IMG/VR virus record: IMGVR_UViG_3300017991_000004
Location: 1-64,000 of that record
From: a virus
Reading direction: 5' to 3' (one strand)
DNA length: 64,000 bases
Shown here: piece by piece, positions 1 through 64,000 of the stretch
Layout: the number at the start of each line of letters is the position of its first letter
How positions within the stretch are numbered: position 1 is the first letter of the stretch
Made by a program: the position numbers and the translations under genes
Notes under the pieces: model-generated
What the model was told of the DNA's origin: nothing
Databases searched by the model: none
Seen by the model: the letters and a program-made list of their open reading frames with translations, nothing else

Positions 1-169
1 CACCCTCGTTGTTACCGGGTCGCTGTAAGTAATTTTCTACAATAGCAACAATCGTATTGGAAGAGTCTACCGTAACGAGCCCTAGCTCCCGTGCATAGGA
101 GTGGTAGTCTTTCGCAAAAAAGCGAAAGTAGGCGCCAATACGCTGCTGATAACTTTCAGTGAGCGCCAT
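1..169 (-). CDS. Partial CDS (N-terminus MALTESYQQRIGAYFRFLRK...), probable baseplate/tail protein running off the window
   Basis: ATG at 169-167 overlaps the TAA of the upstream gene (TAATG coupling); frame open to the window edge. Confidence 0.55.
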   Translation of the reverse strand, partial: MALTESYQQRIGAYFRFFAKDYHSYARELGLVTVDSSNTIVAIVENYLQRPGNNEG

Positions 170-2169
170 TATGTCCTCTGAACGTCCACAAACATTTGGG
201 TGTCACCCGTAAACCCCGCACCGAGGTCAGTGATGTGGTCCCAAGCGTAAGTGTGCTTCACACCACCTTCGTAGCGGCTTAACGTCCCTGCGCCTGATGC
301 AACAAAGTTACTGAAACCAGGCCAGGGGGTTCCGCTTGCCCACAGTGTAGTCCCTATCGTTATACCGCCCATTACTACGTTTACCGGGCCAGAATAACTT
401 GCTCCCGCTGGTGTAATGTCAGTCGGTGTTCCATCGGGGTCTACAATCATCGACCACACATCGGAGCCATCTCTGGCTATTTCAATCACATCACCTTCGA
501 TTACAGTCGCCACGCTCCCCGCTTCGACTATGTTGGAATCCAGCGCGCAGTAGAGGCTGTTTACATAGTATGTCCCTGAGTTGTTCCAGACAAAAAACCC
601 ATAAAACTCTTCCGCATCCAATTTCACAAGAACTAGCAAACAGTAGCGGCGAGAAGAGTAGGTCCGCAAGTTAGCCAAATTTGCCAGAGTGAAACGAAAG
701 TTGAAAGCGCCATTAACCCACCATTTACTCTTCACGGCAATACCGGCGTAACTAGGAGCATTACTTGACGTAGTTGGACCGAAGGTTATAGCACCTCCTG
801 TTTCATCCACTTGAAACAAATTGGAAACTTCTGAAAAGCCAAACCCTCCGTCATAAGTCCAGTTGTATGTCGCGGGCTGGACGATTTCCCAGAGGTCTTC
901 ATCAATGCTGGCATCGCCAAAATCGTCACTCAGATGTGAAAGAAGAGTGATTCCCGTAGGTTTTGTAGTAAGCCCAGTCACCCCTTCAGAACCAACACCA
1001 CTTTTCTCAGTACAAACAGAATACGGAGGGGATTCTGCACCGCCCTGACGATAGCGCGGGTCAATATCGGCTGACCCGTTGCTTGCGAGGTCGTATGTCT
1101 CTATTTCAGTCGTGACATAACTCGACGGCGTAGAGTCCGCAGCCGACTTATAATCGGCGCCCTTAGTGTCCGGGTCGTAGATAACTCCAAAGTAAGGATA
1201 TATAACATCGGAGCCGGATTGGACTGCCGTGAATGGTCCTTCCTGAAATTCATAAACCTCCCAACCTGAACCGTAGATTCCATTGCACCGCACAAGGAAT
1301 ACCTGTTCGATATTGGAGATGTCGTCCCTAACCTCAAAAACTCTTTCGTAATCACCCGCAGACGAGCCCTGCCAAGCTGCCGGAAGCCAGCTATTCCGCT
1401 CAGTTGAAGCTCCAGTAGTTTTGTCCATCTCAAAGATGCGAACTGCCTGACCGCCGAAACGCTCTGCAATAGCCCAGAACAATTTCCCATTGAATTTGAA
1501 AAACGCCACGCCTGTGGTGTAAGTTGACACTAATAAATTTATGGAAGAACTACCTACTGGCGTCCAAGTCGATAGAACCATTTTGTATAGAGTAGCCGTA
1601 CCCGGAGAACCGCTTACGAGACATAGTGCGTAAACATCTCCATCGACCTCACACAGTCTATAGCAGTTGCTAAGACCACCATGCCAAATCCAACTTGAGT
1701 TGAACGGATACTGCCAAGAATACGACCCTGTAGCCGCTGTCAGAACATGGAGTTTGTCACCAGCAATACAATGGTCAGAGGAATAAGTATTAACAGCAGT
1801 TACCTCGTCTACCGGGTAAAAAGGAGAGTATCCCCATCCTTGGGAACCGTAGCACACGAAGACAACCCGGTCAAAAAACGGAATTATTCTGTCTTGACAA
1901 GAACGTATCATGCACTGGTACGCTTCGTCTTTTTCCTGGTGATACGCCCACCATCCCCAATAATCTTGAAATCTGTGTCCTCCTGCCGGAAAGAAAAGCC
2001 GTCCGCCATAGGTGAACCCGCCTTTGGCGACGTTATATGACTGTGTGCCACTTTTGTACTGCTGGGATACAGACACAAGGGCGCTGGCTCCTTGCGTTAC
2101 CTTCAGCATGTTACCTTTGGCAAGAGCGCCCTGGTAACGCCCCAGCATCATCGTATGGTCAAGAGCCAT
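169..2169 (-). CDS. Putative baseplate/tail-associated virion protein (beta-rich, possible receptor binding)
   Basis: 666-aa W/Y/G/S/T-rich ORF directly downstream of the baseplate wedge gene. Confidence 0.55.
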   Translation of the reverse strand: MALDHTMMLGRYQGALAKGNMLKVTQGASALVSVSQQYKSGTQSYNVAKGGFTYGGRLFFPAGGHRFQDYWGWWAYHQEKDEAYQCMIRSCQDRIIPFFDRVVFVCYGSQGWGYSPFYPVDEVTAVNTYSSDHCIAGDKLHVLTAATGSYSWQYPFNSSWIWHGGLSNCYRLCEVDGDVYALCLVSGSPGTATLYKMVLSTWTPVGSSSINLLVSTYTTGVAFFKFNGKLFWAIAERFGGQAVRIFEMDKTTGASTERNSWLPAAWQGSSAGDYERVFEVRDDISNIEQVFLVRCNGIYGSGWEVYEFQEGPFTAVQSGSDVIYPYFGVIYDPDTKGADYKSAADSTPSSYVTTEIETYDLASNGSADIDPRYRQGGAESPPYSVCTEKSGVGSEGVTGLTTKPTGITLLSHLSDDFGDASIDEDLWEIVQPATYNWTYDGGFGFSEVSNLFQVDETGGAITFGPTTSSNAPSYAGIAVKSKWWVNGAFNFRFTLANLANLRTYSSRRYCLLVLVKLDAEEFYGFFVWNNSGTYYVNSLYCALDSNIVEAGSVATVIEGDVIEIARDGSDVWSMIVDPDGTPTDITPAGASYSGPVNVVMGGITIGTTLWASGTPWPGFSNFVASGAGTLSRYEGGVKHTYAWDHITDLGAGFTGDTQMFVDVQRT

Positions 2170-2182
2170 TCTAGCTTCTCCC

Positions 2183-5134
2183 TTACAGGTCGATTTCCTC
2201 TTCCAGTTCAGTGATGATAGTTCGTCCGAACGTCCCGATGGCGTTTGCGCCGATAGGAATGTTCTTCGAACTGGACTGTAAAATCGCGTCGTACATGACC
2301 TTCACTTCTTGCCCGGTAGGAATGACGCTCGACAACCGCGCCAAGTAATGCCCAGTCTTGTGCGTCAATCTCGAGGTCGGGTAGTTGTCAGGCGTCGTAC
2401 CCCACAGCTTGCCTTCGTTGTCTGCGTAGAGATAAAGCTCCAAACCTGTCGCCGTCAGAGCCTCTACCGCAAACACAAAAGCAGAATACAACATGGTAGT
2501 TACTGGCGCGAATGAAAGCGGGAACTGATGCGGAGGTGCGCCGGGTGACTGAGGCGGCACTGCAAAGTACAACTTACCAGCACCGGACACTGTATTGAAT
2601 GTGCTGTCCCCACGATTGTCCAGGTAGAAGCCAAACACCTGGTCTTGCCAGTTAACGTACAGTACCGCTTCCGCTCCCCAGCTAGGGTAGGCAGAAAAGT
2701 CCATCTTGACGTTACCGACAGGAACAGGTGAGGGTACACCCGCAGGCCAGCCAGGCACAGTGAAGTCGAACTCCGTTCGTACCCCATCCGCATTTTGGGT
2801 CAATTGCGCAGTGTAATTTACTACGGGGTTGTAGTAAGGGAGAGCAATCCAAGTGAACTGTACCCGACCTGTCCGATAGTCAATGGTGTTCGTTGCAGTC
2901 GGGTCCACATCCCCCACGATGTTGCCTTTACCGTCGTCATAAGCGAGCAGGGTATCTCCACTGGGCGACGGCACAGGAGCCCCGTAACCCCCGATGAAGA
3001 AACACCGGCCTGCCACTACGGGCATGAGGTACGACGGTAGGTAGAAGTCAAGAGCAAGGCCGTCTCCAACGCCGATGGGCGGGCGCTGGATAATCGGCAG
3101 ATACTCCGTAAGACGGTCGAGCTGTTGGATGCCGGGCAACACTAGCGTCAAGTCTTCTTCCCACTCCAACCGCGCCTTGTATCGTGCCTCAGCGGCTACT
3201 GTAGCGTTCAATGTAGGAACAGTTGTGAATGTGACAGTGACCTTGCCTGTATCGTAGTCAGCAGTGTTGGTGCCTGTCGTATCCACATCTCCCGACATAA
3301 CGCCTTCGCCATCGTCGCTGGCTTCCTGAGTTTCTGCTTCCACAATGATTGTCTCAGGAACAATCGCCTGCCCGAGAGGATTGGTGAACTCGAACGAAAA
3401 CTCTGCGGAAACGCCGTCCGCTGTCTGTGAAAGCTCCTCCTTCTCCGAACCGATTATCGAATCAATGTTGACAGAATACACACCTTCGACAGAGTTCAGT
3501 TTACGAAAGAGTTCGTTGATGCGAACGTCCCGGCCCGGCATCACTAGCGCCGAGTCGAAGAACTGCTGGACAATCGCAGTCAACTGACTGAATACCGTCG
3601 TGGCAAAAAAGTTCCGCTGAAGTGAAACCGAAAGGTAGACGTCGAAGTAGTAAGTCGTCCCGTCCACCATCTCTTCATACACACACTGAAGTCTGCGGGC
3701 TTGCAGGAACTTGCGAACCGCTGCCTTCAAAGACTCCCCGGCAGTCGTCAAGCGACCTTCCGTATCGCGGCTCCAAAGAGCTACGTCGATTTGGTTCGAT
3801 TCAGGAACCTCCTGGTGCAACTTGGCTGCCGCATACGCCGGGGCACCGTACCGCGGGTCATAGTATGTCGAGGCTAATACCTCCCAATCATTTCGAGTAA
3901 CCGCTCGATTGTTCGCCTGAACATAACGCGGCGCGTAGTGCTGTGCATGGTCGATAGCCTCGCGTGGGTTACCCCCAGTCCCCTTCGAGTAGTTGACAAT
4001 TCGCACAGGAGTCGATTCCGGATTTACTCCTGCGGCAGGGTCAGGTGCCGCCCCGATGTAGCCTTGTACCTCCAAGTCCAACGCACCCGGTTCAATGTTG
4101 CCAACCACCCCGCCGCCCACTCGACACACTACTTTGACCTCGGCACCTATGGGCGGAATCTTACCGTTGTCGTCGTTACCGAAGGCAACAGTTGGCTGCT
4201 CAGTATCCGAATAAGTAAGTTCGTACCGTTTCTGAGCTCCTGCAAGAAGGTAGATGCAGTCTACGACTGCTCCAGCAGCGGGAGCCGAACCGTCTGCGGC
4301 CAAGCCGAACCGCACCCAGGTGTTGCCCGCGGCGTCCTGGTACACCTTAAACTCTTCAGGCCCACCCGTGTAATTCGTGACTTGAATCCATTCGACACCG
4401 TCGATAAGCACGGTGGGCTTGTCATTGTTGTTAATGTCTGCGATGGCATTCAGGCGCGTGAGCAGGTACTCCTGATTGTCCGTGCCGTCGCCCGTGAAAA
4501 CATCCCGCGCAAGTGCATCACCTTCGATGTAGACCACACTGTCAGTCTCTTCCCACTCCTCGTCCGCAACGGTGATTACTACGCTGCCTTCGATGACGTT
4601 CTCGAACGGAACTAGGAATCTCTGGTAGGGAGTACCATCGGAGATGAAGGTGACCTCTTTTGTGATACCTTCCGTCACCACTATGAGTTCGTCAGTGGTG
4701 CTGTCGGGCCAGAAGTTCGCAAACGCCGGAATGGTTGCGTCTTCGAGGAACTCAAAATAAGTATCCCCGTAAGGCACCGCCGTACCTGCTGGTATAACTA
4801 CTGAAACCGGTTGAGTCGGATTCGGATAGGCGCGAATTGCGGCGGAAGCCGCAGTGGGAGGCCGCATCCGGTATCCCATGCCCTTGGTAATTGCGTTGAC
4901 CGTTTCCCGGTCGTCAGCAAGAACCAGGTAATCGTTCAACCAACGCCGGTTGAAATAAAAGGCGTCCTGTTCGTGAAGCCAAGCCATTGTGGACAGCATG
5001 GCTCGCGGAACGTCCTGGTCGAGCAGGGTTTCCCAGTAACCGTCAGGAAACTGGGCGCGAAGCAGCACTATCAAAGCCTCAATAGTGCTCTGGTATGTTC
5101 TTGCAGTGTACTGCTGAGTAGGTACTTGCGCCAT
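2183..5134 (-). CDS. Baseplate wedge protein (T4 gp6 / baseplate J-like)
   Basis: N-terminal YQSTIEAL...GYRMRP, FGDG-like motifs (FGNDDNGKIPP), NRAVTRNDW motif; 983 aa; follows gp25-like gene. Confidence 0.85.
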   Translation of the reverse strand: MAQVPTQQYTARTYQSTIEALIVLLRAQFPDGYWETLLDQDVPRAMLSTMAWLHEQDAFYFNRRWLNDYLVLADDRETVNAITKGMGYRMRPPTAASAAIRAYPNPTQPVSVVIPAGTAVPYGDTYFEFLEDATIPAFANFWPDSTTDELIVVTEGITKEVTFISDGTPYQRFLVPFENVIEGSVVITVADEEWEETDSVVYIEGDALARDVFTGDGTDNQEYLLTRLNAIADINNNDKPTVLIDGVEWIQVTNYTGGPEEFKVYQDAAGNTWVRFGLAADGSAPAAGAVVDCIYLLAGAQKRYELTYSDTEQPTVAFGNDDNGKIPPIGAEVKVVCRVGGGVVGNIEPGALDLEVQGYIGAAPDPAAGVNPESTPVRIVNYSKGTGGNPREAIDHAQHYAPRYVQANNRAVTRNDWEVLASTYYDPRYGAPAYAAAKLHQEVPESNQIDVALWSRDTEGRLTTAGESLKAAVRKFLQARRLQCVYEEMVDGTTYYFDVYLSVSLQRNFFATTVFSQLTAIVQQFFDSALVMPGRDVRINELFRKLNSVEGVYSVNIDSIIGSEKEELSQTADGVSAEFSFEFTNPLGQAIVPETIIVEAETQEASDDGEGVMSGDVDTTGTNTADYDTGKVTVTFTTVPTLNATVAAEARYKARLEWEEDLTLVLPGIQQLDRLTEYLPIIQRPPIGVGDGLALDFYLPSYLMPVVAGRCFFIGGYGAPVPSPSGDTLLAYDDGKGNIVGDVDPTATNTIDYRTGRVQFTWIALPYYNPVVNYTAQLTQNADGVRTEFDFTVPGWPAGVPSPVPVGNVKMDFSAYPSWGAEAVLYVNWQDQVFGFYLDNRGDSTFNTVSGAGKLYFAVPPQSPGAPPHQFPLSFAPVTTMLYSAFVFAVEALTATGLELYLYADNEGKLWGTTPDNYPTSRLTHKTGHYLARLSSVIPTGQEVKVMYDAILQSSSKNIPIGANAIGTFGRTIITELEEEIDL

Positions 5135-5526
5135 TATGCTGCCCTTCTCATGTCTACATCCTTGACCTTTGCGATTCGCACCGTCTCCGACGGGTCGTCG
5201 TAGGCAATAAACGCTACGGTGAAGGATATAGTGTAGTTGTCCACATCAAACGAAGCGTCCAAACCTACCACCCGCAGCCGGGGTTCTTGCTCTGCGATGT
5301 CGTCGAAAGCATAGAACTGAATCAACTGCTGACTAATGGTGTCGTTCAGGTCGAATACATACTTCCGCAAAACTGAACCAAACTCAGGTGCCCACGGAAC
5401 AGTACCCTTCTCCGTAAGCAGAATGTTACGGATGGCGGTTTCGTACACCTCCTCTACCGATTTAGGGGCGAAGACTCCCTCTACCCCGGACCCGGCGAAC
5501 GGGAATGCCATGACTGGTTCGGCCAT
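5134..5526 (-). CDS. Baseplate wedge subunit, gp25/GPW-like
   Basis: IRNILLTEKGTVPWAPEFGS...EPRL matches the gp25 signature. Confidence 0.85.
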   Translation of the reverse strand: MAEPVMAFPFAGSGVEGVFAPKSVEEVYETAIRNILLTEKGTVPWAPEFGSVLRKYVFDLNDTISQQLIQFYAFDDIAEQEPRLRVVGLDASFDVDNYTISFTVAFIAYDDPSETVRIAKVKDVDMRRAA

Positions 5527-5538
5527 CGTCCTGCTCCA

Positions 5539-5556
5539 TCTGCTGGTACCAGCAGA
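5539..5556. repeat. 18-bp perfect palindrome TCTGCTGGTACCAGCAGA (copy 1)
   Basis: Exact copy, intergenic, tandem with copy 2 (6-bp TAAAAG spacer). Confidence 0.95.
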
Positions 5557-5562
5557 TAAAAG

Positions 5563-5580
5563 TCTGCTGGTACCAGCAGA
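5563..5580. repeat. 18-bp palindrome (copy 2)
   Basis: Exact copy abutting the TAG of the spike gene. Confidence 0.95.
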
Positions 5581-6465
5581 CTATTTTAACTTAGTTACCG
5601 TCGAAAGTTCAGTACCAGGCATCAAGGGCGTACCCGGCGGAACTGCTCCCGCAACCGGACCCCCCGTCGTACCAGAACCGGCAGCAGCCGCCCAGACATA
5701 TGGGTGTCCGTGGTTCAACCAGGTCTGGGAGAAAGTGGTGCCTAACACTGCTGCCTCTGTCGCACCTAATCCAATCTCCATAAGCGCCGCAGTTAGTATC
5801 GCCTTGGCGGTTCCGCTTACTGTAGCCTCCCCCGAGGCTTCGTTTATTTCCACCTTCTGACCTGTCGGTGATTCCATCGAAGCTGTCTGTGCAACCTCAC
5901 TCAAGTTCAGCTTAAACCCCGTAGGAGTCTCCAGCAAAACCTGCTGTAGCGTTTCGTTCAGAATCAGCTTGTAAGGTTGTCCAGGTCCCGAATCAGAAAC
6001 GACCTCTACCTTCTTCTGAGTGAGGTCCATAACAATTTGAGTCAGGCTCGGCTGCGGCATCTTCAGGGTGATGGTCTTCAGTTGCTCGTTGATAACAATG
6101 CCGTAACCTCCCGGCGTAATCCACATCCAGCCTTTAGGCTCTAACCCCTGCTTGGCTGCGGTGAACTCCGCTGGAACTCCTGGCGGCGTAGTCCGGTGCC
6201 CTCCCCCTATCCACATGGGATAGTCCTTGTCACCGTGCTTGAAAATCACATTGACGATAGACTGCACCGGCGGCACGCCAATCAAACCGCACTGAAATCC
6301 TGCAAACATAAAGTTCGGCCAAGCCCAAGGCAACTGAAGGTCAGGAGTATCAGTTGCCTCCCCGTGGATGTCGTAAATGCGAATACGAACTGCGCCGGGC
6401 GGCTCAGTGGCCGGCGCTTTCGTATCTACTACGATACCATCCCAAAAACCTGGATAGATTTTCAT
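5581..6465 (-). CDS. Baseplate spike / gp5-like (phage baseplate V OB-fold)
   Basis: GIVVD...VRIRIYDIHG...LPWAWP...VPPVQSIVNVIFKHGDKDYPMWIGG; C-terminal HGH motif; start taken at MKIYPG. Confidence 0.8.
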   Translation of the reverse strand: MKIYPGFWDGIVVDTKAPATEPPGAVRIRIYDIHGEATDTPDLQLPWAWPNFMFAGFQCGLIGVPPVQSIVNVIFKHGDKDYPMWIGGGHRTTPPGVPAEFTAAKQGLEPKGWMWITPGGYGIVINEQLKTITLKMPQPSLTQIVMDLTQKKVEVVSDSGPGQPYKLILNETLQQVLLETPTGFKLNLSEVAQTASMESPTGQKVEINEASGEATVSGTAKAILTAALMEIGLGATEAAVLGTTFSQTWLNHGHPYVWAAAAGSGTTGGPVAGAVPPGTPLMPGTELSTVTKLK

Positions 6466-6466
6466 G

Positions 6467-7660
6467 TCAGCTTCCAAGGGGCACCGCCGCTACTTTCGTG
6501 GGTGAAAAGTTGCCTGCCCCTGCTCGATAAGTATCAGAGCCCATTGACATCGACACAGGCGCACCCGTAGCCGGTTGCGGCCCGGCGTAAGATTCTTGCC
6601 GGTAACCCACTACAGTTGTCACAATCCGCTCTGGCGAATACGACAACTGATACTCGTAAACCGCATAGCGGCCTTCTGTAAATGCCCCCGCGCCATCTGC
6701 ATCCTTCGCGGAAATCTCTACCATGTCGCGCAACTGGATGGTTAAGTCGTTCAACACCCGCATCGCCATCCCGTAATAGCGCGGCGTGTGCTTCGCCTGC
6801 TCCCGCAGGGCAACCGCGCGAAGGGTATTGAGGTTACCAGTGCCGCATACTACTACTTTCTTTTGGCTCGCAATCGCTTGCGGTAGCTTGTCAGCCAATG
6901 CAGCGTTCGGAGCAGTTATCGGACTTGCGAGGTAGAACGCAGGCAACCCCGTAGCGCGGTTGAATCCTCGAGCCTCCACTACTATCCCTCGCCGTGCAAC
7001 CTGGCCCCCGTAATACCGAAAGCGCACTCGAAAGACCCGGTCGTCGTCTTCTGTGAGGTCGTACTGCCGCACAGAAGGTGCTGCGAAATTAATGGGTTTA
7101 ATAGTCAACTTTCGCTTTTCAATATTTAGATAGGCATCCCCTCGATTGTTCTGTGAAGGCACATAATCCGACATCAGTTCTTGAAGGAAATTCCAATCCG
7201 TTTGATTGGCCTGCCACCAGTTGTCCAAAATAGACGTTGTCTGAATGTCCGGCACCAACTGGTACAGAGCGGCAATCTGCTTAACAACCGAGCTGGCCGT
7301 CGTCTGGTAAAACGCTCGCCGCTTGTCTTGCAGCATCATGTTCAATTCAATCCCACCGCCTTCTATGCGCCCTTTCATGTAAGTTCCGCGCAGGTCGCCG
7401 TCAGACAGGTCTACAACCAAACTGAGCCAGCCTGTGTCAGAGATATTGCCGTCCTTTTGTCCAGTTACTTTGACTTGGAACTGAAGGCCGTTTCCAATCA
7501 TGAAGTTCTTCCAGAAGTCCCACTGCGACGTATCAAAATACAGTCGCCAGCGCGTATGCCCGCGCAGAAGGGAGTTCTTGTAGACGAACCTCCTAACAAA
7601 GGGAGTGAGGTCCTCAATTCCCTTTTCCGTCAGCAACAGTAATTGTCCGCTACCCGCCAC
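6467..7660 (-). CDS. Baseplate hub protein (gp27 / late control D-like)
   Basis: ASSVVKQIA...Q.NQTDWNFLQEL motif typical of the gpD/VgrG hub; GTG start at 7660 with AAGGA RBS (ORF track extends to 7708). Confidence 0.75.
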   Translation of the reverse strand: MAGSGQLLLLTEKGIEDLTPFVRRFVYKNSLLRGHTRWRLYFDTSQWDFWKNFMIGNGLQFQVKVTGQKDGNISDTGWLSLVVDLSDGDLRGTYMKGRIEGGGIELNMMLQDKRRAFYQTTASSVVKQIAALYQLVPDIQTTSILDNWWQANQTDWNFLQELMSDYVPSQNNRGDAYLNIEKRKLTIKPINFAAPSVRQYDLTEDDDRVFRVRFRYYGGQVARRGIVVEARGFNRATGLPAFYLASPITAPNAALADKLPQAIASQKKVVVCGTGNLNTLRAVALREQAKHTPRYYGMAMRVLNDLTIQLRDMVEISAKDADGAGAFTEGRYAVYEYQLSYSPERIVTTVVGYRQESYAGPQPATGAPVSMSMGSDTYRAGAGNFSPTKVAAVPLGS

Positions 7661-7982
7661 CTGTCGTTCCTTGTAAGGCTTGGTAAATGCGAGCCAGCTT
7701 GGGAACAATTAGGACCATCCCCGGCACTACATCACGGGGAACATAGTCAATCTTGTTCGCGATAATCAGCGCACCAGTCAATTCCCGCGTACCGTATTGC
7801 TCAAAGGATATGAGGTCCAAGCGTCCGCGGTCGCGCTCTGACACTCGTACCTTTTTCTCGTCGCCATCGAGGATAATCTCCGGGGGCTTCCACAGCCCAA
7901 AGAATACCTTGCCCTTGCTCTGAAGGAGCTTGGTTTCCTTGTAAAAGGAATTGAACGGTAATTCGAGTTCAAAGTCAGCCAT
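7650..7982 (-). CDS. Baseplate wedge gp53 / tail-X LysM-like protein
   Basis: RLDLISFEQYG...IIANKI...PGMVLIVP pattern. Confidence 0.7.
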   Translation of the reverse strand: MADFELELPFNSFYKETKLLQSKGKVFFGLWKPPEIILDGDEKKVRVSERDRGRLDLISFEQYGTRELTGALIIANKIDYVPRDVVPGMVLIVPKLARIYQALQGTTGGG

Positions 7983-8614
7983 TAGAGCAACCGAGCCACA
8001 AGACTGTCAGGAGTATAACCGTCCTTGATGTCGTACCAGTTGGGGTAAAACCCGCTTTCCGGCTGAAAAGTTAGTTGTACGTTCGCACCGTGGGGTTTAC
8101 CGGAGATGGGTTCATACGGTCCCATCCAGGTAACCGTCCATGCTGTCACCTTGCCCTGCAAGGTCATAAACAAACCCCAAACAAACAACACAAAGGGAGG
8201 GTCAGCCGTCTGTCCACCGTAGCTGGACATAGCCGTTCGGGCGAACTTTTTCGCTTCGCCTAACTTGTACTTTGCCGCCCGCTGCGGCCGAAGGCGAGGG
8301 CGAGGGAACGGTGCTGCCTTTATCCAGTTCACCTTGTTCAACATCCTGCCAATGATAACCCCACGAGGACCGAAGGACGCTAGGTCCATACCCGCGCGGA
8401 ATTGCAGGTTGATATTGATAGGATTCCAATCACCGCCCTGCCACAGCCTGCCGAAGGGTTCTGCGGCTCGCCCCGACGTCTTGACGTAGTCTGCGTTGTA
8501 CCCTTCGGTGATGCCCTCTTCTACTGGAAAGGACTGAAACTCAATCCGAGACGTCGGGTCGTTCTTCAATACCAGCGCACAAGGCGAATAGTTAAAGTCA
8601 ATTACGCTGACCAT
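7982..8614 (-). CDS. Tail tube initiator-like (CIS tube family) protein
   Basis: PPFVLFVWG...G.P..ANVQLTF motif; position between tape measure and LysM-like gene. Confidence 0.65.
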   Translation of the reverse strand: MVSVIDFNYSPCALVLKNDPTSRIEFQSFPVEEGITEGYNADYVKTSGRAAEPFGRLWQGGDWNPININLQFRAGMDLASFGPRGVIIGRMLNKVNWIKAAPFPRPRLRPQRAAKYKLGEAKKFARTAMSSYGGQTADPPFVLFVWGLFMTLQGKVTAWTVTWMGPYEPISGKPHGANVQLTFQPESGFYPNWYDIKDGYTPDSLVARLL

Positions 8615-10368
8615 TAGAGCCCCTCCGGCAGCATCTCGTCTGTCGCCTCAGCCTGGTCCATCAGAACTTGCTCGATAGATTCCAGCGTTCGGTGGATACC
8701 TTTCAGAATGTTCACAGTAGTCATGCCTTCTCCGGCGGCTGCGCCGGTCGGCTTGCCTTTCATTACGCTTTTCAACATACGCGGAAGGTACTCCATCACA
8801 CCTTCGGGTGTATCAGGTACAACCCATTCAGGCGTAACCTCCGCAACCTCGACCAATTCACGCTCACGCACATAGCCGCCGCCGGCCATCTGCCGCATCC
8901 GAATTTTGGCAGCCGTGACGGCTTGCTGTTTTTGAATCTCCATCTCCGCTTTTTTGAAGGCAAGACGTTGCTCGTCCCATCCGGCTTTACGGAGACGTTC
9001 GATAGTACGCGTGATATTCTTGTCCCATTGGGCGGCAACTACACCAGGGGCGGCCTGTGTCTGTTCAAACGCCGCTTGTCCGGCTTCTTCCTTCTCTCGT
9101 TGTTTCTTGACAGATGCCTTCTCTTCAACAATGCCGAGGATACGGAGAGCCTCGACAGTGTCGTCTATCATCTTGCTAATCCATTCGATAGCACCTTTGG
9201 TATACTCAATCACCTTGCCTAGTGCTTTAATGATGCCGTCCGCAACCTGACCGACTACATCTTCATTCGTTTCCCACCAGTTCACCATGTCAGTAAGAAA
9301 CTGCCCCAAGTCGTCGATGGCAGGGTCCAGTGCGTCTACTAAATTGATTAACCCATCAACCATCTTGTCGAGTAATTTGATGGCAAGGGGCGTCAGGAAC
9401 TTGGCAATAAACAGCGCCAGGAGCTTCATCAGTGGCGGCAGCAGTTTGACTATGATGGGAGTTAGTTTCTCGAAAAGTTCCACCATGCTCCAAAGTAGCC
9501 CGATGAACTCGGGGTCCTTCAGAGTCTTGGCAAACTCCTCCAACAACGTCTCGAAAGCGTCCCCCAACCCTTTGAGTATCAGGTTGGCTATCTTCTGCAT
9601 AACCATGAAAAATCGAGGCAGGTACGGCTTGATGGCTTCGATGAATTGAACGGCAAAAGTGACTAAACTTTTGAACATCCGAATCAGAGTTCGGAACAGA
9701 GTGCCGCCTACCGGTTTCAGGAAATCTCGCACGAACGAACTGGCAATGTCTTTTATGAGGGGCAGCAGGTCATCAAAGACACTGAGCATATCGTCCAACG
9801 CGCCGCTGTCGATGAACTCACCGATGTTATCGACGAACTTCACCATCATCGCCACGATAGGGTCTAGAAACTTCATGATGTAGGGCAAGACCTTCACCGA
9901 CAATCGGTGAAATGCTACCGACAGCGGTGCAAAGGCTCCGGTGATGGCGTTCTTCAAGGTATCCATCGCCGGTTGCAAGGTATCGGAAATAACACCTACC
10001 AACATCATGAAGGGCTTGATTAACGGAAGAAGAGGACCGAGCAGAACTGCGAGGCCGCCGATTTTACCAATGAACTTGAGAGCACTGACAACGCCGCCGA
10101 GCCGGTTCTCGATTTGGAACGTACTGCGTCCCCAAGCGAACAGACCTTTGCCTACACGCCCGACACTAGACAGCACTTTCTTGCCGCCCAACTCCGCGAG
10201 TTTAACGGTAGTCTTGGACACCCAATCCGTCACCATCGTCAAACCCTTCGTGGTAGTATCCACGAATATATCGACAGAATCGGTAGCCTTGGCAAGACCT
10301 TTCTCCAGAGGCTCTGCGACGTACTCGTAGAGAAAAGCGAAACTCTCGACGTTATCTCGTTTTGGCAT
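8614..10368 (-). CDS. Tape measure protein
   Basis: Long amphipathic helical repeats, C-terminal MAGGGYV...VAE..PEWVVP motif; synteny. Confidence 0.75.
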   Translation of the reverse strand: MPKRDNVESFAFLYEYVAEPLEKGLAKATDSVDIFVDTTTKGLTMVTDWVSKTTVKLAELGGKKVLSSVGRVGKGLFAWGRSTFQIENRLGGVVSALKFIGKIGGLAVLLGPLLPLIKPFMMLVGVISDTLQPAMDTLKNAITGAFAPLSVAFHRLSVKVLPYIMKFLDPIVAMMVKFVDNIGEFIDSGALDDMLSVFDDLLPLIKDIASSFVRDFLKPVGGTLFRTLIRMFKSLVTFAVQFIEAIKPYLPRFFMVMQKIANLILKGLGDAFETLLEEFAKTLKDPEFIGLLWSMVELFEKLTPIIVKLLPPLMKLLALFIAKFLTPLAIKLLDKMVDGLINLVDALDPAIDDLGQFLTDMVNWWETNEDVVGQVADGIIKALGKVIEYTKGAIEWISKMIDDTVEALRILGIVEEKASVKKQREKEEAGQAAFEQTQAAPGVVAAQWDKNITRTIERLRKAGWDEQRLAFKKAEMEIQKQQAVTAAKIRMRQMAGGGYVRERELVEVAEVTPEWVVPDTPEGVMEYLPRMLKSVMKGKPTGAAAGEGMTTVNILKGIHRTLESIEQVLMDQAEATDEMLPEGL

Positions 10369-10555
10369 TACGCTTCGCCTTCTGCCGTTCCTGCTCCAGC
10401 TTCCTCAGACGTCGATTCTCCCTGACGCAGTAATCGTCCCTCTGCCAGGGAGCCATCATCGCCCAGTCCGCCCAAGTCAGTCCCCCCTGCCCGGAGTTCA
10501 GCATCGAGTGCCTTTGCCGCCTTAGACTGTCTATGCTCGGAATCCACTCGACGAA
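10352..10555 (-). CDS. Overlapping alternative-frame ORF, gp51-like tail/baseplate hub assembly chaperone segment
   Basis: +1 frame after TTT TTT CGT reads FVEWIPSIDSLRRQRHSMLNSGQGGLTWADWAMMAPWQRDDYCVRENRRLRKLEQERQKAKRNAKTR*; internal ATG at 10504. Confidence 0.55.
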   Translation of the reverse strand, partial: FVEWIPSIDSLRRQRHSMLNSGQGGLTWADWAMMAPWQRDDYCVRENRRLRKLEQERQKAKRNAKTR

Positions 10556-11345
10556 AAAACGAGCCGTCTTCGGGCAACCTCACTTGAAAGTTAGCCCCAC
10601 ACTGCGGGCAATTCAGGTCGATGTTCATGTAGTAGCCCGGCTCCACGGACGCAAACTCGCGCCGCAGAGACAGCAGGGTAGCTCCGGTAGTCCCGTTGCG
10701 GACATAATCCAGAGCCTCGAACAGGTTCACTTCCTCCCCGTTGACCCCTACGATATGCTTTGCCATCGCAAAGGACCGAACAAAGTCGCCCCGCTTTCCA
10801 GCCTTCTTGCCCTTCTTGAAAAAGTTTTCAGCGGCAATCTGGTCTTCGATGCGGAGTAGGCGGAAGGTAACCGTGTCGTTGTAGGGAGGGAGCGGTTCCG
10901 TGGTGAACGGTTCGTGGAACTTGTCCCGCTCGAAGCCCGGTTCAGTGTCGTAGACGGTGCAATCCAGTTCCTCGAGGTCTTTGATGTGAGGCTCCGAGGG
11001 GAACTCTTTACAAACCGGACACTTCGGAGAAAAGGCCATCTCCGAACCGTAGCTGAAACCAAAGAAGTTGAAGAGGAGCGCGACCCAGTCGGAAAACAGC
11101 AGTTGCTTGTAGGGCAGGTTTCCCAGGTCAGTGAGTTGCTCCACTTTATCCCGAAGCACGGGGAGAGCGACGGCACCCTCCCCGGCTCCGGCGATAATCT
11201 CTTCGTCTTCTCCTCGCATCGCCTTCATGGTGACCATGCCGTCGGGAAGCAGGTCACCGTATAACCAGCCGCACGAAGGCAACTGGTAATTGCGAACGAG
11301 TCTATCCCGGTGTTGCCAGGATTTCAGTCTCCCCTGCTGCGCCAT
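10368..11345 (-). CDS. Baseplate hub assembly / tail assembly chaperone (T4 gp26-like)
   Basis: LPS.G..Y, CPVC and CPQC zinc knuckles, FRLLR, FF motif near the C-terminus; located between tube and tape measure. Confidence 0.7.
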   Translation of the reverse strand: MAQQGRLKSWQHRDRLVRNYQLPSCGWLYGDLLPDGMVTMKAMRGEDEEIIAGAGEGAVALPVLRDKVEQLTDLGNLPYKQLLFSDWVALLFNFFGFSYGSEMAFSPKCPVCKEFPSEPHIKDLEELDCTVYDTEPGFERDKFHEPFTTEPLPPYNDTVTFRLLRIEDQIAAENFFKKGKKAGKRGDFVRSFAMAKHIVGVNGEEVNLFEALDYVRNGTTGATLLSLRREFASVEPGYYMNIDLNCPQCGANFQVRLPEDGSFFRRVDSEHRQSKAAKALDAELRAGGTDLGGLGDDGSLAEGRLLRQGESTSEEAGAGTAEGEA

Positions 11346-11398
11346 ATGAGTATCTCCTTAAAACAGGCATCGAAAAATCCTAACCAGCGAACCAGGTA

Positions 11399-11929
11399 CT
11401 AGAGATTCCGGGCGACAATGAAGTCCACGGAGAACCTCATTTCCATGACAGCCTGCTCGCCGTCCGCGAAGTCCACCTCCTTCGGAGGTTCGTTCATCGG
11501 GAAGAGACCGTCGAGCAGATAAGACCGCCCTTCGGTGTCGTCTTCCTTGAGCAGGACCAGGGTTGCCTGCGTCTTGATGTCGCGCGGCAGCCCCATTATC
11601 CCCGTCGTGGGGTTGTAGACACGCCGGAACAGCCGCTGGAGCGTTTCCCGCGAACCCGCGTCGTGGTAGTCGCGGAACGATGCGGTCATCTCCTCCAGGG
11701 GCTCGGGCTTCGTGGGGTAGAACACTGTCCCGTTCAGGTAAGTGATTTCACCCCGCCCGACGACGTATCCCGGCACCACACAGCTTTGCAGGGACAACAT
11801 CAGGATTTCCTGACCACCGGGGACCAGGCCGTCGATGTGCATTTCCAGCATCCCCATGTTCTTCTTTTGGGGATTGTATTTGCCCTGGGCCTGGGCAACG
11901 TGGTCCGCGTTGTACCGATAGGTCGGCAT
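11399..11929 (-). CDS. Tail tube protein (gp19-like)
   Basis: 176 aa right after the sheath; YLNG..FYP, Y.L.GLFP, MEMRFSVD pattern. Confidence 0.8.
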   Translation of the reverse strand: MPTYRYNADHVAQAQGKYNPQKKNMGMLEMHIDGLVPGGQEILMLSLQSCVVPGYVVGRGEITYLNGTVFYPTKPEPLEEMTASFRDYHDAGSRETLQRLFRRVYNPTTGIMGLPRDIKTQATLVLLKEDDTEGRSYLLDGLFPMNEPPKEVDFADGEQAVMEMRFSVDFIVARNL

Positions 11930-11952
11930 GACTTATCCTCCAATGGTTTCTA

Positions 11953-11970
11953 TCTGCGGGTACCAGCAGA
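11953..11970. repeat. 18-bp palindrome, 1 mismatch (TCTGCGGGTACCAGCAGA)
   Basis: Abuts the sheath stop codon, upstream of the tube RBS. Confidence 0.85.
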
Positions 11971-14900
11971 CTAGCCCGCCAGTCCCAGGACTTCCTCGAA
12001 CGACACCGCCGAAGGCACGATGATGACGTTGTACTCGATGACTTCGGCCGCCTTCGTAGGCTTAATCATCAGGCGCGCCACGGCCCTCAACTGGTCGCGC
12101 ACGGCCGGAGGATTCGTCGTCGAGTCGCAGTAGAGGTAGGCGTCTTCCAGCCCTCTCTTAGCCAACATCGGCTTGATAATGAGGCGACCCGTTGCCTCGA
12201 TTTGCCTCCAGAGAATCGGGTCGTTCAACTCGAACTCGTACCGCATGTTCGCGAGTTCCAGCAGGTTGCCCAGCTTGTTGAGCAGAAGCCGCACGTTGAT
12301 GCGGTCCCTGGCCTGCGTGACCGTGCCGCGAAGCATGGTCCGCTGCCCGTCGATGAAGATGCCTTCGCCGACCTTGTAGCGGATGGGATTGACGACGTTC
12401 TGCCGCGTCCCGTCGAACTCGTACATCACCGTTCGGTCGTCCCTGTCAGGACTGTACCGGATGGTATTGATATCCTCGAACATTCCGCGCTGAGTCCCTG
12501 CGACCGGATACCAGACCTCTTTCTCCTGGTCTGTCTTGGCAATGAGTTGCGCGAAGTCGCCCTCGGGCGGCTCCCACACGTCCTTGTTCTCGTACTGGTC
12601 GAGGTAATTGAGATAGAACGCATGGCAGGAGGCGTGGTCCGAGTTCACCTCGCTCAGAGGCGGATAGGGCACCCAGGCCGTCGGACGGGCCACACCGCCC
12701 GGAGTGGCTGCGTTGTAGTTGCCGTTCACGAAGTCCGTCACGTCCTGCGCCAGGTCCGTGGACCGCACGCCCGGCAACAGTTGGCTCATGTCCTTCGGCA
12801 GGCAGAAGTCAGGCAGGGAGTACATCCAGTGCGTCCGCCGCCCTTCAGCGACACTCAACGCGATACCGGCATCCCCTACCTGTCGGTGCCACTGCCCCGG
12901 CGATGCCAGAACGTCCACCGCGACTACATCGGTGTTGCGGAAGAGTTGCAGGCCCGTGTAGATGGAACCGGTCTTCGCACCCACGATGTCTGCGCGGGTG
13001 AAAGCGCCCGTCATGCCCAGGTCTTGCGAGCCCGTCACATCCGGCTCCGTCCCTGCGCCCGTATCCTCGATTCGGACCAGGTTCGAGCCGGTGCCGTCCG
13101 TGGCATTCACCGTTGCGACGAGGTCGTCGAAGTCGTCGAGGAGGTCCCACGACTCGACCGCGACTGAGCCGGTACCGTCGTTGAACATCACCCGGAACCG
13201 CATCTTGGTCGCGTCGGAAGGCGAAGCGTCAAGAATGCAGTACAGGCCGTCCGTGATGGTCGAGCGTTCGTTGCCGATGTCGCTCGTCCACTGGCAAGTG
13301 ACGTGACCCACAACCTCCTCTGCGACGATGAACACTGCCTCGCCGTTGTAGGGCGCGGCAGTCCAGTTGACTGTGTTCACGCCCGTCAGGAAGTTCACCG
13401 GGTTCGACCCTGCACCGCCTGCGACGTTCTGGTCCCAGTAGTCCGGCGGCCCCGTCGTAGCGAAGGCGACTTGTGACTCGCCCGCACCGGGCACGGACTG
13501 TTGCCCGGCCTGGAAGTGCAGCATCCGGTTCGTCTGCCGCCGGATGGGCGCGTCCTCCACGTCAGAGGCGAAGGACTGGGTAGTCCCGTCGCCCCAGCCC
13601 ACCAGCGTACCATGCTGGTAGACCGCGTGAATCGTGCCGTTGTTCTCGACATTCTGGTTTGCGCCGAAGTTCAGCGTGAGCAGAAACAGGCCGGTCGAAT
13701 AGTCGAGCCAGTTCAGGCCCTTGTAGTCGTTGCCGCTCGCCGGGTCGGTGTTGTCCAGCCTGCGGCCCCGGAGCGAGTGCAGGTTCAGGCTGCCCGCGAC
13801 ATCGACGTAGGAGGCGTCAATGGTCGCACCTGCCTGCACGTTGGCGCTGAAGGTGATGTCCCACGCGCCCGTGGTGTAGTCGATAGACCCGACGACATCC
13901 ACTGCTTCCGCGTTGCCTCGCCGCAGCGTGCAAAGCCCTCCCAGTCCGTCGTCGAAGACCGTTTCGGGGGTACCCGGCCCGCCTACGTCAGAGCAGACGA
14001 ACCGAACCGAACCAGGCACGACGGGAATGTTCGCCAGCGGAGCGCAGTTGGCGTCCGCGCTGTCGATTTGCGGGGCGCCACCCGTTGCGTTGGTGCAGAC
14101 CTGGTCGGCGGCGATATAGGACCCGGCCAGCCCGGCGAGAGCGTTGCCTCCCAAGTCGGACACGACCATGGCATACTTCGCCGAAATGACCGAGTTGGCG
14201 GGCACCTGAGCGGGGAAGGTGATGTCCCATGCCCCGTTGCGGTAGTCGATGGTACCCACCACCGGAGTACCCCCGCCGTCAGCCGCAGTGTTCCAGCCTC
14301 CGAACCCGTCGTCGTAGACGGTTTGCGTGCCGCTGGCAGTGGGCGCAGTCACTTGCACCGTACCTGGCACGATATACCCGTCCATTTCCTGACAGTTCGC
14401 GTCGGCGCTGTCGTGTTGTGCTGCGGCGATGCCGGAGTCAGTGCTGATGGAGTCTTCCATCGGAACGTGCAGTTGCGCCCGCGCCGTAGCAACGCTCGAC
14501 GGGCAGACATCCGGCGTTGCAAGTCCGCCCGAATATACGGCCTGCCCTGCGAGAGTCGCCCCTGCCGAGTTCGTGCGGGCGCGGATGTGAATGGTGTCCA
14601 CCGTCCCACCCAGGAAGAGGGTAGGACCGCCGACCAACTGCACGCCGAACTTGCCGGTGCGATAGTTGACGTAGCCGACGTGAGTAGAGGTTGCGTCCCG
14701 CAGCAGGCCCACGCCGTTGTAGGCCATGCCGTTCAGGAGCGTTCCACCTTCGTCGTCCGTCAATTCTGCCCACGACCCTGCGCCCGTAGGAACGCGCACC
14801 GTAAAAGCTCCCGGCTGCACCGCCATCCCGAGGTTGCCGCGAAACTCGGTTCCGCCTGCTTCCGCTGCGGTGATGGTGAAGTAGTTCGCCCAGGTGCGGC

Positions 14901-15579
14901 TGCCGGGCACGCTGTCCATCATGCCGAAGAACCGCTTGCCTGCGATACCGCCAGTCGAGGACTCCTCGCTGCGGGTGGAGGCGAAGGCCCCGTCGTCACC
15001 CCCAGCAAGGGCCTCCGGCGTCAGCAGACCCGTGACTGCATCTCGCGTCTCGTCAGGTGCAGTCGTGCCGACGCCACTCTCGACCGTGACCGTGATGTAG
15101 GCCGAGTTCCCGTTGATTTTGGTTTCCACATCACCGTTGGTGAGGTTCAACCAGTTCTCGCCAAGCACCGCCCGTCCCTTGTCGAACACTTGGATGTTGT
15201 ACTCGGTGGACGAGTTCTGCGTGATGGCGATGCTGACATCCCCGTCCGCCCAGGTGCCGGGAGAGGCTGCCTTCACGGTGAGGATTTTGGTCCCTCCACC
15301 GTAGAAGGCTTTTTGAGCATAGGCGAGCAGCGAACCGGCGACCCGAACGTACTTGAGCCGGTTGCCACGCCGCAGGAAACGGATGCCTGCCCGCACACCG
15401 TACTCACGGTCCACGGGCTTTCCGAACTGGGCGACGAAGTCCGGCTCGGAAATGCTTTCGAGAAGGGTATCGGGCTCACCCTTCGACGCCGCCCCGATAA
15501 GGCCGACGATAAGGTCAGCATCACGGGGGATGTTCAGCGTCAGTTCTTCTTCAGTCAGGTAAAATCCTGGCAATGTCAT
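11971..15579 (-). CDS. Tail sheath protein (gp18-like) with large internal insertion of repeated beta domains
   Basis: N-terminal PGFYLTEE, GAASKG, YVRVA; C-terminal WYPVAG.QRG, NPI, GQRT, DRINVRLL, FELND, IKPTKAAEVI. Confidence 0.92.
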   Translation of the reverse strand: MTLPGFYLTEEELTLNIPRDADLIVGLIGAASKGEPDTLLESISEPDFVAQFGKPVDREYGVRAGIRFLRRGNRLKYVRVAGSLLAYAQKAFYGGGTKILTVKAASPGTWADGDVSIAITQNSSTEYNIQVFDKGRAVLGENWLNLTNGDVETKINGNSAYITVTVESGVGTTAPDETRDAVTGLLTPEALAGGDDGAFASTRSEESSTGGIAGKRFFGMMDSVPGSRTWANYFTITAAEAGGTEFRGNLGMAVQPGAFTVRVPTGAGSWAELTDDEGGTLLNGMAYNGVGLLRDATSTHVGYVNYRTGKFGVQLVGGPTLFLGGTVDTIHIRARTNSAGATLAGQAVYSGGLATPDVCPSSVATARAQLHVPMEDSISTDSGIAAAQHDSADANCQEMDGYIVPGTVQVTAPTASGTQTVYDDGFGGWNTAADGGGTPVVGTIDYRNGAWDITFPAQVPANSVISAKYAMVVSDLGGNALAGLAGSYIAADQVCTNATGGAPQIDSADANCAPLANIPVVPGSVRFVCSDVGGPGTPETVFDDGLGGLCTLRRGNAEAVDVVGSIDYTTGAWDITFSANVQAGATIDASYVDVAGSLNLHSLRGRRLDNTDPASGNDYKGLNWLDYSTGLFLLTLNFGANQNVENNGTIHAVYQHGTLVGWGDGTTQSFASDVEDAPIRRQTNRMLHFQAGQQSVPGAGESQVAFATTGPPDYWDQNVAGGAGSNPVNFLTGVNTVNWTAAPYNGEAVFIVAEEVVGHVTCQWTSDIGNERSTITDGLYCILDASPSDATKMRFRVMFNDGTGSVAVESWDLLDDFDDLVATVNATDGTGSNLVRIEDTGAGTEPDVTGSQDLGMTGAFTRADIVGAKTGSIYTGLQLFRNTDVVAVDVLASPGQWHRQVGDAGIALSVAEGRRTHWMYSLPDFCLPKDMSQLLPGVRSTDLAQDVTDFVNGNYNAATPGGVARPTAWVPYPPLSEVNSDHASCHAFYLNYLDQYENKDVWEPPEGDFAQLIAKTDQEKEVWYPVAGTQRGMFEDINTIRYSPDRDDRTVMYEFDGTRQNVVNPIRYKVGEGIFIDGQRTMLRGTVTQARDRINVRLLLNKLGNLLELANMRYEFELNDPILWRQIEATGRLIIKPMLAKRGLEDAYLYCDSTTNPPAVRDQLRAVARLMIKPTKAAEVIEYNVIIVPSAVSFEEVLGLAG

Positions 15580-15591
15580 CTTGATTCCTCC

Positions 15592-16329
15592 TTAGACGAC
15601 GAAGTTTATTGTGGCTGTTTCGAGGACCACAGGAGGCTCGCCGGACTCGTCCTCCACAGTGTATTGAAACTGCTTGACCAGTCTAACTTCAAAGGGAACT
15701 CTAGGCAACCACCCGTAGAGGGTACCCGAAAAGGTTTTCCGAATATCCTTCGGCGTGCTGGTCGCACCAGTTGTCTGGTCCTGGTCCGTGATTCCCTCGT
15801 CCGTCAAACGGCAGGTTATATCTCCCATGTATCTACAATGCTCAGGGAGGCTGTACGGCGGCTGGTAGTATTTAGCCTCCCCAAAGCGAACAAGCAGAGG
15901 CAAGTCGTCCGCGACAAACATTCCTTTCAGTTGACCTGTCAGAAGGTTCGCGCAGTGCCAGTCATCCCCGCACCAGATGTCCGCCTGAACCGTAAAGTTC
16001 TCCGGGCGGGGTTCCATGACTGAGAGCCCAATTCCTTTCTCTTCGTCGATGGCGATACCCCGGTGAATGTGAGTCGAAAACCGATTAGGGTCGTACCCGG
16101 CATACGCCATAAACACGCTGATGAAAGGTCGGGGAACTGACGCCTCCTCGAACTCTAGCGTCACTTCTTCGACCTTCCGTCCCGTCTTCGACGCCGACAG
16201 ACGGCGGTAGTATTCGTACATCTGAGCATGGGCGCGGTCGGGGGCGGCGTACACCACCTTCACCGGCTGCCCCAACCACTTGAGACGTCGGAAGAACTTC
16301 AACAGCGAATCTTGGTAAGGAGTAATCAT
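15592..16329 (-). CDS. Putative tail terminator / sheath stabiliser (gp15-like)
   Basis: VKVVYAAPDRA...PFISV pattern; lies immediately upstream of the sheath. Confidence 0.55.
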   Translation of the reverse strand: MITPYQDSLLKFFRRLKWLGQPVKVVYAAPDRAHAQMYEYYRRLSASKTGRKVEEVTLEFEEASVPRPFISVFMAYAGYDPNRFSTHIHRGIAIDEEKGIGLSVMEPRPENFTVQADIWCGDDWHCANLLTGQLKGMFVADDLPLLVRFGEAKYYQPPYSLPEHCRYMGDITCRLTDEGITDQDQTTGATSTPKDIRKTFSGTLYGWLPRVPFEVRLVKQFQYTVEDESGEPPVVLETATINFVV

Positions 16330-16338
16330 GGGTAAAAG

Positions 16339-16356
16339 TCTGCTGGTACCAGCAGA
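16339..16356. repeat. 18-bp palindrome
   Basis: Exact copy, intergenic, flanked by TAAAAG on both sides. Confidence 0.95.
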
Positions 16357-16362
16357 TAAAAG

Positions 16363-16527
16363 TTACTCCTGTAGTTGCGCCAACTGGGCCTGGAGTCGGC
16401 TAATCCGCGCCTGAATGTCAGTCGCGATTTCCTCGAAGTCATCACCCAAAGAAACGGCCTTGTCATGAAGGACCATCATCTGTAGAAGACGAGCCTGCAC
16501 GACTTTGATTCTCGGATTTTGAGCCAT
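16363..16527 (-). CDS. Small coiled-coil hypothetical protein (54 aa, MAQNPRIKVVQ...)
   Basis: GGAGGA RBS; ORF fills the gap between neighbours; below the ORF-track cutoff. Confidence 0.6.
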   Translation of the reverse strand: MAQNPRIKVVQARLLQMMVLHDKAVSLGDDFEEIATDIQARISRLQAQLAQLQE

Positions 16528-16535
16528 CGTTCCTC

Positions 16536-17120
16536 CTACAACGGTGCGCCGTTAACCGCAACCGTCAAAACGTCTACAATGTCGCCCGTGTCTGTATTGA
16601 CCACCAAAAGGTTTACATTCCAGTATCCAGTCGAAAAGGGCGGAAACAATCCACCCTGTGAATCCCACCAAACCTCATACACTGTCACTGTTCCCGGTCC
16701 CCACGGTATCTCTGACAGAATGTTACCGTTGCCTACTATGGCTTGCCCGCCTCCCCCGTCGTCACACGTCGCCTGTAAGTATAGTTCCTCTAGGGTATCT
16801 AATGGTCTGCGGACGACTACATATGCCGGGTCAAGCGGGTCAAAACCTGCCCCAAAATCGGCCATGGGCCTGGGGTCTAACAGCATGAGCAAACCCGCTT
16901 CCGTATACCCGGCTCCACTTCCGCCAAAGGCACCAGGACGTATCCAATCGCCTGAATCTTCGTCGCCCACCCACGGGCCGTAATCTGCGCCAGGGGTGTC
17001 GACAAAAATCTTCCGGCCCTCGTCGTCGGGGCTAGAATACGCTGGTTTAGCTGCCAGCGTCTCGTCGCGGTAGTTCTGCAACTCAAAGCCCTGAGCGTCT
17101 TGGTGTCCGCTCCACTGCAT
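16536..17120 (-). CDS. Hypothetical virion protein
   Basis: 194-aa ORF with GGAGGA RBS in the morphogenesis operon. Confidence 0.6.
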   Translation of the reverse strand: MQWSGHQDAQGFELQNYRDETLAAKPAYSSPDDEGRKIFVDTPGADYGPWVGDEDSGDWIRPGAFGGSGAGYTEAGLLMLLDPRPMADFGAGFDPLDPAYVVVRRPLDTLEELYLQATCDDGGGGQAIVGNGNILSEIPWGPGTVTVYEVWWDSQGGLFPPFSTGYWNVNLLVVNTDTGDIVDVLTVAVNGAPL

Positions 17121-17131
17121 GTCTTGTCCTC

Positions 17132-17887
17132 CTACTTCTGCGTCGCCGACACCTTAGAACTATGAGGCAAAGACAGTGTTTCTGCCTCGGGAATCTTGGC
17201 TTTGAACTCTGCGAGAACTTCCAAAGGGTCACGGTATTCTAACACACCGTTTGCTCTGGATTCAGGAGTGCAGCTAATTACCTTGAATCCCTTCTTGTCG
17301 AAGGTAGGCTTCAACTCCTCGAGCCTGTTAACTGAGTTCTCGTAGAGGCGTTGGTTCCACTTAACCTCTTCCCCATCGAGCTTAGTCTCCCAGGCGTACT
17401 GAGCGTCGTTCTCCATGACAAACCCACAACCTACCAAGTACACCGTGCGGAAACCCAAACGGTAGGCAAGCTGTAAGGCGATGAAGAAGGTGTTCTTCCA
17501 CCAGCACAGGTCCCGATTTCGTTCGAGGAAGTTACGCGGATTGAACCCGTCCTGCGTACCGAAGAAAAAGGTGTTGGGTCGCCTGCGCCAGGGAAACCCT
17601 TCGACGTCGTAGTCCCGCCTGCTGATTAGCGTGAACTTGAGCAGAGTGGGGTCACAAAGAATAGACCGGGAGTAACAATCCGGCTTGTCTCCACCCACCC
17701 ACATGGTTGCGGGCACTACCGTAGCTGCATTGTTTATTGCCAGAATGTGCGGACGCGGATGTTCGAGCAAGTCGGCAAACTCCCCTAGCGAGGGCGCACC
17801 GCCCGCAATAAAACACGCCTCGTCCTGAAACAAATCGTCCAGGTCAATAGGCAACCGCAGGTTGTTTTTCGTATACCGATAAAACAC
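17132..17887 (-). CDS. MptE/Maf-like (DUF115-type) sugar/nucleotide transferase-fold protein
   Basis: CFIAGGAPSL, ILAINNA and LQLAYRLGFRTVYLVGCG motifs. Confidence 0.7.
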   Translation of the reverse strand: MFYRYTKNNLRLPIDLDDLFQDEACFIAGGAPSLGEFADLLEHPRPHILAINNAATVVPATMWVGGDKPDCYSRSILCDPTLLKFTLISRRDYDVEGFPWRRRPNTFFFGTQDGFNPRNFLERNRDLCWWKNTFFIALQLAYRLGFRTVYLVGCGFVMENDAQYAWETKLDGEEVKWNQRLYENSVNRLEELKPTFDKKGFKVISCTPESRANGVLEYRDPLEVLAEFKAKIPEAETLSLPHSSKVSATQK

Positions 17888-17896
17888 TAGATACCT

Positions 17897-18463
17897 CTAA
17901 ATAGTGAGGTCCCACCACCCGTACACTCGCTTGAACATCGGGTCGGGGATAACCTCCATCGGTTGTCCCAGGTTGAACGGCAGCGCCTCGAGATTGACCT
18001 TGGCGAAACCGCCCGGTTCGATGTCCCGAAGAGAATTGTTGAGACCAGGAGTAGTTTCGGCGAACAGGTAATCTCCGTACTGCCGGAAATTGGCGAGGGC
18101 GGCCATAATCATCTCGTTGGTCCAGTGAATGAACACATCCTTGCAAATGATTAAGTCACAGACGGCCAGTTCTTCCGTGATGATGTCTTTGACCTCGAAA
18201 GGCATAGACCGCCTCTTTCGGTCTACGACATCGTAGCCCTGGTAAGTGACGCCGGGCAGGAGCATCTCCTTGACCCAGTTGAAATCGCCGCAGCCGCAGT
18301 CGTCGATGGCATCGACGCCATACTTCCACAGAAGTTGCTGCAAGGCGCTCCGCATGGCAGCAGTGTTCTCCAGGGTGGAACCGTAGCCGCAAGGGGTTTC
18401 GCCCCCGGAAGTCCAGGCGCGACTGAACAGCTTTTTGAGTTCGTCCTTTGTAGGTATGCTCAT
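17897..18463 (-). CDS. Class I SAM-dependent methyltransferase
   Basis: G.GST, DCGCGDFNW, YQGYDVV, DLIICKDVFIH; start taken at MSIPTK. Confidence 0.8.
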   Translation of the reverse strand: MSIPTKDELKKLFSRAWTSGGETPCGYGSTLENTAAMRSALQQLLWKYGVDAIDDCGCGDFNWVKEMLLPGVTYQGYDVVDRKRRSMPFEVKDIITEELAVCDLIICKDVFIHWTNEMIMAALANFRQYGDYLFAETTPGLNNSLRDIEPGGFAKVNLEALPFNLGQPMEVIPDPMFKRVYGWWDLTI

Positions 18464-18465
18464 GA

Positions 18466-18987
18466 CTACATTTCCAAAATGAGGGTGCCGCCTACTTTGC
18501 TGACAGTACCCCACTGTGCTAACTGGCCCTCAGTCCACAGATGCCGGTGCGTTTCATGGTCGTTACCGAATACACCTTTCTGTGGAATCCATTTGGCAGG
18601 CGTACTCAGTATGCCGCTGTTGGCCTTCTCCCGAATAAGCTCCAGCAGCCTCGTTCCGTCCTCGAAAGAAAAATGCTCCAGTACGTCGGCACAGATGGCC
18701 AGGTCATACGGTTCTACGCTGGGTAGCACATCGAGTGCGTCTCCTACGAGGACCGTATTGTATACCTGACTATGCACCTGATTGACGTAGACAGGAAATA
18801 CCTCAATAGCGTCAATACGAACCGTCCACTCCTCCTTGTGGAGCCGCCGCTGGTCGATGTCCGTGTACTGCCGTGAAAGCAGGCCGTACAAACCGCAGCC
18901 GCAGCCAATGTCTACGATACGCTTCGGTTTCGTCCGGATGATTTTCCATCCGATAGTCGTCAGCGCGTCTGGATACGAAATAGGCAT
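18466..18987 (-). CDS. Class I SAM-dependent methyltransferase
   Basis: IVDIGCGCGLYG, DVLEH, STP motifs. Confidence 0.85.
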   Translation of the reverse strand: MPISYPDALTTIGWKIIRTKPKRIVDIGCGCGLYGLLSRQYTDIDQRRLHKEEWTVRIDAIEVFPVYVNQVHSQVYNTVLVGDALDVLPSVEPYDLAICADVLEHFSFEDGTRLLELIREKANSGILSTPAKWIPQKGVFGNDHETHRHLWTEGQLAQWGTVSKVGGTLILEM

Positions 18988-19985
18988 TACACTGGGTTAT
19001 TCAGTAATAGGTTGAGCAGTTCTCCGTGAAGCTCCTTGTGCAGCACGGAAATATCTGCGTTTTCACGCGCCCACGCGCGACCTGCCTCACCCATGTCCTT
19101 TGCGAGTTTGGGATTGTCAAACAACTCCTCTACCCGCGCACGGATGAGATATTCGTCGTCAGGGTCTACCAGAAACCCTGTTTTCCTGTTTTGAATCTGC
19201 TCCGCTATGCCGCCCCGGTTCTCGCCGATGACCGGCAGTCCTGACGCCAGTGCCTCGGTCACTCCCCGGCACCAGGTCTCGGGTCCGAAAGACGGCGCAT
19301 TGACGTAGACAAACACGCCTATCTTCCCCATGTACCACGCGACCTTATGCCAGGACGGCAGTAGCGAAACCAGGCGACCGTTAGCGCTGCTGTAGAACTT
19401 GTTTGCTCCGGGCATGACCAGCTTGCTGTTTGTTTTCTCCGCAACCTTGAGCAGCACAAACGGGTATTTTTCAGGACGAGTTGGAGTAGCGATTTTGCCG
19501 ATGGTGCGCTCGCCGGTGCGTGCGACCTTGGCATAAGTACCGACCTGAATGCAGGGAGGTATGACTTTCCATCGCTGAATAAACCCGTTAGAAATAAGGT
19601 TGTTGTACTGCCGCTTGAGGTGCTGTGACACAAAGACGTGCAGGTCCGTTTTAATGGTCCCGTGCACCTTGCTGTGATGCCAGGAAATCGTGGGCCACTC
19701 CCGGAGCCATCCCCACGGGGCCTCCCCTTCGACATTGCGGCCGCTGATGTTGTGCAGTATCAGTATGGCCGGGTCAATCTCCTGTAGTGCCGCCCGCGTG
19801 CAAGCGCCGTGCATGGCACGGATTCCACCCGCGTTCAACATCTGGAGAGCACCTCGGTCATCCTGGTTTTTGATGTGCAACGCCACATGGACAAACTGCG
19901 GAAAGGCCGCAGCCAGGTCGCGAATGAACGTCGGCACCCCTCCCAGGATACAGACGTTATGGACGTGTAGCATGACGTTGTTCAC
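18987..19985 (-). CDS. Glycosyltransferase family 4 (GT-B fold)
   Basis: GGVP, FVSQHL, ETWCRGVTEALASGLPVI..N.GGIAEQI...TGFLV signature. Confidence 0.88.
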   Translation of the reverse strand: MNNVMLHVHNVCILGGVPTFIRDLAAAFPQFVHVALHIKNQDDRGALQMLNAGGIRAMHGACTRAALQEIDPAILILHNISGRNVEGEAPWGWLREWPTISWHHSKVHGTIKTDLHVFVSQHLKRQYNNLISNGFIQRWKVIPPCIQVGTYAKVARTGERTIGKIATPTRPEKYPFVLLKVAEKTNSKLVMPGANKFYSSANGRLVSLLPSWHKVAWYMGKIGVFVYVNAPSFGPETWCRGVTEALASGLPVIGENRGGIAEQIQNRKTGFLVDPDDEYLIRARVEELFDNPKLAKDMGEAGRAWARENADISVLHKELHGELLNLLLNNPV

Positions 19986-19995
19986 AGGAACTTCA

Positions 19996-20013
19996 TCTGC
20001 TGGTACCAGCAGA
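19996..20013. repeat. 18-bp palindrome
   Basis: Exact copy, 6 nt after the stop of 20020..21435. Confidence 0.95.
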
Positions 20014-20019
20014 TAACTC

Positions 20020-21434
20020 CTACCACTTTGTAATGGAGCTCGTCTCTGCTCCGGAAGAGAAGTCGATGGTCATGCGAGCCAACTCAGACTGTCGATGGTA
20101 CACATCGGAGTCGTTGGCATCGACTTGAATAGACGGGTTGAGCGTCCAGACCTTCCCCATGCCCTTGACATCAGGTCGGGTCCACCACTTGCCTTTGCCG
20201 CTTGACGCACCGTAGCTGGTGTCGGAAACGCCTGCCCCTTCAAGAGACGCCATCAACGCCCCAGTGAAGAAGAACTCGAACATACCCTGACCACCCGTTT
20301 GCGCGTCGAGAATGATTCCTCCACCTGCCACATTGATGCCATAGGTGGCACGGAGTCCCAGCATGGTGACTACCCGAGCCGCCCACTGTGCCTTCGGCTC
20401 GTAGTCCCCGGTGTAGGAATCGGTGTTGACCAGGTAACTCTCCATGAGATACCAGTCATTGATGTTCAGGGTGGACTCGACCTCTCCAGCGTTGTAGGTC
20501 GAGTTCGGGTAGGATGGGTCGTTGACCGTTCCGAGCGCGTGGTTCATGTTCCAGCAGTTTGCGAAGGCAACCATGCCCTCGTCGTGAACCTCGTCCACTC
20601 GCTCGTTCTGCTGGGCGCGTGTACTCCCGAAATCGTACCCGTACTTGTCCATGAAGATTCCGGTGACACCAACAGTCTTCCACTGGCCCACCTTGGTCTG
20701 GAAATTGGTGAGTGTTTCCGTGGTGTCGATGTAGCCGAAGATGATGCAGGACGGGTTGAGTTGCTTCACCCGCGCCACGATAGCACAGGTATTGGAGTAG
20801 TCCCCGTGGGAAGGGTTCTCCAGCCCCGCGCCCAGGACAATGAGGCCATACCGCGCAAGGTCTTGGGCGACCAGTTCGTTGTCCCAGTGCGCGTTGAAAC
20901 CGGAAGGCCAGCCATAGTAAATCATCATGTCTCGCGGACGCGAGTACATCCCCTCGATGACTTGCTGGTTGTGCCATCCGAGCTTCGCGTGAATGTTCTC
21001 CAGATTCCCAATGCGCGAAGCATGGTCTTCAGCCCAACCGCCAGCGCCCAGGATAGGCGTATGGTCGGCTAGATAGATGGGGTTGTCACTGTCGTTGAAC
21101 AACTCACGCCGCGCTATGAATCCCTGCATGAGTTCAGCCTTGGCTGAGATACCCGTCCTGGCGTCGGTCCAGATGTTCGGACCCTTCTCGTAGTAGCCCA
21201 GTTCGTTTGCAGGGTAGTCCCACGGCTGACCCGTGTGCGCCGTGACTACTCCCGCAAGGGTGGTCTGCTGCGTCGAGTCCAGCGGGTTCTCAAAGGTGAT
21301 GTGCATGTTCGTCGGAGTTTCGTCCTCATTCCATGTCACACCTTCTGGCGCAGGAAGACCTGCTGCATCTATTTCGTGCAAAAGCGCGTCCACGTTTACC
21401 GGGGCGGCTTTCAGGTAGTCGTAGGTGGTACTCA

Positions 21435-21435
<1 letters not shown>
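20020..21435 (-). CDS. Virion protein with glycoside-hydrolase-like TIM barrel (spherulin-4/PelA-like)
   Basis: IIFGYID, GVTGIFMDKYGYD, AFANCW strand/helix pattern; family call is inference. Confidence 0.5.
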
Positions 21436-22952
<1,517 letters not shown>

Positions 22953-22956
22953 GCGA

Positions 22957-24732
<1,776 letters not shown>

Positions 24733-24735
24733 GAG

Positions 24736-25380
24736 TTAGTTCCTCAATCGGACGGCTACAACGATATTACGAAAAGCAGAACGCCCTGCCGGGCCGCCCG
24801 TTTTCTTTACACGGACACCCCATTCATCTCCCGCAGAAAGGCTTACTGCTAAGTCGTCGCGCTCGTTATGTAGCACGTTGTTCAAGGTGAGACTTCCCAG
24901 TAACGCAGGTATCGCCGCACTAGAATCTTTGACAACCTCAACGTCGTAGTCTCTTGCTGCGTCTGCTGCGTTTACACGAACCGAAATACCCGATAGGGAC
25001 GTAGCACTCATTACCGTAACTCCTGCTTGGCGACAGTTGACTTCGCCCGCAGTAAGATACAGCTCTCCGTTATTAGGGACTCGAACCTTCCTTGTAAATA
25101 GGTACTCAACGTCAACCGTGCCAGGGCCGGCTATTGCAATCCAGTTACTGCCGTCCCAGGCGTATATTGTAAATGTGTCCAGCGTCAGCCGAACGTCACC
25201 TGTCGTATTTCCTACTGCGGGCAACGCTGCCGCATTCGCTACAGGTGCCTTCCAGTGTGTCGAGCCAAACAGGCCCAACAAATCGTCCAGGCGATACGCT
25301 AATGCCGCCAAAGCCGGCGTCAGCTTCACCTGAACATCTGGCAGCGGTAGTTGCCATTTCGGAGTTGTATCTACAGGCAC
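24736..25380 (-). CDS. Virion fibre-associated protein
   Basis: C-terminal domain paralogous to the fibre 2 C-terminus (GIS.RV.A.DA.R.YDVEVV; GVR....G..GRS.F). Confidence 0.65.
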   Translation of the reverse strand: MPVDTTPKWQLPLPDVQVKLTPALAALAYRLDDLLGLFGSTHWKAPVANAAALPAVGNTTGDVRLTLDTFTIYAWDGSNWIAIAGPGTVDVEYLFTRKVRVPNNGELYLTAGEVNCRQAGVTVMSATSLSGISVRVNAADAARDYDVEVVKDSSAAIPALLGSLTLNNVLHNERDDLAVSLSAGDEWGVRVKKTGGPAGRSAFRNIVVAVRLRN

Positions 25381-25395
25381 AGTACAATCTCCGAG

Positions 25396-26016
25396 TTACC
25401 GCAGAGTCCTTAAGGCTTTCCGTAGCGCATCGGCCCGAATATCCTTCGGCAACCGTTGCCACCTGCGCCGAACAGCTAAAACCGTTGGGCGCCAGTGCGG
25501 TCGCGGAGGCATCCCGTGGGGGCCTGCGGTACCGTATTCCAGCCAACCTACCAAAACAGGCAGAGGTACTTTGGCATCCGGATGCTCAATGTCGGGGACG
25601 TACACCGAGTACAGCGTCCCTTCGTCTGAGTCTTCTTCCGTCACCTGGATGTTTTCGAGGTAAAACCCAGTCGCAATCAGTGGGCGCGGGTCCAAACCCG
25701 CTGCCGCTTTCCGCTCAACGTAGTCTTCCCGCAACGGCGGGAACCGAAAAGGCGACCGGGAATCGAGTCCTCTTGTCCTCGAGTCGTAGAAAGGCATCTG
25801 TTGGAGGCGAAGACGGGTCGGTAACCCTTGTGCGCTCCCGGCTAGCACCTTCTCTACGAGCAAGGTGTAACTGCCAAAGGCAAGGTTCCGCATCTGCGGA
25901 CCCGTGGCTTTGATAGTCTCCGGATACACCGAGGGGAAGAACGCCTTGTTCGTCCGCAGACGATAAGACTTTCCGCCCACTTTAACGGTGTGGATTAGTT
26001 CGGGTTTCTTCGCCAT
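25396..26016 (-). CDS. HK97 gp10-like / neck-tail completion protein
   Basis: WLEYGT...MPPRPHWRP signature; start taken at MAKKPEL. Confidence 0.65.
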   Translation of the reverse strand: MAKKPELIHTVKVGGKSYRLRTNKAFFPSVYPETIKATGPQMRNLAFGSYTLLVEKVLAGSAQGLPTRLRLQQMPFYDSRTRGLDSRSPFRFPPLREDYVERKAAAGLDPRPLIATGFYLENIQVTEEDSDEGTLYSVYVPDIEHPDAKVPLPVLVGWLEYGTAGPHGMPPRPHWRPTVLAVRRRWQRLPKDIRADALRKALRTLR

Positions 26017-26581
26017 CAGGCTCGTCTTTGAAAAAATCCTTCGGGTAGTGAAGGACTGGCTGCTCTTTTTGAATAGTAAGAGGAGAATCCGGCGCGTTAG
26101 CATCCATGCGATACTTAGTTGCCGGGGCAGCGTATAGGGCCTCGATGCCTGTCGTGCCCCAAAACTGGTCGGGTTGTGCAGTATCTTGCAGTTCGTAGAG
26201 GTCGTTTCGCCACTGAACGAGGTCTTGTGCGCGAGGAAGATACTGGTCATCTTCCCACTCCATGCCCGCTTCACGCACAGCGACAGCCAGGCGGAAGGTT
26301 TCTGCTCGGGAGATAACCACCCGCAGGGTGCGGCGATGGTCTACACCAGGCTCTACGACTTCAGAATCGTCGCTCGGCTCGATGTAAAGGAAGGAGGGAA
26401 TCGGGGAAAGGAACTTACGGAGATGCTTAGATGTCTGGAGGAAGATGTCGTCTTTCGGGGACTCTTCGAGCAAAAAGACGTTCAACCAGACCGGCCGGAT
26501 GTTGCGGTCGTCATTCTTGGCCTGACGAATCACCAAGAGGCGCTCACGCGCCGAGATTCTATAGGGCCATATTCCCGCCAC
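25982..26581 (-). CDS. Putative neck / head-closure protein (gp14-like)
   Basis: PRAQDLVQWRNDLYEL...FWG pattern; synteny. Confidence 0.5.
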   Translation of the reverse strand: MAGIWPYRISARERLLVIRQAKNDDRNIRPVWLNVFLLEESPKDDIFLQTSKHLRKFLSPIPSFLYIEPSDDSEVVEPGVDHRRTLRVVISRAETFRLAVAVREAGMEWEDDQYLPRAQDLVQWRNDLYELQDTAQPDQFWGTTGIEALYAAPATKYRMDANAPDSPLTIQKEQPVLHYPKDFFKDEPDGEETRTNPHR

Positions 26582-26885
26582 TGGTCGCCTCTGTCAGTTC
26601 CTGCCGAATAGATTCGCGGCAGCGGTCCTCAGTTCGCAAGTCGCCTTGCCAACCGTCTCGGGCAATCCCCTCGAAAAGGTCTGCCCAATACGCGGCACGT
26701 TCTTCGAACTCGGTACCTTGTAGAACTTCAGAGGAGCGGCGGGCTACTCGGAGGACGGCTCGCAGTGAGGTGGGACGGCGCACAGGAAGCTGCCGGTAAA
26801 GGTCGTTCTCAGCTTCCTTGAGTGCCCGTTCTTTACGAGTCAACCATCCGTAGAAGGAACGAATGAGTCCTATTTGTGTCGCCAT
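26559..26885 (-). CDS. Hypothetical protein
   Basis: ORF in the neck region; start taken at MATQIG. Confidence 0.45.
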   Translation of the reverse strand: MATQIGLIRSFYGWLTRKERALKEAENDLYRQLPVRRPTSLRAVLRVARRSSEVLQGTEFEERAAYWADLFEGIARDGWQGDLRTEDRCRESIRQELTEATSGGNMAL

Positions 26886-26997
26886 TTCCCGCGCCTTCCT
26901 TGTCCCGTTGCACCAACGAGGTCTGCAAGTGTCGGCCCGAAGATGTAAGTAGATTATCTCACAGCACCAGAGAAAAGGCAACAGGCATCAAGTGACT

Positions 26998-27708
26998 TTA
27001 ACCAACCCAAATCGGCGGAGGAACGGACTTTAAGGAGTTCATCAGTTTCTCCTCAACCTCCGCAATCATCTCCTCGCCCTTCTCGCGCCACACCTGAGCG
27101 TTCGAGCCGATTTCGCCTTGGGGTCCGGGTACGACGCCTGCTTGTTCGAGGATGTCAGCAGCCAGCACTTTTGCATAGCCTAACGCCGCTTGCTCGAAGA
27201 AGTGTTCGTCGTCGTAGCGAATATCAGTCCCGTACTGCGCCCGTTGACGCGCAAAAAGGGCCATCGCCTTCAGAGGCCGGGAAGGATTGTAGAGGTAAAG
27301 GACGTTCTCCTCGGGGTCCCACCACCAGTCCGGTTGGGTACCGGAAAATCTTTCCATGCGGCGAAGGTCCGTCCACCGCTTGAAAAACACTCGCGCCCCT
27401 CGCCTACCCCATCGAAGCTGGAGTTGCCAAACGTCAGGCATGGGTGCCAACGGCCCTTGGTCAGCATCCGAGAACCGGATGTCAAGCACTCCGCAGATTC
27501 CCACCTCATTCTCGGTCAATTCGAGGTAAGAGATTCCCCCGGCGATAGTGCCGAGGTTCAACCAGCGGAGATGTGGCCGGTAGCGATTCCAGAGTTGAGT
27601 TGCCCGGCGAAGGGCGGTGTTGTAGTTCTCGTTGGTGAGTTCTACGTCAACACCGTCCCCGCCGAGGTCGTTGCGGAGACGCTCACGCCATTCGTCATGC
27701 GTTGGCAT
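26998..27708 (-). CDS. Neck protein / head-tail adaptor (gp13-like)
   Basis: LGGDGVDVELT...A.QLWNRY N-terminus, G..I..NA...G..MI..VEE.L, C-terminal PPIWVG. Confidence 0.75.
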   Translation of the reverse strand: MPTHDEWRERLRNDLGGDGVDVELTNENYNTALRRATQLWNRYRPHLRWLNLGTIAGGISYLELTENEVGICGVLDIRFSDADQGPLAPMPDVWQLQLRWGRRGARVFFKRWTDLRRMERFSGTQPDWWWDPEENVLYLYNPSRPLKAMALFARQRAQYGTDIRYDDEHFFEQAALGYAKVLAADILEQAGVVPGPQGEIGSNAQVWREKGEEMIAEVEEKLMNSLKSVPPPIWVG

Positions 27709-28072
27709 CTTCCTGTTTCTCCAGGATGAACTTGACCAGAGCCTTCTTGTCGCCCTTCCCATTCGGTCCCGCAATCGCTTGCAGTTCCTTCTTGGTCAAA
27801 GCCTCGAGGTGCGACTGCGTGTACCTGGGTGGGGCTTTTTCTTCGCTCTCCAATCTGCTGGTACCAGCAGATGAAGACTCGCCCTCTTGGGGCGTTTCGG
27901 TAGGAGCAGGTCCCGAAGAAACGGGCTGCTCCTTCCGAATGAGACCTGTGCCCAGATACTGCTCGTAGTGGGAATCGTGGAGACGCTGTCCCGCGCGAAG
28001 CGTCACCATACCGCCGTTTTTACCGGGCAGCACACACTCGCGGAGGACTAGGTAGGTGGTTTGTTCGTCCAC
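27695..28072 (-). CDS. Hypothetical protein with C-terminal Rho-N/HeH-like motif
   Basis: LEALTKKELQAIA...KKALVKFILE; contains an in-frame palindrome (SAGTSR). Confidence 0.6.
   Translation of the reverse strand: MDEQTTYLVLRECVLPGKNGGMVTLRAGQRLHDSHYEQYLGTGLIRKEQPVSSGPAPTETPQEGESSSAGTSRLESEEKAPPRYTQSHLEALTKKELQAIAGPNGKGDKKALVKFILEKQEDANA
27854..27871. repeat. 18-bp palindrome (intragenic, encodes SAGTSR)
   Basis: Exact copy in the linker of 27695..28072. Confidence 0.95.
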
Positions 28073-28084
28073 AGCGGCTTCCCC

Positions 28085-28492
28085 CTACGACTGCTTGGGC
28101 TTGGCAGAAGGCTGGAGGCGGGCGCGGTCGCGGTGGGCCTGGCCGGTCTGTTCCTGAATGACCTGACCCAGGTTCTCAGCCGCTTCGCCCAACGGCTTAT
28201 CGAACCGAGGGTCGAAGTCGTCCACCTGACCCATCTTAGCCTTGGCGTACTCCTCCGGCACAGATTCCCCTGTGCGAAATCTGCGCTCCTTCTCCAGTTG
28301 CGCCTTGAAGCCCTCGTCGAGGTCTTCCGCACGGATAAGACCCTGAACGTGCGGCGCAATCTGCTCGTAGTATTCACCGTCGAGCGAGTCGCCGCGTTTC
28401 AGGCTCTTGGACCCGCCACTTTCGGTGGGCACGACGGCCCCGACATCCGAAACGCAAATCCATTCCGACTTTTTGGGTTTCTCTTTGGCCAC
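28085..28492 (-). CDS. Hypothetical protein downstream of the capsid gene
   Basis: GGAGG RBS, GTG start, 135 aa. Confidence 0.6.
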   Translation of the reverse strand: MAKEKPKKSEWICVSDVGAVVPTESGGSKSLKRGDSLDGEYYEQIAPHVQGLIRAEDLDEGFKAQLEKERRFRTGESVPEEYAKAKMGQVDDFDPRFDKPLGEAAENLGQVIQEQTGQAHRDRARLQPSAKPKQS

Positions 28493-28560
28493 GGTAGCAC
28501 CTCCTGAATAGAAAACAGGTACTTGAGAACTACACTTTCATTATACCTGGTATGAAAGTG

Positions 28561-28599
28561 CAAACAAGAAAGAAGGACCCCGGAATTGCTCCGGGGTCC
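28561..28599 (-). terminator. Rho-independent terminator after the major capsid gene
   Basis: 10-bp stem GGACCCCGGA/TCCGGGGTCC followed on the minus strand by TTCTTTCTTGTTTG. Confidence 0.75.
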
Positions 28600-28620
28600 C
28601 TCTTGCCCACACCTGGCTTG

Positions 28621-30078
28621 CTAGACGTTGATGACGAAGAGTCGGCCGATGGTCTCCGGGTCCACGATGTAGATGCAGTATTCCGAGAGGAGCGCGGTGT
28701 CCTTCCGGAACGCGACCTGGTGGATGGGAGCCTTGTAGAGCGGGATGTACATCCCGACGATGGCCGACGTGGACACGAACTCCGGCCCCTTGTAGGAGAG
28801 CGTGCCCTGGAAGTTCTGGTAGGTGGGGTCGACGTAGACGTCGATGTTGTGCCGGGTGAGCCGCCCCACCTTGCGCGGACCCGCGATGCCGTCGTTCGCC
28901 ACGCTGGTCTCGCCCACGAAGCCGTCCTGGGCTTCGACGATGAACCAGATGTCGGGGCTGATGACCAGCTTGTTCGGCATCGTGGTCTGCGTCTTCTCCC
29001 AAATGAGCGCCTGGAGGCGCGTCAGGAAGAAGGAGAAAGTCTTGATGTGGAAGGAGTAGGGCACGCCTGCCGGGGCCGCGTTGTCGAACACAACCGACCC
29101 GCCCGCTGCCGCGTTGCGGAGGGTATTGAAGACGTGCTTCAGGGTCTCCATCTGGATGAGGCGACCCGCCGCATCGAGGATGGTCGGCTCGGCGTTGATG
29201 CCGAAGTCGTTGATGAAGTCCATGACGGACTGCACCGACCAGCGGGCTGCCAGGGCGCGGGGGTGGGCCTCGACCTGTTCGCTGCGAAGCACGATGCCAA
29301 CCTCGGGCAGCTGGAGCGCGGCCTCGATGTTGTAGTTGTACTTCGCGACCACGGGGGCCGTGGTGTTGGCGGCGAAGGTCACGTTGATGGCGCCCGTGAG
29401 GTAGTTGATGGTGTTGACGCCTGCGGCGATGTCACCGACGAGGTTGCCGTTGCCGTCGTCCCGCACCACCTGGGTCCCGTCCGTGAGCTGGAAAGTGTTC
29501 GGGATGACCGGGGTGTAGCCGAGGTTCACGATGTAGCCGGGGCCGGGCGGGACACCGACGGCCTCGTCGGTAATCCAGTGCGACGTGAAGTCGTCGCGGC
29601 CGTAGAAGCCGGAGAGGGCGTTGAACACCCGACGGCCCATCGGGATGTTGCCCTTGGCGTTCTCCGTCTGCACGTCGAGGAAGTGCACTCGGCCCGTCCG
29701 GGTGGGAAGGGGCTGGACGGACACGATGTCATCCAGGATGTTCTGCGCGTAGGTCGAGGAAATGAGCGCGAGGCCCGTCTTGACCCACTGGGGCATGTCG
29801 CCGCGGTCCGTTTCCGTCAGCTTCCAGGTCTGCTGGGTGTGCTTGACGAAGTTCTCCATCACGCGGGCGACCATCGCCTTGAACAGCGGGTCGAGTTCCT
29901 TGACGTCGCAGTTGCGGGCAGCCGCGATGGGGTCGAAGCAGCGCACTGCTTCGTTCACACCCACCTGGGCGTCCTTGAAGTTCTCGAACCTTTCGACGAG
30001 CCGCTTGTTCATCAGAACGACCTGCTCGTTGAGTTCGGAGACGTTCTGGCGGGTTTCGATGCCTGCCGATTTCAACAT
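28621..30078 (-). CDS. Major capsid protein (T4 gp23-like)
   Basis: DIVSVQPL, EAHPRALAARWS, VYVDP, YKG, YIPL motifs; strong codon bias. Confidence 0.92.
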   Translation of the reverse strand: MLKSAGIETRQNVSELNEQVVLMNKRLVERFENFKDAQVGVNEAVRCFDPIAAARNCDVKELDPLFKAMVARVMENFVKHTQQTWKLTETDRGDMPQWVKTGLALISSTYAQNILDDIVSVQPLPTRTGRVHFLDVQTENAKGNIPMGRRVFNALSGFYGRDDFTSHWITDEAVGVPPGPGYIVNLGYTPVIPNTFQLTDGTQVVRDDGNGNLVGDIAAGVNTINYLTGAINVTFAANTTAPVVAKYNYNIEAALQLPEVGIVLRSEQVEAHPRALAARWSVQSVMDFINDFGINAEPTILDAAGRLIQMETLKHVFNTLRNAAAGGSVVFDNAAPAGVPYSFHIKTFSFFLTRLQALIWEKTQTTMPNKLVISPDIWFIVEAQDGFVGETSVANDGIAGPRKVGRLTRHNIDVYVDPTYQNFQGTLSYKGPEFVSTSAIVGMYIPLYKAPIHQVAFRKDTALLSEYCIYIVDPETIGRLFVINV

Positions 30079-30117
30079 GGTGAAAATCCTCCAGGATTGT
30101 GAGAAGTCTGGTTTGTC

Positions 30118-33100
30118 CTATCTCTTGGTGCGGTGCCTTCGCGCCAGGCCGGCCAGCGGGTCGTAGGTTTCCTCGGTGAGGTCCTTGTCGTCGCTGCTCA
30201 CCTTCGCGGTAGCGCCACTTGACGTTTCCATGATAACAGAAGTTGGCTCCTTGTCCACCTCTTCTTCCTGGCTTTCCTCGACTGGAGGCGGCTCAGTCGG
30301 GGATTCCTTCAGAAGGTAGAGAAGTTCCCGCGCCGAACGGCGCAGTTCATCCACCGTTTGCGCCTTGCTCAGGATGTGCTGTGCGCGGTCGAGAACGGGG
30401 AACTTGATTACGAGGCGGTCCTGTTCGGCTGACAGCTCCTTCAACCGCACCAGGTCGTCCATCGTCTGGTTCATCTCCTCCAGCACTCCGATTTTCTCCT
30501 GAGCCTCGTCGAGCGCCTTTTGGAGTTCCTCGTTACGGGCGGTGAGGCGGTCGATTAGTTTCTGCGCTGCCTCGTCGATTTGCACCTGGGACAGAGCCGG
30601 CTTATCTTCGGTCACCGGTTCAGGCTCTGCTGATTCCTGCGGCGTATCTTCGAGGGACTCGCGCCACACGCGAAGACGCTTGGCTTTGAGGGCGTCCATG
30701 ACTTCCTGGAAGTCTTCGTCGTCGCCTACGACGTCGATGATGTAGGAAGCAGGCTTGATGGAATTGCCCCACAGGAAGTCAAGGTAGGGAAATTCGCGTT
30801 CAAGCACCTTCTGAGCCGCCGCGCGGTCAGTTGCCGCAATTCCAATGAGACGTTCGGAAATGTTCCGGTGCTGCGCCTCCGTCTGGTACTTCAGAGCGTT
30901 CTGGAGATAGAGTTCCCAGGGCTCCATGCCCTGCTGCTCCTTCGGCACCTTCTTGTAGGCTTTCATCGCCTCCTTCTTGCACTTGCGAACCTCTGCCGCG
31001 AGGTCGGGGCGCATCCCTGCGGCGATTTCCATCTTGCCGCTGGACGGGCCGTGCATGGTCGTGGCGAGCTTGCCGAGCTCCTCGTCGGCCAGAGACATCT
31101 TGTCGTACTGCTCCTTGGCGAAGGCAGAGTAGTCAGGGAGGCTCTTTTTCTTCTCCATGAAAGCCTTGACGACTTTCTCCTTGAGGTCTTTGTCCGTGGA
31201 TTCACGGAGCTTTGCGCCGACTGACTGGAACATCGCCTTGACTTGCCTCAAGTCTCTTCCGTCAAAGGCAAGAACGGTTTCGGTTTCGGAATCTGTGTCT
31301 GTGTACACGAAGGGATAAAGGTCGCTGTCCGTGAAAACACCTTCGAGTTCTTCCAGGTCATCGACTCCGAAATCACGGAAATCCCGCTCGTCGAAATTGA
31401 TGAGAATCATGTTTTTCATGAGGCTGGCTTCACTGAGCTGTGCCTTCAACTCGTCCGTAACTTCCGCTTCACGAAGCCTTGCGCCAACCTTTGTGTATTC
31501 CCGCCGCAAGTCACGGATGCTGCCTTTGAACACGCCAATGAGACTGTCATTCAGCATCAAATCCTTCAAAACCATCACTTCATCGCCAAGGAGGTCTTCC
31601 AGTTTTTCCGCCAGTTCCTCCACATCGCTAACGCCGAATGCCTGATAATCATGTTTGCCGACAACAAACAGCACAACATCCGACACTGCGGTAGCTTCCT
31701 TCAGGTTCTTCGGCATGACTCCCTCCATCCAGTATTTGCCGCCCCAGACCTTCAGTCGGTAGATGCCTTGCGACGCGATGGGCCGCACGCTGGTCTTGAG
31801 GGTAGGCCGTTTCTTGTTAATGGCGTATTCGATAGCGACGGCGGTGTCCTTGTCGTCGAACTCCATCGTCACTTCACCTTTGTTCTTGTCCCACCAGACC
31901 TCATTCTTCCAGAGGTCGATGGGGTAGTCGTTCTCCACGAAATCGAGTTCGTCGGGAAGAGACTTGACCATGTGGCGCTGTCCCTTGCGCGGCGCCTCGT
32001 CGAGTTTGTCTCCTTCAGGCTTTTGCTTGCTCTCCAAACGGTCGAGGATGCCGTTGTACCTAACAAGTACCTTGTTCAGTAACTCGTCGTAGGTACGAGT
32101 GGGCGGCATCGCTTTCGGGTCCATAGCGATGTACAGTTCCTTGCCGTCGAGTTGCACCCGGTCAACTTCATCGAAAGCACCAACCCACTCTGACACAATG
32201 TCCCACGCTTTTTCAGCACCGCGAATAGTCTTGAAAGTATAGATGTGGACGTTGCCCTTGGCCTCGTCGAGTTCCTCAACTCTGCTGGTACCAGCAGACT
32301 TTTCAGTCTCGGAGAGTTCACCCAGGTTGAGCCAAACATCCCAGGCGTTCACGATACTCTCCCACTGGTCGATGGTGCCAGTGACAAACTCGTCCCAGTC
32401 CATTTCGTCCGGGTCGAGAAACTCGATGATACCCGTGAGCGCGTCGAGGTGTTCAGCGAAGTCCGGGTCGATTTGCTCCCGCTCCATTTTCTTCTTCCGC
32501 AGGAGCGCGTGAAGTTTTCTTGCCGACGGCTTGAGCTGCCTGGCGCTGGCTTTCAGGTCGGAAATGTCGTCGCCGTCGGCAGCCAGATACTTCAAGTCGC
32601 CTGTGTTACCTGTCTCGATGTCGGCCATGCCAGACTCGACCCAGGCATCCTTGTACTTGCCCGTAGTGCTGACGAAGAACTCCTTGAGTCCCTTGAGTTC
32701 CTGGCGACGTTCCATGAGAAGTTGCTTACCGGTCTTGGGACCTGCCTTGGATGTCTCTTCGGCCGATTCCTTCGCCGACTCTTCGGACGCCTGCTCCGCC
32801 AGCGCCTGTTCGTAGGCTTCGGTGAGGCGCTTTGTGACTTCCTCCGTCACGCGGGCGTCACCCACGGACGGGTCGGCCACACAGTCCCAGGTTTCCGGCT
32901 CGAAATCTTCCTGCACCTCGTCCACACCGTCTTCCATCTTGACGATGGAACCCGTCGCGCGGGAAGAGAGGCCGAAGTTGAGGCGGTCGTCGATAAGGGA
33001 AGCGATGGTGCGGCCGGGAATAGTGGAAAGTGTCTCGAAGTTGATAAAAACTTCGTCGCCTTCCATCCACGCCTCGGTGACAAGAATGGCAGCCTTGTTG

Positions 33101-33354
33101 AGGTCGGACCGACCGTCCTCGGGGTGCTCGATATGGCCGAACACCTGGCGGGCCACGATTTTCGTCATGAACTGGGAACCCTCTTCCAGGTGCGGCCCCC
33201 AGGTCTTTTCCTTCATGTAGCGGCGCTTGTTGCGGTTGGTCTTGTTGCAGTGCTGCGCCTTAACCCGCTCAACCCGACGGCGGTTGTTTTCCAGCTTGGT
33301 AATCTTCGCCTCTTCCAGGCGAAGGATGACTCTTTCAGTCAGCAGTTGTGGCAT
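30118..33354 (-). CDS. Prohead protease (gp21/peptidase U9) fused to accessory modules and a C-terminal scaffold-like coiled coil
   Basis: NRNKRRY, GHIEHP, T..G, GLSSRATGS, WDCVADPS in the first ~170 aa; acidic coiled-coil C-terminus next to the capsid gene. Confidence 0.85.
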   Translation of the reverse strand: MPQLLTERVILRLEEAKITKLENNRRRVERVKAQHCNKTNRNKRRYMKEKTWGPHLEEGSQFMTKIVARQVFGHIEHPEDGRSDLNKAAILVTEAWMEGDEVFINFETLSTIPGRTIASLIDDRLNFGLSSRATGSIVKMEDGVDEVQEDFEPETWDCVADPSVGDARVTEEVTKRLTEAYEQALAEQASEESAKESAEETSKAGPKTGKQLLMERRQELKGLKEFFVSTTGKYKDAWVESGMADIETGNTGDLKYLAADGDDISDLKASARQLKPSARKLHALLRKKKMEREQIDPDFAEHLDALTGIIEFLDPDEMDWDEFVTGTIDQWESIVNAWDVWLNLGELSETEKSAGTSRVEELDEAKGNVHIYTFKTIRGAEKAWDIVSEWVGAFDEVDRVQLDGKELYIAMDPKAMPPTRTYDELLNKVLVRYNGILDRLESKQKPEGDKLDEAPRKGQRHMVKSLPDELDFVENDYPIDLWKNEVWWDKNKGEVTMEFDDKDTAVAIEYAINKKRPTLKTSVRPIASQGIYRLKVWGGKYWMEGVMPKNLKEATAVSDVVLFVVGKHDYQAFGVSDVEELAEKLEDLLGDEVMVLKDLMLNDSLIGVFKGSIRDLRREYTKVGARLREAEVTDELKAQLSEASLMKNMILINFDERDFRDFGVDDLEELEGVFTDSDLYPFVYTDTDSETETVLAFDGRDLRQVKAMFQSVGAKLRESTDKDLKEKVVKAFMEKKKSLPDYSAFAKEQYDKMSLADEELGKLATTMHGPSSGKMEIAAGMRPDLAAEVRKCKKEAMKAYKKVPKEQQGMEPWELYLQNALKYQTEAQHRNISERLIGIAATDRAAAQKVLEREFPYLDFLWGNSIKPASYIIDVVGDDEDFQEVMDALKAKRLRVWRESLEDTPQESAEPEPVTEDKPALSQVQIDEAAQKLIDRLTARNEELQKALDEAQEKIGVLEEMNQTMDDLVRLKELSAEQDRLVIKFPVLDRAQHILSKAQTVDELRRSARELLYLLKESPTEPPPVEESQEEEVDKEPTSVIMETSSGATAKVSSDDKDLTEETYDPLAGLARRHRTKR
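32281..32298. repeat. 18-bp palindrome (intragenic, SAGTSR)
   Basis: Exact copy in an inter-module linker of the protease polyprotein. Confidence 0.95.
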
Positions 33355-33362
33355 GGTTCACC

Positions 33363-33761
33363 TCACACTATAGGACGCCGAGTTCTGCGGATGCCGAGTT
33401 TAACCCCGGCCCGACGGCTGTGCAGCGGCGACTCTTGCGATTGTGCGGCACCGCTGAACAGCCGTTGGGTCATGGTCATCTCCTGAACCTCCTTGTCCTC
33501 AACCGGGACGACTTCCTGCTGGCGCGGGAAATACACAACGTGCCCGTAGAGTCCAAGTTGGTCCTTGATGTCCCGCGATTTCGGAAGGTGGTTGAACCAA
33601 GAACGGTCTTCCGCCTTCTCGAGGTCGATACGGAACGTATTGCTCTTGTTTGCCTTTCCCTTGACGGGAATTTGCAGAACGAGCCAGGAGGAGGGCAGTC
33701 GGAGGTCACGGTGAAAGAGTACCGTCTCCGTGTCAGAGATGTCCGGCAAAACACGCGACAT
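33363..33761 (-). CDS. Hypothetical protein
   Basis: Start at MSRVLP coupled (TAATG) to the upstream stop. Confidence 0.55.
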   Translation of the reverse strand: MSRVLPDISDTETVLFHRDLRLPSSWLVLQIPVKGKANKSNTFRIDLEKAEDRSWFNHLPKSRDIKDQLGLYGHVVYFPRQQEVVPVEDKEVQEMTMTQRLFSGAAQSQESPLHSRRAGVKLGIRRTRRPIV

Positions 33762-34210
33762 TAGACAATTCCAACGTGCTTTTTGTACCGCTCCTCTGCA
33801 CGGTCTTGTGCGGCCCAACTCAGCAGCGTGTATACGGCCTGTCGCAGAGAACGCGCCAGTGTAGGCCAGTTCACGTTGCCGTTGGGTATGTTCCGTATCT
33901 GCTTCTCGATTTCCAGCCAACGCATAGCGACGTTAGCCTTCACGGAAGCGGGCATGGCTTCGGTCAGAAGTCGTGCCGAAACTTCTGGCCCCCATACCTC
34001 TAACAAAAGAGCCAGGTCGGAGGGGGATTCCTCCCCCTCCGCCTGACTCTCGATTCGTAACATCCTCTTCAGGATACCGACGATGTAGGCGTAATCTTCT
34101 TTCCGCCCCGCCTTTGCTGCTGCCGCTTTCGCCTTCTGCCAGAGCTTTTCGACCGCCGAAACGGTCTTCCCTGACTTCTGCGCGAACGACTTAACTACGG
34201 CTGCGGGCAT
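33761..34210 (-). CDS. Hypothetical head-region protein
   Basis: GGAGGA RBS; MPAAVVKSFAQKSGK...EKLW..AK helical domain; internal LLTE|A motif. Confidence 0.65.
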   Translation of the reverse strand: MPAAVVKSFAQKSGKTVSAVEKLWQKAKAAAAKAGRKEDYAYIVGILKRMLRIESQAEGEESPSDLALLLEVWGPEVSARLLTEAMPASVKANVAMRWLEIEKQIRNIPNGNVNWPTLARSLRQAVYTLLSWAAQDRAEERYKKHVGIV

Positions 34211-34223
34211 CGAGTTCCTCCGC

Positions 34224-35051
34224 CTAAATCTGGTTGATGTCGAACGTCACCCGGATGTCGATGGGAAGCAGGGTGCCGTCGTGCTCGAAGTCGGCTGTGA
34301 TATTCGGCGGTCCCGCGACGATGTTCTGGTTGAAGGTGATGACGACTTGCCCCGTCTCGTAGTTGATTACGGAATCAACATTGGGGTCCACATCGCCAAT
34401 CATCCGCCCCGTCACGCACGTCTTGCGTTCTTCCGCCGTCGGCCACGGCCAGTCTCTTGCCTCGACAGTCACCACCGGTCCCACCGCGATAGGTGCAAGG
34501 ATTCGCACCGTACCCGGAATGATGGGCATGACATTGGCCCCTCCGCCCGTCAGGTCGATAGTGTAGGGACCTGCCACGCCCGTACCGGCCACCAGGGTGT
34601 CCCAGGCAGCTTTGACGACGTTGCCTCTCCAGCGGAAACGAAGCACCGGCTTGTCGTCCTCGTCGTTCGGTGGAACGAACGGCATGGCGAACGCATGGCG
34701 CAGTTTCCCGTGAGGCACCACTGCACCCTGCACAGCAGGAGCGAACGGTGCCCACACATACTGGTAGGCGTATTCGTCTTCGCGGGGACCCGGAGCGACC
34801 GGACCGCCCTGACCCAGGAGGGCGAGGGACTGGGGTACCCGCAGAGCCGCTGCCGTTGCGGGCGGAGTCCCTCCAGGCGGTACGTTGTACGCCGCTGGAC
34901 GCACACCGTAGTCGATTTCGTAGAGTTGCGCGGCCGCGTTGCGCCAGCCGTGAACTCTCGCATCGACCTCCGCCTGGGGCGGTATCCCGTGGAAGAGGAG
35001 ATAGGGTTCCGGCAATGCCAGCCGGCTTTGGTCTGTGAGGACCCTTTCCAT
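34224..35051 (-). CDS. Putative capsid decoration / virion structural protein
   Basis: Contains the IIPGT...INYETG.V.ITF domain shared with capsid and sheath. Confidence 0.6.
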   Translation of the reverse strand: MERVLTDQSRLALPEPYLLFHGIPPQAEVDARVHGWRNAAAQLYEIDYGVRPAAYNVPPGGTPPATAAALRVPQSLALLGQGGPVAPGPREDEYAYQYVWAPFAPAVQGAVVPHGKLRHAFAMPFVPPNDEDDKPVLRFRWRGNVVKAAWDTLVAGTGVAGPYTIDLTGGGANVMPIIPGTVRILAPIAVGPVVTVEARDWPWPTAEERKTCVTGRMIGDVDPNVDSVINYETGQVVITFNQNIVAGPPNITADFEHDGTLLPIDIRVTFDINQI

Positions 35052-35102
35052 CGCTCTCCTCCTTTCCGAGAGTAGAAAACGTCAGTTCGTTGAGCGTGCT
35101 TC

Positions 35103-35858
35103 CTACGGCTCGGTCAGGGGCGAGTTCAGGTTGCGGAACCGGGCCGGCGTCACCAGCTTGAACCCAGCCTGCTCCCCGGCGTTGTTGTCGTCCCCGGCGT
35201 GGTCGGCGGCGACCATGACGCTGGAGCCCACGCCTGCGGAATACATCATGATGCCGACGAGGGACATGCCCCTGATGCCGTCGACATAGTTGTCCCCGCC
35301 GTTGGGGAGCAGGACGAGGTTGGCTTCACCGCCGCCCTGCACGATGGTCCCCGTGATAGGCACCGTGAACGCCAGCCAGCCCGTGTGGCTGTACCCGGCC
35401 GTCACCGCACCGCCGCCGAATGCGGCCATCCAGGTGAAGTCGATGTAGCCGGTCTCGTAGTTGATGGTTCCCACCACGGTCGCCGGTGCCGCGGCGTCGA
35501 CGATTTGGCCGATTCCATCGACCGACACGCCGTCGTCTTGGACGTTCTGGACGCCCACTGCGTCGTTGGCCGTGAAAGTTCCGGGCGTGATGCGCCGGTT
35601 GGCGAGCAGACCCTGGAACTGGTCCGTAATGCCAACCTGGAGCGCGGCGATGTTCTCACCGGCCACGACGACCGTGCGGCCCCTTGCGAGGACCTCGTAG
35701 GTCACGTCCTCGTTGCCCTTGTTCTTCAGGATGAACGCCTTGAGCAGATGCACGGGGCACTGCACGACGACCTGGTTCTGAGGGGGAGCGCCCCCTCCCT
35801 CTGCGGCGACGACGATTTCGTCCGTGCGCCTTCTGTACTCGGCTGCTCCGATGGGCAT
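35103..35858 (-). CDS. Putative capsid decoration / virion structural protein
   Basis: ITPGT...DDG...GTINYETG domain; codon bias like the capsid gene. Confidence 0.6.
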   Translation of the reverse strand: MPIGAAEYRRRTDEIVVAAEGGGAPPQNQVVVQCPVHLLKAFILKNKGNEDVTYEVLARGRTVVVAGENIAALQVGITDQFQGLLANRRITPGTFTANDAVGVQNVQDDGVSVDGIGQIVDAAAPATVVGTINYETGYIDFTWMAAFGGGAVTAGYSHTGWLAFTVPITGTIVQGGGEANLVLLPNGGDNYVDGIRGMSLVGIMMYSAGVGSSVMVAADHAGDDNNAGEQAGFKLVTPARFRNLNSPLTEP

Positions 35859-35886
35859 ATCTTTTCTCCTAAAAGTGCCCTATTGG

Positions 35887-36222
35887 TTAGCGAATGTTCC
35901 CGAGGTCAGCGACTTCGCCGTCTTCCTGGCGAAGCACAGTGACCAGCAATTTGAGATTTCCGCCAGCGTGAAGTGCGATTTCCCGCAGGGTCGCCCCCGA
36001 CAGGATTTGCACGTCCGACGTTCCGGGGTTGATGGTTGCGTTCGTCCCCGAAATGTCCGACCAAGCACCAGAGTCTCGCTCCTGGTACTTGATAGCCGCT
36101 GACGCCGAACCGTCCAGGTTCTCAACAAGGACTATTGCCGGGAGGTTCCCGTCATTCCGAAACGTGATGACCTGCGTTGCGACGCTCGGTGCGTCGATGG
36201 TCGTTGTCTTTACGTCGTTCAT
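35887..36222 (-). CDS. Small beta-rich hypothetical virion protein
   Basis: 111-aa ORF in the operon. Confidence 0.55.
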   Translation of the reverse strand: MNDVKTTTIDAPSVATQVITFRNDGNLPAIVLVENLDGSASAAIKYQERDSGAWSDISGTNATINPGTSDVQILSGATLREIALHAGGNLKLLVTVLRQEDGEVADLGNIR

Positions 36223-36253
36223 TACCGCCCCCTATTAAAAGTTGCTGACGGCC

Positions 36254-39200
36254 CTAAATGAGCCGATGGACGACTGCCTGGATTTGCACGGGGGTCAGCT
36301 CTGGGCACTCGTCCCTCACAACCCGTGCGATTGTACCATACGGCTCTGCACTCTGGAAGAGTCCTTCAATGAGTCGGATAGCTTCCTCGTTCTCCTTCAG
36401 GCTGGCTACAGCGGTTTCGATGACGCTCTCCGCAGGGGCGGGAGCAGGCTGCGGCGCTGCCTGGGGCTCACCTTCGGGGGCAGGCGCGGGGGCCGGTTCC
36501 GCTGGCGCGGGAGCGGGCTGAGGTGCCGGAGTCCCTTCCGGCGGCGGTTCCTCTGAGGGCGCACCACCCTCCGGCTCCTCGCCCTTCGGAATTTCGCTCT
36601 TGGCGTCGGGGAACTCGGCCAGGAAGACGTCGTGCGCCTTGTTGAGTTCGGTAATCTTCTTGGTGAGTTCCTGCACCGTCTTTTCGATGTCCATCTTGCC
36701 CGTGAGCTTCTGGACCGCGCCCTGCGTCTTCTTCCCGATGTTTGCGCCTTGCAGCATGGCGACCGCCTTCAGCATGTTTGCCTGAGCGTCCACCATAATC
36801 TGCCGGATTTGCTTCAGGTTGGTGTAGGCGTTGGTGAAACTCTGGTTCACCGACTGCACTACATCCGCGTTCTCGTCGTCTGCCCCGATTTGCTCAGAGA
36901 TGGAGCGGCTCGGGTCGTAGCCGAAGGCTACGCGGCTCTGGATGATGTGGCCGCCGTTGTCCTCGGTGACCTTCACGGCGAAGGTTCGCGCGGTGTCGTC
37001 CTTCGGGTAGAGGTAGAGGGAAGTTGTCTCCTCGAACTCTCCGACCGACATCTGTTTCTTGAGTTCGGTCAGCGCCGTCTTGTACGCCTTGCGGTTCGGG
37101 AAATAGGCGACCATCAGCGCCGAATCGGACGCGACCTTCGACTCGGGGAGGTCGGTGAGTCGCTTGGACTCCTTCCTGCACCGCAAGCGATTGCGAGCCG
37201 CATCCGTGATGGACATCTTGCCCTCCTGCACGGCGCGGAGGCAAGCGGCAAGTGACGCCTCCTCTCCGAAGACCAGCACGTCCTTCGCCGGAACGGTGTG
37301 CAGGATGTTCTTGAACTCGATGACGGCGTCTTCCTTCACCCGGTCCACGATGCGGATTTCGGTCTTTTCGGGGATGTCATCTGCCGGTACCAGCAGTTCA
37401 CCAATGAGGGGCTGGAACTTTTGCACCTGGTCCTCACCTCTGTCCTTCGACGGGGATTCCCGGCTTTCACCGACGTACCAGGCGTCATCGCTCGGGTCCC
37501 GCATCCGCATCACGGCATCCTTGAAATCCCTGCCTGTGCCGGAACGGTCACGGTATTGTCCCATGCCCTTGACCAGTACGGGAATCGCAGCCATCACGTC
37601 GTCGGTGTTGAAGTCCGTTCTTCCGTCGATTTCGGCCTGTGCGTAGGCGGCATCCGTCAACGCATCGCCCATGTGACGCCCGCGAGTGCTGTCGAGGTAG
37701 GTTTGGATTTCCTCGCTGGTCGCCTTGGGCATCACCATCGAGTATGCGACAAACATCGCGTCCCAAATTTTCTGCCGGTCACGCTTGGACCGAGCGAGAG
37801 AACGAAGACTCCCGTCGAACCCGTAAGTCGGGTTGGCGGTTGAGATGGGCCGCGCCATCTCCTCGATGGATTCGCCCGTGGACTGCTCCGTGATACTTTC
37901 ATGCACGAAGGCGTAGCCTTCCTCACTTAACCACAAGAACAAGTCCTGCTTCGCAGACGGCGCTACCTCAAGGTAGCCGAGATTCCTCGACATCATCCCC
38001 GACCCGACAAAGGTGATGCCCATATCGTCCTGAATAAAATCTCGGAGAGCGGCAATGTTCTTACCTTTCAGTTGAACGTAGAACTTCACCGCCTTCGCTT
38101 CCTCGATGGACTCACCGGTAGGCTGCTCTTGCCCCTTCGGTTGCTCGGCGGGGGCGGCGGGAGGTGCCTGCGAGGGAGCCGGCTCGGGCGGGGTCTCCTC
38201 GCCCTTGGGTTCGGCTGCCTTCGGCGCTTCCTCGGGACCGGTCTCTTCGCCGCCCTCTTCCTCCTTCGCGCCCTGCTCCAGTTGCGCGGCGACCTGGTGG
38301 AGCAGTTTGCCCAGCATCATCTTGAGTTGAGGCTTGGGAATCTGCGCGCCGCAACTCGGGCAAGCGAAGGTTTCCTCGCCGCCCTCTTCCTCGCCAGGCA
38401 CTTCCTTCGGCTGCTCCGGCTCCGTCTTATCGCCATCCTGCGAAGGAGTGGGAGCCGCTGCCGGGGGTGGTTCGGTTGCAGGGGCCGCGTTCGGGTCGGC
38501 CGCCTGCGCTCCTGCCGCATCCGTCGAGGGAATCTGCTCGACCAGAGCCGGAGAGCTGGTATAGACAGATTCCTTGACTACGGGTACCTGTATACCTGCC
38601 TTCTTCAGCCACTTCAGGAACTTGTTCAAGTCGCTCCTGTTCTCAATGTCAAAGGTATTGGTGCCGCTACCACCTTCGTAGTCGATACCAGCCTCGTCCG
38701 CGATAACAGAAGCGCGTGTATACTTTGCGTAGTCCTTACCGAAATACTTTTTCAAATCCTTGTCAGAGATGTACACTTCCCACCAATCGCCCGTGCCTTG
38801 GTCTACGATGTGAGAATCATAGCGAGCGCCGAACTTCGCCTCCGATAGGGCGGAAATCTGCTTGACCAGCCCCTTGACCTTCTTGAGGGCGGATTCGCCG
38901 ATTGCCATCGCCTTGAGCAGTTCCTCGACCTCGCCGTATGCCTTGTCATCCTTGCAAGTGACCATGACGTAGCCCTCGTCGTTCAGGTCCACCGACACAA
39001 TGGCATCCGTCTCCTTCTTCTGAAGGATGTTGGTCAGCGATGTAGCGTCCGTCTCTTCGGGGAGTTCCAGCGGGTCGATAAGGACCGTCACGGTACCCTT
39101 CTGCGTCTCGAACTCCTCCAGGGACTTCTTGAAGGCTTCACCGAGAGGCTTGGAACACTTCGGACAGGCCAGGCGCTTGTAGGCTTCGTCGAGGTGCTTG

Positions 39201-42043
39201 GCACGTTTCTTCGCGCCCTCACGGAGCGGAGACTGTTTCGCCTCACGGATAGACCCCGTGATTCCAATACGGGCTAGGGCCTTGTTTAACTTCGGCAAAC
39301 TCTTGGCAGGTACGGCGAAAGTTTCCTCATGTGCGCCAAACAACTCCACAACCTCTACGTCGCGCAAACGCATGGCGTCCAAAAAGTCCCTAATGAGCAA
39401 TTCACGGTCCACTTCCTCGTACTTGTCAGCCTGCCTCAGACCTTTTTGTTTCAGGTACTGAAACATCTTGCGTTGGTCTGGTACAGGAAACTTGATGTGG
39501 TAAATCTTGTTCACAACCTTCGCCTCGCGTAGCGGAGTCTGCTTCGCCTCACGGATGTTGTGCTTGATGCCCGCGAGCGTCATTGTCTTCTTCAGGCGGC
39601 CCATGTCGCTGCCTCCTTGCACGACGAGGACGTCCGAATTGCCGGTGCCTGTCGTGTCCGTATCGTACATTCCCTTGAATCCTGCGGCGTCTGCGAAGTC
39701 TCCGAGCAGGTTATCGAATCCGTCAGCCTCGTAGTCTTCCCACTCGTCTTCGGACATGAACTTGGGCTTGTTGTCCTTCAACCAGGCGAACATCTTCCTG
39801 AAATCGACAGGAGAAAAGGAGACGTAGTATTCGGCGCGAATTAGTTTCGCCTCGTCCACCTTCTCCTTCTTTTCGGTCCGCACCTCGAAGGGCGTGCCGC
39901 AGTTCGGACAGGCGGCGGGGTAGCGCCCGGCGTAAACGGGCACCACCATACCGCATTCCTCACAGCGGTAACGGGCGGTGACGCGGCGACCCATCGCGTT
40001 CATCATACCCTGCGTGATTTTCCGCATCTTTTCCACCAGTCTGCTGGTACCAGCAGATGGGAGAACGGAAGCAGCCTCACGACGGATTATTTTGCCGCCG
40101 TACTGTCTAGCGATAGTTTCAACATCAGCCAAATCTACCGGTTCAGTACCAAATTCTGTAGAGACTACAACGGTAGCCCGGGCCGTTTGCTGGACTACAT
40201 CGCCATAGTCATCAGCGACGTGGTCCGCAAAATCTGCGGCTTCATCAGGCGTCGGAAAACGAATAGTCAGGGCACGCACCTTCTCGGAAAGAGGTTTCAC
40301 CGGCTTACCCCCAACGCTTGCGGCGACCTTACCCCAGCCTGTCTTGGCGCGGATGGCGAAGGCGAGTTCCTTCATGAGACCGTATTCCTTCGACCCTTCC
40401 TTGTATGGCCCTTTCGCCTTGAGGGAGGCGTACCGTTTGCGGAGTTCGCTGGCCGTGCTGTCCTTATACTTGCCCTTCTCCTTGGGGTTCACCGTAGTCT
40501 TGGTGCCCCACTTCTCTTCCAGTGCGGTGAGGTCTTCATCGGACATTACCAGTAGCTCTTCGGGAACCTCCATCGGCTCCTCGGGCTCGGCTTCGCTGCC
40601 CGGCATGTCTTCCGGCTCCTCGTCCTGCTCACGCGGGAAGGGCTTGCCGCTGGCGGGGTCGTTCAGTCCGCCCGCCTGCCAGTAGACGTTACGCGGGTCC
40701 TCCGGGTCAGGACTGAAGCGGGTAGAATCCTTCAGGACCTTGAGTTTGAGGATAGTGGACTCCTCCATGTCGTCCTCTTCGTCATCCTCCTCGTCGTCCT
40801 GCTCGACGGGACGCGGGAAAGGTTTGCCCGTTTTTGGGTCGTTGCTTCGGCCCAATTCCTTGTAGTAGTCAGCAGGCTTGTCCGCACCTTCCTGGGAAAG
40901 ACGCTGACCGCGCGTCATGTAGTGGACGTTGGATTCTTCCTCTTCCTCGTCGTCCGGCATCTCGTCGTCGGGTTCCTCGTCCTGCTCACCATAAGGACGT
41001 CCCATCGGACCTCTGCCTCCACCTCGGGCCATGCCGCGACCGCGACCACCCGACCGAATCCTCATGCCGGGCGTGGCGCAGCCTTCCTCCTCGTCGTCCG
41101 GCTCGTCTCCGTCCATCGGCATGTCACCCGAATCGGTTTCGTCCGGTTCCATTTCGTCATCGGGTTCCTCTTCGTCGTCTTGCTCGGCGGGGCACGGTTC
41201 ACCCGCGGCTTTCCGCTTACCGACGCCAGCCGTTTGCGCCTGGTAGCTGCCCGCATAGGGTCCGGTGCCGTCTCGGCGGCCTCGGGCTCCCTTGCCTTCC
41301 TCCGGTTCCTCTTCGTCGTCAGGTTCTTCCTCGTAGTCCTGCTCCACCCAGTCCGTCTCGCCCTCGTACTCGATGTAGTCGAAGTCGTCCTCGTCGTCGA
41401 ACTCGGTGTCATCCGGCGAAGGAAACATTCCCGCGTCGAACTCGTCGATGTCGGGGAAGAGTTCCTTGAGTTCGTCGCGGAGATGGTGGAAAACGGCGGG
41501 ATAGTTGCTCGCCAGGGCGAACATGAACTCGTCTGCGCGGGTCGTCTCTTCCGACTCGGAGAGCCTGACGCCGTCCCAGTCCCGTTTCATTTCACGCACC
41601 GCCTCCTTGAACTCTCCCTCGTTGCGGAGCGCGAGGAACTTCTCGTTGTCTGCGGAGCCGGCTGCCTCGAACAGCGAAACGAGGTCATACTCGACAGCCG
41701 ACAGGAGCTTCTCCATGCCGCGTTCGTGCAACGTGCCGAAACCTTCCAGCACCTTCGTGAGGTCAAACGGCGAATAGTTCTCGAGGATGGCGGCAAGGTT
41801 GCCTCGCGAATCGTACTTGACACGATTCTCCGTCAGCGGCTTCGTGCTCACCATGAGGTCGCAGAACAGACGCCGCAACTTCTGCGGCAGGGAAGCGAAC
41901 TGGTCCGCTTCCAGAAACCCCTTGGCCTCGATAAGGGCCTTGTAGAAGCCGCCAGTCTTGCCGAGTTCCTTCTCGGAGAGTTCCTGCGGGCTCATAACCA
42001 GGCGAGCGAAAGCCCTGACGAACAGGTTGACGAGGGTGTTCAT
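36254..42043 (-). CDS. Giant modular head-region protein (1929 aa), candidate cleaved internal/core polyprotein
   Basis: GGAGG RBS and promoter; acidic low-complexity tracts, CxxC ribbons, small modules separated by L/I/V-x-E motifs. Confidence 0.7.
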   Translation of the reverse strand: MNTLVNLFVRAFARLVMSPQELSEKELGKTGGFYKALIEAKGFLEADQFASLPQKLRRLFCDLMVSTKPLTENRVKYDSRGNLAAILENYSPFDLTKVLEGFGTLHERGMEKLLSAVEYDLVSLFEAAGSADNEKFLALRNEGEFKEAVREMKRDWDGVRLSESEETTRADEFMFALASNYPAVFHHLRDELKELFPDIDEFDAGMFPSPDDTEFDDEDDFDYIEYEGETDWVEQDYEEEPDDEEEPEEGKGARGRRDGTGPYAGSYQAQTAGVGKRKAAGEPCPAEQDDEEEPDDEMEPDETDSGDMPMDGDEPDDEEEGCATPGMRIRSGGRGRGMARGGGRGPMGRPYGEQDEEPDDEMPDDEEEEESNVHYMTRGQRLSQEGADKPADYYKELGRSNDPKTGKPFPRPVEQDDEEDDEEDDMEESTILKLKVLKDSTRFSPDPEDPRNVYWQAGGLNDPASGKPFPREQDEEPEDMPGSEAEPEEPMEVPEELLVMSDEDLTALEEKWGTKTTVNPKEKGKYKDSTASELRKRYASLKAKGPYKEGSKEYGLMKELAFAIRAKTGWGKVAASVGGKPVKPLSEKVRALTIRFPTPDEAADFADHVADDYGDVVQQTARATVVVSTEFGTEPVDLADVETIARQYGGKIIRREAASVLPSAGTSRLVEKMRKITQGMMNAMGRRVTARYRCEECGMVVPVYAGRYPAACPNCGTPFEVRTEKKEKVDEAKLIRAEYYVSFSPVDFRKMFAWLKDNKPKFMSEDEWEDYEADGFDNLLGDFADAAGFKGMYDTDTTGTGNSDVLVVQGGSDMGRLKKTMTLAGIKHNIREAKQTPLREAKVVNKIYHIKFPVPDQRKMFQYLKQKGLRQADKYEEVDRELLIRDFLDAMRLRDVEVVELFGAHEETFAVPAKSLPKLNKALARIGITGSIREAKQSPLREGAKKRAKHLDEAYKRLACPKCSKPLGEAFKKSLEEFETQKGTVTVLIDPLELPEETDATSLTNILQKKETDAIVSVDLNDEGYVMVTCKDDKAYGEVEELLKAMAIGESALKKVKGLVKQISALSEAKFGARYDSHIVDQGTGDWWEVYISDKDLKKYFGKDYAKYTRASVIADEAGIDYEGGSGTNTFDIENRSDLNKFLKWLKKAGIQVPVVKESVYTSSPALVEQIPSTDAAGAQAADPNAAPATEPPPAAAPTPSQDGDKTEPEQPKEVPGEEEGGEETFACPSCGAQIPKPQLKMMLGKLLHQVAAQLEQGAKEEEGGEETGPEEAPKAAEPKGEETPPEPAPSQAPPAAPAEQPKGQEQPTGESIEEAKAVKFYVQLKGKNIAALRDFIQDDMGITFVGSGMMSRNLGYLEVAPSAKQDLFLWLSEEGYAFVHESITEQSTGESIEEMARPISTANPTYGFDGSLRSLARSKRDRQKIWDAMFVAYSMVMPKATSEEIQTYLDSTRGRHMGDALTDAAYAQAEIDGRTDFNTDDVMAAIPVLVKGMGQYRDRSGTGRDFKDAVMRMRDPSDDAWYVGESRESPSKDRGEDQVQKFQPLIGELLVPADDIPEKTEIRIVDRVKEDAVIEFKNILHTVPAKDVLVFGEEASLAACLRAVQEGKMSITDAARNRLRCRKESKRLTDLPESKVASDSALMVAYFPNRKAYKTALTELKKQMSVGEFEETTSLYLYPKDDTARTFAVKVTEDNGGHIIQSRVAFGYDPSRSISEQIGADDENADVVQSVNQSFTNAYTNLKQIRQIMVDAQANMLKAVAMLQGANIGKKTQGAVQKLTGKMDIEKTVQELTKKITELNKAHDVFLAEFPDAKSEIPKGEEPEGGAPSEEPPPEGTPAPQPAPAPAEPAPAPAPEGEPQAAPQPAPAPAESVIETAVASLKENEEAIRLIEGLFQSAEPYGTIARVVRDECPELTPVQIQAVVHRLI
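37380..37397. repeat. 18-bp palindrome, 2 mismatches (TCTGCCGGTACCAGCAGT; encodes LLVPAD)
   Basis: Degenerate intragenic copy. Confidence 0.75.
40040..40057. repeat. 18-bp palindrome (intragenic, SAGTSR)
   Basis: Exact copy immediately before the LVE motif in the 1929-aa protein. Confidence 0.95.
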
Positions 42044-42072
42044 TGGTTTCCTCCCTAACAGATGTCTCCCAC

Positions 42073-42101
42073 ACTATAGGCGGGACGCGAAACTCCGTCA
42101 A
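42073..42101 (-). promoter_or_regulatory. sigma70-type promoter for the 1929-aa gene
   Basis: TTGACG-17 nt-TATAGT, 30 nt upstream of the ATG. Confidence 0.7.
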
Positions 42102-42102
42102 G

Positions 42103-42882
42103 TTACTCGGCGGCTACAGCAGCCGCTACTTTCTTTGCCCTCTTGGGATGTTTCTTCAGAAAGTAATCGACCACCTTCATTAGTTTAACGAATGACAGGT
42201 CGCCGGACTTCCCGGTAAACATCGCCTTTATGAGTTCACGGCCTTCGATGGTCGGCGCGAAGAACGTCACGGGATACTGGTGCATCTCCGCGAGTTCATC
42301 GTCACCTACCTGCGTTTCCGTGAACTCTCCTTCGTCCGGTTCGGCAGGTGAAGCGTCCACCTTGCCTTTCTTTTTCTTGCCGGACGATTTTTTCTTTCCT
42401 TTCTTTTTCAGTCCTGCGGAATCGGGCGTCTCGATTTCCACTGACTCCATCAGCTCCTTCAGGTTCTTCCTGGCGATGGAGGTATCGAGTTCCAGTTGCT
42501 TCAGGCTGGTGCTTTCCAGTTCCTGAACGTCCTTCAACAGCAGAGCAACGTCCATGTCCTTCGCGGACCCGCGACGGTAGAGGAACGCCAGGGTGAGCTT
42601 CCGCGCCTGGGCGTCGTCTACGTCCAGGTAAATGACGGGCACCTGTTTCATGCCGAGTTTTCTGGCCGTCTTCCAACGGTGCTCTCCGTCGATGATTATG
42701 TTCGTGCCCTGCTGAACGTGGAGCGGGTCGATAAAACCTTCGGTTCGGATGCCATGCTCCAGGCTCCGCTTTTCCAGTGCAGTCATCTTGTTCGGGTTCC
42801 AGGGATTTGGCTTCAGCTTGTTCACCGAAACCCGCGTCACTTTGTCAATGATGGTTATCTTGCCGTTTGTCTTCTTGGGCAT
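42103..42882 (-). CDS. ParB/Srx N-terminal domain protein
   Basis: LKPNPWNPN...GFIDPLHV...IIDGEHRWK.A..LG...VPV signature; Lys-rich linker; start taken at MPKKTN. Confidence 0.85.
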   Translation of the reverse strand: MPKKTNGKITIIDKVTRVSVNKLKPNPWNPNKMTALEKRSLEHGIRTEGFIDPLHVQQGTNIIIDGEHRWKTARKLGMKQVPVIYLDVDDAQARKLTLAFLYRRGSAKDMDVALLLKDVQELESTSLKQLELDTSIARKNLKELMESVEIETPDSAGLKKKGKKKSSGKKKKGKVDASPAEPDEGEFTETQVGDDELAEMHQYPVTFFAPTIEGRELIKAMFTGKSGDLSFVKLMKVVDYFLKKHPKRAKKVAAAVAAE

Positions 42883-42914
42883 CGGGTATCTCCGCAACTA
42901 ATAATAGGAAATAA

Positions 42915-42932
42915 TCTGCTGGTACCAGCAGA
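42915..42932. repeat. 18-bp palindrome
   Basis: Exact copy between the 2118-aa stop and the ParB-like start. Confidence 0.95.
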
Positions 42933-42936
42933 TGAA

Positions 42937-45900
42937 CTATTCCATCGTGACGATGTTGGCGACCTGGAAAGTGCTGCCCACCGTCGTCCGCGCCAGCGTC
43001 GAGGTAATCTTGTCCACGAAGCCGTCCGCGAACTCACGAATCTGTACGGTCAGCATATCCTCGGGACCGACCGTATCGAGCCAGAGAGTGACTTTACCTT
43101 CCTGCGCCTCTGCGGGCGACTCGTACACACCGTTCGCTCCCGGCGCCAGCGGTGCGTTCAGGGTGTCCGCCAGATTGGTCAAAATGCGGTCGAGCAGTTC
43201 GTCCGTCACCTGACCCGTGAGCAGCACGGTCGTCACCGGCCCCGCATCGTCTCCCTGCGTCAGGTTGAACTCAGGAGGCGTAATGGGGAAATCAGTCACC
43301 GACCCGTCGTCTGCTGTACTCTCCGTCTGCCACTTCTTCAGGTAGCGGCTGTCTTGGAGAGCCTGCATCACGTCGATGTCGAAAATGATGTTGTTCCCGC
43401 GCTCCTTCACCAGCTCCTGATAGAAGGCGAGAATGGATTCGCCGTGCTTGTTGAGGAAGTCCGTCACCGCGCTGGCAGGGTCGGAAGGGGACTCCATCGC
43501 CAGCGCCTTGCCGACTACCAGGGACAGCAGGCGGGACGCATAGATTTCAGAACGCGCCAGTCGCGCATCCACCATCTTCTCTATCATCGCCGTGAAGGCG
43601 GGCGAGATGGTCATGTCGGAATAGTTCACCGCCTCACTGGTTTCGTCCGCCAACTGCTGCATGAACATCCTCTGTAGCGTCGGACTGGCAGGCATGGGAA
43701 TGAACGGCTTCTCTTCCTTTTGCACGGAATCGTACACCCGGTGGTAGTAATCTGCGAGGTCGTAAATTACTCCCCACTGAAACTTCGGAACATTTCCAAC
43801 ATCAACTTTTGTTCCTACTAATTGCGCCGAACAGTCAGCCCAGGCGGGGTCACCTGATTGCTTGGCTGTACGAATGTGCTTTTTTAGCGCAGTCACAAAC
43901 TTTTGTGCCATTTTAGCCGAAGGAAACGTCAGCACTTCTACGCGGCCAGTCTGCTCCTGCACCGACTCATAGAAGGCGACATCGCAAGCCGGGCAGTAGT
44001 CATGGAACCTTCCTCGGGCCTGAAGCGGACCACCGCATATCGGACACTTGTGTTTCTTTACTTTTCTGCGACCACCCCAACCCAGGGAATAGATGGAGAC
44101 TTTATCAAAGCCTTCTTCTACCGCCTTCTCCCGGACCGCCTGCTCAACGCGCCTCGCATGACCATCCCCCAGTTTGTTCCACAAGACCATAAGGCTAATC
44201 TTTTGGGTTTTAGGAACATCGGGCGTCTTGAGGTAGGCGTACCCGCCAGCGACCTTAACCACCTCCCAAATCTTGTCGTCGAGTTCAATTTTCATCCCCG
44301 GTACAATGCGCGGCACATTCTCTTCAACGCTTTCCGATGACTCGCTCTTGAGCAGTTGGTCTACCGCCTGGTCCACATCGACGCCCTGCGCGATGTCTGC
44401 GACCGCATCGGCGGGGACGTAAGACTGCGGAGCGGCGACGGGTTCCTTGCCGCCCCACATCGGCGGGTAGGGAGCAGCCATCGCACCTTCGGGGACTTCC
44501 TGCGGAACGAACATCACCCACCACTCGGCGGGTTCGCTTCCCTGCGGCAACGTGCCGTCCGGGGACGCGACCACGGTGGTGTTCGAGTAGATGGTATTGA
44601 TGGCTTCGCGGAGTTGCTCGACTTCCTCGGCGGTCATGGTCGCGTCGAGGAAGAGGTAGACGGAGTGCGACTCGTCCGCAAAGTCCACGTCCTGAATTGC
44701 GTCGATGGAACCGAGAACGATGGTCTTGCGGATGATGTTGTCGAGCACGTCGTCGAGCGTTTCCTTCTCCGGGTCGCCGTAGGCTTCCTCGAGTTCTTCG
44801 CTGCTTTCGACTGTGATGTCTGCTCCTGCGAACAGATTCTCGAAGTCGTAGACGCTGTCATTGTTCACAACGGCAATCCACATATTCGACGCCTTGGAAA
44901 TCATCTCCGCGTCGATGCTGAACTTTGACCGAAGCGCCGCGCTCACTTCGTCTGCGGAACGTCCGCGGGTGAGCGCGAACAGCGTCTGGATAGCGGGGCC
45001 GAACAGCTTGTATGTCGTGTTTCGGCTTCCAAGTTTTTGCGTCACCACCACGCCTTCGGTGACCACCGCTTCCATCGAGGAAGCGTCCTGAGAAAAAGTG
45101 GACTCAACTAGACGGGCTGCCGGCTCGCTCAGGTACGTCTCGCTGACCACCTTGTACTTTTCGGTCAGGAGGTTCTTCGTTTCGTGCATCGTCGCGCCCG
45201 TCACCCTATGGATGAACTCCGCGAGGTCATCGAGGTTGTCGAAGTGCTGGTCCAACCCGTCTTCGAGGAGAACCATCAGCGCCCGTGACATGCTCTTGTA
45301 TTGTTTCTCCGTCATGAGGCCGATAAGGCAACCGATGGCACCACTGGGCATCTGCACGTTGAGGCGAATCACGGAACGCTCCCGTCCCTCTGCTTGGTCA
45401 CGCGCCTGTTCGTCGCAAATCCAGCACTCGGTCAACGACTTCTCTTCGGGTTCCTTTTCGTAGGTTTCCCCTGCCTCAATGAGTTCGTCGAAGGAAATGG
45501 GACGCGCAGCCATTTCCTTTGCCTCGACTCGGTAGTCGTCGAAAGTGGTGGACGCCTTCGTCACCTTCATCGCCTTGAGGACTTCGACGGCTTCCTCGTA
45601 AGGGTTGCCGAGAATCTTCGTGTTGACGAACAGCTCCTTGATGTGCGCGATGGAAAGCCCCTCGGTGTCCTCCACCCACCGCGCGATTTCCTCGTCCGTC
45701 GTCTCGTCGAGTGCGTTGAGCTTGGAACGGATGTAGAGTTCACGCGCCTCGGCGCTCGGCATCCCGATGTGGAACCGCTTGTCGAAACGCGAGGGACGGT
45801 TGAGGATGCGGCTGCCGAGTTTCTCCGGGTAGTTCGTCGTGGCGAGGAAGACGACGCGGTGAATGTCGTGCATGCCGTCAAGTAGGTTAAGGATGGACGA

Positions 45901-48900
45901 CTCCCCGTAGCGCAGGGTCGCGTCGATGTCCTCCATCAGCACAACCAGGGGAACGTCCGGCTGAATGTGCCGCAGGATGGAATAGCCTTCCACAAACAGA
46001 TTGGAACTGTCGGGGAAGTCCACCACGATGCCGTCCCATTTGTTGACTACATCGTCCACCACAATGCGGATGGTACAGGTCTTCCCTGAGCCGGGAGGGC
46101 CTTCCAGCATCATACCGCGTTTGTAGGGGACGCTGTGCTCGGCGAAGTGTTCCTCCAGGGTCCAGAACTTGTTGATTTCGTCGATGACCTTGTCCGACTC
46201 CGAATCGGGGAAGCGGATAAGGTTCTCAGTCTTGGCGACCTTGCGACGAAAGTACGGACCCTGCATGGACGACTCAATGGAGTAATAACCGGGCGGCAGT
46301 TTCTTCGTAACCTGCCCTGCGGGAAAGAACACGCCAGGGCCGGTTTCCGTCCACTGCGTTACGCTCGACCGGTCGTCCGATTCGTCGAGGCGCTGCTTGC
46401 CTTCCTTCTTTTTGACTTCGATGACTTCCGGCAGAAGGGTGTAGGCGACTCCCTTCGACTCGTCCAGGCGATAACCGAGGTCGTGGGTATGCCCGGCGAC
46501 TTCCTCGACCTTCCAGTCGGCGATACGGTGCGCGTGGTTCTCGATTTGGTTCGACTCACCGTTGCCGTTCTCGTCCACTTTAGCTTCGTGGGTGTGCGAG
46601 ACGTAGTGGGGCCAGAGCTTGTACTTGCCTGCTTCCTTCTGTTCAGGTGAGGCAGGCGTAGTTTCGCAACCGCACGACTCTTCGAGCGAATCCTTCACCG
46701 CCTTGACGGATTCGGTCTGGAGAAACTTGCGTTGCTCCTTCGTGAGGTACTTGCCGTACTTGTCGAGAAACTCGTTCGAACCTGTCATGATTTCACGCCA
46801 CAGTTTCTCGTCACTGACTCCGGTAGCCGTATTCACAGCCATGACGATTTGGTGCATGAAGTCTTTCACTGCACCTTCCTTCACGCCTGCGAATCGAACC
46901 ATGACGGACTCGTAGCGTCTTCCGAGTGTTCTCACGACAAGCCTCCTTAAACCATCCAAGTCCATCGGCGGGTAACCGAACTTGGATATGACTCTCTGCA
47001 CGACCTCCTCGGTAGGGAGGTGCCGCAGTTTTCGGATGAAAGGATGCGCCTTGGCGACAAAGTCGTCAGCCCGCAACTGGTCTTCGCCGTCGAGGTCTTT
47101 GGGAACCTCTGCCTTCGGCTTGGGAGCCTCTTTGGTAGGTTCTTCCGGTACGGAAAAATCGTCCGGCTCTATCGGGCCATCGTCAGGAGGCATCATGTCG
47201 ATGGGCTGAACGCGAATGGTCTTTGCCTTCGGCGCATAGAACACAATGCGGGTTTCGTCCACCATCCAGGCGCGAGGGCCTACTGGCTGAACAATTGCAC
47301 CCACCGTCGCATCCGACAGGGCGCACTCGCGGAGAATCCGCATCGGGTCGTAATGGTCCTCGAAGACGCGAACCTCTTCCTCCTCATTCTCAGTGACGGC
47401 CTCCTCGAGAATGTCGAGGTGATTGTCGGTGAGAAGGTGTTCGCAGATGGACACGACTTGCTCGCCTGTTTCGCGGTCAGCATAGACAACGCCGCACGGC
47501 ATCTCCTCCCGCGACTCGAAACCAAAGTGCTCGGCGGCTGCGGTGAAGAAGTCGTGCACGGTGAGTTCGTCGAGAACCCGCTCGACTCGCTGGAAGTCCT
47601 CGTAGACCGTTCCGACCGGTACAAGGCTTTTGATGTTCGCGACAATGCGCCGCTGCTGCTCCTGCCTGCCCTTCTTCTCGGGAGTGTCTACCCGAATGGC
47701 GCGGGGCTCCACCATGTAGATGTCGATTTGGTCTTTGCCGGGGTCGTCAGGATTGGGGTGCCGGTGCACGACGATGTCGCTAACCTCTCCCCGTCCCCTG
47801 GAGGCTTCGAGTTCCGTTACCTTGAACGTAGTCTTACGACTGTTCTTCACTTCAACGGGAACCGCTCCTCCCGTCACACGCACCTGTGAGTCGTGCCGCT
47901 TGTCCGGTCCCGGCTTCTCCGGTCCCACACCGTCCAGAATCTCCTGAACGATTTCCTCGAAACGGAGGCCCTCCTTTTTGTACCGGCGCTCTCCTTTGTA
48001 GACGACTTTCTTCCAGAGCCGCCTGCGCAGTTCAGGGTCTCCATTGGCTCGCTCGATTCGTTTGAACGCTTTCGCGGCGGCTGCTTTGCGAACGTCGCGC
48101 GGAAAGAAGTGATGGATGTTCCAGGGAACACCGCCCTTCTCCTTCCGATACCGGCGAAGAGAGTATCCCGGTGCGCCGATTTCCTCGGGGTCGAAGGACA
48201 CTCCGAAGAACTCCTTCTCCGCCAGGGTGAGGATGTCCCTACCTTCGACAAGATGAAGGTTGTTGTCCGGGTCGAAAAGGAACAGCGTCATCTCGCCCAG
48301 GCAGAGGTCTTTGCCGGTCGTAAAGGCGCGGAGGTGTACAGGCTGTTCTTCGACCTTCGCAAACACACGCGGTCGCTCTGAGTTGCATACCCCCACGCCC
48401 TTATGAAACCGGCGGTCGGACCGCTCCTTCAGAAAGTTCGCCATGTCCTTGACGAATGAGGAATGGTCCTGCTGGTAACGGGCCTGTGCTTTGTGCCAAC
48501 GCTTTCCTTCGTTTCCCTTGTGCCATGCCCGCGCCGCTCGGATTCGCTTGGCGAGTCCGCGACGGCTCGCCCGCTTCGCCTTGAGCACCTTATCGACGTT
48601 CATGGCGCGGTCACGGGTGCGGCGCTGATTGCCTCCTATGACGAACCGGTAACCGCCGTAAGTCGATTTCGTGCGGCCCGGAGTTTTTCTGGATTGGCTG
48701 ACATGGGAGGGTGCGACCTCCCGTAAAGACTCTGCTAACTCAAACTCTCCGTAGTGGAGATTCATTCGAGCGGGCAACTCGACAAGGTCCTTTCCCTTCT
48801 TGGCGAACACAATTTCGTCGCGCATCTCGCCGTCTTTCGTGTAGACGCGGTATTGCACGAACTCAGAGCCCTCCTTAATCTTCAGACCCCAGATGGTACG

Positions 48901-49293
48901 TCGCCTCGCGCCACCCGCTGGGGTGAACGTGACACGCACATACGGCTTACCGCGCAGATGGGTCTGGTAACGGCCAGCTTCCGCAAGCGATTGCACCTGC
49001 TCCTCGATGGAGGCTCGGGGATTGAACCCGAGGTAATCGGAGGGGTCCTCGACTTTCGTAAACCGGAGGACCGGCTGGTCGTCGAGTAATTGAAGGTGGG
49101 CGAGAATGACGCCGTCTTCTTCCACGCGGAAGAAAATGTCGTCACGGTCAAGGGCGTCTTCAAACGCGAGGAGGAAGGCTCGGTCGAAGGAAGTGAGGTC
49201 GTGAACCTGTGTCAGGTTGAGGACCAGTGCTTCTCCGTCCTGCTCCGCTTCGGTGAAGACTGACGAGAGGAAAGGCGAACTGGTAAAAATCAT
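42937..49293 (-). CDS. Giant modular protein (2118 aa) containing an AAA+ ATPase domain, a putative PD-(D/E)xK-like module and a basic gp68-like segment
   Basis: RGMMLEGPPGSGKT (Walker A), VLMEDID (Walker B), ATTNYPEKL...NRPSRFD (SRH); many L-x-E motifs. Confidence 0.75.
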   Translation of the reverse strand: MIFTSSPFLSSVFTEAEQDGEALVLNLTQVHDLTSFDRAFLLAFEDALDRDDIFFRVEEDGVILAHLQLLDDQPVLRFTKVEDPSDYLGFNPRASIEEQVQSLAEAGRYQTHLRGKPYVRVTFTPAGGARRRTIWGLKIKEGSEFVQYRVYTKDGEMRDEIVFAKKGKDLVELPARMNLHYGEFELAESLREVAPSHVSQSRKTPGRTKSTYGGYRFVIGGNQRRTRDRAMNVDKVLKAKRASRRGLAKRIRAARAWHKGNEGKRWHKAQARYQQDHSSFVKDMANFLKERSDRRFHKGVGVCNSERPRVFAKVEEQPVHLRAFTTGKDLCLGEMTLFLFDPDNNLHLVEGRDILTLAEKEFFGVSFDPEEIGAPGYSLRRYRKEKGGVPWNIHHFFPRDVRKAAAAKAFKRIERANGDPELRRRLWKKVVYKGERRYKKEGLRFEEIVQEILDGVGPEKPGPDKRHDSQVRVTGGAVPVEVKNSRKTTFKVTELEASRGRGEVSDIVVHRHPNPDDPGKDQIDIYMVEPRAIRVDTPEKKGRQEQQRRIVANIKSLVPVGTVYEDFQRVERVLDELTVHDFFTAAAEHFGFESREEMPCGVVYADRETGEQVVSICEHLLTDNHLDILEEAVTENEEEEVRVFEDHYDPMRILRECALSDATVGAIVQPVGPRAWMVDETRIVFYAPKAKTIRVQPIDMMPPDDGPIEPDDFSVPEEPTKEAPKPKAEVPKDLDGEDQLRADDFVAKAHPFIRKLRHLPTEEVVQRVISKFGYPPMDLDGLRRLVVRTLGRRYESVMVRFAGVKEGAVKDFMHQIVMAVNTATGVSDEKLWREIMTGSNEFLDKYGKYLTKEQRKFLQTESVKAVKDSLEESCGCETTPASPEQKEAGKYKLWPHYVSHTHEAKVDENGNGESNQIENHAHRIADWKVEEVAGHTHDLGYRLDESKGVAYTLLPEVIEVKKKEGKQRLDESDDRSSVTQWTETGPGVFFPAGQVTKKLPPGYYSIESSMQGPYFRRKVAKTENLIRFPDSESDKVIDEINKFWTLEEHFAEHSVPYKRGMMLEGPPGSGKTCTIRIVVDDVVNKWDGIVVDFPDSSNLFVEGYSILRHIQPDVPLVVLMEDIDATLRYGESSILNLLDGMHDIHRVVFLATTNYPEKLGSRILNRPSRFDKRFHIGMPSAEARELYIRSKLNALDETTDEEIARWVEDTEGLSIAHIKELFVNTKILGNPYEEAVEVLKAMKVTKASTTFDDYRVEAKEMAARPISFDELIEAGETYEKEPEEKSLTECWICDEQARDQAEGRERSVIRLNVQMPSGAIGCLIGLMTEKQYKSMSRALMVLLEDGLDQHFDNLDDLAEFIHRVTGATMHETKNLLTEKYKVVSETYLSEPAARLVESTFSQDASSMEAVVTEGVVVTQKLGSRNTTYKLFGPAIQTLFALTRGRSADEVSAALRSKFSIDAEMISKASNMWIAVVNNDSVYDFENLFAGADITVESSEELEEAYGDPEKETLDDVLDNIIRKTIVLGSIDAIQDVDFADESHSVYLFLDATMTAEEVEQLREAINTIYSNTTVVASPDGTLPQGSEPAEWWVMFVPQEVPEGAMAAPYPPMWGGKEPVAAPQSYVPADAVADIAQGVDVDQAVDQLLKSESSESVEENVPRIVPGMKIELDDKIWEVVKVAGGYAYLKTPDVPKTQKISLMVLWNKLGDGHARRVEQAVREKAVEEGFDKVSIYSLGWGGRRKVKKHKCPICGGPLQARGRFHDYCPACDVAFYESVQEQTGRVEVLTFPSAKMAQKFVTALKKHIRTAKQSGDPAWADCSAQLVGTKVDVGNVPKFQWGVIYDLADYYHRVYDSVQKEEKPFIPMPASPTLQRMFMQQLADETSEAVNYSDMTISPAFTAMIEKMVDARLARSEIYASRLLSLVVGKALAMESPSDPASAVTDFLNKHGESILAFYQELVKERGNNIIFDIDVMQALQDSRYLKKWQTESTADDGSVTDFPITPPEFNLTQGDDAGPVTTVLLTGQVTDELLDRILTNLADTLNAPLAPGANGVYESPAEAQEGKVTLWLDTVGPEDMLTVQIREFADGFVDKITSTLARTTVGSTFQVANIVTME

Positions 49294-49314
49294 GCGCTAG
49301 TTCTCCACCCCCTA

Positions 49315-49332
49315 TCTGCTGGTACCAACAGA
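49315..49332. repeat. 18-bp palindrome, 1 mismatch (TCTGCTGGTACCAACAGA)
   Basis: In the 5' leader of the 2118-aa gene. Confidence 0.85.
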
Positions 49333-49333
49333 T

Positions 49334-49425
49334 AAAAAGAAAGGCTGGCCCATAGAGGTCCTGTGCGCGGAGAGACTCGGTGAGTCTCTAGAGAACGGGA
49401 CGCTCCTGGGTGCCAGCCAAGAACA
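49334..49425 (-). ncRNA. Candidate structured leader / small RNA
   Basis: Rod-like fold closed by GGCTGG/CCAGCC with apical AGAGACTC/GAGTCTCT, followed by TTTCTTTTT; directly downstream of a promoter. Confidence 0.4.
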
Positions 49426-49431
49426 CTTAAA

Positions 49432-49459
49432 ATTCTACCGGGTCAGGAGGCTGCGTCAA
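49432..49459 (-). promoter_or_regulatory. sigma70-type promoter at the head of the morphogenesis block
   Basis: TTGACG-16 nt-TAGAAT. Confidence 0.65.
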
Positions 49460-49471
49460 GTATGTCTAGAC

Positions 49472-49504
49472 AAAAAATTGGGGAGGGGCTACAAGCCCCT
49501 CCCC
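49472..49504 (-). terminator. Rho-independent terminator ending the leftward early operon
   Basis: 11-bp stem GGGGAGGGGCT/AGCCCCTCCCC followed by AATTTTTT. Confidence 0.8.
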
Positions 49505-49543
49505 GGAGGAAGTCATTGACCCCGGAAGGCCAAGACCGCGTTT

Positions 49544-50836
49544 CTACAGATGATGTTTTTCGGCTACGGGCATCAGTAGCGCGTAGAAGTTCTTGTCCGG
49601 CGATATGAACTCGACAGGCTCGTTCACCTCGCGGTACTTCTTGCCCCGCACCTTGTGGTACGGAATTTTATACATCATGTCCCCGTGCTTTTTCGGATGC
49701 CTTCCTCGAACAGAACGGGAGCGAAGGAAAATGTCTAATTCAGGCTGTGACAGGATAGGCTCCAACATCTTCCAGTCACACCGCAGGCTGATAGGATAGC
49801 CGTGCCCGTTTATCACAGAGAAGTCAAAAGGCGGCGCAAGGCGGTGCCGCATTCTCAACGTGAAGTGTTTGGGATTCGGAACCTTCCAACGGTTCTCCAA
49901 CCTTATGCCCGCCTCGGTCAAAAGGAACCATAACAGATAGTAGTCGTATTGCGGCGACTTGCCTCCCTTCTCCTTGAGTTCCTTCTTGAAGGCTTTCAAT
50001 TCACCGTTACTGCACGTTTCTAGTCTACCCTCGACCAGCGGCAATCGCTTCGGAATCGCGCCGTCGATGTTGGGTAAGGAGTGAGGAACAACGTCAGACA
50101 GGTAGTAAATCTTTCCGCACTTCACCCTGCACCGGTCCCGCTTGTCGAACAGCAACTGCACCTTCTCCGCTGACAGCTTCGACAGCATCTTTAGGTGGGG
50201 ATACAGGTCGGGGGATATGAGGAAGAATCTTTCCTTTGAGTTGTCCGCGATGGTTCCCTTGTGGCTGAACTTTCTGACGTTCTGGATAACCAGGATGCGC
50301 CCGTTGGTGCCTACGAAGTGGAGACCTTTCGGGCGACCTTTTCCTAGTTTCTTCTGTACCGCGCGGACTCCGATGCAGGTCAAACCTGTGCGTCCTACAT
50401 CTGAACTCTTCGTGGCTAGAAAAGGCTTCACCGTTTTGACTGCCTGGATAAACTCCTCCCTATCGAGGGTGAACGACGCTACCGCCTTGACCTGCTGTTC
50501 GGAAACAACTGCGGCTTCCTCCTCTGCGGGATACTTGAATGTCAGCTCCTCTTCCCCGACAGACAGCAGCCACGACTTCGGGGACTTCGCCCGCGTAACG
50601 CGCCGCACCTTCACCTGTGCGTCGTCTTCGGCCTTTTGGACGATTACTTTGAACTCTTCGATTTCGTCTGCTGGTACCAGCAGTTCCGGCATTGCCTTTA
50701 CCGGCGGCAAACTGAGGTAGTAGCTGCTGGTGATGTGCGGATGGTAGTGAATAATTGTCGCCTTCTTGGTAAAGGCAATAGCCTGTATCGTCTTGGGATT
50801 AACGGCAATCAAAGGTTTGAGGTCTGCGGCTTTCAT
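49544..50836 (-). CDS. DNA polymerase III beta sliding clamp-like protein (divergent)
   Basis: FTLDREEF...R..LTCI...FVGTNGRIL, LPNIDGAIP and C-terminal FYALLMPV resemble DnaN motifs; start at GGAGGAAGTCATG. Confidence 0.6.
   Translation of the reverse strand: MKAADLKPLIAVNPKTIQAIAFTKKATIIHYHPHITSSYYLSLPPVKAMPELLVPADEIEEFKVIVQKAEDDAQVKVRRVTRAKSPKSWLLSVGEEELTFKYPAEEEAAVVSEQQVKAVASFTLDREEFIQAVKTVKPFLATKSSDVGRTGLTCIGVRAVQKKLGKGRPKGLHFVGTNGRILVIQNVRKFSHKGTIADNSKERFFLISPDLYPHLKMLSKLSAEKVQLLFDKRDRCRVKCGKIYYLSDVVPHSLPNIDGAIPKRLPLVEGRLETCSNGELKAFKKELKEKGGKSPQYDYYLLWFLLTEAGIRLENRWKVPNPKHFTLRMRHRLAPPFDFSVINGHGYPISLRCDWKMLEPILSQPELDIFLRSRSVRGRHPKKHGDMMYKIPYHKVRGKKYREVNEPVEFISPDKNFYALLMPVAEKHHL
50667..50684. 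repeat. 18-bp palindrome, 1 terminal mismatch (encodes LLVPAD)
   Basis: Intragenic in the clamp-like gene. Confidence 0.85.
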
Positions 50837-50953
50837 GACTTCCTCCTGCCCGATAACTGTGGAAATAAAGTGGGCCGGGAACCCTTGAGGGGAGGCGCCC
50901 GGCCCTGGCAAAAAAGAAGAACAGGTATGCTCTTGTCTATCGCGTATATTTTA

Positions 50954-51304
50954 TCAGGAATCCTGGTGCGGCGCTATCCCTGCCTCCCGCATCTCGTCAC
51001 GCAGTTCCTCTACCTCTGCGGCGCAGGTTTCGCTTAGGCTACACACTGCGATGTGCGTTCCTCTCTGCCGGATGTCTTGGAACTGGTAGTCGATGACTTC
51101 TTCGATGGCTTCGATGATGGGCTGTTCACCAAAAGCAAACGTCACTTGGCGCGACCCTTTGTTTGGGTCACCGCGCCTTTCTGCCTCCTCCAGCTTCCGG
51201 TACTGGCTTCCGGTCAAACCATCCATCCGGTACGGCTTCTGTCCGTTCTTGCGAAACCAACTCGCGGGACGAATGTTTCCATCGCGGTCTTCAAACTCAC
51301 TCAT
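50954..51304 (-). CDS. Hypothetical protein
   Basis: GGAGGAAGTCATG start. Confidence 0.65.
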   Translation of the reverse strand: MSEFEDRDGNIRPASWFRKNGQKPYRMDGLTGSQYRKLEEAERRGDPNKGSRQVTFAFGEQPIIEAIEEVIDYQFQDIRQRGTHIAVCSLSETCAAEVEELRDEMREAGIAPHQDS

Positions 51305-51313
51305 GACTTCCTC

Positions 51314-53143
51314 CTATTTGATTTTCTTCAGAAACTCCTCCGGGGTCCAGATTTCATAGCCCTTCTGTTTTGCTGTCTTCGCCTTGCCCGAGTTGCTCGA
51401 TGGGTCGGCGATGACCAGCACGTTCGTCAAATCCTTGCGCCAGGTAATCTCGGCACCTGCCTCGGCCGCCTGCGCCTCAAGGACTGTTCGCTTGTGAACC
51501 ATCTTGCCCGTGAACTTGATGCCCATCCCTGACAGCGGTGCACCCTTCTTCACCTTCTTGGGCTTGGCGACAGTGATGTGAAACAGCAGTTCAGTAATGT
51601 CTTCTTTCCAAGTGAACATTCCGTCTGTTATCCGGCGCGCCAACTCAGTCGAAAATCCTGGCAGGTCAAGAAGGTCGTCCGTTTCGAGCAGGAGCAGTTT
51701 CTCCGGCGTATCGAAACCCGCCCGCATGAGCGCCTGAAATCTTCGCGTTCCGACATTGGGAATAAACGCAGCGAATACTCTGTCGAGCGGTATGTTGTCC
51801 TTCTTGGCTTGCAGTTCTCTGAAAACCTTGGCCCCGTTCTTGCCTAAGACAATTTCGTATTCATCCTTCTCCAGGTCATAGAAGTCTGCGGGTGTATTGA
51901 ATTTAGCTTCCTTGATTAACTTGTCGATGTTCGACGGCCCTAATCCCTTGATGTCGATAAGCCTGACCCAGTGCTGCAATAATCCCTTCCTCTTCTCGGG
52001 ACATTTCTCGTTAAGACACATCAGGTACGCCCCGACTGTTTCCAATCCCGACGCACACGCCGGGCACTTCTTTGGCTTGCGAAGAACCTTGCCTTTGCGG
52101 AGGACTTCCTCGACAGCGGGAATAACGTCACCCCTCCGGCTCACCTTGACGGTCGACTTTTCACCGATACCCATTTCCTTCATCCAGCCAAAATTGTTGC
52201 CGGTCGCCTTGCTCACCGTGACACCTGCGACGGTGACGGGCCGTACCCACACGACTGGATTGACGCGCCCGGTTCTGCTCGCCTCCCAGGTGATTTTCTT
52301 CACCGTCGTCCTGACTACATCGGGAGGGAACTTGAAGGCAATCTGGTTGCTCGGGCGCATGGGGTCGCCTTCGGGCCTGGCGCTGGTCTTGTCGATAGCG
52401 ACCACCACACCGTCGCACTCATGGGCGTAGTCGGCTCGACCTGCTTCCCATTCCTTATATGTCTCAAATATCATCTGCCCGGAGTTGCACTTCTTGGCGC
52501 GAACGGTCGTCAATCCCAATCGCCGCATTTCCGTGAACATTGCGGAGAACGACTTGAACTTCTTGCCATTGGTCATGCGAAAGAAAATAACCTCGAGGTC
52601 TTCCGCTCCCTCTCCGCTGTGGCGGCGCATGGTGCCGGAGGTAGTGTTGCGCGGATTGGCGTAGTCAGCGGCATACTTCTCTGCAAATACGTCTTTCCGC
52701 AACATCGCTTCTCCCCGGAGAAAACCTGTAAAGCCTTTGATAGTCTTTTTGACATTCTGCATCAGTCGAGCGTTGGCGGTGATGTCTTCCCCCTTCATGC
52801 CGTTGCCTCGGGTCAAGGCTCGCACCAGCTTGCCGTTCTTGTATTCGAGACCGATGGAGCACCCGTCGAGCTTGTCCATGACCACTACTGGCCATGCGTT
52901 GTCCAGCCAGGCTCGCAGTTCCGCCATATCGTCAACCTTGCCCAGGCTGCCCATCGGTATCTTGTGTGGCATGACTGCTCCCTTCGGCTTGGCACCGACC
53001 TCGGTGAGGACTTTACTCTTGGGTTTGATTTTGCGAAGCCTATCTACCAAGTTGTCGAACGTGAAGTCCGACATGATTGGCTCGTCGTTGTAGTAGGCTT
53101 CGCGGGCTTCGCGGATTTTCCTCTCTAAGTCTTTTGCGGACAT
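51314..53143 (-). CDS. ligA: NAD-dependent DNA ligase
   Basis: YYNDEPIMSD, KLDG active site, LTRGNG..GEDIT, RGE, DGVV, AFKF, RTG, GDVIP, CPAC zinc finger, HhH, BRCT; start at MSAKDL. Confidence 0.95.
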   Translation of the reverse strand: MSAKDLERKIREAREAYYNDEPIMSDFTFDNLVDRLRKIKPKSKVLTEVGAKPKGAVMPHKIPMGSLGKVDDMAELRAWLDNAWPVVVMDKLDGCSIGLEYKNGKLVRALTRGNGMKGEDITANARLMQNVKKTIKGFTGFLRGEAMLRKDVFAEKYAADYANPRNTTSGTMRRHSGEGAEDLEVIFFRMTNGKKFKSFSAMFTEMRRLGLTTVRAKKCNSGQMIFETYKEWEAGRADYAHECDGVVVAIDKTSARPEGDPMRPSNQIAFKFPPDVVRTTVKKITWEASRTGRVNPVVWVRPVTVAGVTVSKATGNNFGWMKEMGIGEKSTVKVSRRGDVIPAVEEVLRKGKVLRKPKKCPACASGLETVGAYLMCLNEKCPEKRKGLLQHWVRLIDIKGLGPSNIDKLIKEAKFNTPADFYDLEKDEYEIVLGKNGAKVFRELQAKKDNIPLDRVFAAFIPNVGTRRFQALMRAGFDTPEKLLLLETDDLLDLPGFSTELARRITDGMFTWKEDITELLFHITVAKPKKVKKGAPLSGMGIKFTGKMVHKRTVLEAQAAEAGAEITWRKDLTNVLVIADPSSNSGKAKTAKQKGYEIWTPEEFLKKIK

Positions 53144-53325
53144 GACTCCCTCCTCACGAAAAGAACGCTGCCGCCCTGCGTTGACTTCAGGAGACCCCTG
53201 ACGGTGTAGCGGGTAAGGCAGAGTTGGCAAAGGGATATGGGCTTGTCCGACTTGGCTTCCCAGGTATCGTAGAGTGCCTTTGCAGAGCAGCCGACTCCTT
53301 CGCAGTTGGGTTGTTCTTCTGGCAT
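53125..53325 (-). CDS. Small Cys-containing hypothetical protein
   Basis: GGAGGAAGTCATG start; CxxxxC/CxxC. Confidence 0.55.
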   Translation of the reverse strand: MPEEQPNCEGVGCSAKALYDTWEAKSDKPISLCQLCLTRYTVRGLLKSTQGGSVLFVRRESCPQKT

Positions 53326-53336
53326 GACTTCCTCCT

Positions 53337-53528
53337 TCAGACCAGGCGGGCGACGGTGTGCCCGATGACCGGCGATTCGCCGATGTAGACACTGCCTTTG
53401 TCAATCGTCGTCCACGCGCCGGTAGCCCATTCGATGTAGTCCCCTTCCCGCACCGTATCGGTGCCAGTGAGAACTCGGATTTTCTTCCCTTCCCTTTCCG
53501 CCTTCAGGTTCAGTTGTTTTTCTGTCAT
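53337..53528 (-). CDS. Hypothetical protein
   Basis: ATGA-coupled start MTEKQL. Confidence 0.55.
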   Translation of the reverse strand: MTEKQLNLKAEREGKKIRVLTGTDTVREGDYIEWATGAWTTIDKGSVYIGESPVIGHTVARLV

Positions 53529-53788
53529 TCTTTCCTCCTGTCGCTTCTCTTCCGCCACGCACAATCCAGACAATGGATGGTAGACCTGCCACAGTCGATG
53601 CACTCCTTCGCTATGTCGCTCGGTAGAATCTCCTCGACCGTCACAGCGTAAGCCGTCTTGCCTTTCTCCCGTAGAACCTGCGCCCGCCCCAACGCCTCAC
53701 GTTTCGCGCCGGGAAACTTGTCCGGGTTCTTGCCGGTCCAGACATCCAACTGACCAGCGACTACTACGGTGACATATTTGTTTCGCAT
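53525..53788 (-). CDS. Hypothetical protein with CxxC..CxxC motif
   Basis: GAGGAG RBS. Confidence 0.6.
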   Translation of the reverse strand: MRNKYVTVVVAGQLDVWTGKNPDKFPGAKREALGRAQVLREKGKTAYAVTVEEILPSDIAKECIDCGRSTIHCLDCAWRKRSDRRKE

Positions 53789-53790
53789 GG

Positions 53791-54081
53791 TTACTCCTCG
53801 CCCGGCGGGGCTTCCATGAACCAGAAGTCAGCCAGCATCCAACACTCGCCTCCGACTTCTTCCTTGTCGTTCTCGAACGCGGACGCGACTTCGATGTTGT
53901 CGTCGAGTTCCCACGACGGTTCCGACAGCTCCGGCCGCTGCTCCTCGCGCCAAGGCAGGCCGATTTTGTCCGCCTTCACCTTCTCCTCTACGGCGTCAAG
54001 AATCTGACTGAAGTGCTTCTGGATAAGCTCCCTCAACCAGGTATGCTTGTCGCTGTGGTAAATTTCGATAGACGACTTCAT
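53791..54081 (-). CDS. Hypothetical protein
   Basis: ATGA coupling with the upstream gene. Confidence 0.6.
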   Translation of the reverse strand: MKSSIEIYHSDKHTWLRELIQKHFSQILDAVEEKVKADKIGLPWREEQRPELSEPSWELDDNIEVASAFENDKEEVGGECWMLADFWFMEAPPGEE

Positions 54082-54458
54082 GCCTTTGTTCCTCTCAACT
54101 GCTCACATACGTCCTCATAACTGCCAATCAAACCCATCAGCCAAAACGGCAAAGAGTTTTCGTCCTCTCTTTCCGGCGCATACCAGCCCGCTTCCTGAAG
54201 AAGTTCCCGCACTCGACGATTCTCTTCGTGAACCTTCTTGTACTCCCTGTTAAGTCGCGCCAGTTGCTTCTGGTAGGCACGGTCATGGTCTTGCATGATT
54301 TCCGTTCCTCGTTGGTCTGACGTGCGGCTATCAACAAGTTTTTCTGCAAGCGTAGTTATTACTTCACTGTCGGTCTTCCCGCTTGCCCGCAACTCTGCAA
54401 CCTCACGTTCAACGCGGAGTTTGTTTTGGTGTTTTGCCTGCTCGTACCTATCGAGCAT
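54078..54458 (-). CDS. Hypothetical coiled-coil protein
   Basis: GGAGGAAGTCATG start. Confidence 0.65.
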   Translation of the reverse strand: MLDRYEQAKHQNKLRVEREVAELRASGKTDSEVITTLAEKLVDSRTSDQRGTEIMQDHDRAYQKQLARLNREYKKVHEENRRVRELLQEAGWYAPEREDENSLPFWLMGLIGSYEDVCEQLRGTKA

Positions 54459-54467
54459 GACTTCCTC

Positions 54468-54917
54468 CTACTTGCCTGCCAAGTAATTGTTGATATGCTG
54501 GATGGGCCTTTTCAGGTCCTTCAGATTCTCCAGCGCCCAATCCCGCATAGCCGTCGCTTCCTTGCCTGCATCGTTGTGGCCGCCGCCTTCCCAGAACTCG
54601 GCTTGCAGTTTTTTCGGTAGTGGTGTGGCCTTGTGCCAGATGTGCTCCACGACCTTTCGCGGGAGGTCTTCCAGGTCGAGGCTCACTGGCAAACCGTCAC
54701 CCCCGTAGGTACCGGAGAGTACAATGTTGAATCCGGCGAGGCGAACCTGGCCCATCATGAAGTGACCTAGTTGCTTCAGGTGCACCTTGCGAACGCAGGC
54801 GCGAAGGGGAGGTCTGAGTCCCTTGTAACCCGGCTCGTCGAATACAATGAGAAACTGCCCGCTGGCCTTTTGCTGACCGTCGCGGGTGTACCCGCTCTTG
54901 GCGTCCTTGATGAACAT
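54468..54917 (-). CDS. Hypothetical protein
   Basis: ORF tiles the operon; GGGHN.AG motif. Confidence 0.6.
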   Translation of the reverse strand: MFIKDAKSGYTRDGQQKASGQFLIVFDEPGYKGLRPPLRACVRKVHLKQLGHFMMGQVRLAGFNIVLSGTYGGDGLPVSLDLEDLPRKVVEHIWHKATPLPKKLQAEFWEGGGHNDAGKEATAMRDWALENLKDLKRPIQHINNYLAGK

Positions 54918-54920
54918 CGG

Positions 54921-55277
54921 CTACCCCCTTTTCTCCTTGGCGAAGGCTTCCTTGAACGCCTTCTCCGGGTCGCCCCCATATTGCTCGATGGTGATGTGGT
55001 CGGTCGCCTGCTGGCGAAACGACGGCAGCCCTCCGTTGGGCCTGCGTTCCATCGGAGCGTCGTGCTCCTGGTCGTCTTCCTCCGCGACGAATCGCGCAGG
55101 CATGAAGGATGTGTCGCCCAGGCGCGAACTGTCGAGCGTTTGGTTTTCGTAAACGACGACACCGCCCCGCTCGGTCAGCCACTTCGGAGCAAGGCGCTCC
55201 AACTGCTCGTAGGCTTCAGCACCTACTATCCAGGGGCGCCGGTCTTGCCGGATGGGATACTGTTGGTTTTCTCTCAC
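54921..55277 (-). CDS. Hypothetical protein
   Basis: GGAGGAAGTCGTG start. Confidence 0.6.
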   Translation of the reverse strand: MRENQQYPIRQDRRPWIVGAEAYEQLERLAPKWLTERGGVVVYENQTLDSSRLGDTSFMPARFVAEEDDQEHDAPMERRPNGGLPSFRQQATDHITIEQYGGDPEKAFKEAFAKEKRG

Positions 55278-55293
55278 GACTTCCTCCTTTCAG

Positions 55294-55311
55294 TCTGCTG
55301 GTACCAGCAGA
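55294..55311. repeat. 18-bp palindrome
   Basis: Exact copy between a stop codon and the next RBS. Confidence 0.95.
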
Positions 55312-55313
55312 TG

Positions 55314-55895
55314 CTACTTGCCGAACTTGCTTTTCTTCTCCGTCCCCTCCGACGGGTTCTCCAGCGAGGCCGCCTTGTCCTCCTCGGACTCTTCTTCCTT
55401 CTTCTTGGCGGCCTCCTTCGCCTCCTGCTCCTTGCGCTCCTTCTCGGCGAGTTCGGCGAGCGGTTCCTTCACCTTGGGGCGGTAGTGGTCGGCGAGCAGT
55501 TCGCCCAGACGCATTTCCCACGCACTCCAGCCCGGCGTGTTCTCGTAGTCGCCCCTCCACCCGTCCGGGCGCGGGTCCCCGGTGAGCAGGTGGACGGCTT
55601 CGGCGATGACGATTCGCCTCCGGGTACCGTCCCACTGGGAGACGATGTTTTTCGGTATCTCCCCAATGAGCGATATGACGAGCAGTTCCCGGTTGGTCGG
55701 CTTGTGCGGTTCGGGGTCGCCCTTCTTCTTGGCGAAAGGCATCGTCGCCGTCTCGACGGGAAGTTCGGTTTTCAACTCCTCGACCTCTTCCACCCCCGTA
55801 GCTTTCGGCTTCGGCCCTGCCTCGTTCTTCGGCTGCGGTTTTTTCGGCGCAGCCTTCTTGGTTGCCTTCTTCCCGTTCTTCTTTTTCTTCGCCAT
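55314..55895 (-). CDS. Hypothetical protein with Lys/Ala-rich N-terminal tail
   Basis: MAKKKKNGKKATKKAAPKK; GAGGAG RBS. Confidence 0.65.
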   Translation of the reverse strand: MAKKKKNGKKATKKAAPKKPQPKNEAGPKPKATGVEEVEELKTELPVETATMPFAKKKGDPEPHKPTNRELLVISLIGEIPKNIVSQWDGTRRRIVIAEAVHLLTGDPRPDGWRGDYENTPGWSAWEMRLGELLADHYRPKVKEPLAELAEKERKEQEAKEAAKKKEEESEEDKAASLENPSEGTEKKSKFGK

Positions 55896-55919
55896 AGCGT
55901 TCTCCTCTCAGAAAAGGGA

Positions 55920-56252
55920 TTACCATCTACGCAGTTCGTTGACGGTATCTTCCATCTTGACCATGCTGCCGCCGAGGTAGCTGTGGTCATTGTCCAGCGC
56001 CATCGCAATGTGCGCCAACCAGTAGCTCTTGGCTCGCTCGTAGACCCGCCCTCCGTGCTGCCGCAACAAATCCTCTGCCGCGCCCAGCGCCTCCTTGATG
56101 GTGACGAGGTGTTCTTCGAGTTCACAGGCCAATTCATCTGCCTCGTCCTTTGCGCAGTCAATACACAACTGCGAAGAAACACCTGTCTCCGTATTGCACC
56201 GCCTACACTTCATGACTTCCTTCTTCTGGTTGTTCTTCTTCTTCTTCGGCAT
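55920..56252 (-). CDS. Hypothetical zinc-finger-containing protein (alternative start 56213)
   Basis: CRRC..CIDC; AGGAG RBS. Confidence 0.6.
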   Translation of the reverse strand: MPKKKKNNQKKEVMKCRRCNTETGVSSQLCIDCAKDEADELACELEEHLVTIKEALGAAEDLLRQHGGRVYERAKSYWLAHIAMALDNDHSYLGGSMVKMEDTVNELRRW

Positions 56253-56270
56253 GGTTGTCTCCTTGCTTGG

Positions 56271-56498
56271 TTAAAGGGGTTCAGGGTCGAAAATGTACCG
56301 ACCATCCTTGATGGTCGTGACGTCCACCTTGGAGCACTTGGCGCAAAGGGAAATGGAGGTTCGCAGACCTTTGTGCTTTCCCTTGGTGATTATCACCCGA
56401 GGTATATAGACATTCATCAGTCCCTTGATACGACGGGAGCAGTTCTCGCAGTCCATCCCCGGATGGTTCATCGTCAATCTGGCTTTGCTAAAGTGCAT
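56271..56498 (-). CDS. Small zinc-ribbon protein
   Basis: CENC...CAKC; GGAGG RBS. Confidence 0.6.
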   Translation of the reverse strand: MHFSKARLTMNHPGMDCENCSRRIKGLMNVYIPRVIITKGKHKGLRTSISLCAKCSKVDVTTIKDGRYIFDPEPL

Positions 56499-56532
56499 GG
56501 CGTCCTCCTATCCGTTTCGGGAGAGCCCTCCC

Positions 56533-56910
56533 TTAATTGTTCTCGCGGTCCTTGACGATGACGATGGTGCTGCTGGGCATGAGCACCGACAGCGCGTCGT
56601 CGAACGCATCCTTGATTTCCGTCGGTACGAAACGGGTGCCGCCCTGGGGAAATCCGAACTTGCTGTTGCCCGTCGCGGTCTTGCCCCGGTCCACCAGGCG
56701 CAGGCGGACGTGCATCACGCCCTCGTCGTCAATGATGCCGACGTAAGGGCAGCCGTCCTCTTCCGGCTCCGGCAGGTGGACCTGGCCGTTGCTCTCCGGC
56801 TCGACCTTCTTGGCCTTCTTCGACTTCTTGGCCTTCTTCTTGGCGACCTTCTTGTTCGCCTTGGCCTTCTTGGTGGACTTCTTCGCGGTCTTTTTCTTCG
56901 ACTTCTTCAT
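56533..56910 (-). CDS. Histone H1-like Lys-rich N-terminus hypothetical protein
   Basis: MKKSKKKTAKKSTKKAKANKKVAKKKAKK; GGAGGAAGTCATG start. Confidence 0.65.
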   Translation of the reverse strand: MKKSKKKTAKKSTKKAKANKKVAKKKAKKSKKAKKVEPESNGQVHLPEPEEDGCPYVGIIDDEGVMHVRLRLVDRGKTATGNSKFGFPQGGTRFVPTEIKDAFDDALSVLMPSSTIVIVKDRENN

Positions 56911-56925
56911 GACTTCCTCCTGTTA

Positions 56926-56943
56926 TCTGCTGGTACCAGCAGA
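56926..56943. repeat. 18-bp palindrome
   Basis: Exact copy between the HNH stop and the next RBS. Confidence 0.95.
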
Positions 56944-56945
56944 CG

Positions 56946-57350
56946 TCAAACGGCGAAGTAGTTCTTGCACGACCAGTTCGTGCAAGTCAACCACCCGCCG
57001 ACCTCTTCTGCATACGCCATCTGCTCGCCGCACTCAGAACAAGCAGGGAGCGCCGTCGGCTTCCGGGGTTTCCTTTTCCCTTTCACCTTCTTTTCGGCAC
57101 GCTCCTTCAACTTGTGATGCCGCCGATGACACGACCGATGGGTGAGGATAAGGTTTTCGATGATGTTGTTCGAGCGGTCCTCGTCGCAGTGGTGGATGGT
57201 CAGCTTGTCCGGTTCGTGACCTTGCATCAGGTCGTTGACCGTGATGACCTCGTTGCAGAACGGGCACACCGGCTCGAACTTCATAACGAAATAACGCGCC
57301 AAATCCTTCAGGCGCGCAACCTTCGCGTAAGGGGAAACCCTTTTCGCCAT
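56946..57350 (-). CDS. HNH endonuclease
   Basis: CPFC...LTIHHCDEDRSNN..ENL.LTHRSCHRRHH plus C-terminal zinc ribbon. Confidence 0.8.
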   Translation of the reverse strand: MAKRVSPYAKVARLKDLARYFVMKFEPVCPFCNEVITVNDLMQGHEPDKLTIHHCDEDRSNNIIENLILTHRSCHRRHHKLKERAEKKVKGKRKPRKPTALPACSECGEQMAYAEEVGGWLTCTNWSCKNYFAV

Positions 57351-57382
57351 CGGTCGTATCTCCTACAGCAATCGCTTGCGGT

Positions 57383-57784
57383 CTAGACCAGCCCCACCGT
57401 CCGCAGAGCCTCCTTCTTCACGAAGTGCCCCTTGGCGTTGCGCCAGCGCCCGTTGATGTCCTGCTTCCACCCGAGTTCGGCGGCCTTGTCCCATGCCTGG
57501 TACTCCGGGGGCACGACTTCCACTTCCGGCTTGGGCTTGGGGGCGGGCTTCGGCTCCTCCTTCGGCTTCTGTGTGGCGAGCACCCGCTTGACTCCCGCCG
57601 CCGCGCGGAGCGAAGCGTTTCGCTTCCGCTGCTCCCGGCGCGTCAGCGGACGCCCCTCGTCGAGCTTCCGCTGGATGCGCGCCTTCAGTTCCTTCTTCCG
57701 GGCGCTGGTGCGAATGCCCTGTTCCCTCACGCCGCATCCGGCGCGGCGTCCTGCCTGACTCTTCTGGTTCTTCTCGGTCTGCAT
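57383..57784 (-). CDS. Basic hypothetical protein
   Basis: GGAGGAAGTCATG start; C-terminal RWRNAKGHFVK motif. Confidence 0.65.
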   Translation of the reverse strand: MQTEKNQKSQAGRRAGCGVREQGIRTSARKKELKARIQRKLDEGRPLTRREQRKRNASLRAAAGVKRVLATQKPKEEPKPAPKPKPEVEVVPPEYQAWDKAAELGWKQDINGRWRNAKGHFVKKEALRTVGLV

Positions 57785-57822
57785 GACTTCCTCCTAGATA
57801 AAAATGATGAAAGATTAAAGCT

Positions 57823-57836
57823 AATTATCATTATAT
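57823..57836 (-). promoter_or_regulatory. Leftward promoter -10 element ATATAATGATAATT
   Basis: Identical 14-mer in inverted orientation at 59093-59106; contains TATAAT. Confidence 0.6.
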
Positions 57837-57896
57837 AGATATACAGAACTAATGCTATACAAACGCAACCAAAAAACTAAAAACTTAGTAGAAAAG

Positions 57897-57914
57897 TCTG
57901 CTGGTACCAGCAGA
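57897..57914. repeat. 18-bp palindrome
   Basis: Exact copy in the intergenic control region. Confidence 0.95.
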
Positions 57915-58116
57915 CTGCAAAACCGCCGAAATCGCCTGCGTAGCAGGGGTTACGCGCCCTCTGAGCACAGCCGTTTTCGGCGGCGTAGAGGGGTAACACG
58001 GGGAGGATAGAACGGTCGGGGTTTGTGTACCGGCGGCGCAACGGGGCTATACTAGCCGAAATCGGGGAGTATTCGATACCCGCAGATAGCGGGTATGGAG
58101 CAGATACGGCGAAAGG

Positions 58117-58533
58117 TTACACCGGCTGGATTAGACTGATTTCCTCTGCCAGCAGAGTTCCTTCGGGGGCGCGGAGATACCGGACTCGCTCCTGGGACAT
58201 CGTGATACGTCCACCTACCGCGCGAAGAGTGCGCCAGAACTCGCGGAAAGCGTCAAGGTAGCCGATACCTCGAGTTCCTGCCTGAATAACCAGGCTGTCT
58301 TGCAGCACCGCAGTAGGCTGAGAGACGTTCTTGACTTCACATTCCCATATTTCCAGGTTGCCTGCGGAAGGTCCGATGAAGGCTTCTGCGGCCGCTTTTG
58401 TTTTGAAAAGAAAAAGGTTCCCTACCTGTGCCTGCACGAACTGTCCAGGCAGATATTCAACCTCAAACTGTCCGCCGCTGATTTGGGCGGAGTAGTATTG
58501 CCCGCCGACGTTTCTGACAACTTTGTAATACAT
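58117..58533 (-). CDS. Hypothetical protein
   Basis: TGATG-coupled start; YYKVVR...LFLFKT..AA..F...IWECEV. Confidence 0.65.
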   Translation of the reverse strand: MYYKVVRNVGGQYYSAQISGGQFEVEYLPGQFVQAQVGNLFLFKTKAAAEAFIGPSAGNLEIWECEVKNVSQPTAVLQDSLVIQAGTRGIGYLDAFREFWRTLRAVGGRITMSQERVRYLRAPEGTLLAEEISLIQPV

Positions 58534-58880
58534 CAGGAAGCCTTTCGTTTCGGGTAGTGCTTCGCCGCACGACTACCGGGAGCCATGAAGGTTGCGCGGA
58601 CGGCTTTTGGGGTAGCCTTCTTGGCGATAGTCGGAATCTTCTCTTTCCGCAGTTTGCAGAGTTCCCGAATCCTCCCCTTGAAGTAGAGGATGTGGTTCCT
58701 GACGATGTTCGCGTTGACTCCGTCAGGCCAGAAGGGGTCTGTTGTTCCCTTCTTCAGGATGTCTGCATGACGCCGGTGAGAGCGTTCCAGCTCCGCAGTG
58801 AGGTCTTGAATCTCCTTGTGGTAGCCGAACGGCTCCAGTTCCCCGAGTTCTTCGAGTTCGCGTAATAGTTTGGAACTCAT
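58533..58880 (-). CDS. Hypothetical protein
   Basis: AAGGA RBS; G..DPFWPDGVN.N.VRNHI.Y motif. Confidence 0.65.
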   Translation of the reverse strand: MSSKLLRELEELGELEPFGYHKEIQDLTAELERSHRRHADILKKGTTDPFWPDGVNANIVRNHILYFKGRIRELCKLRKEKIPTIAKKATPKAVRATFMAPGSRAAKHYPKRKAS

Positions 58881-58911
58881 TTGTCCGTCCTTTCATTCAC
58901 TAGCCGCGTCT

Positions 58912-58940
58912 ATCATACCCTTTTTACCGTCGTGTCGCAA
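58912..58940 (-). promoter_or_regulatory. sigma70-type promoter
   Basis: TTGCGA-17 nt-TATGAT upstream of 58880. Confidence 0.55.
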
Positions 58941-58996
58941 AACCCAGTCAAGTTTGTATATAGATATAATTATTATTCACCCGCAGGAACTTTCTG

Positions 58997-59020
58997 TTGA
59001 CCGCAATCGCTTGCGGTCAA
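58997..59020. repeat. Inverted repeat TTGACCGCAA-TCGC-TTGCGGTCAA containing motif GCAATCGCTTGC
   Basis: 10-bp arms; 2 bp from an 18-bp palindrome. Confidence 0.8.
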
Positions 59021-59022
59021 AG

Positions 59023-59040
59023 TCTGCTGGTACCAGCAGA
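59023..59040. repeat. 18-bp palindrome
   Basis: Exact copy at the divergence point. Confidence 0.95.
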
Positions 59041-59092
59041 TTTTTATTCCAAATTCCTCCCAAACTACCATCGCGTATTCACCGAAAGCGAA

Positions 59093-59106
59093 ATATAATG
59101 ATAATT
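59093..59106 (+). promoter_or_regulatory. Rightward promoter -10 element ATATAATGATAATT
   Basis: Twin of 57823-57836; 27 nt upstream of GGAGGAAGTCATG. Confidence 0.6.
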
Positions 59107-59143
59107 GTCATTACTGACCGCGATGGTAGCAAAGGAGGAAGTC

Positions 59144-59569
59144 ATGAAAAGGAAAGACGCAATTGTGCAACTTATCGGGCAGTTGTCCGGGCTGGACCCG
59201 GATGACGAACATTTCGAGGAGAAAGTAGAGCGCCTCGTTACTCTGGAAATGAACTTTCCGGGTACAGCAGAAAATATCTGCCGGATGGTGCGAGGAAAGA
59301 TTTTCCAGAAGTATCCCATCGACGAAGACATGATTGCACGGGCAGCCCAGTTGTGCGCGGTAGACAAATTGCACGCATCCGGGTTGTCTGACCTCTACAC
59401 CCCGGAGCTAGTGCAGATGGAAGTCGAATCAGAACACCGGTCGTGGGGAAGGATTCGTACCTTCGCTCCCCACTGCAAGGAAAGCCAGCACAAGTTCGCC
59501 CGCTTCCTGCGCACCGGCAAGTCATCCGACATGAAGAAAGTTATCACTGCTTGCAGATACAATCGGTAG
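59144..59569 (+). CDS. Hypothetical protein
   Basis: GGAGGAAGTCATG start (MKRKDA). Confidence 0.65.
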   Translation: MKRKDAIVQLIGQLSGLDPDDEHFEEKVERLVTLEMNFPGTAENICRMVRGKIFQKYPIDEDMIARAAQLCAVDKLHASGLSDLYTPELVQMEVESEHRSWGRIRTFAPHCKESQHKFARFLRTGKSSDMKKVITACRYNR

Positions 59570-59578
59570 GAGGCTCTA

Positions 59579-59788
59579 ATGGCTCAGTTGGTCACAACCG
59601 GCGAACGTCTCACCACCCTGTCGGTCAGTAAGGCCGTCGCAGATACCATCAACAAACGAAGCGGCGCCCTAACTATCGACAATTACCTCCGCAAGCTCCT
59701 CAAGATGCCGTTACGGGAGCGAAAGCGGGGACGGCCTCCTGTCGCTAAAAAGAAAAAGAAGACAGCCCGAAAGAAGGCTAAGAGGTAG
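59579..59788 (+). CDS. Small DNA-binding protein (ribbon-helix-helix-like + AT-hook RGRP + Lys tail)
   Basis: TTLSVSKAVADTI...IDNYLRKLL; KRGRPP. Confidence 0.55.
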   Translation: MAQLVTTGERLTTLSVSKAVADTINKRSGALTIDNYLRKLLKMPLRERKRGRPPVAKKKKKTARKKAKR

Positions 59789-59943
59789 AAGTATGCTCAA
59801 AAGAAAAATTTTTGGATTCGGCAACTTTTCAATGAAACCCGGACGGAAAGGCTCAAAGTCTAAACTGTCAAAGACAATCATTGTCTTGATAGGACCGCTG
59901 CCCTGCTCGAAGTGCAAACCTGCTGACCCATCAAGGAACTGAT

Positions 59944-60552
59944 ATGTTTTCAAACTATGACACCAAGTCGCACATCTCGGGACGACTCGGGGAAAAGTTC
60001 TGTTTGGATACTTTCGGAATTGCAGAGCCTCGGTTTGAGATTAAAAGCACAAGTGCCGACCACAGTTCTTTCGTCGTACAGGCAACCCAACTGCTTGACC
60101 AACTTTGGAAACAATATGTCGTAGTTAAATATCAGCGGTCTACCAAGGTTGTTAGCCGCGGAAAAAATAAAGGAAAAAGACGATATACTGAAACAATAAC
60201 TCAGGCATACCAACGAAAATTAGATGTCTACGTTTTACGCGGACACCGAATAATGCGAGGTATCCTTGACGAAGGATTAAAATGCTACTGCACGGCTCGG
60301 GGAGGTGACATACTCAAGTACGGCAAGTGGGGTATTGTGTGGAGAGTTCCCTATCGCGTATTACCCGACCAAGTCTTTGAGGAGACTGACCGATACAATC
60401 TTTTTGCATTTTCTGACGACCCTCCTGAATGGACTCAGGCGGCGGTGCATATTCAAGGTGGCCTATTCAGTGGCTCAAACAACGGGAAGTCTACGAAGAA
60501 AAAGACTGACTTGCCACAAGAGCCGGAGGAGAATGCTGATGTCCCCTTCTAG
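59944..60552 (+). CDS. Hypothetical protein (possible PD-(D/E)xK-like)
   Basis: G.LGE...FEIKS pattern; lower GC; C-terminal DVPF. Confidence 0.5.
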   Translation: MFSNYDTKSHISGRLGEKFCLDTFGIAEPRFEIKSTSADHSSFVVQATQLLDQLWKQYVVVKYQRSTKVVSRGKNKGKRRYTETITQAYQRKLDVYVLRGHRIMRGILDEGLKCYCTARGGDILKYGKWGIVWRVPYRVLPDQVFEETDRYNLFAFSDDPPEWTQAAVHIQGGLFSGSNNGKSTKKKTDLPQEPEENADVPF

Positions 60553-60716
60553 GGATTACCATGCACCGACTAAAAAGAGCACTACACGCTTGGTGGACCC
60601 GCCTTTGGTGCGACCATCTAGTATTGCGAAAAGCGTTGCCGCCTTTTAGACATAAATTAAAACCCGGCGAAGAGGAATGGGTATGCACACGATGCGGCGC
60701 TCGGCTGAAAAGATAG

Positions 60717-60734
60717 TCTGCTGGTACCAGCAGA
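60717..60734. repeat. 18-bp palindrome
   Basis: Exact copy, intergenic. Confidence 0.95.
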
Positions 60735-60805
60735 AAGGCCGCGCCCAACGAAGGCAGAAGAGAAGGTAACACTCGTTTCGCCTTGAATCAAGAAAGGGAT
60801 AACTC

Positions 60806-61045
60806 ATGAAAACGCTAATCGTTATCGAGTCAGCCGATGAGTTGATTCAGCTTGCCAATCCGAATCGGAACGAAGGGGACAAGAGGCCATTTCTACCACC
60901 GGCATCATCGAAGCTGGTTTTTGAGAATTGCCTTGGCCGGGTGACCCTCGAAGCGGAGGGATTTGTCCTGGCTAACCATGTTACGTCAGAGGATGTCATT
61001 CGGGCGCTGGTCAAGCACGTTGGATTCAAGATTCATATCACCTAA
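60806..61045 (+). CDS. Hypothetical protein
   Basis: 79-aa ORF with RBS. Confidence 0.55.
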   Translation: MKTLIVIESADELIQLANPNRNEGDKRPFLPPASSKLVFENCLGRVTLEAEGFVLANHVTSEDVIRALVKHVGFKIHIT

Positions 61046-61048
61046 CAG

Positions 61049-61261
61049 ATGATTGGGAGAGAATCAATGCTAGTGCAATTCTATTCAGGCGAAGGCCATG
61101 CGGCAATCTTCCACGACCGCAAGATGGTCGCCAATCTGCCTAGCTGCTCAGGTAGGGGAGATGCAGACGCAAGGCTGCGTCAACTTGGCTGGCGGCGACG
61201 GCAGAAATGGGTGGACACTGAATGGGGATGCGAAGCGAGGATTCGTAAGAACATTCTGTAG
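61049..61261 (+). CDS. Hypothetical protein
   Basis: ORF tiles the operon (probable start at MLVQF). Confidence 0.5.
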   Translation: MIGRESMLVQFYSGEGHAAIFHDRKMVANLPSCSGRGDADARLRQLGWRRRQKWVDTEWGCEARIRKNIL

Positions 61262-61281
61262 CACTAGACGGGAGGTGACTC

Positions 61282-61470
61282 ATGGTATTAGCGGGCGTGT
61301 GTGACAAGTGCGGCCAAGGATACAGGCCAGCGGACCGAGAACACTTGGAGCGCAATGTCGTCGCCAAGTGCTGCCACCATCTGATTTGTGATGAGTGCAT
61401 GGCGCTTGCCAGGCACGAGCACACGGGGATGGCCGCGTGGGACTGTCCCATCTGCTATCCCAACAGTTGA
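61282..61470 (+). CDS. Small RING/zinc-finger-like protein
   Basis: CDKC...CCHHLICDEC...CPIC; GGAGG RBS. Confidence 0.6.
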   Translation: MVLAGVCDKCGQGYRPADREHLERNVVAKCCHHLICDECMALARHEHTGMAAWDCPICYPNS

Positions 61471-61580
61471 AATGGAGAGTGACATGGTTACCTTTCTAAT
61501 TGGGTTTGCGGTTGGCATAGCGGTGTTCCGGTATGTCGTATTGCCAACCTGGGAAAGTCATTGTTGAGACGAGGTGATTC

Positions 61581-61730
61581 ATGGAAGAGGAAAGCAACTG
61601 CCAGCAGCCCTGTCACCCAGATGTCGGGTGCCCAGAATGTGCGGCCTACTGGAATCGCATGAGGGACGAGGGATATTGGGTCGATGGAGCGGGGTGGACG
61701 GAGAAGGCGAAACGTGAATGGCTCAAATGA
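61581..61730 (+). CDS. Small Cys/Trp-rich hypothetical protein (49 aa)
   Basis: GAGGTG RBS; MEEESNCQQPCHPDVGCPEC... Confidence 0.5.
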   Translation: MEEESNCQQPCHPDVGCPECAAYWNRMRDEGYWVDGAGWTEKAKREWLK

Positions 61731-61759
61731 GCGGCTTTGTCGCGGAAAGGATGTAAGTC

Positions 61760-61921
61760 ATGGAGAAAACAATCGACATCGTATTCGACGGACCCCCCGG
61801 ACCCGAAGCTGGGCGATTCGTTGAGGTAGAAGACGAAAATGGCAAGAGTATCAAAGTGGGGGAATGGGTTCAGCGCGATGACGGTTTCTGGGTATTGAGA
61901 ATCCCAAACGTGACAGTTTGA
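61760..61921 (+). CDS. Small hypothetical protein (53 aa)
   Basis: MEKTIDIVFDGPPGPEAGRFVEVEDENG..GEW; AAGGA RBS. Confidence 0.55.
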   Translation: MEKTIDIVFDGPPGPEAGRFVEVEDENGKSIKVGEWVQRDDGFWVLRIPNVTV

Positions 61922-62136
61922 TGGGGCTGATTATGAATCGCTGTAGAGACTGCAAGTGGGCAGATTTACCGAAGACGCCAACGGGTCGATTCAAGAAGAA
62001 CGACTACGGAGAGTGCACATTCGAAGTCAAGATGCCGCCGATTCCAGCCTGCCAAGAGAGAGTCATCGTGAGGAAGATGGCTATTTGGTGGAGCGATGAA
62101 TGGGAAGACGGGTGCCCGTGTTTTGAATCACTTTAG
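61918..62136 (+). CDS. Cys-rich hypothetical protein
   Basis: CRDCKW...GEC...CPCF. Confidence 0.55.
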   Translation: MMGLIMNRCRDCKWADLPKTPTGRFKKNDYGECTFEVKMPPIPACQERVIVRKMAIWWSDEWEDGCPCFESL

Positions 62137-62148
62137 TGGGAGTGGATT

Positions 62149-62334
62149 GTGAAAATCAAAACCGCAGATGGGCAGTGGTATATTTGCGAGATTCGTGGCG
62201 CATGCTTTATCACATGGGTCTCGAAGAAAGACAAGGAACGCGCCGCAGTCTTTCCGGCAAACAAGGTGGCCGATTGGATACGACTTCTTTCCGACTGGAC
62301 AGGGCTTAGTCTTGATGCCGATGTGATAGATTAG
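62149..62334 (+). CDS. Hypothetical protein
   Basis: GGAG RBS, GTG start. Confidence 0.5.
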   Translation: MKIKTADGQWYICEIRGACFITWVSKKDKERAAVFPANKVADWIRLLSDWTGLSLDADVID

Positions 62335-62346
62335 TGGAAGTGCATC

Positions 62347-62643
62347 ATGAACGACAAAATCCCTCAATACGTGATGGGAAACCCGGAGATGGAAAAGAAG
62401 CGCAACTTCCTCTGGGACAGGCGCGGTCAAATCCTTGACCGACTGAAGCCCATTGTCAAGGAGATTGTCGATAGCGGTATCCTCATGAAGGAGAACGCCG
62501 TCGAGGTGACTTTCAAGGTTGTTGTCAAGGACAGCCTGATTGGTGAGGCCGCTAGCTTTATGAAGTTTCCAGATTGGGACGGTCCAACTCCCAAGAGAAT
62601 CCACGTCGAGGAGGTAACTTTCAAAGTCCGATACTGCTTTTGA
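62347..62643 (+). CDS. Hypothetical protein
   Basis: 98-aa ORF. Confidence 0.55.
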   Translation: MNDKIPQYVMGNPEMEKKRNFLWDRRGQILDRLKPIVKEIVDSGILMKENAVEVTFKVVVKDSLIGEAASFMKFPDWDGPTPKRIHVEEVTFKVRYCF

Positions 62644-62688
62644 AGACACTTTAGCGAAACAGCAACCCGCAGCGCGGGAGGAGGAAGC

Positions 62689-63528
62689 ATGAGCACGGAT
62701 TATAGAGACGAGATGTATCAGAAAGCAATCGACACATGGAAAGAACGACACGGCTCCTTAGTGCGGACCCTTCGGCGCGCCAAAGAGGAACGCGCTGCCC
62801 TGGAGGCCGAGGTCGCCGCGCTGAAGATGGCCGTTGACGAAGCCAACGATTGGACAGAACTTGCCAAGGCCGAGCGCGACCGCGCCGTAGAAAGCTATCA
62901 TGCCGAAGCGGAGGAAGCAGACAGGCTTCGGGAAGGGCTTGCCGCACTGAAGGAGCATGAACGACAGACGCACGAAACGCTCGGGACAATTCTCGGCACC
63001 GACGACAGCCTGGAACAGAAGGCGAAGGCCCTCAAGGCCGAGCGCGACCGCTTGCGGGACTGGAAAGAATCGGCTATGGCCCTGGAAGCAACTTGGGACA
63101 TCCAAGCGGTGGGCAAGGCTCTTGGTGTGCCGTTGGGCGAGCCAATCCACCCTGCCGTCCTGCCGGGAATCATTCGCCTCCGCGAGGCCCTGGAGGAGAT
63201 AGATAAGCACAATCCACCGGGGCGGCACTCTTGCTTATCCCCGGCGATGTGCCACTGCCCCGGATGTATCGCCCGCCGCGCCCTGGCCGGGGAGGGGGTC
63301 GAAACGCGATTCAACAAGCGGAACCCCAAAATAGAGAAGCCCGACCTCGACCCCATCGACGTTGACTCGCTTCCTGAGGTAGACGAGCCCCGCGAGGCAA
63401 AGAAGCCCAAAATCAACCGTCCCATATTTCGATGTAATGAGTGCTTTTCAACATACGGGACAAATCCAGAATGTGAGAACTGTAGGCGGGCCAAGCACAA
63501 GCCCCACGAAACTGGCTCAAAACAGTAA
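62689..63528 (+). CDS. Coiled-coil hypothetical protein with Cys motifs
   Basis: GGAGGAGG RBS; LRE-type coiled coil, IARRAL, CNEC..CENC. Confidence 0.65.
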   Translation: MSTDYRDEMYQKAIDTWKERHGSLVRTLRRAKEERAALEAEVAALKMAVDEANDWTELAKAERDRAVESYHAEAEEADRLREGLAALKEHERQTHETLGTILGTDDSLEQKAKALKAERDRLRDWKESAMALEATWDIQAVGKALGVPLGEPIHPAVLPGIIRLREALEEIDKHNPPGRHSCLSPAMCHCPGCIARRALAGEGVETRFNKRNPKIEKPDLDPIDVDSLPEVDEPREAKKPKINRPIFRCNECFSTYGTNPECENCRRAKHKPHETGSKQ

Positions 63529-63537
63529 CTACCGTTA

Positions 63538-63555
63538 TCTGCTGGTACCAGCAGA
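63538..63555. repeat. 18-bp palindrome
   Basis: Exact copy between a stop and the next start; its end runs into the GAGGAG RBS. Confidence 0.95.
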
Positions 63556-63565
63556 GGAGATTGCC

Positions 63566-64000
63566 ATGTCCTTCGGAGAACAACGGAATCTGGAAGAAGT
63601 AACTCAGGAAGTTACTGAACAGACCCGCGCACACTTAATGTTTTTAATCCAACGCTTCGGACTCGAAGCGGCTAGAACAATGTTGCTAGACGTGCTGGCT
63701 CAACAACAAGCCATTATCAAAGAGTTCACTGCTGAACATCTTGCCGCCGAATTTCAACGCGACGCAGGAGATACTCCCACTGGGCCTACCCTTGACCAGT
63801 TCTTCGACAAGAAGTTCCTCGAGGCTTGGAGCGAGAGGTCATCCTTTACCTTTCCCGTCGGAACCAAAATTGACCAAACGCTGACGTCAGGTATCTACAT
63901 TCACCAACCCGATGGCAAGAATACTTTCGTACAAGTTGTACCCTACCACGACGCTGACCGCGCCCTTGAATTAGAGGCCGCACTGGAACAACTGCTCCGC
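63566..64000 (+). CDS. Partial hypothetical protein (MSFGEQRNLEEV...)
   Basis: GAGGAG RBS; frame open to the window end. Confidence 0.55.
   Translation, partial: MSFGEQRNLEEVTQEVTEQTRAHLMFLIQRFGLEAARTMLLDVLAQQQAIIKEFTAEHLAAEFQRDAGDTPTGPTLDQFFDKKFLEAWSERSSFTFPVGTKIDQTLTSGIYIHQPDGKNTFVQVVPYHDADRALELEAALEQLLR

Follow-up and report, generated by a model that had tools for sequence, protein, structure and literature searches.

A large uncultured tailed phage and its relatives carry dozens of identical 18-base palindromes, both between and inside genes. In the window, which is the whole 64-kb stretch of DNA analysed here, the palindrome TCTGCTGGTACCAGCAGA occurs in 14 exact and 4 near copies, against 0.02 expected by chance. 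All 18 sites of a preliminary description were found again at the same coordinates. The near copies have one mismatch (11953, 49315 and 50667) or two (37380), and allowing up to three mismatches yields no additional site in the window. Full dyad symmetry, including the centre, is present in 14 of the 18 copies. The sites and their surroundings are as follows.

5539..5556, exact copy, the proximal one of a doublet with a 6-nt spacer; 12 nt upstream of ATG 5526
5134-5526 (-), baseplate-wedge-like gene downstream of the 5539 copy; GGAG 1 nt past the palindrome
5563..5580, exact copy, the distal one of the doublet; immediately next to the TAG that ends gene 5581-6477 (-)
11953..11970, 1-mismatch copy; immediately next to the TAG that ends the tail sheath gene 11971-15579 (-), with the next gene's ATG at 11929, 23 nt downstream
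16339..16356, exact copy; flanked by the stop of 16363-16527 (-) and ATG 16329 of 15592-16329 (-)
19996..20013, exact copy; 6 nt past the stop of 20020-21435 (-), 10 nt before the start of 18987-19985 (-)
27854..27871, exact in-gene copy; open frame 27695-28072 (-), variable linker, read SAGTSR
32281..32298, exact in-gene copy; 1078-aa prohead-protease fusion gene 30118-33354 (-), between modules, read SAGTSR
37380..37397, 2-mismatch in-gene copy; 1929-aa gene 36254-42043 (-), read LLVPAD
40040..40057, exact in-gene copy; the same 1929-aa gene 36254-42043 (-), read SAGTSR
42915..42932, exact copy; 4 nt past the stop of the 2118-aa gene 42937-49293 (-), 32 nt before ATG 42882 of a ParB-N gene
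49315..49332, 1-mismatch copy; 21 nt upstream of ATG 49293 of the 2118-aa gene, with a strong terminator (49504-49480) and a promoter-like site (49459-49432) upstream
50667..50684, 1-mismatch in-gene copy; gene 49544-50911 (-), read LLVPAD
55294..55311, exact copy; 2 nt past the stop of 55314-55895 (-), 16 nt before GTG 55277
56926..56943, exact copy; 2 nt past the stop of the HNH gene 56946-57350 (-), 15 nt before ATG 56910
57897..57914, exact non-coding copy; end of a structured 200-nt stretch, terminator-like, T-rich run next on the minus strand
59023..59040, exact copy; between divergent gene blocks, with a second dyad motif (59000-59017) at 5 nt
60717..60734, exact copy; immediately next to the TAG that ends 60561-60716 (+), with ATG 60806 following after 71 nt
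63538..63555, exact copy; 9 nt past the stop of 62689-63528 (+), GGAG directly after, ATG 10 nt downstream

Placement of the copies

The copies lie at a density of about one site per 3.5 kb. Their gaps are more regular than random (CV 0.56, P = 0.011), the longest of them being 7.9 kb (P = 0.06). Repeats of this kind could be library adapters, assembly junctions or a product of chance. No supporting point for such an artefact was found, and in 100 shuffles of the window the maximum was a single copy, so that none attained 18. Several independent assemblies share the 18-mer at the same junctions, and the reading frame stays open through the in-gene copies. Recurrence in many independent assemblies, with the in-gene copies in frame, refutes the earlier worry about adapters and assembly junctions, and the chance of an artefact is negligible. 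The 18-mer occurs in bacterial genomes at chance level only and is conserved in the relatives, which supports its description as a phage-specific dispersed cis-element.

Twelve copies are intergenic and six lie in genes. The split had been given as 13 and 5, and is corrected because the 27854 copy lies in a conserved open frame. A stop codon within about 10 nt and a ribosome-binding site just after the palindrome had also been described. This is true of the gene-junction copies, where the stop lies 0-9 nt upstream and the Shine-Dalgarno sequence 0-6 nt downstream; the exception to the stop distance is the second member of the doublet. By automated classification, 25 of 53 non-redundant sites in the phage family are junctions of the order stop, palindrome, Shine-Dalgarno, start, and 9 further sites touch a stop or a start. 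Copies without an mRNA junction include the six in genes, the one between divergent gene blocks, and two in the related contig L058. The latter are found where convergent genes are separated by 1.1 kb of iteron-like non-coding DNA, past a predicted terminator.

The bases next to the palindrome also show a preference. A purine is found at -1 in 18/18 window sites and a pyrimidine at +1 in 15/18, and across the family a purine is found at -1 in 85 of 106 half-sites, a symmetric preference. An extension of the symmetry into the flanks had been described, but no base pairing is added there: positions -1 and +1 are Watson-Crick complementary in 21 of the 53 non-redundant sites (40%), against 38.5% predicted from single-position frequencies alone.

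Conservation at orthologous junctions

The exact 18-mer is found at the same junctions in related contigs whose G+C content ranges from 41 to 68% and whose proteins are 55-80% identical. The sequences flanking it are only 64-75% identical, and all 18 positions of the palindrome are conserved across lineages. Identity by neutral descent appears unlikely, since 0.7^18 is about 0.002 by our own arithmetic. The preliminary description had called for mapping the motif in relatives and aligning orthologues with and without the site. Where both flanks are homologous, 12 of 13 locus-by-junction comparisons are syntenic and have a copy with at most one mismatch.

The doublet locus has an orthologous single copy in L008, L012, L036, L045 and L060. 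Orthologous copies of the 11953 site occur in L012 (one mismatch) and L162 (centre variant), and that of the 57897 site in L044; the L044 interval corresponding to the 56926 site has no copy. The ParB-N gene of L023 is likewise preceded by a copy, and the prohead-protease fusion gene also carries copies in L013 and L156.

Judged from the reading frames, the nucleotides and not the peptide are under selection. The orthologous in-gene copy at 27854 is read in different frames, as SAGTSR in the window and LLVPAE in L001; it reads SAGTSR in L004 and SADTSR in L156. In L013 (65% G+C), an in-gene copy keeps the same codons as the window.

A further constraint is seen in the L156/L162 lineage, where 7/7 copies carry exactly one central transition. 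On the sense strand the centre is ATAC in five copies, GTAT in two, and GTAC or ATAT in none; GGTACC is absent from both contigs. As double-stranded DNA the two forms are one site reversed. As RNA they would be two distinct loops.

Hairpins, promoters and recombination as possible alternatives

The palindrome can also be read as an RNA element between cistrons, with a 7-bp stem and a GUAC loop, which would control message stability, processing or translation for the cistrons on either side. Such an element would act via a sequence-specific RNA-binding or RNA-cleaving phage protein, or as a stabiliser or weak terminator. Most copies lie exactly between a stop and a Shine-Dalgarno sequence, as an mRNA element would. 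A REP-like mRNA hairpin was one of three options offered earlier, and the hairpin is indeed predicted at 6/6 folded junctions; the 5539/5563 doublet folds at -42.9 kcal/mol (z = -8.8). Some variants preserve the stem. The copy at 3384 in L004 has the compensatory changes C5T and G14A (C5U and G14A in RNA) plus a loop change, and that at 3517 in L018 has a new loop with a 6-bp stem kept. A sense-strand G.U pair is retained in 3/3 oriented single stem transitions (window 37380 and 49315; L030 2209), and none of the oriented stem transitions is G.U-compatible solely on the antisense strand. The 57897 copy and a few others precede T-runs and score as terminator-like.

What this option lacks is covariation of the stem, which argues against a constraint on pairing only: a hairpin selected for pairing would be expected to covary, but all 18 positions are fixed from 41 to 68% G+C. 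Five stem variants are disruptive transversions. The symmetric preference at -1/+1 involves no pairing, and relative to transcription the centre variant faces one way in five copies and the other way in two. Conserved in-gene copies are located far from start codons, one of them in different frames, and the DNA around some copies is probably not transcribed. Where the phage has clear terminators (49504-49480 and 28604-28570), these are GC-rich hairpins of the ordinary kind, followed by T-runs. The palindrome matches no Rfam family, and we know of no candidate RNA-binding protein for the hairpin. An RNA role is thus unlikely, although of all the alternatives to a DNA site it deserves the most weight.

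Hairpins can also form in single-stranded or extruded DNA. The N4 virion polymerase, for instance, uses promoters in hairpin form. The palindrome might thus be a promoter for an unrecognised phage RNA polymerase, or a priming or replication signal. The palindromes at 7086 in L156 and at 3384 in L004 have a canonical terminator some 20 nt upstream and a Shine-Dalgarno sequence within a few nucleotides after them, leaving no room for a sigma-70 promoter. The stem-preserving variants count here as well, and among the head genes are two that encode giant proteins without annotation (2118 and 1929 aa). Against this, no scanned window protein has an RNA polymerase signature, and sigma-70-like promoters are present, such as TTGACG-16-TAGAAT at 49459-49432. 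A perfect palindrome carries no direction, and the in-gene copies would make internal promoters. A role of this kind is very improbable.

Repeats at gene junctions may instead mark the boundaries of mobile cassettes, either mediating or spreading by the exchange of genes and modules. PeSL cassettes of T4-type phages and REP/REPIN elements are systems to which such boundaries can be likened. One clean case is found in L156, where two palindromes enclose an 85-aa cassette and L013 has a single palindrome; both outer sides are orthologous. Synteny with relatives also stops at the 16339 junction: in L004, L056 and L162, homology to the window is confined to one side and ends precisely at the palindrome. 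At this junction L162 has a doublet and L004 a variant with a compensatory pair. Doublets vary in both directions, since the window has two copies at 5539/5563 where relatives have one, and L162 has two where the window has one. Copy positions differ among lineages (L156 7086, L030, L044), and in-gene copies are hosted at module boundaries.

The option of a recombination site, also raised earlier, is therefore borne out at one cassette and one synteny break. It is not the general rule, because 12 of the 13 comparisons are syntenic on both sides with the copy kept. Long-term purifying selection on 18 bases at orthologous positions is unexpected for a selfish or recombinogenic repeat. No transposase or RAYT-like gene was found in a partial survey of about 45 window ORFs, and no host genome exceeds chance for the 18-mer. 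As the basis of the whole pattern, cassette exchange is improbable, though slightly less so than a hairpin promoter; recombination at the copies is seen as a consequence.

REP/REPIN elements with their RAYT (TnpAREP) share several features with the phage palindrome, being short junction palindromes, sometimes doublets, that are hairpin-capable and can mark rearrangements. As characterised in passages of one account (PMC8266576), however, REPs are imperfect, host-chromosomal, highly numerous and linked to RAYT, whereas the phage 18-mer stays at chance level in bacterial genomes and no RAYT was seen among the scanned ORFs.

A proposed DNA site and its candidate protein

Among the three options put forward earlier, the evidence most favours a binding site recognised by a dimeric phage protein, given a symmetric palindrome conserved at the nucleotide level. 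The chance that this is its function is judged to be about even. The 18-mer, with its preferred purine before and pyrimidine after, would be a docking site in double-stranded DNA, read symmetrically by a phage-encoded dimeric sequence-specific DNA-binding protein. Selection may then keep about one site per 3.5 kb wherever a compact genome tolerates 18 extra bases. Such places would be the gaps between stop and ribosome-binding site, the flexible linkers of long genes, the divergent control region and the origin-like non-coding region.

Two window proteins had been suggested as partners, and both are weak candidates. The product of 42103-42882 has a ParB N-domain only, with no HTH match, and 59579-59788 is an ORF without a family match. 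A full ParB with an HTH domain is encoded by a relative, outside the window. In that relative, two exact copies of the palindrome are observed 76 bp apart in the 530-nt region upstream of the parB gene.

In this ParB, an N-domain of the CTPase fold is joined to an HTH DNA-binding domain, and the tails are rich in Lys. Its ParB_N domain is matched at E = 2.5e-10. The HTH_ParB match (E = 1e-3) is below the Pfam curated cut-off, with 19.7 bits against 22.6, and the protein aligns with Spo0J (1vz0) across the HTH at E = 3.8e-14. Its predicted model matches the N-domain and DNA-binding domain of ParB, Noc and KorB. Eight orthologues (44-57% identity) retain the GxxR and ENxxR-type residues of the N-domain, as well as R153, R156 and W157 of a putative recognition helix. 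The DNA-binding region is not more conserved than the whole protein (0.69-0.78 against 0.67 overall). In unrelated phages, repeated palindromes are not clearly commoner at ParB_N loci (6/80) than at control loci (3/105).

The family's partner-less ParB is the best, if tentative, candidate for the protein that would read the palindrome, and is given somewhat less credence than the DNA site as such. By analogy with KorB-OB and Noc-NBS, ParB would load at each site and then spread or slide over the adjoining DNA. The phage chromosome might thereby be organised, compacted or silenced. The sites, their conservation, the selection on their nucleotides, the existence of the ParB gene and the two copies upstream of it in a relative are observations, whereas binding by a protein, the choice of ParB and the effect of binding are inferred.

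ParABS. The 16-bp parS is a palindrome of similar size, read by a protein with a ParB N-domain and HTH, and sites lie beside the parB gene. Copies of parS are grouped around the origin or the par operon and function together with ParA. The phage sites, in contrast, are genome-wide and include copies inside genes, and their sequence is unrelated to canonical parS.

Noc. Noc of Bacillus subtilis is a ParB paralogue without a ParA partner, and its many palindromic binding sites (NBS) are dispersed over the chromosome. It is among the best structural matches of the phage ParB, its DNA-binding domain (6y93) giving a target TM of 0.76. Noc serves the host as a regulator of cell division and anchors DNA at the membrane, and the NBS sequence differs from the phage palindrome.

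KorB-OB. The closest published analogues are KorB-OB and the 17-bp repeats of Cluster O mycobacteriophages. The IncP plasmid RK2 has 12 OB sites of 13 bp. The putative phage site is 18 bp and has about three times as many copies. In sequence and model, the phage ParB matches the KorB structures 8qa8 and 8qa9. As set out in parts of one study (PMC11790492), KorB is a ParB-family CTPase clamp that silences distant genes through palindromic sites spread across a mobile genome, some lying well away from promoters. RK2 differs in being a plasmid with a ParA partner, IncC, and the clamp-locking partners KorA and TrbA (PMC11790492, same parts). No counterparts of ParA, KorA or TrbA were seen in a non-systematic look among the phage proteins.

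Stoperators. Stoperators of Cluster A mycobacteriophages resemble the palindrome in that dozens of such short conserved sites occur genome-wide in narrow gaps between genes. In the passages of PMC4351075 that deal with them, they are asymmetric, oriented with transcription and recognised by a single phage protein, a temperate phage's immunity repressor; the phage palindrome is symmetric. No repressor or integrase was found among the scanned window ORFs.

Cluster O repeats. The phages of the Corndog group have more than 30 17-bp dyad repeats per genome, spread genome-wide (PMC4351075). The repeat, TGTTCGG-N3-CCGAACA, has invariant 7-bp inverted arms and a variable 3-bp centre. About one third of the repeats are in coding regions and many are between genes. 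In the passages on the repeats, their orientation obeys no rule with respect to transcription, and most lie away from promoters (PMC4351075). The authors predict a dimeric DNA-binding protein, and the phages encode proteins with ParB-like domains; those passages doubt a role of the ParB-like protein and give the function of the repeats as unknown. Compared with these repeats (PMC4351075, same passages), the palindrome described here has another sequence and a fixed 4-bp centre, and the whole 18-mer is perfectly palindromic. A relative encodes a full ParB with HTH whose gene has two copies upstream, and the palindrome is conserved over lineages that differ widely in G+C.

The palindrome in the window and in related phages

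The perfect 18-bp palindrome TCTGCTGGTACCAGCAGA occupies 18 sites in the 64-kb window when up to three mismatches are allowed. Fourteen copies match exactly, three differ at one position and one at two. Chance predicts 0.02 sites, and none of 100 shuffled sequences reaches 18. The search recovered the same set that a preliminary description had listed, with no extras. The 14 exact copies are perfect palindromes, of a size that fits the dyad sites of 13–18 bp at which ParB-family proteins dock (parS/OB/NBS class).

Twelve copies are non-coding and six of the 18 lie within genes. Nine of the non-coding copies are wedged between genes, with a stop codon 0–9 nt upstream and the next Shine-Dalgarno sequence 0–6 nt downstream. 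The copy at 27854 had been counted as intergenic, but it actually lies within a gene, where it is read as SAGTSR. Some copies need individual mention:

5539 and 5563: doublet; the proximal member is 24 nt from the stop codon
27854, 32281 and 40040: exact copies within genes, in linkers, all read as SAGTSR
37380 and 50667: near-copies within genes, read as LLVPAD
49315: leader copy, preceded by a terminator and a promoter-like site
57897: closes a structured non-coding stretch
59023: between divergent gene blocks

The in-gene copies fall within 28–42 kb, a region of long genes and few junctions. Across the window the copies are spaced more evenly than at random (CV 0.56, P = 0.011).

Judged by its gene content, the source of the window is an uncultured contractile-tailed phage. 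Family scans identified structural genes for a baseplate wedge, tape measure, sheath, collagen-like fibres, a prohead protease fusion and a major head protein. They also found an NAD-dependent ligase, an HNH endonuclease, a ParB N-domain protein and a 2118-aa AAA+ protein. Up to about 58.9 kb the genes lie on the minus strand; from about 59.1 kb they lie on the plus strand. The 40–60 kb portion has no megablast match among cultured phages, and no cultured phage has a major capsid protein more than 28.5% identical to this one. Among the approximately 45 window ORFs scanned there is no ParA, integrase, repressor or RAYT gene. No tRNA was found. Of the sequencing runs listed, a single DNA run matches (share 0.30) and no RNA run does; the contigs of the DNA run are short and shallow and uninformative on the sites.

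The exact 18-mer is present in 13 viral-contig stretches and 49 metagenome stretches. Homology to the window extends to sixteen of these loci (55–80% identity in protein, 64–75% in nucleotides), with G+C contents between 41 and 68%. Relatives align on both flanks of a window site in 13 locus-by-junction comparisons. The doublet at 5539/5563 accounts for five of them (two of the contigs, L008 and L045, overlap), 27854 for three and 11953 for two; 32281, 56926 and 57897 supply one each. A copy with at most one mismatch is present in twelve of the 13, and the sole comparison without one is contig L044 at 56926. At a flank identity of about 70%, descent alone would not be expected to leave all 18 bases unchanged (0.7^18, about 0.002 by our own arithmetic). 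A copy at position 2209 of contig L030 was considered as an orthologue of 49315 and was ruled out by flank comparison.

Pooled counts were made on a family set of 34 loci from L001–L062, together with L156, L162 and the window. Homology to the window holds for 14 of the 34 loci and for L156 and L162; the basis for taking in the other 20 was solely their contig-name prefix, copy number and gene-junction context. Stretches excluded as probably unrelated single matches were L014, L017, L020, L024–L028, L031, L034, L035, L037, L039, L042, L043, L047, L050–L054, L057 and L061. Duplicates (L003, L015, L032, L041, L049) and bacterial single matches (L063–L072) were excluded as well. The 53 non-redundant family sites comprise 25 at junctions, 15 in open frames, nine with stop or start contact only and four others, according to a rough automatic classification in which high G+C yields some spurious frames.

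Across 596 Gb of species-representative genomes from bacteria and archaea, the 18-mer has 10 single matches in unrelated taxa, against about 8.7 expected by our own arithmetic. It serves no host as a repeat of its own. The REP/REPIN-RAYT class was rejected on this chance-level count and on the lack of a RAYT gene among the scanned ORFs. When the 4-nt loop was left free in the 18-mer scan, the matches listed were mostly unrelated. The 18-mer is a real element and no artefact, strongly selected and specific to this phage family.

Recombination or mobility could also give rise to dispersed repeats, and some relatives differ at the sites in ways that point in this direction. Contig L156 carries an 85-aa cassette between two palindromes where contig L013 has a single palindrome, and the outer flanks are orthologous. 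At 16339, on the border of a variable fibre module, homology to the window ends exactly at the palindrome in three relatives. Doublets and a few site positions vary between lineages. On these alignments, the repeats are used as seams. However, because 12 of the 13 comparable junctions are syntenic, seam use would be a by-product and not the reason for keeping the repeats. Recombination or mobility is thus a very unlikely primary cause.

Nucleotides, centre and strand of the palindrome

A linker site upstream of a conserved ELQxxA segment can be compared between relatives. It is read as SAGTSR in the window and in contig L004 and as SADTSR in L156. In contig L001 the same nucleotides are read in another frame, as LLVPAE. 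Around this site the linkers are unalignable and the 18 bases are identical. The palindrome keeps the same codons in L013, which has 65% G+C. Selection acts on the DNA letters of the palindrome.

A variant centre is found in L156 and L162, which belong to one lineage with 50% G+C. Their seven copies each carry exactly one central transition. These include the junctions matching 11953, 16339 (a doublet there) and 27854, and the protease-fusion gene of 32281. On the sense strand, five copies read TCTGCTG-ATAC-CAGCAGA and two have the reverse complement form (GTAT); none has GTAC or ATAT. A scan for the ATAC variant matched only L156 and L162, plus one stray.

GGTACC is absent from both contigs, where composition predicts about 3.2 occurrences apart from the seven palindromes, and it is present at expected levels in other lineages. 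The simplest reading of these sequences is that each copy independently shed its GGTACC core via one tolerated change, in either half. Such parallel loss is most simply read as every site being maintained individually. It would show how a regulatory site can survive being reshaped under restriction pressure. The window itself lacks GATC (232 expected), CTGCAG (15) and GAATTC (6.4), and contigs L012, L001 and L009 lack AGCT and CTAG. Avoidance of such short palindromic words is complete, and the words avoided vary by lineage, which suggests different hosts or restriction systems among closely related phages.

Only one of the six possible classes of single change appears at the centre, and therefore the centre is read. 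The occurrence of five ATAC and two GTAT forms implies that the two orientations are equivalent, as is natural when a symmetric dimer reads double-stranded DNA. Reading by an RNA loop is awkward, because AUAC and GUAU differ as loop sequences. The most likely reading, with about an even chance of being correct, is that a symmetric phage protein docks on the palindrome in double-stranded DNA.

Bases next to the 18-mer show further preferences. A purine precedes the half-site in 85 of 106 half-sites of the family. Positions -1 and +1 are complementary in 21 of 53 sites, and independent preferences predict 38.5%. Flank symmetry therefore reaches beyond the 18-mer and pairing does not. Some copies also occur away from any cistron junction, namely the one at 59023 and two in contig L058, and both observations favour a site on DNA. 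A signal formed by a hairpin extruded from the DNA is extremely unlikely.

Action at the level of mRNA has more in its favour. The transcript of every copy is predicted to fold into a 7-bp stem with a 4-nt loop, and the copies mostly sit exactly between cistrons. Contig L004 has compensatory changes C5T and G14A at its copy at 3384, plus a loop change, and the copy at 3517 of contig L018 has a new loop with a 6-bp stem kept. Sense-strand G.U pairing survives in each of the three oriented single stem transitions (window 37380 and 49315, L030 2209), but the tally of 3 vs 0 (one-sided P = 0.125) is too small to decide. Against this, the variant copies include five stem changes that are disruptive transversions. 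A hairpin that needs only pairing should covary across such divergence, and no covariation is seen. An RNA reading thus calls for a protein that binds RNA sequence-specifically, and there is no candidate for one. Rfam gives no match, and the clear terminators of the phage are ordinary GC-rich hairpins with T-runs. Membership in the intrinsic terminator class was rejected: only the doublet, 57897, 60717 and 32281 (antisense) are terminator-like, and other copies are without a T-run. Overall, it is rather unlikely that the palindrome acts on mRNA.

Other classes of DNA site were considered as well. Promoter scans gave window counts no higher than shuffles and found none upstream of the parB gene of the related contig L262; a promoter picked out by eye there was dropped on the scan criteria. 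No claim of an operator within a promoter is made, owing to these scans. Identity with the stoperators of Cluster A mycobacteriophages was likewise rejected: those are asymmetric, follow the direction of transcription and bind the immunity repressor, whereas the site is a perfect palindrome and the scanned ORFs include no repressor.

Candidate proteins and known systems

The preliminary description had named as a possible binder the ParB-like protein encoded at 42103–42882 on the minus strand. It shows the ParB N-domain only, with no HTH match. Alignments to solved ParB and Noc structures stop at about residue 128–145, and a single-sequence model is unusable (pLDDT 36). Some phage ParBs have nucleotide-binding and dimerisation domains without an obvious DNA-binding domain and activate DNA-modifying enzymes, according to excerpts of one report (PMC13229309). 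Such an enzyme-activator role may fit this gene better and is a candidate for it.

A better candidate is found in L262, which encodes a separate full ParB of 337 aa. It matches Pfam ParB_N with E = 2.5e-10 and HTH_ParB with E = 1e-3, the latter under the Pfam cut-off. Alignment to Thermus Spo0J (1vz0) spans the HTH domain (residues 37–202, E = 3.8e-14). The AlphaFold model (pLDDT 76) matches the N-domain and DNA-binding domain of ParB, Noc and KorB with E = 1e-10 to 1e-8, and reaches a target TM of 0.76 against the Noc DNA-binding domain 6y93. The protein has Lys-rich tails. In the 530 nt upstream of the gene, just past a terminator, there are two exact palindromes 76 bp apart. Two features of the parS/OB/NBS class are thus present in L262: a ParB with a CTPase-fold N-domain and an HTH DNA-binding domain, and a site near parB.

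The full ParB has eight orthologues with 44–57% identity, one of them on a 131.7-kb contig. All eight retain the GxxR and ENxxR-type residues of the N-domain. R153, R156 and W157, in the putative recognition helix, are invariant among them, and the palindrome arms are likewise constant; this may be read as co-conservation only. Conservation of the DNA-binding region does not exceed that of the remaining protein. When viral contigs were queried with two of the orthologues (P0002 and P0009) and a ParB alignment, L262 was the sole locus, and tblastn with ParB gave only distant matches (29–37%) in cultured phages. The window's N-domain protein retrieved 80 loci, all encoding distant ParB_N proteins at most 47% identical. 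Repeated 12-bp palindromes were found in 6 of these 80 loci vs 3 of 105 control loci, a difference that is not clear. This orphan ParB with an HTH domain is a tentative candidate for the reader of the palindrome, its chances being somewhat below even.

A broader mechanism can be proposed. In a large phage without ParA, and with no integrase or repressor among the scanned ORFs, the phage's own ParB-CTPase would coat the whole chromosome from a lattice of loading sites, one every 3–4 kb. The coat would be a form of phage 'chromatin' or a condensate, and would organise, shield or globally switch the genome during infection. The same loading sites would double as seams for swapping genes and protein modules. 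Coating of the whole chromosome from dispersed sites that also serve as swap seams is unlikely. If it is true, the Cluster O repeats described below are probably the same kind of system.

To our knowledge, dispersed dyad repeats in phages have been known since the Cluster O mycobacteriophages, their function was never assigned, and the question has been open since 2015. Their 17-bp dyad repeat comes closest among published cases; excerpts of the report describe 34 copies in Corndog, invariant 7-bp arms, about one third of copies in coding sequence, and no orientation rule (PMC4351075). As far as those excerpts go, the palindrome shares these features, with 18 copies in 64 kb, 6 of 18 in genes and a centre variant in both orientations. 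The present phage family is an unusually clean case. A single perfect 18-mer is kept across 41–68% G+C and in different in-gene frames, its centre was adjusted in parallel as GGTACC was lost, and a bona fide ParB has two copies before its own gene.

Conserved inverted repeats are known from phage phiC31 and dispersed centromeres from N15. The nearest mechanistic models would be, by analogy, ParB-family proteins with dispersed palindromic sites, namely KorB-OB and Noc-NBS. Noc is a ParB-family protein with dispersed palindromic NBS sites. KorB and its OB sites on plasmid RK2 follow the same plan, according to excerpts of PMC11790492. A literature search at the level of the articles themselves found none on a phage ParB with genome-wide dispersed sites. 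If ParB binds the 18-mer, phages would join plasmids and chromosomes in having genome-wide clamp loading of the KorB/Noc type, which would account for a class of phage repeats.

Neighbouring motifs and other features

A second dyad motif, ACCGCAATCGCTTGCGGT, with 7-bp arms and a 4-bp centre, is found exactly at 59000–59017 and with one mismatch at 57365–57382. The exact copy stands 5 nt from the palindrome at 59023. The motif occurs with the palindrome again in contigs L019 (941) and L058 (1275), at distances of 5–22 nt across cases. With up to two mismatches, there are six matches in the window vs 0.24 expected. It may be the site of a putative second regulator.

In L058, two copies of the palindrome lie past a predicted terminator, between convergent genes, in 1.1 kb of iteron-like non-coding DNA. 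This region (600–1700) also holds several short direct repeats and a long inverted repeat, and is a candidate for a putative origin.

Among the 80 ParB_N loci, the best case of a repeated palindrome was in contigs L113 and L116, and was rejected as an operator inside a promoter. The motif, AAACCCGGGTTT, occurs three times in each of these unrelated ParB_N-encoding phage contigs (L113 at 9369, 11993 and 13641; L116 at 14062, 16663 and 18588). Every copy occupies the spacer of a TTGAC...TATAAT-like promoter, so that it looks like a repeated operator-promoter unit. In L262, the gene directly upstream of parB (1624–2205, minus strand) codes for a 193-aa protein that includes an acidic run of about 60 Glu/Asp residues.

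Several genes and non-coding stretches of the window are also unusual:

27695–28072, minus strand: open frame overlapping the conserved gene 26998–27774 by about 80 nt in a different frame
36254–42043, minus strand: giant gene, 1929 aa; sole family match one PHROG of unknown function
42937–49293, minus strand: giant gene, 2118 aa; sole family match an AAA+ core at residues 993–1261
49293–49504, minus strand: terminator, promoter-like site and leader
57915–58116, minus strand: structured non-coding stretch

The two giant genes sit among head genes. The overlap at 27695–28072 could stem from two genes that truly overlap, a misplaced start call or a programmed frameshift. Ahead of the 2118-aa gene, a strong terminator (49504–49480) is followed by TTGACG-16-TAGAAT (49459–49432), a leader of about 90 nt, a near-palindrome and the gene start, and the region looks like the head of a morphogenesis transcription unit. 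The stretch at 57915–58116 is 200 nt of GC-rich non-coding sequence with a predicted fold far more stable than those of shuffles (-89.9 kcal/mol, z = -4.6) and no Rfam or tRNA match. It closes with the palindrome and then a U-rich run, and is a candidate for a putative small structured RNA.
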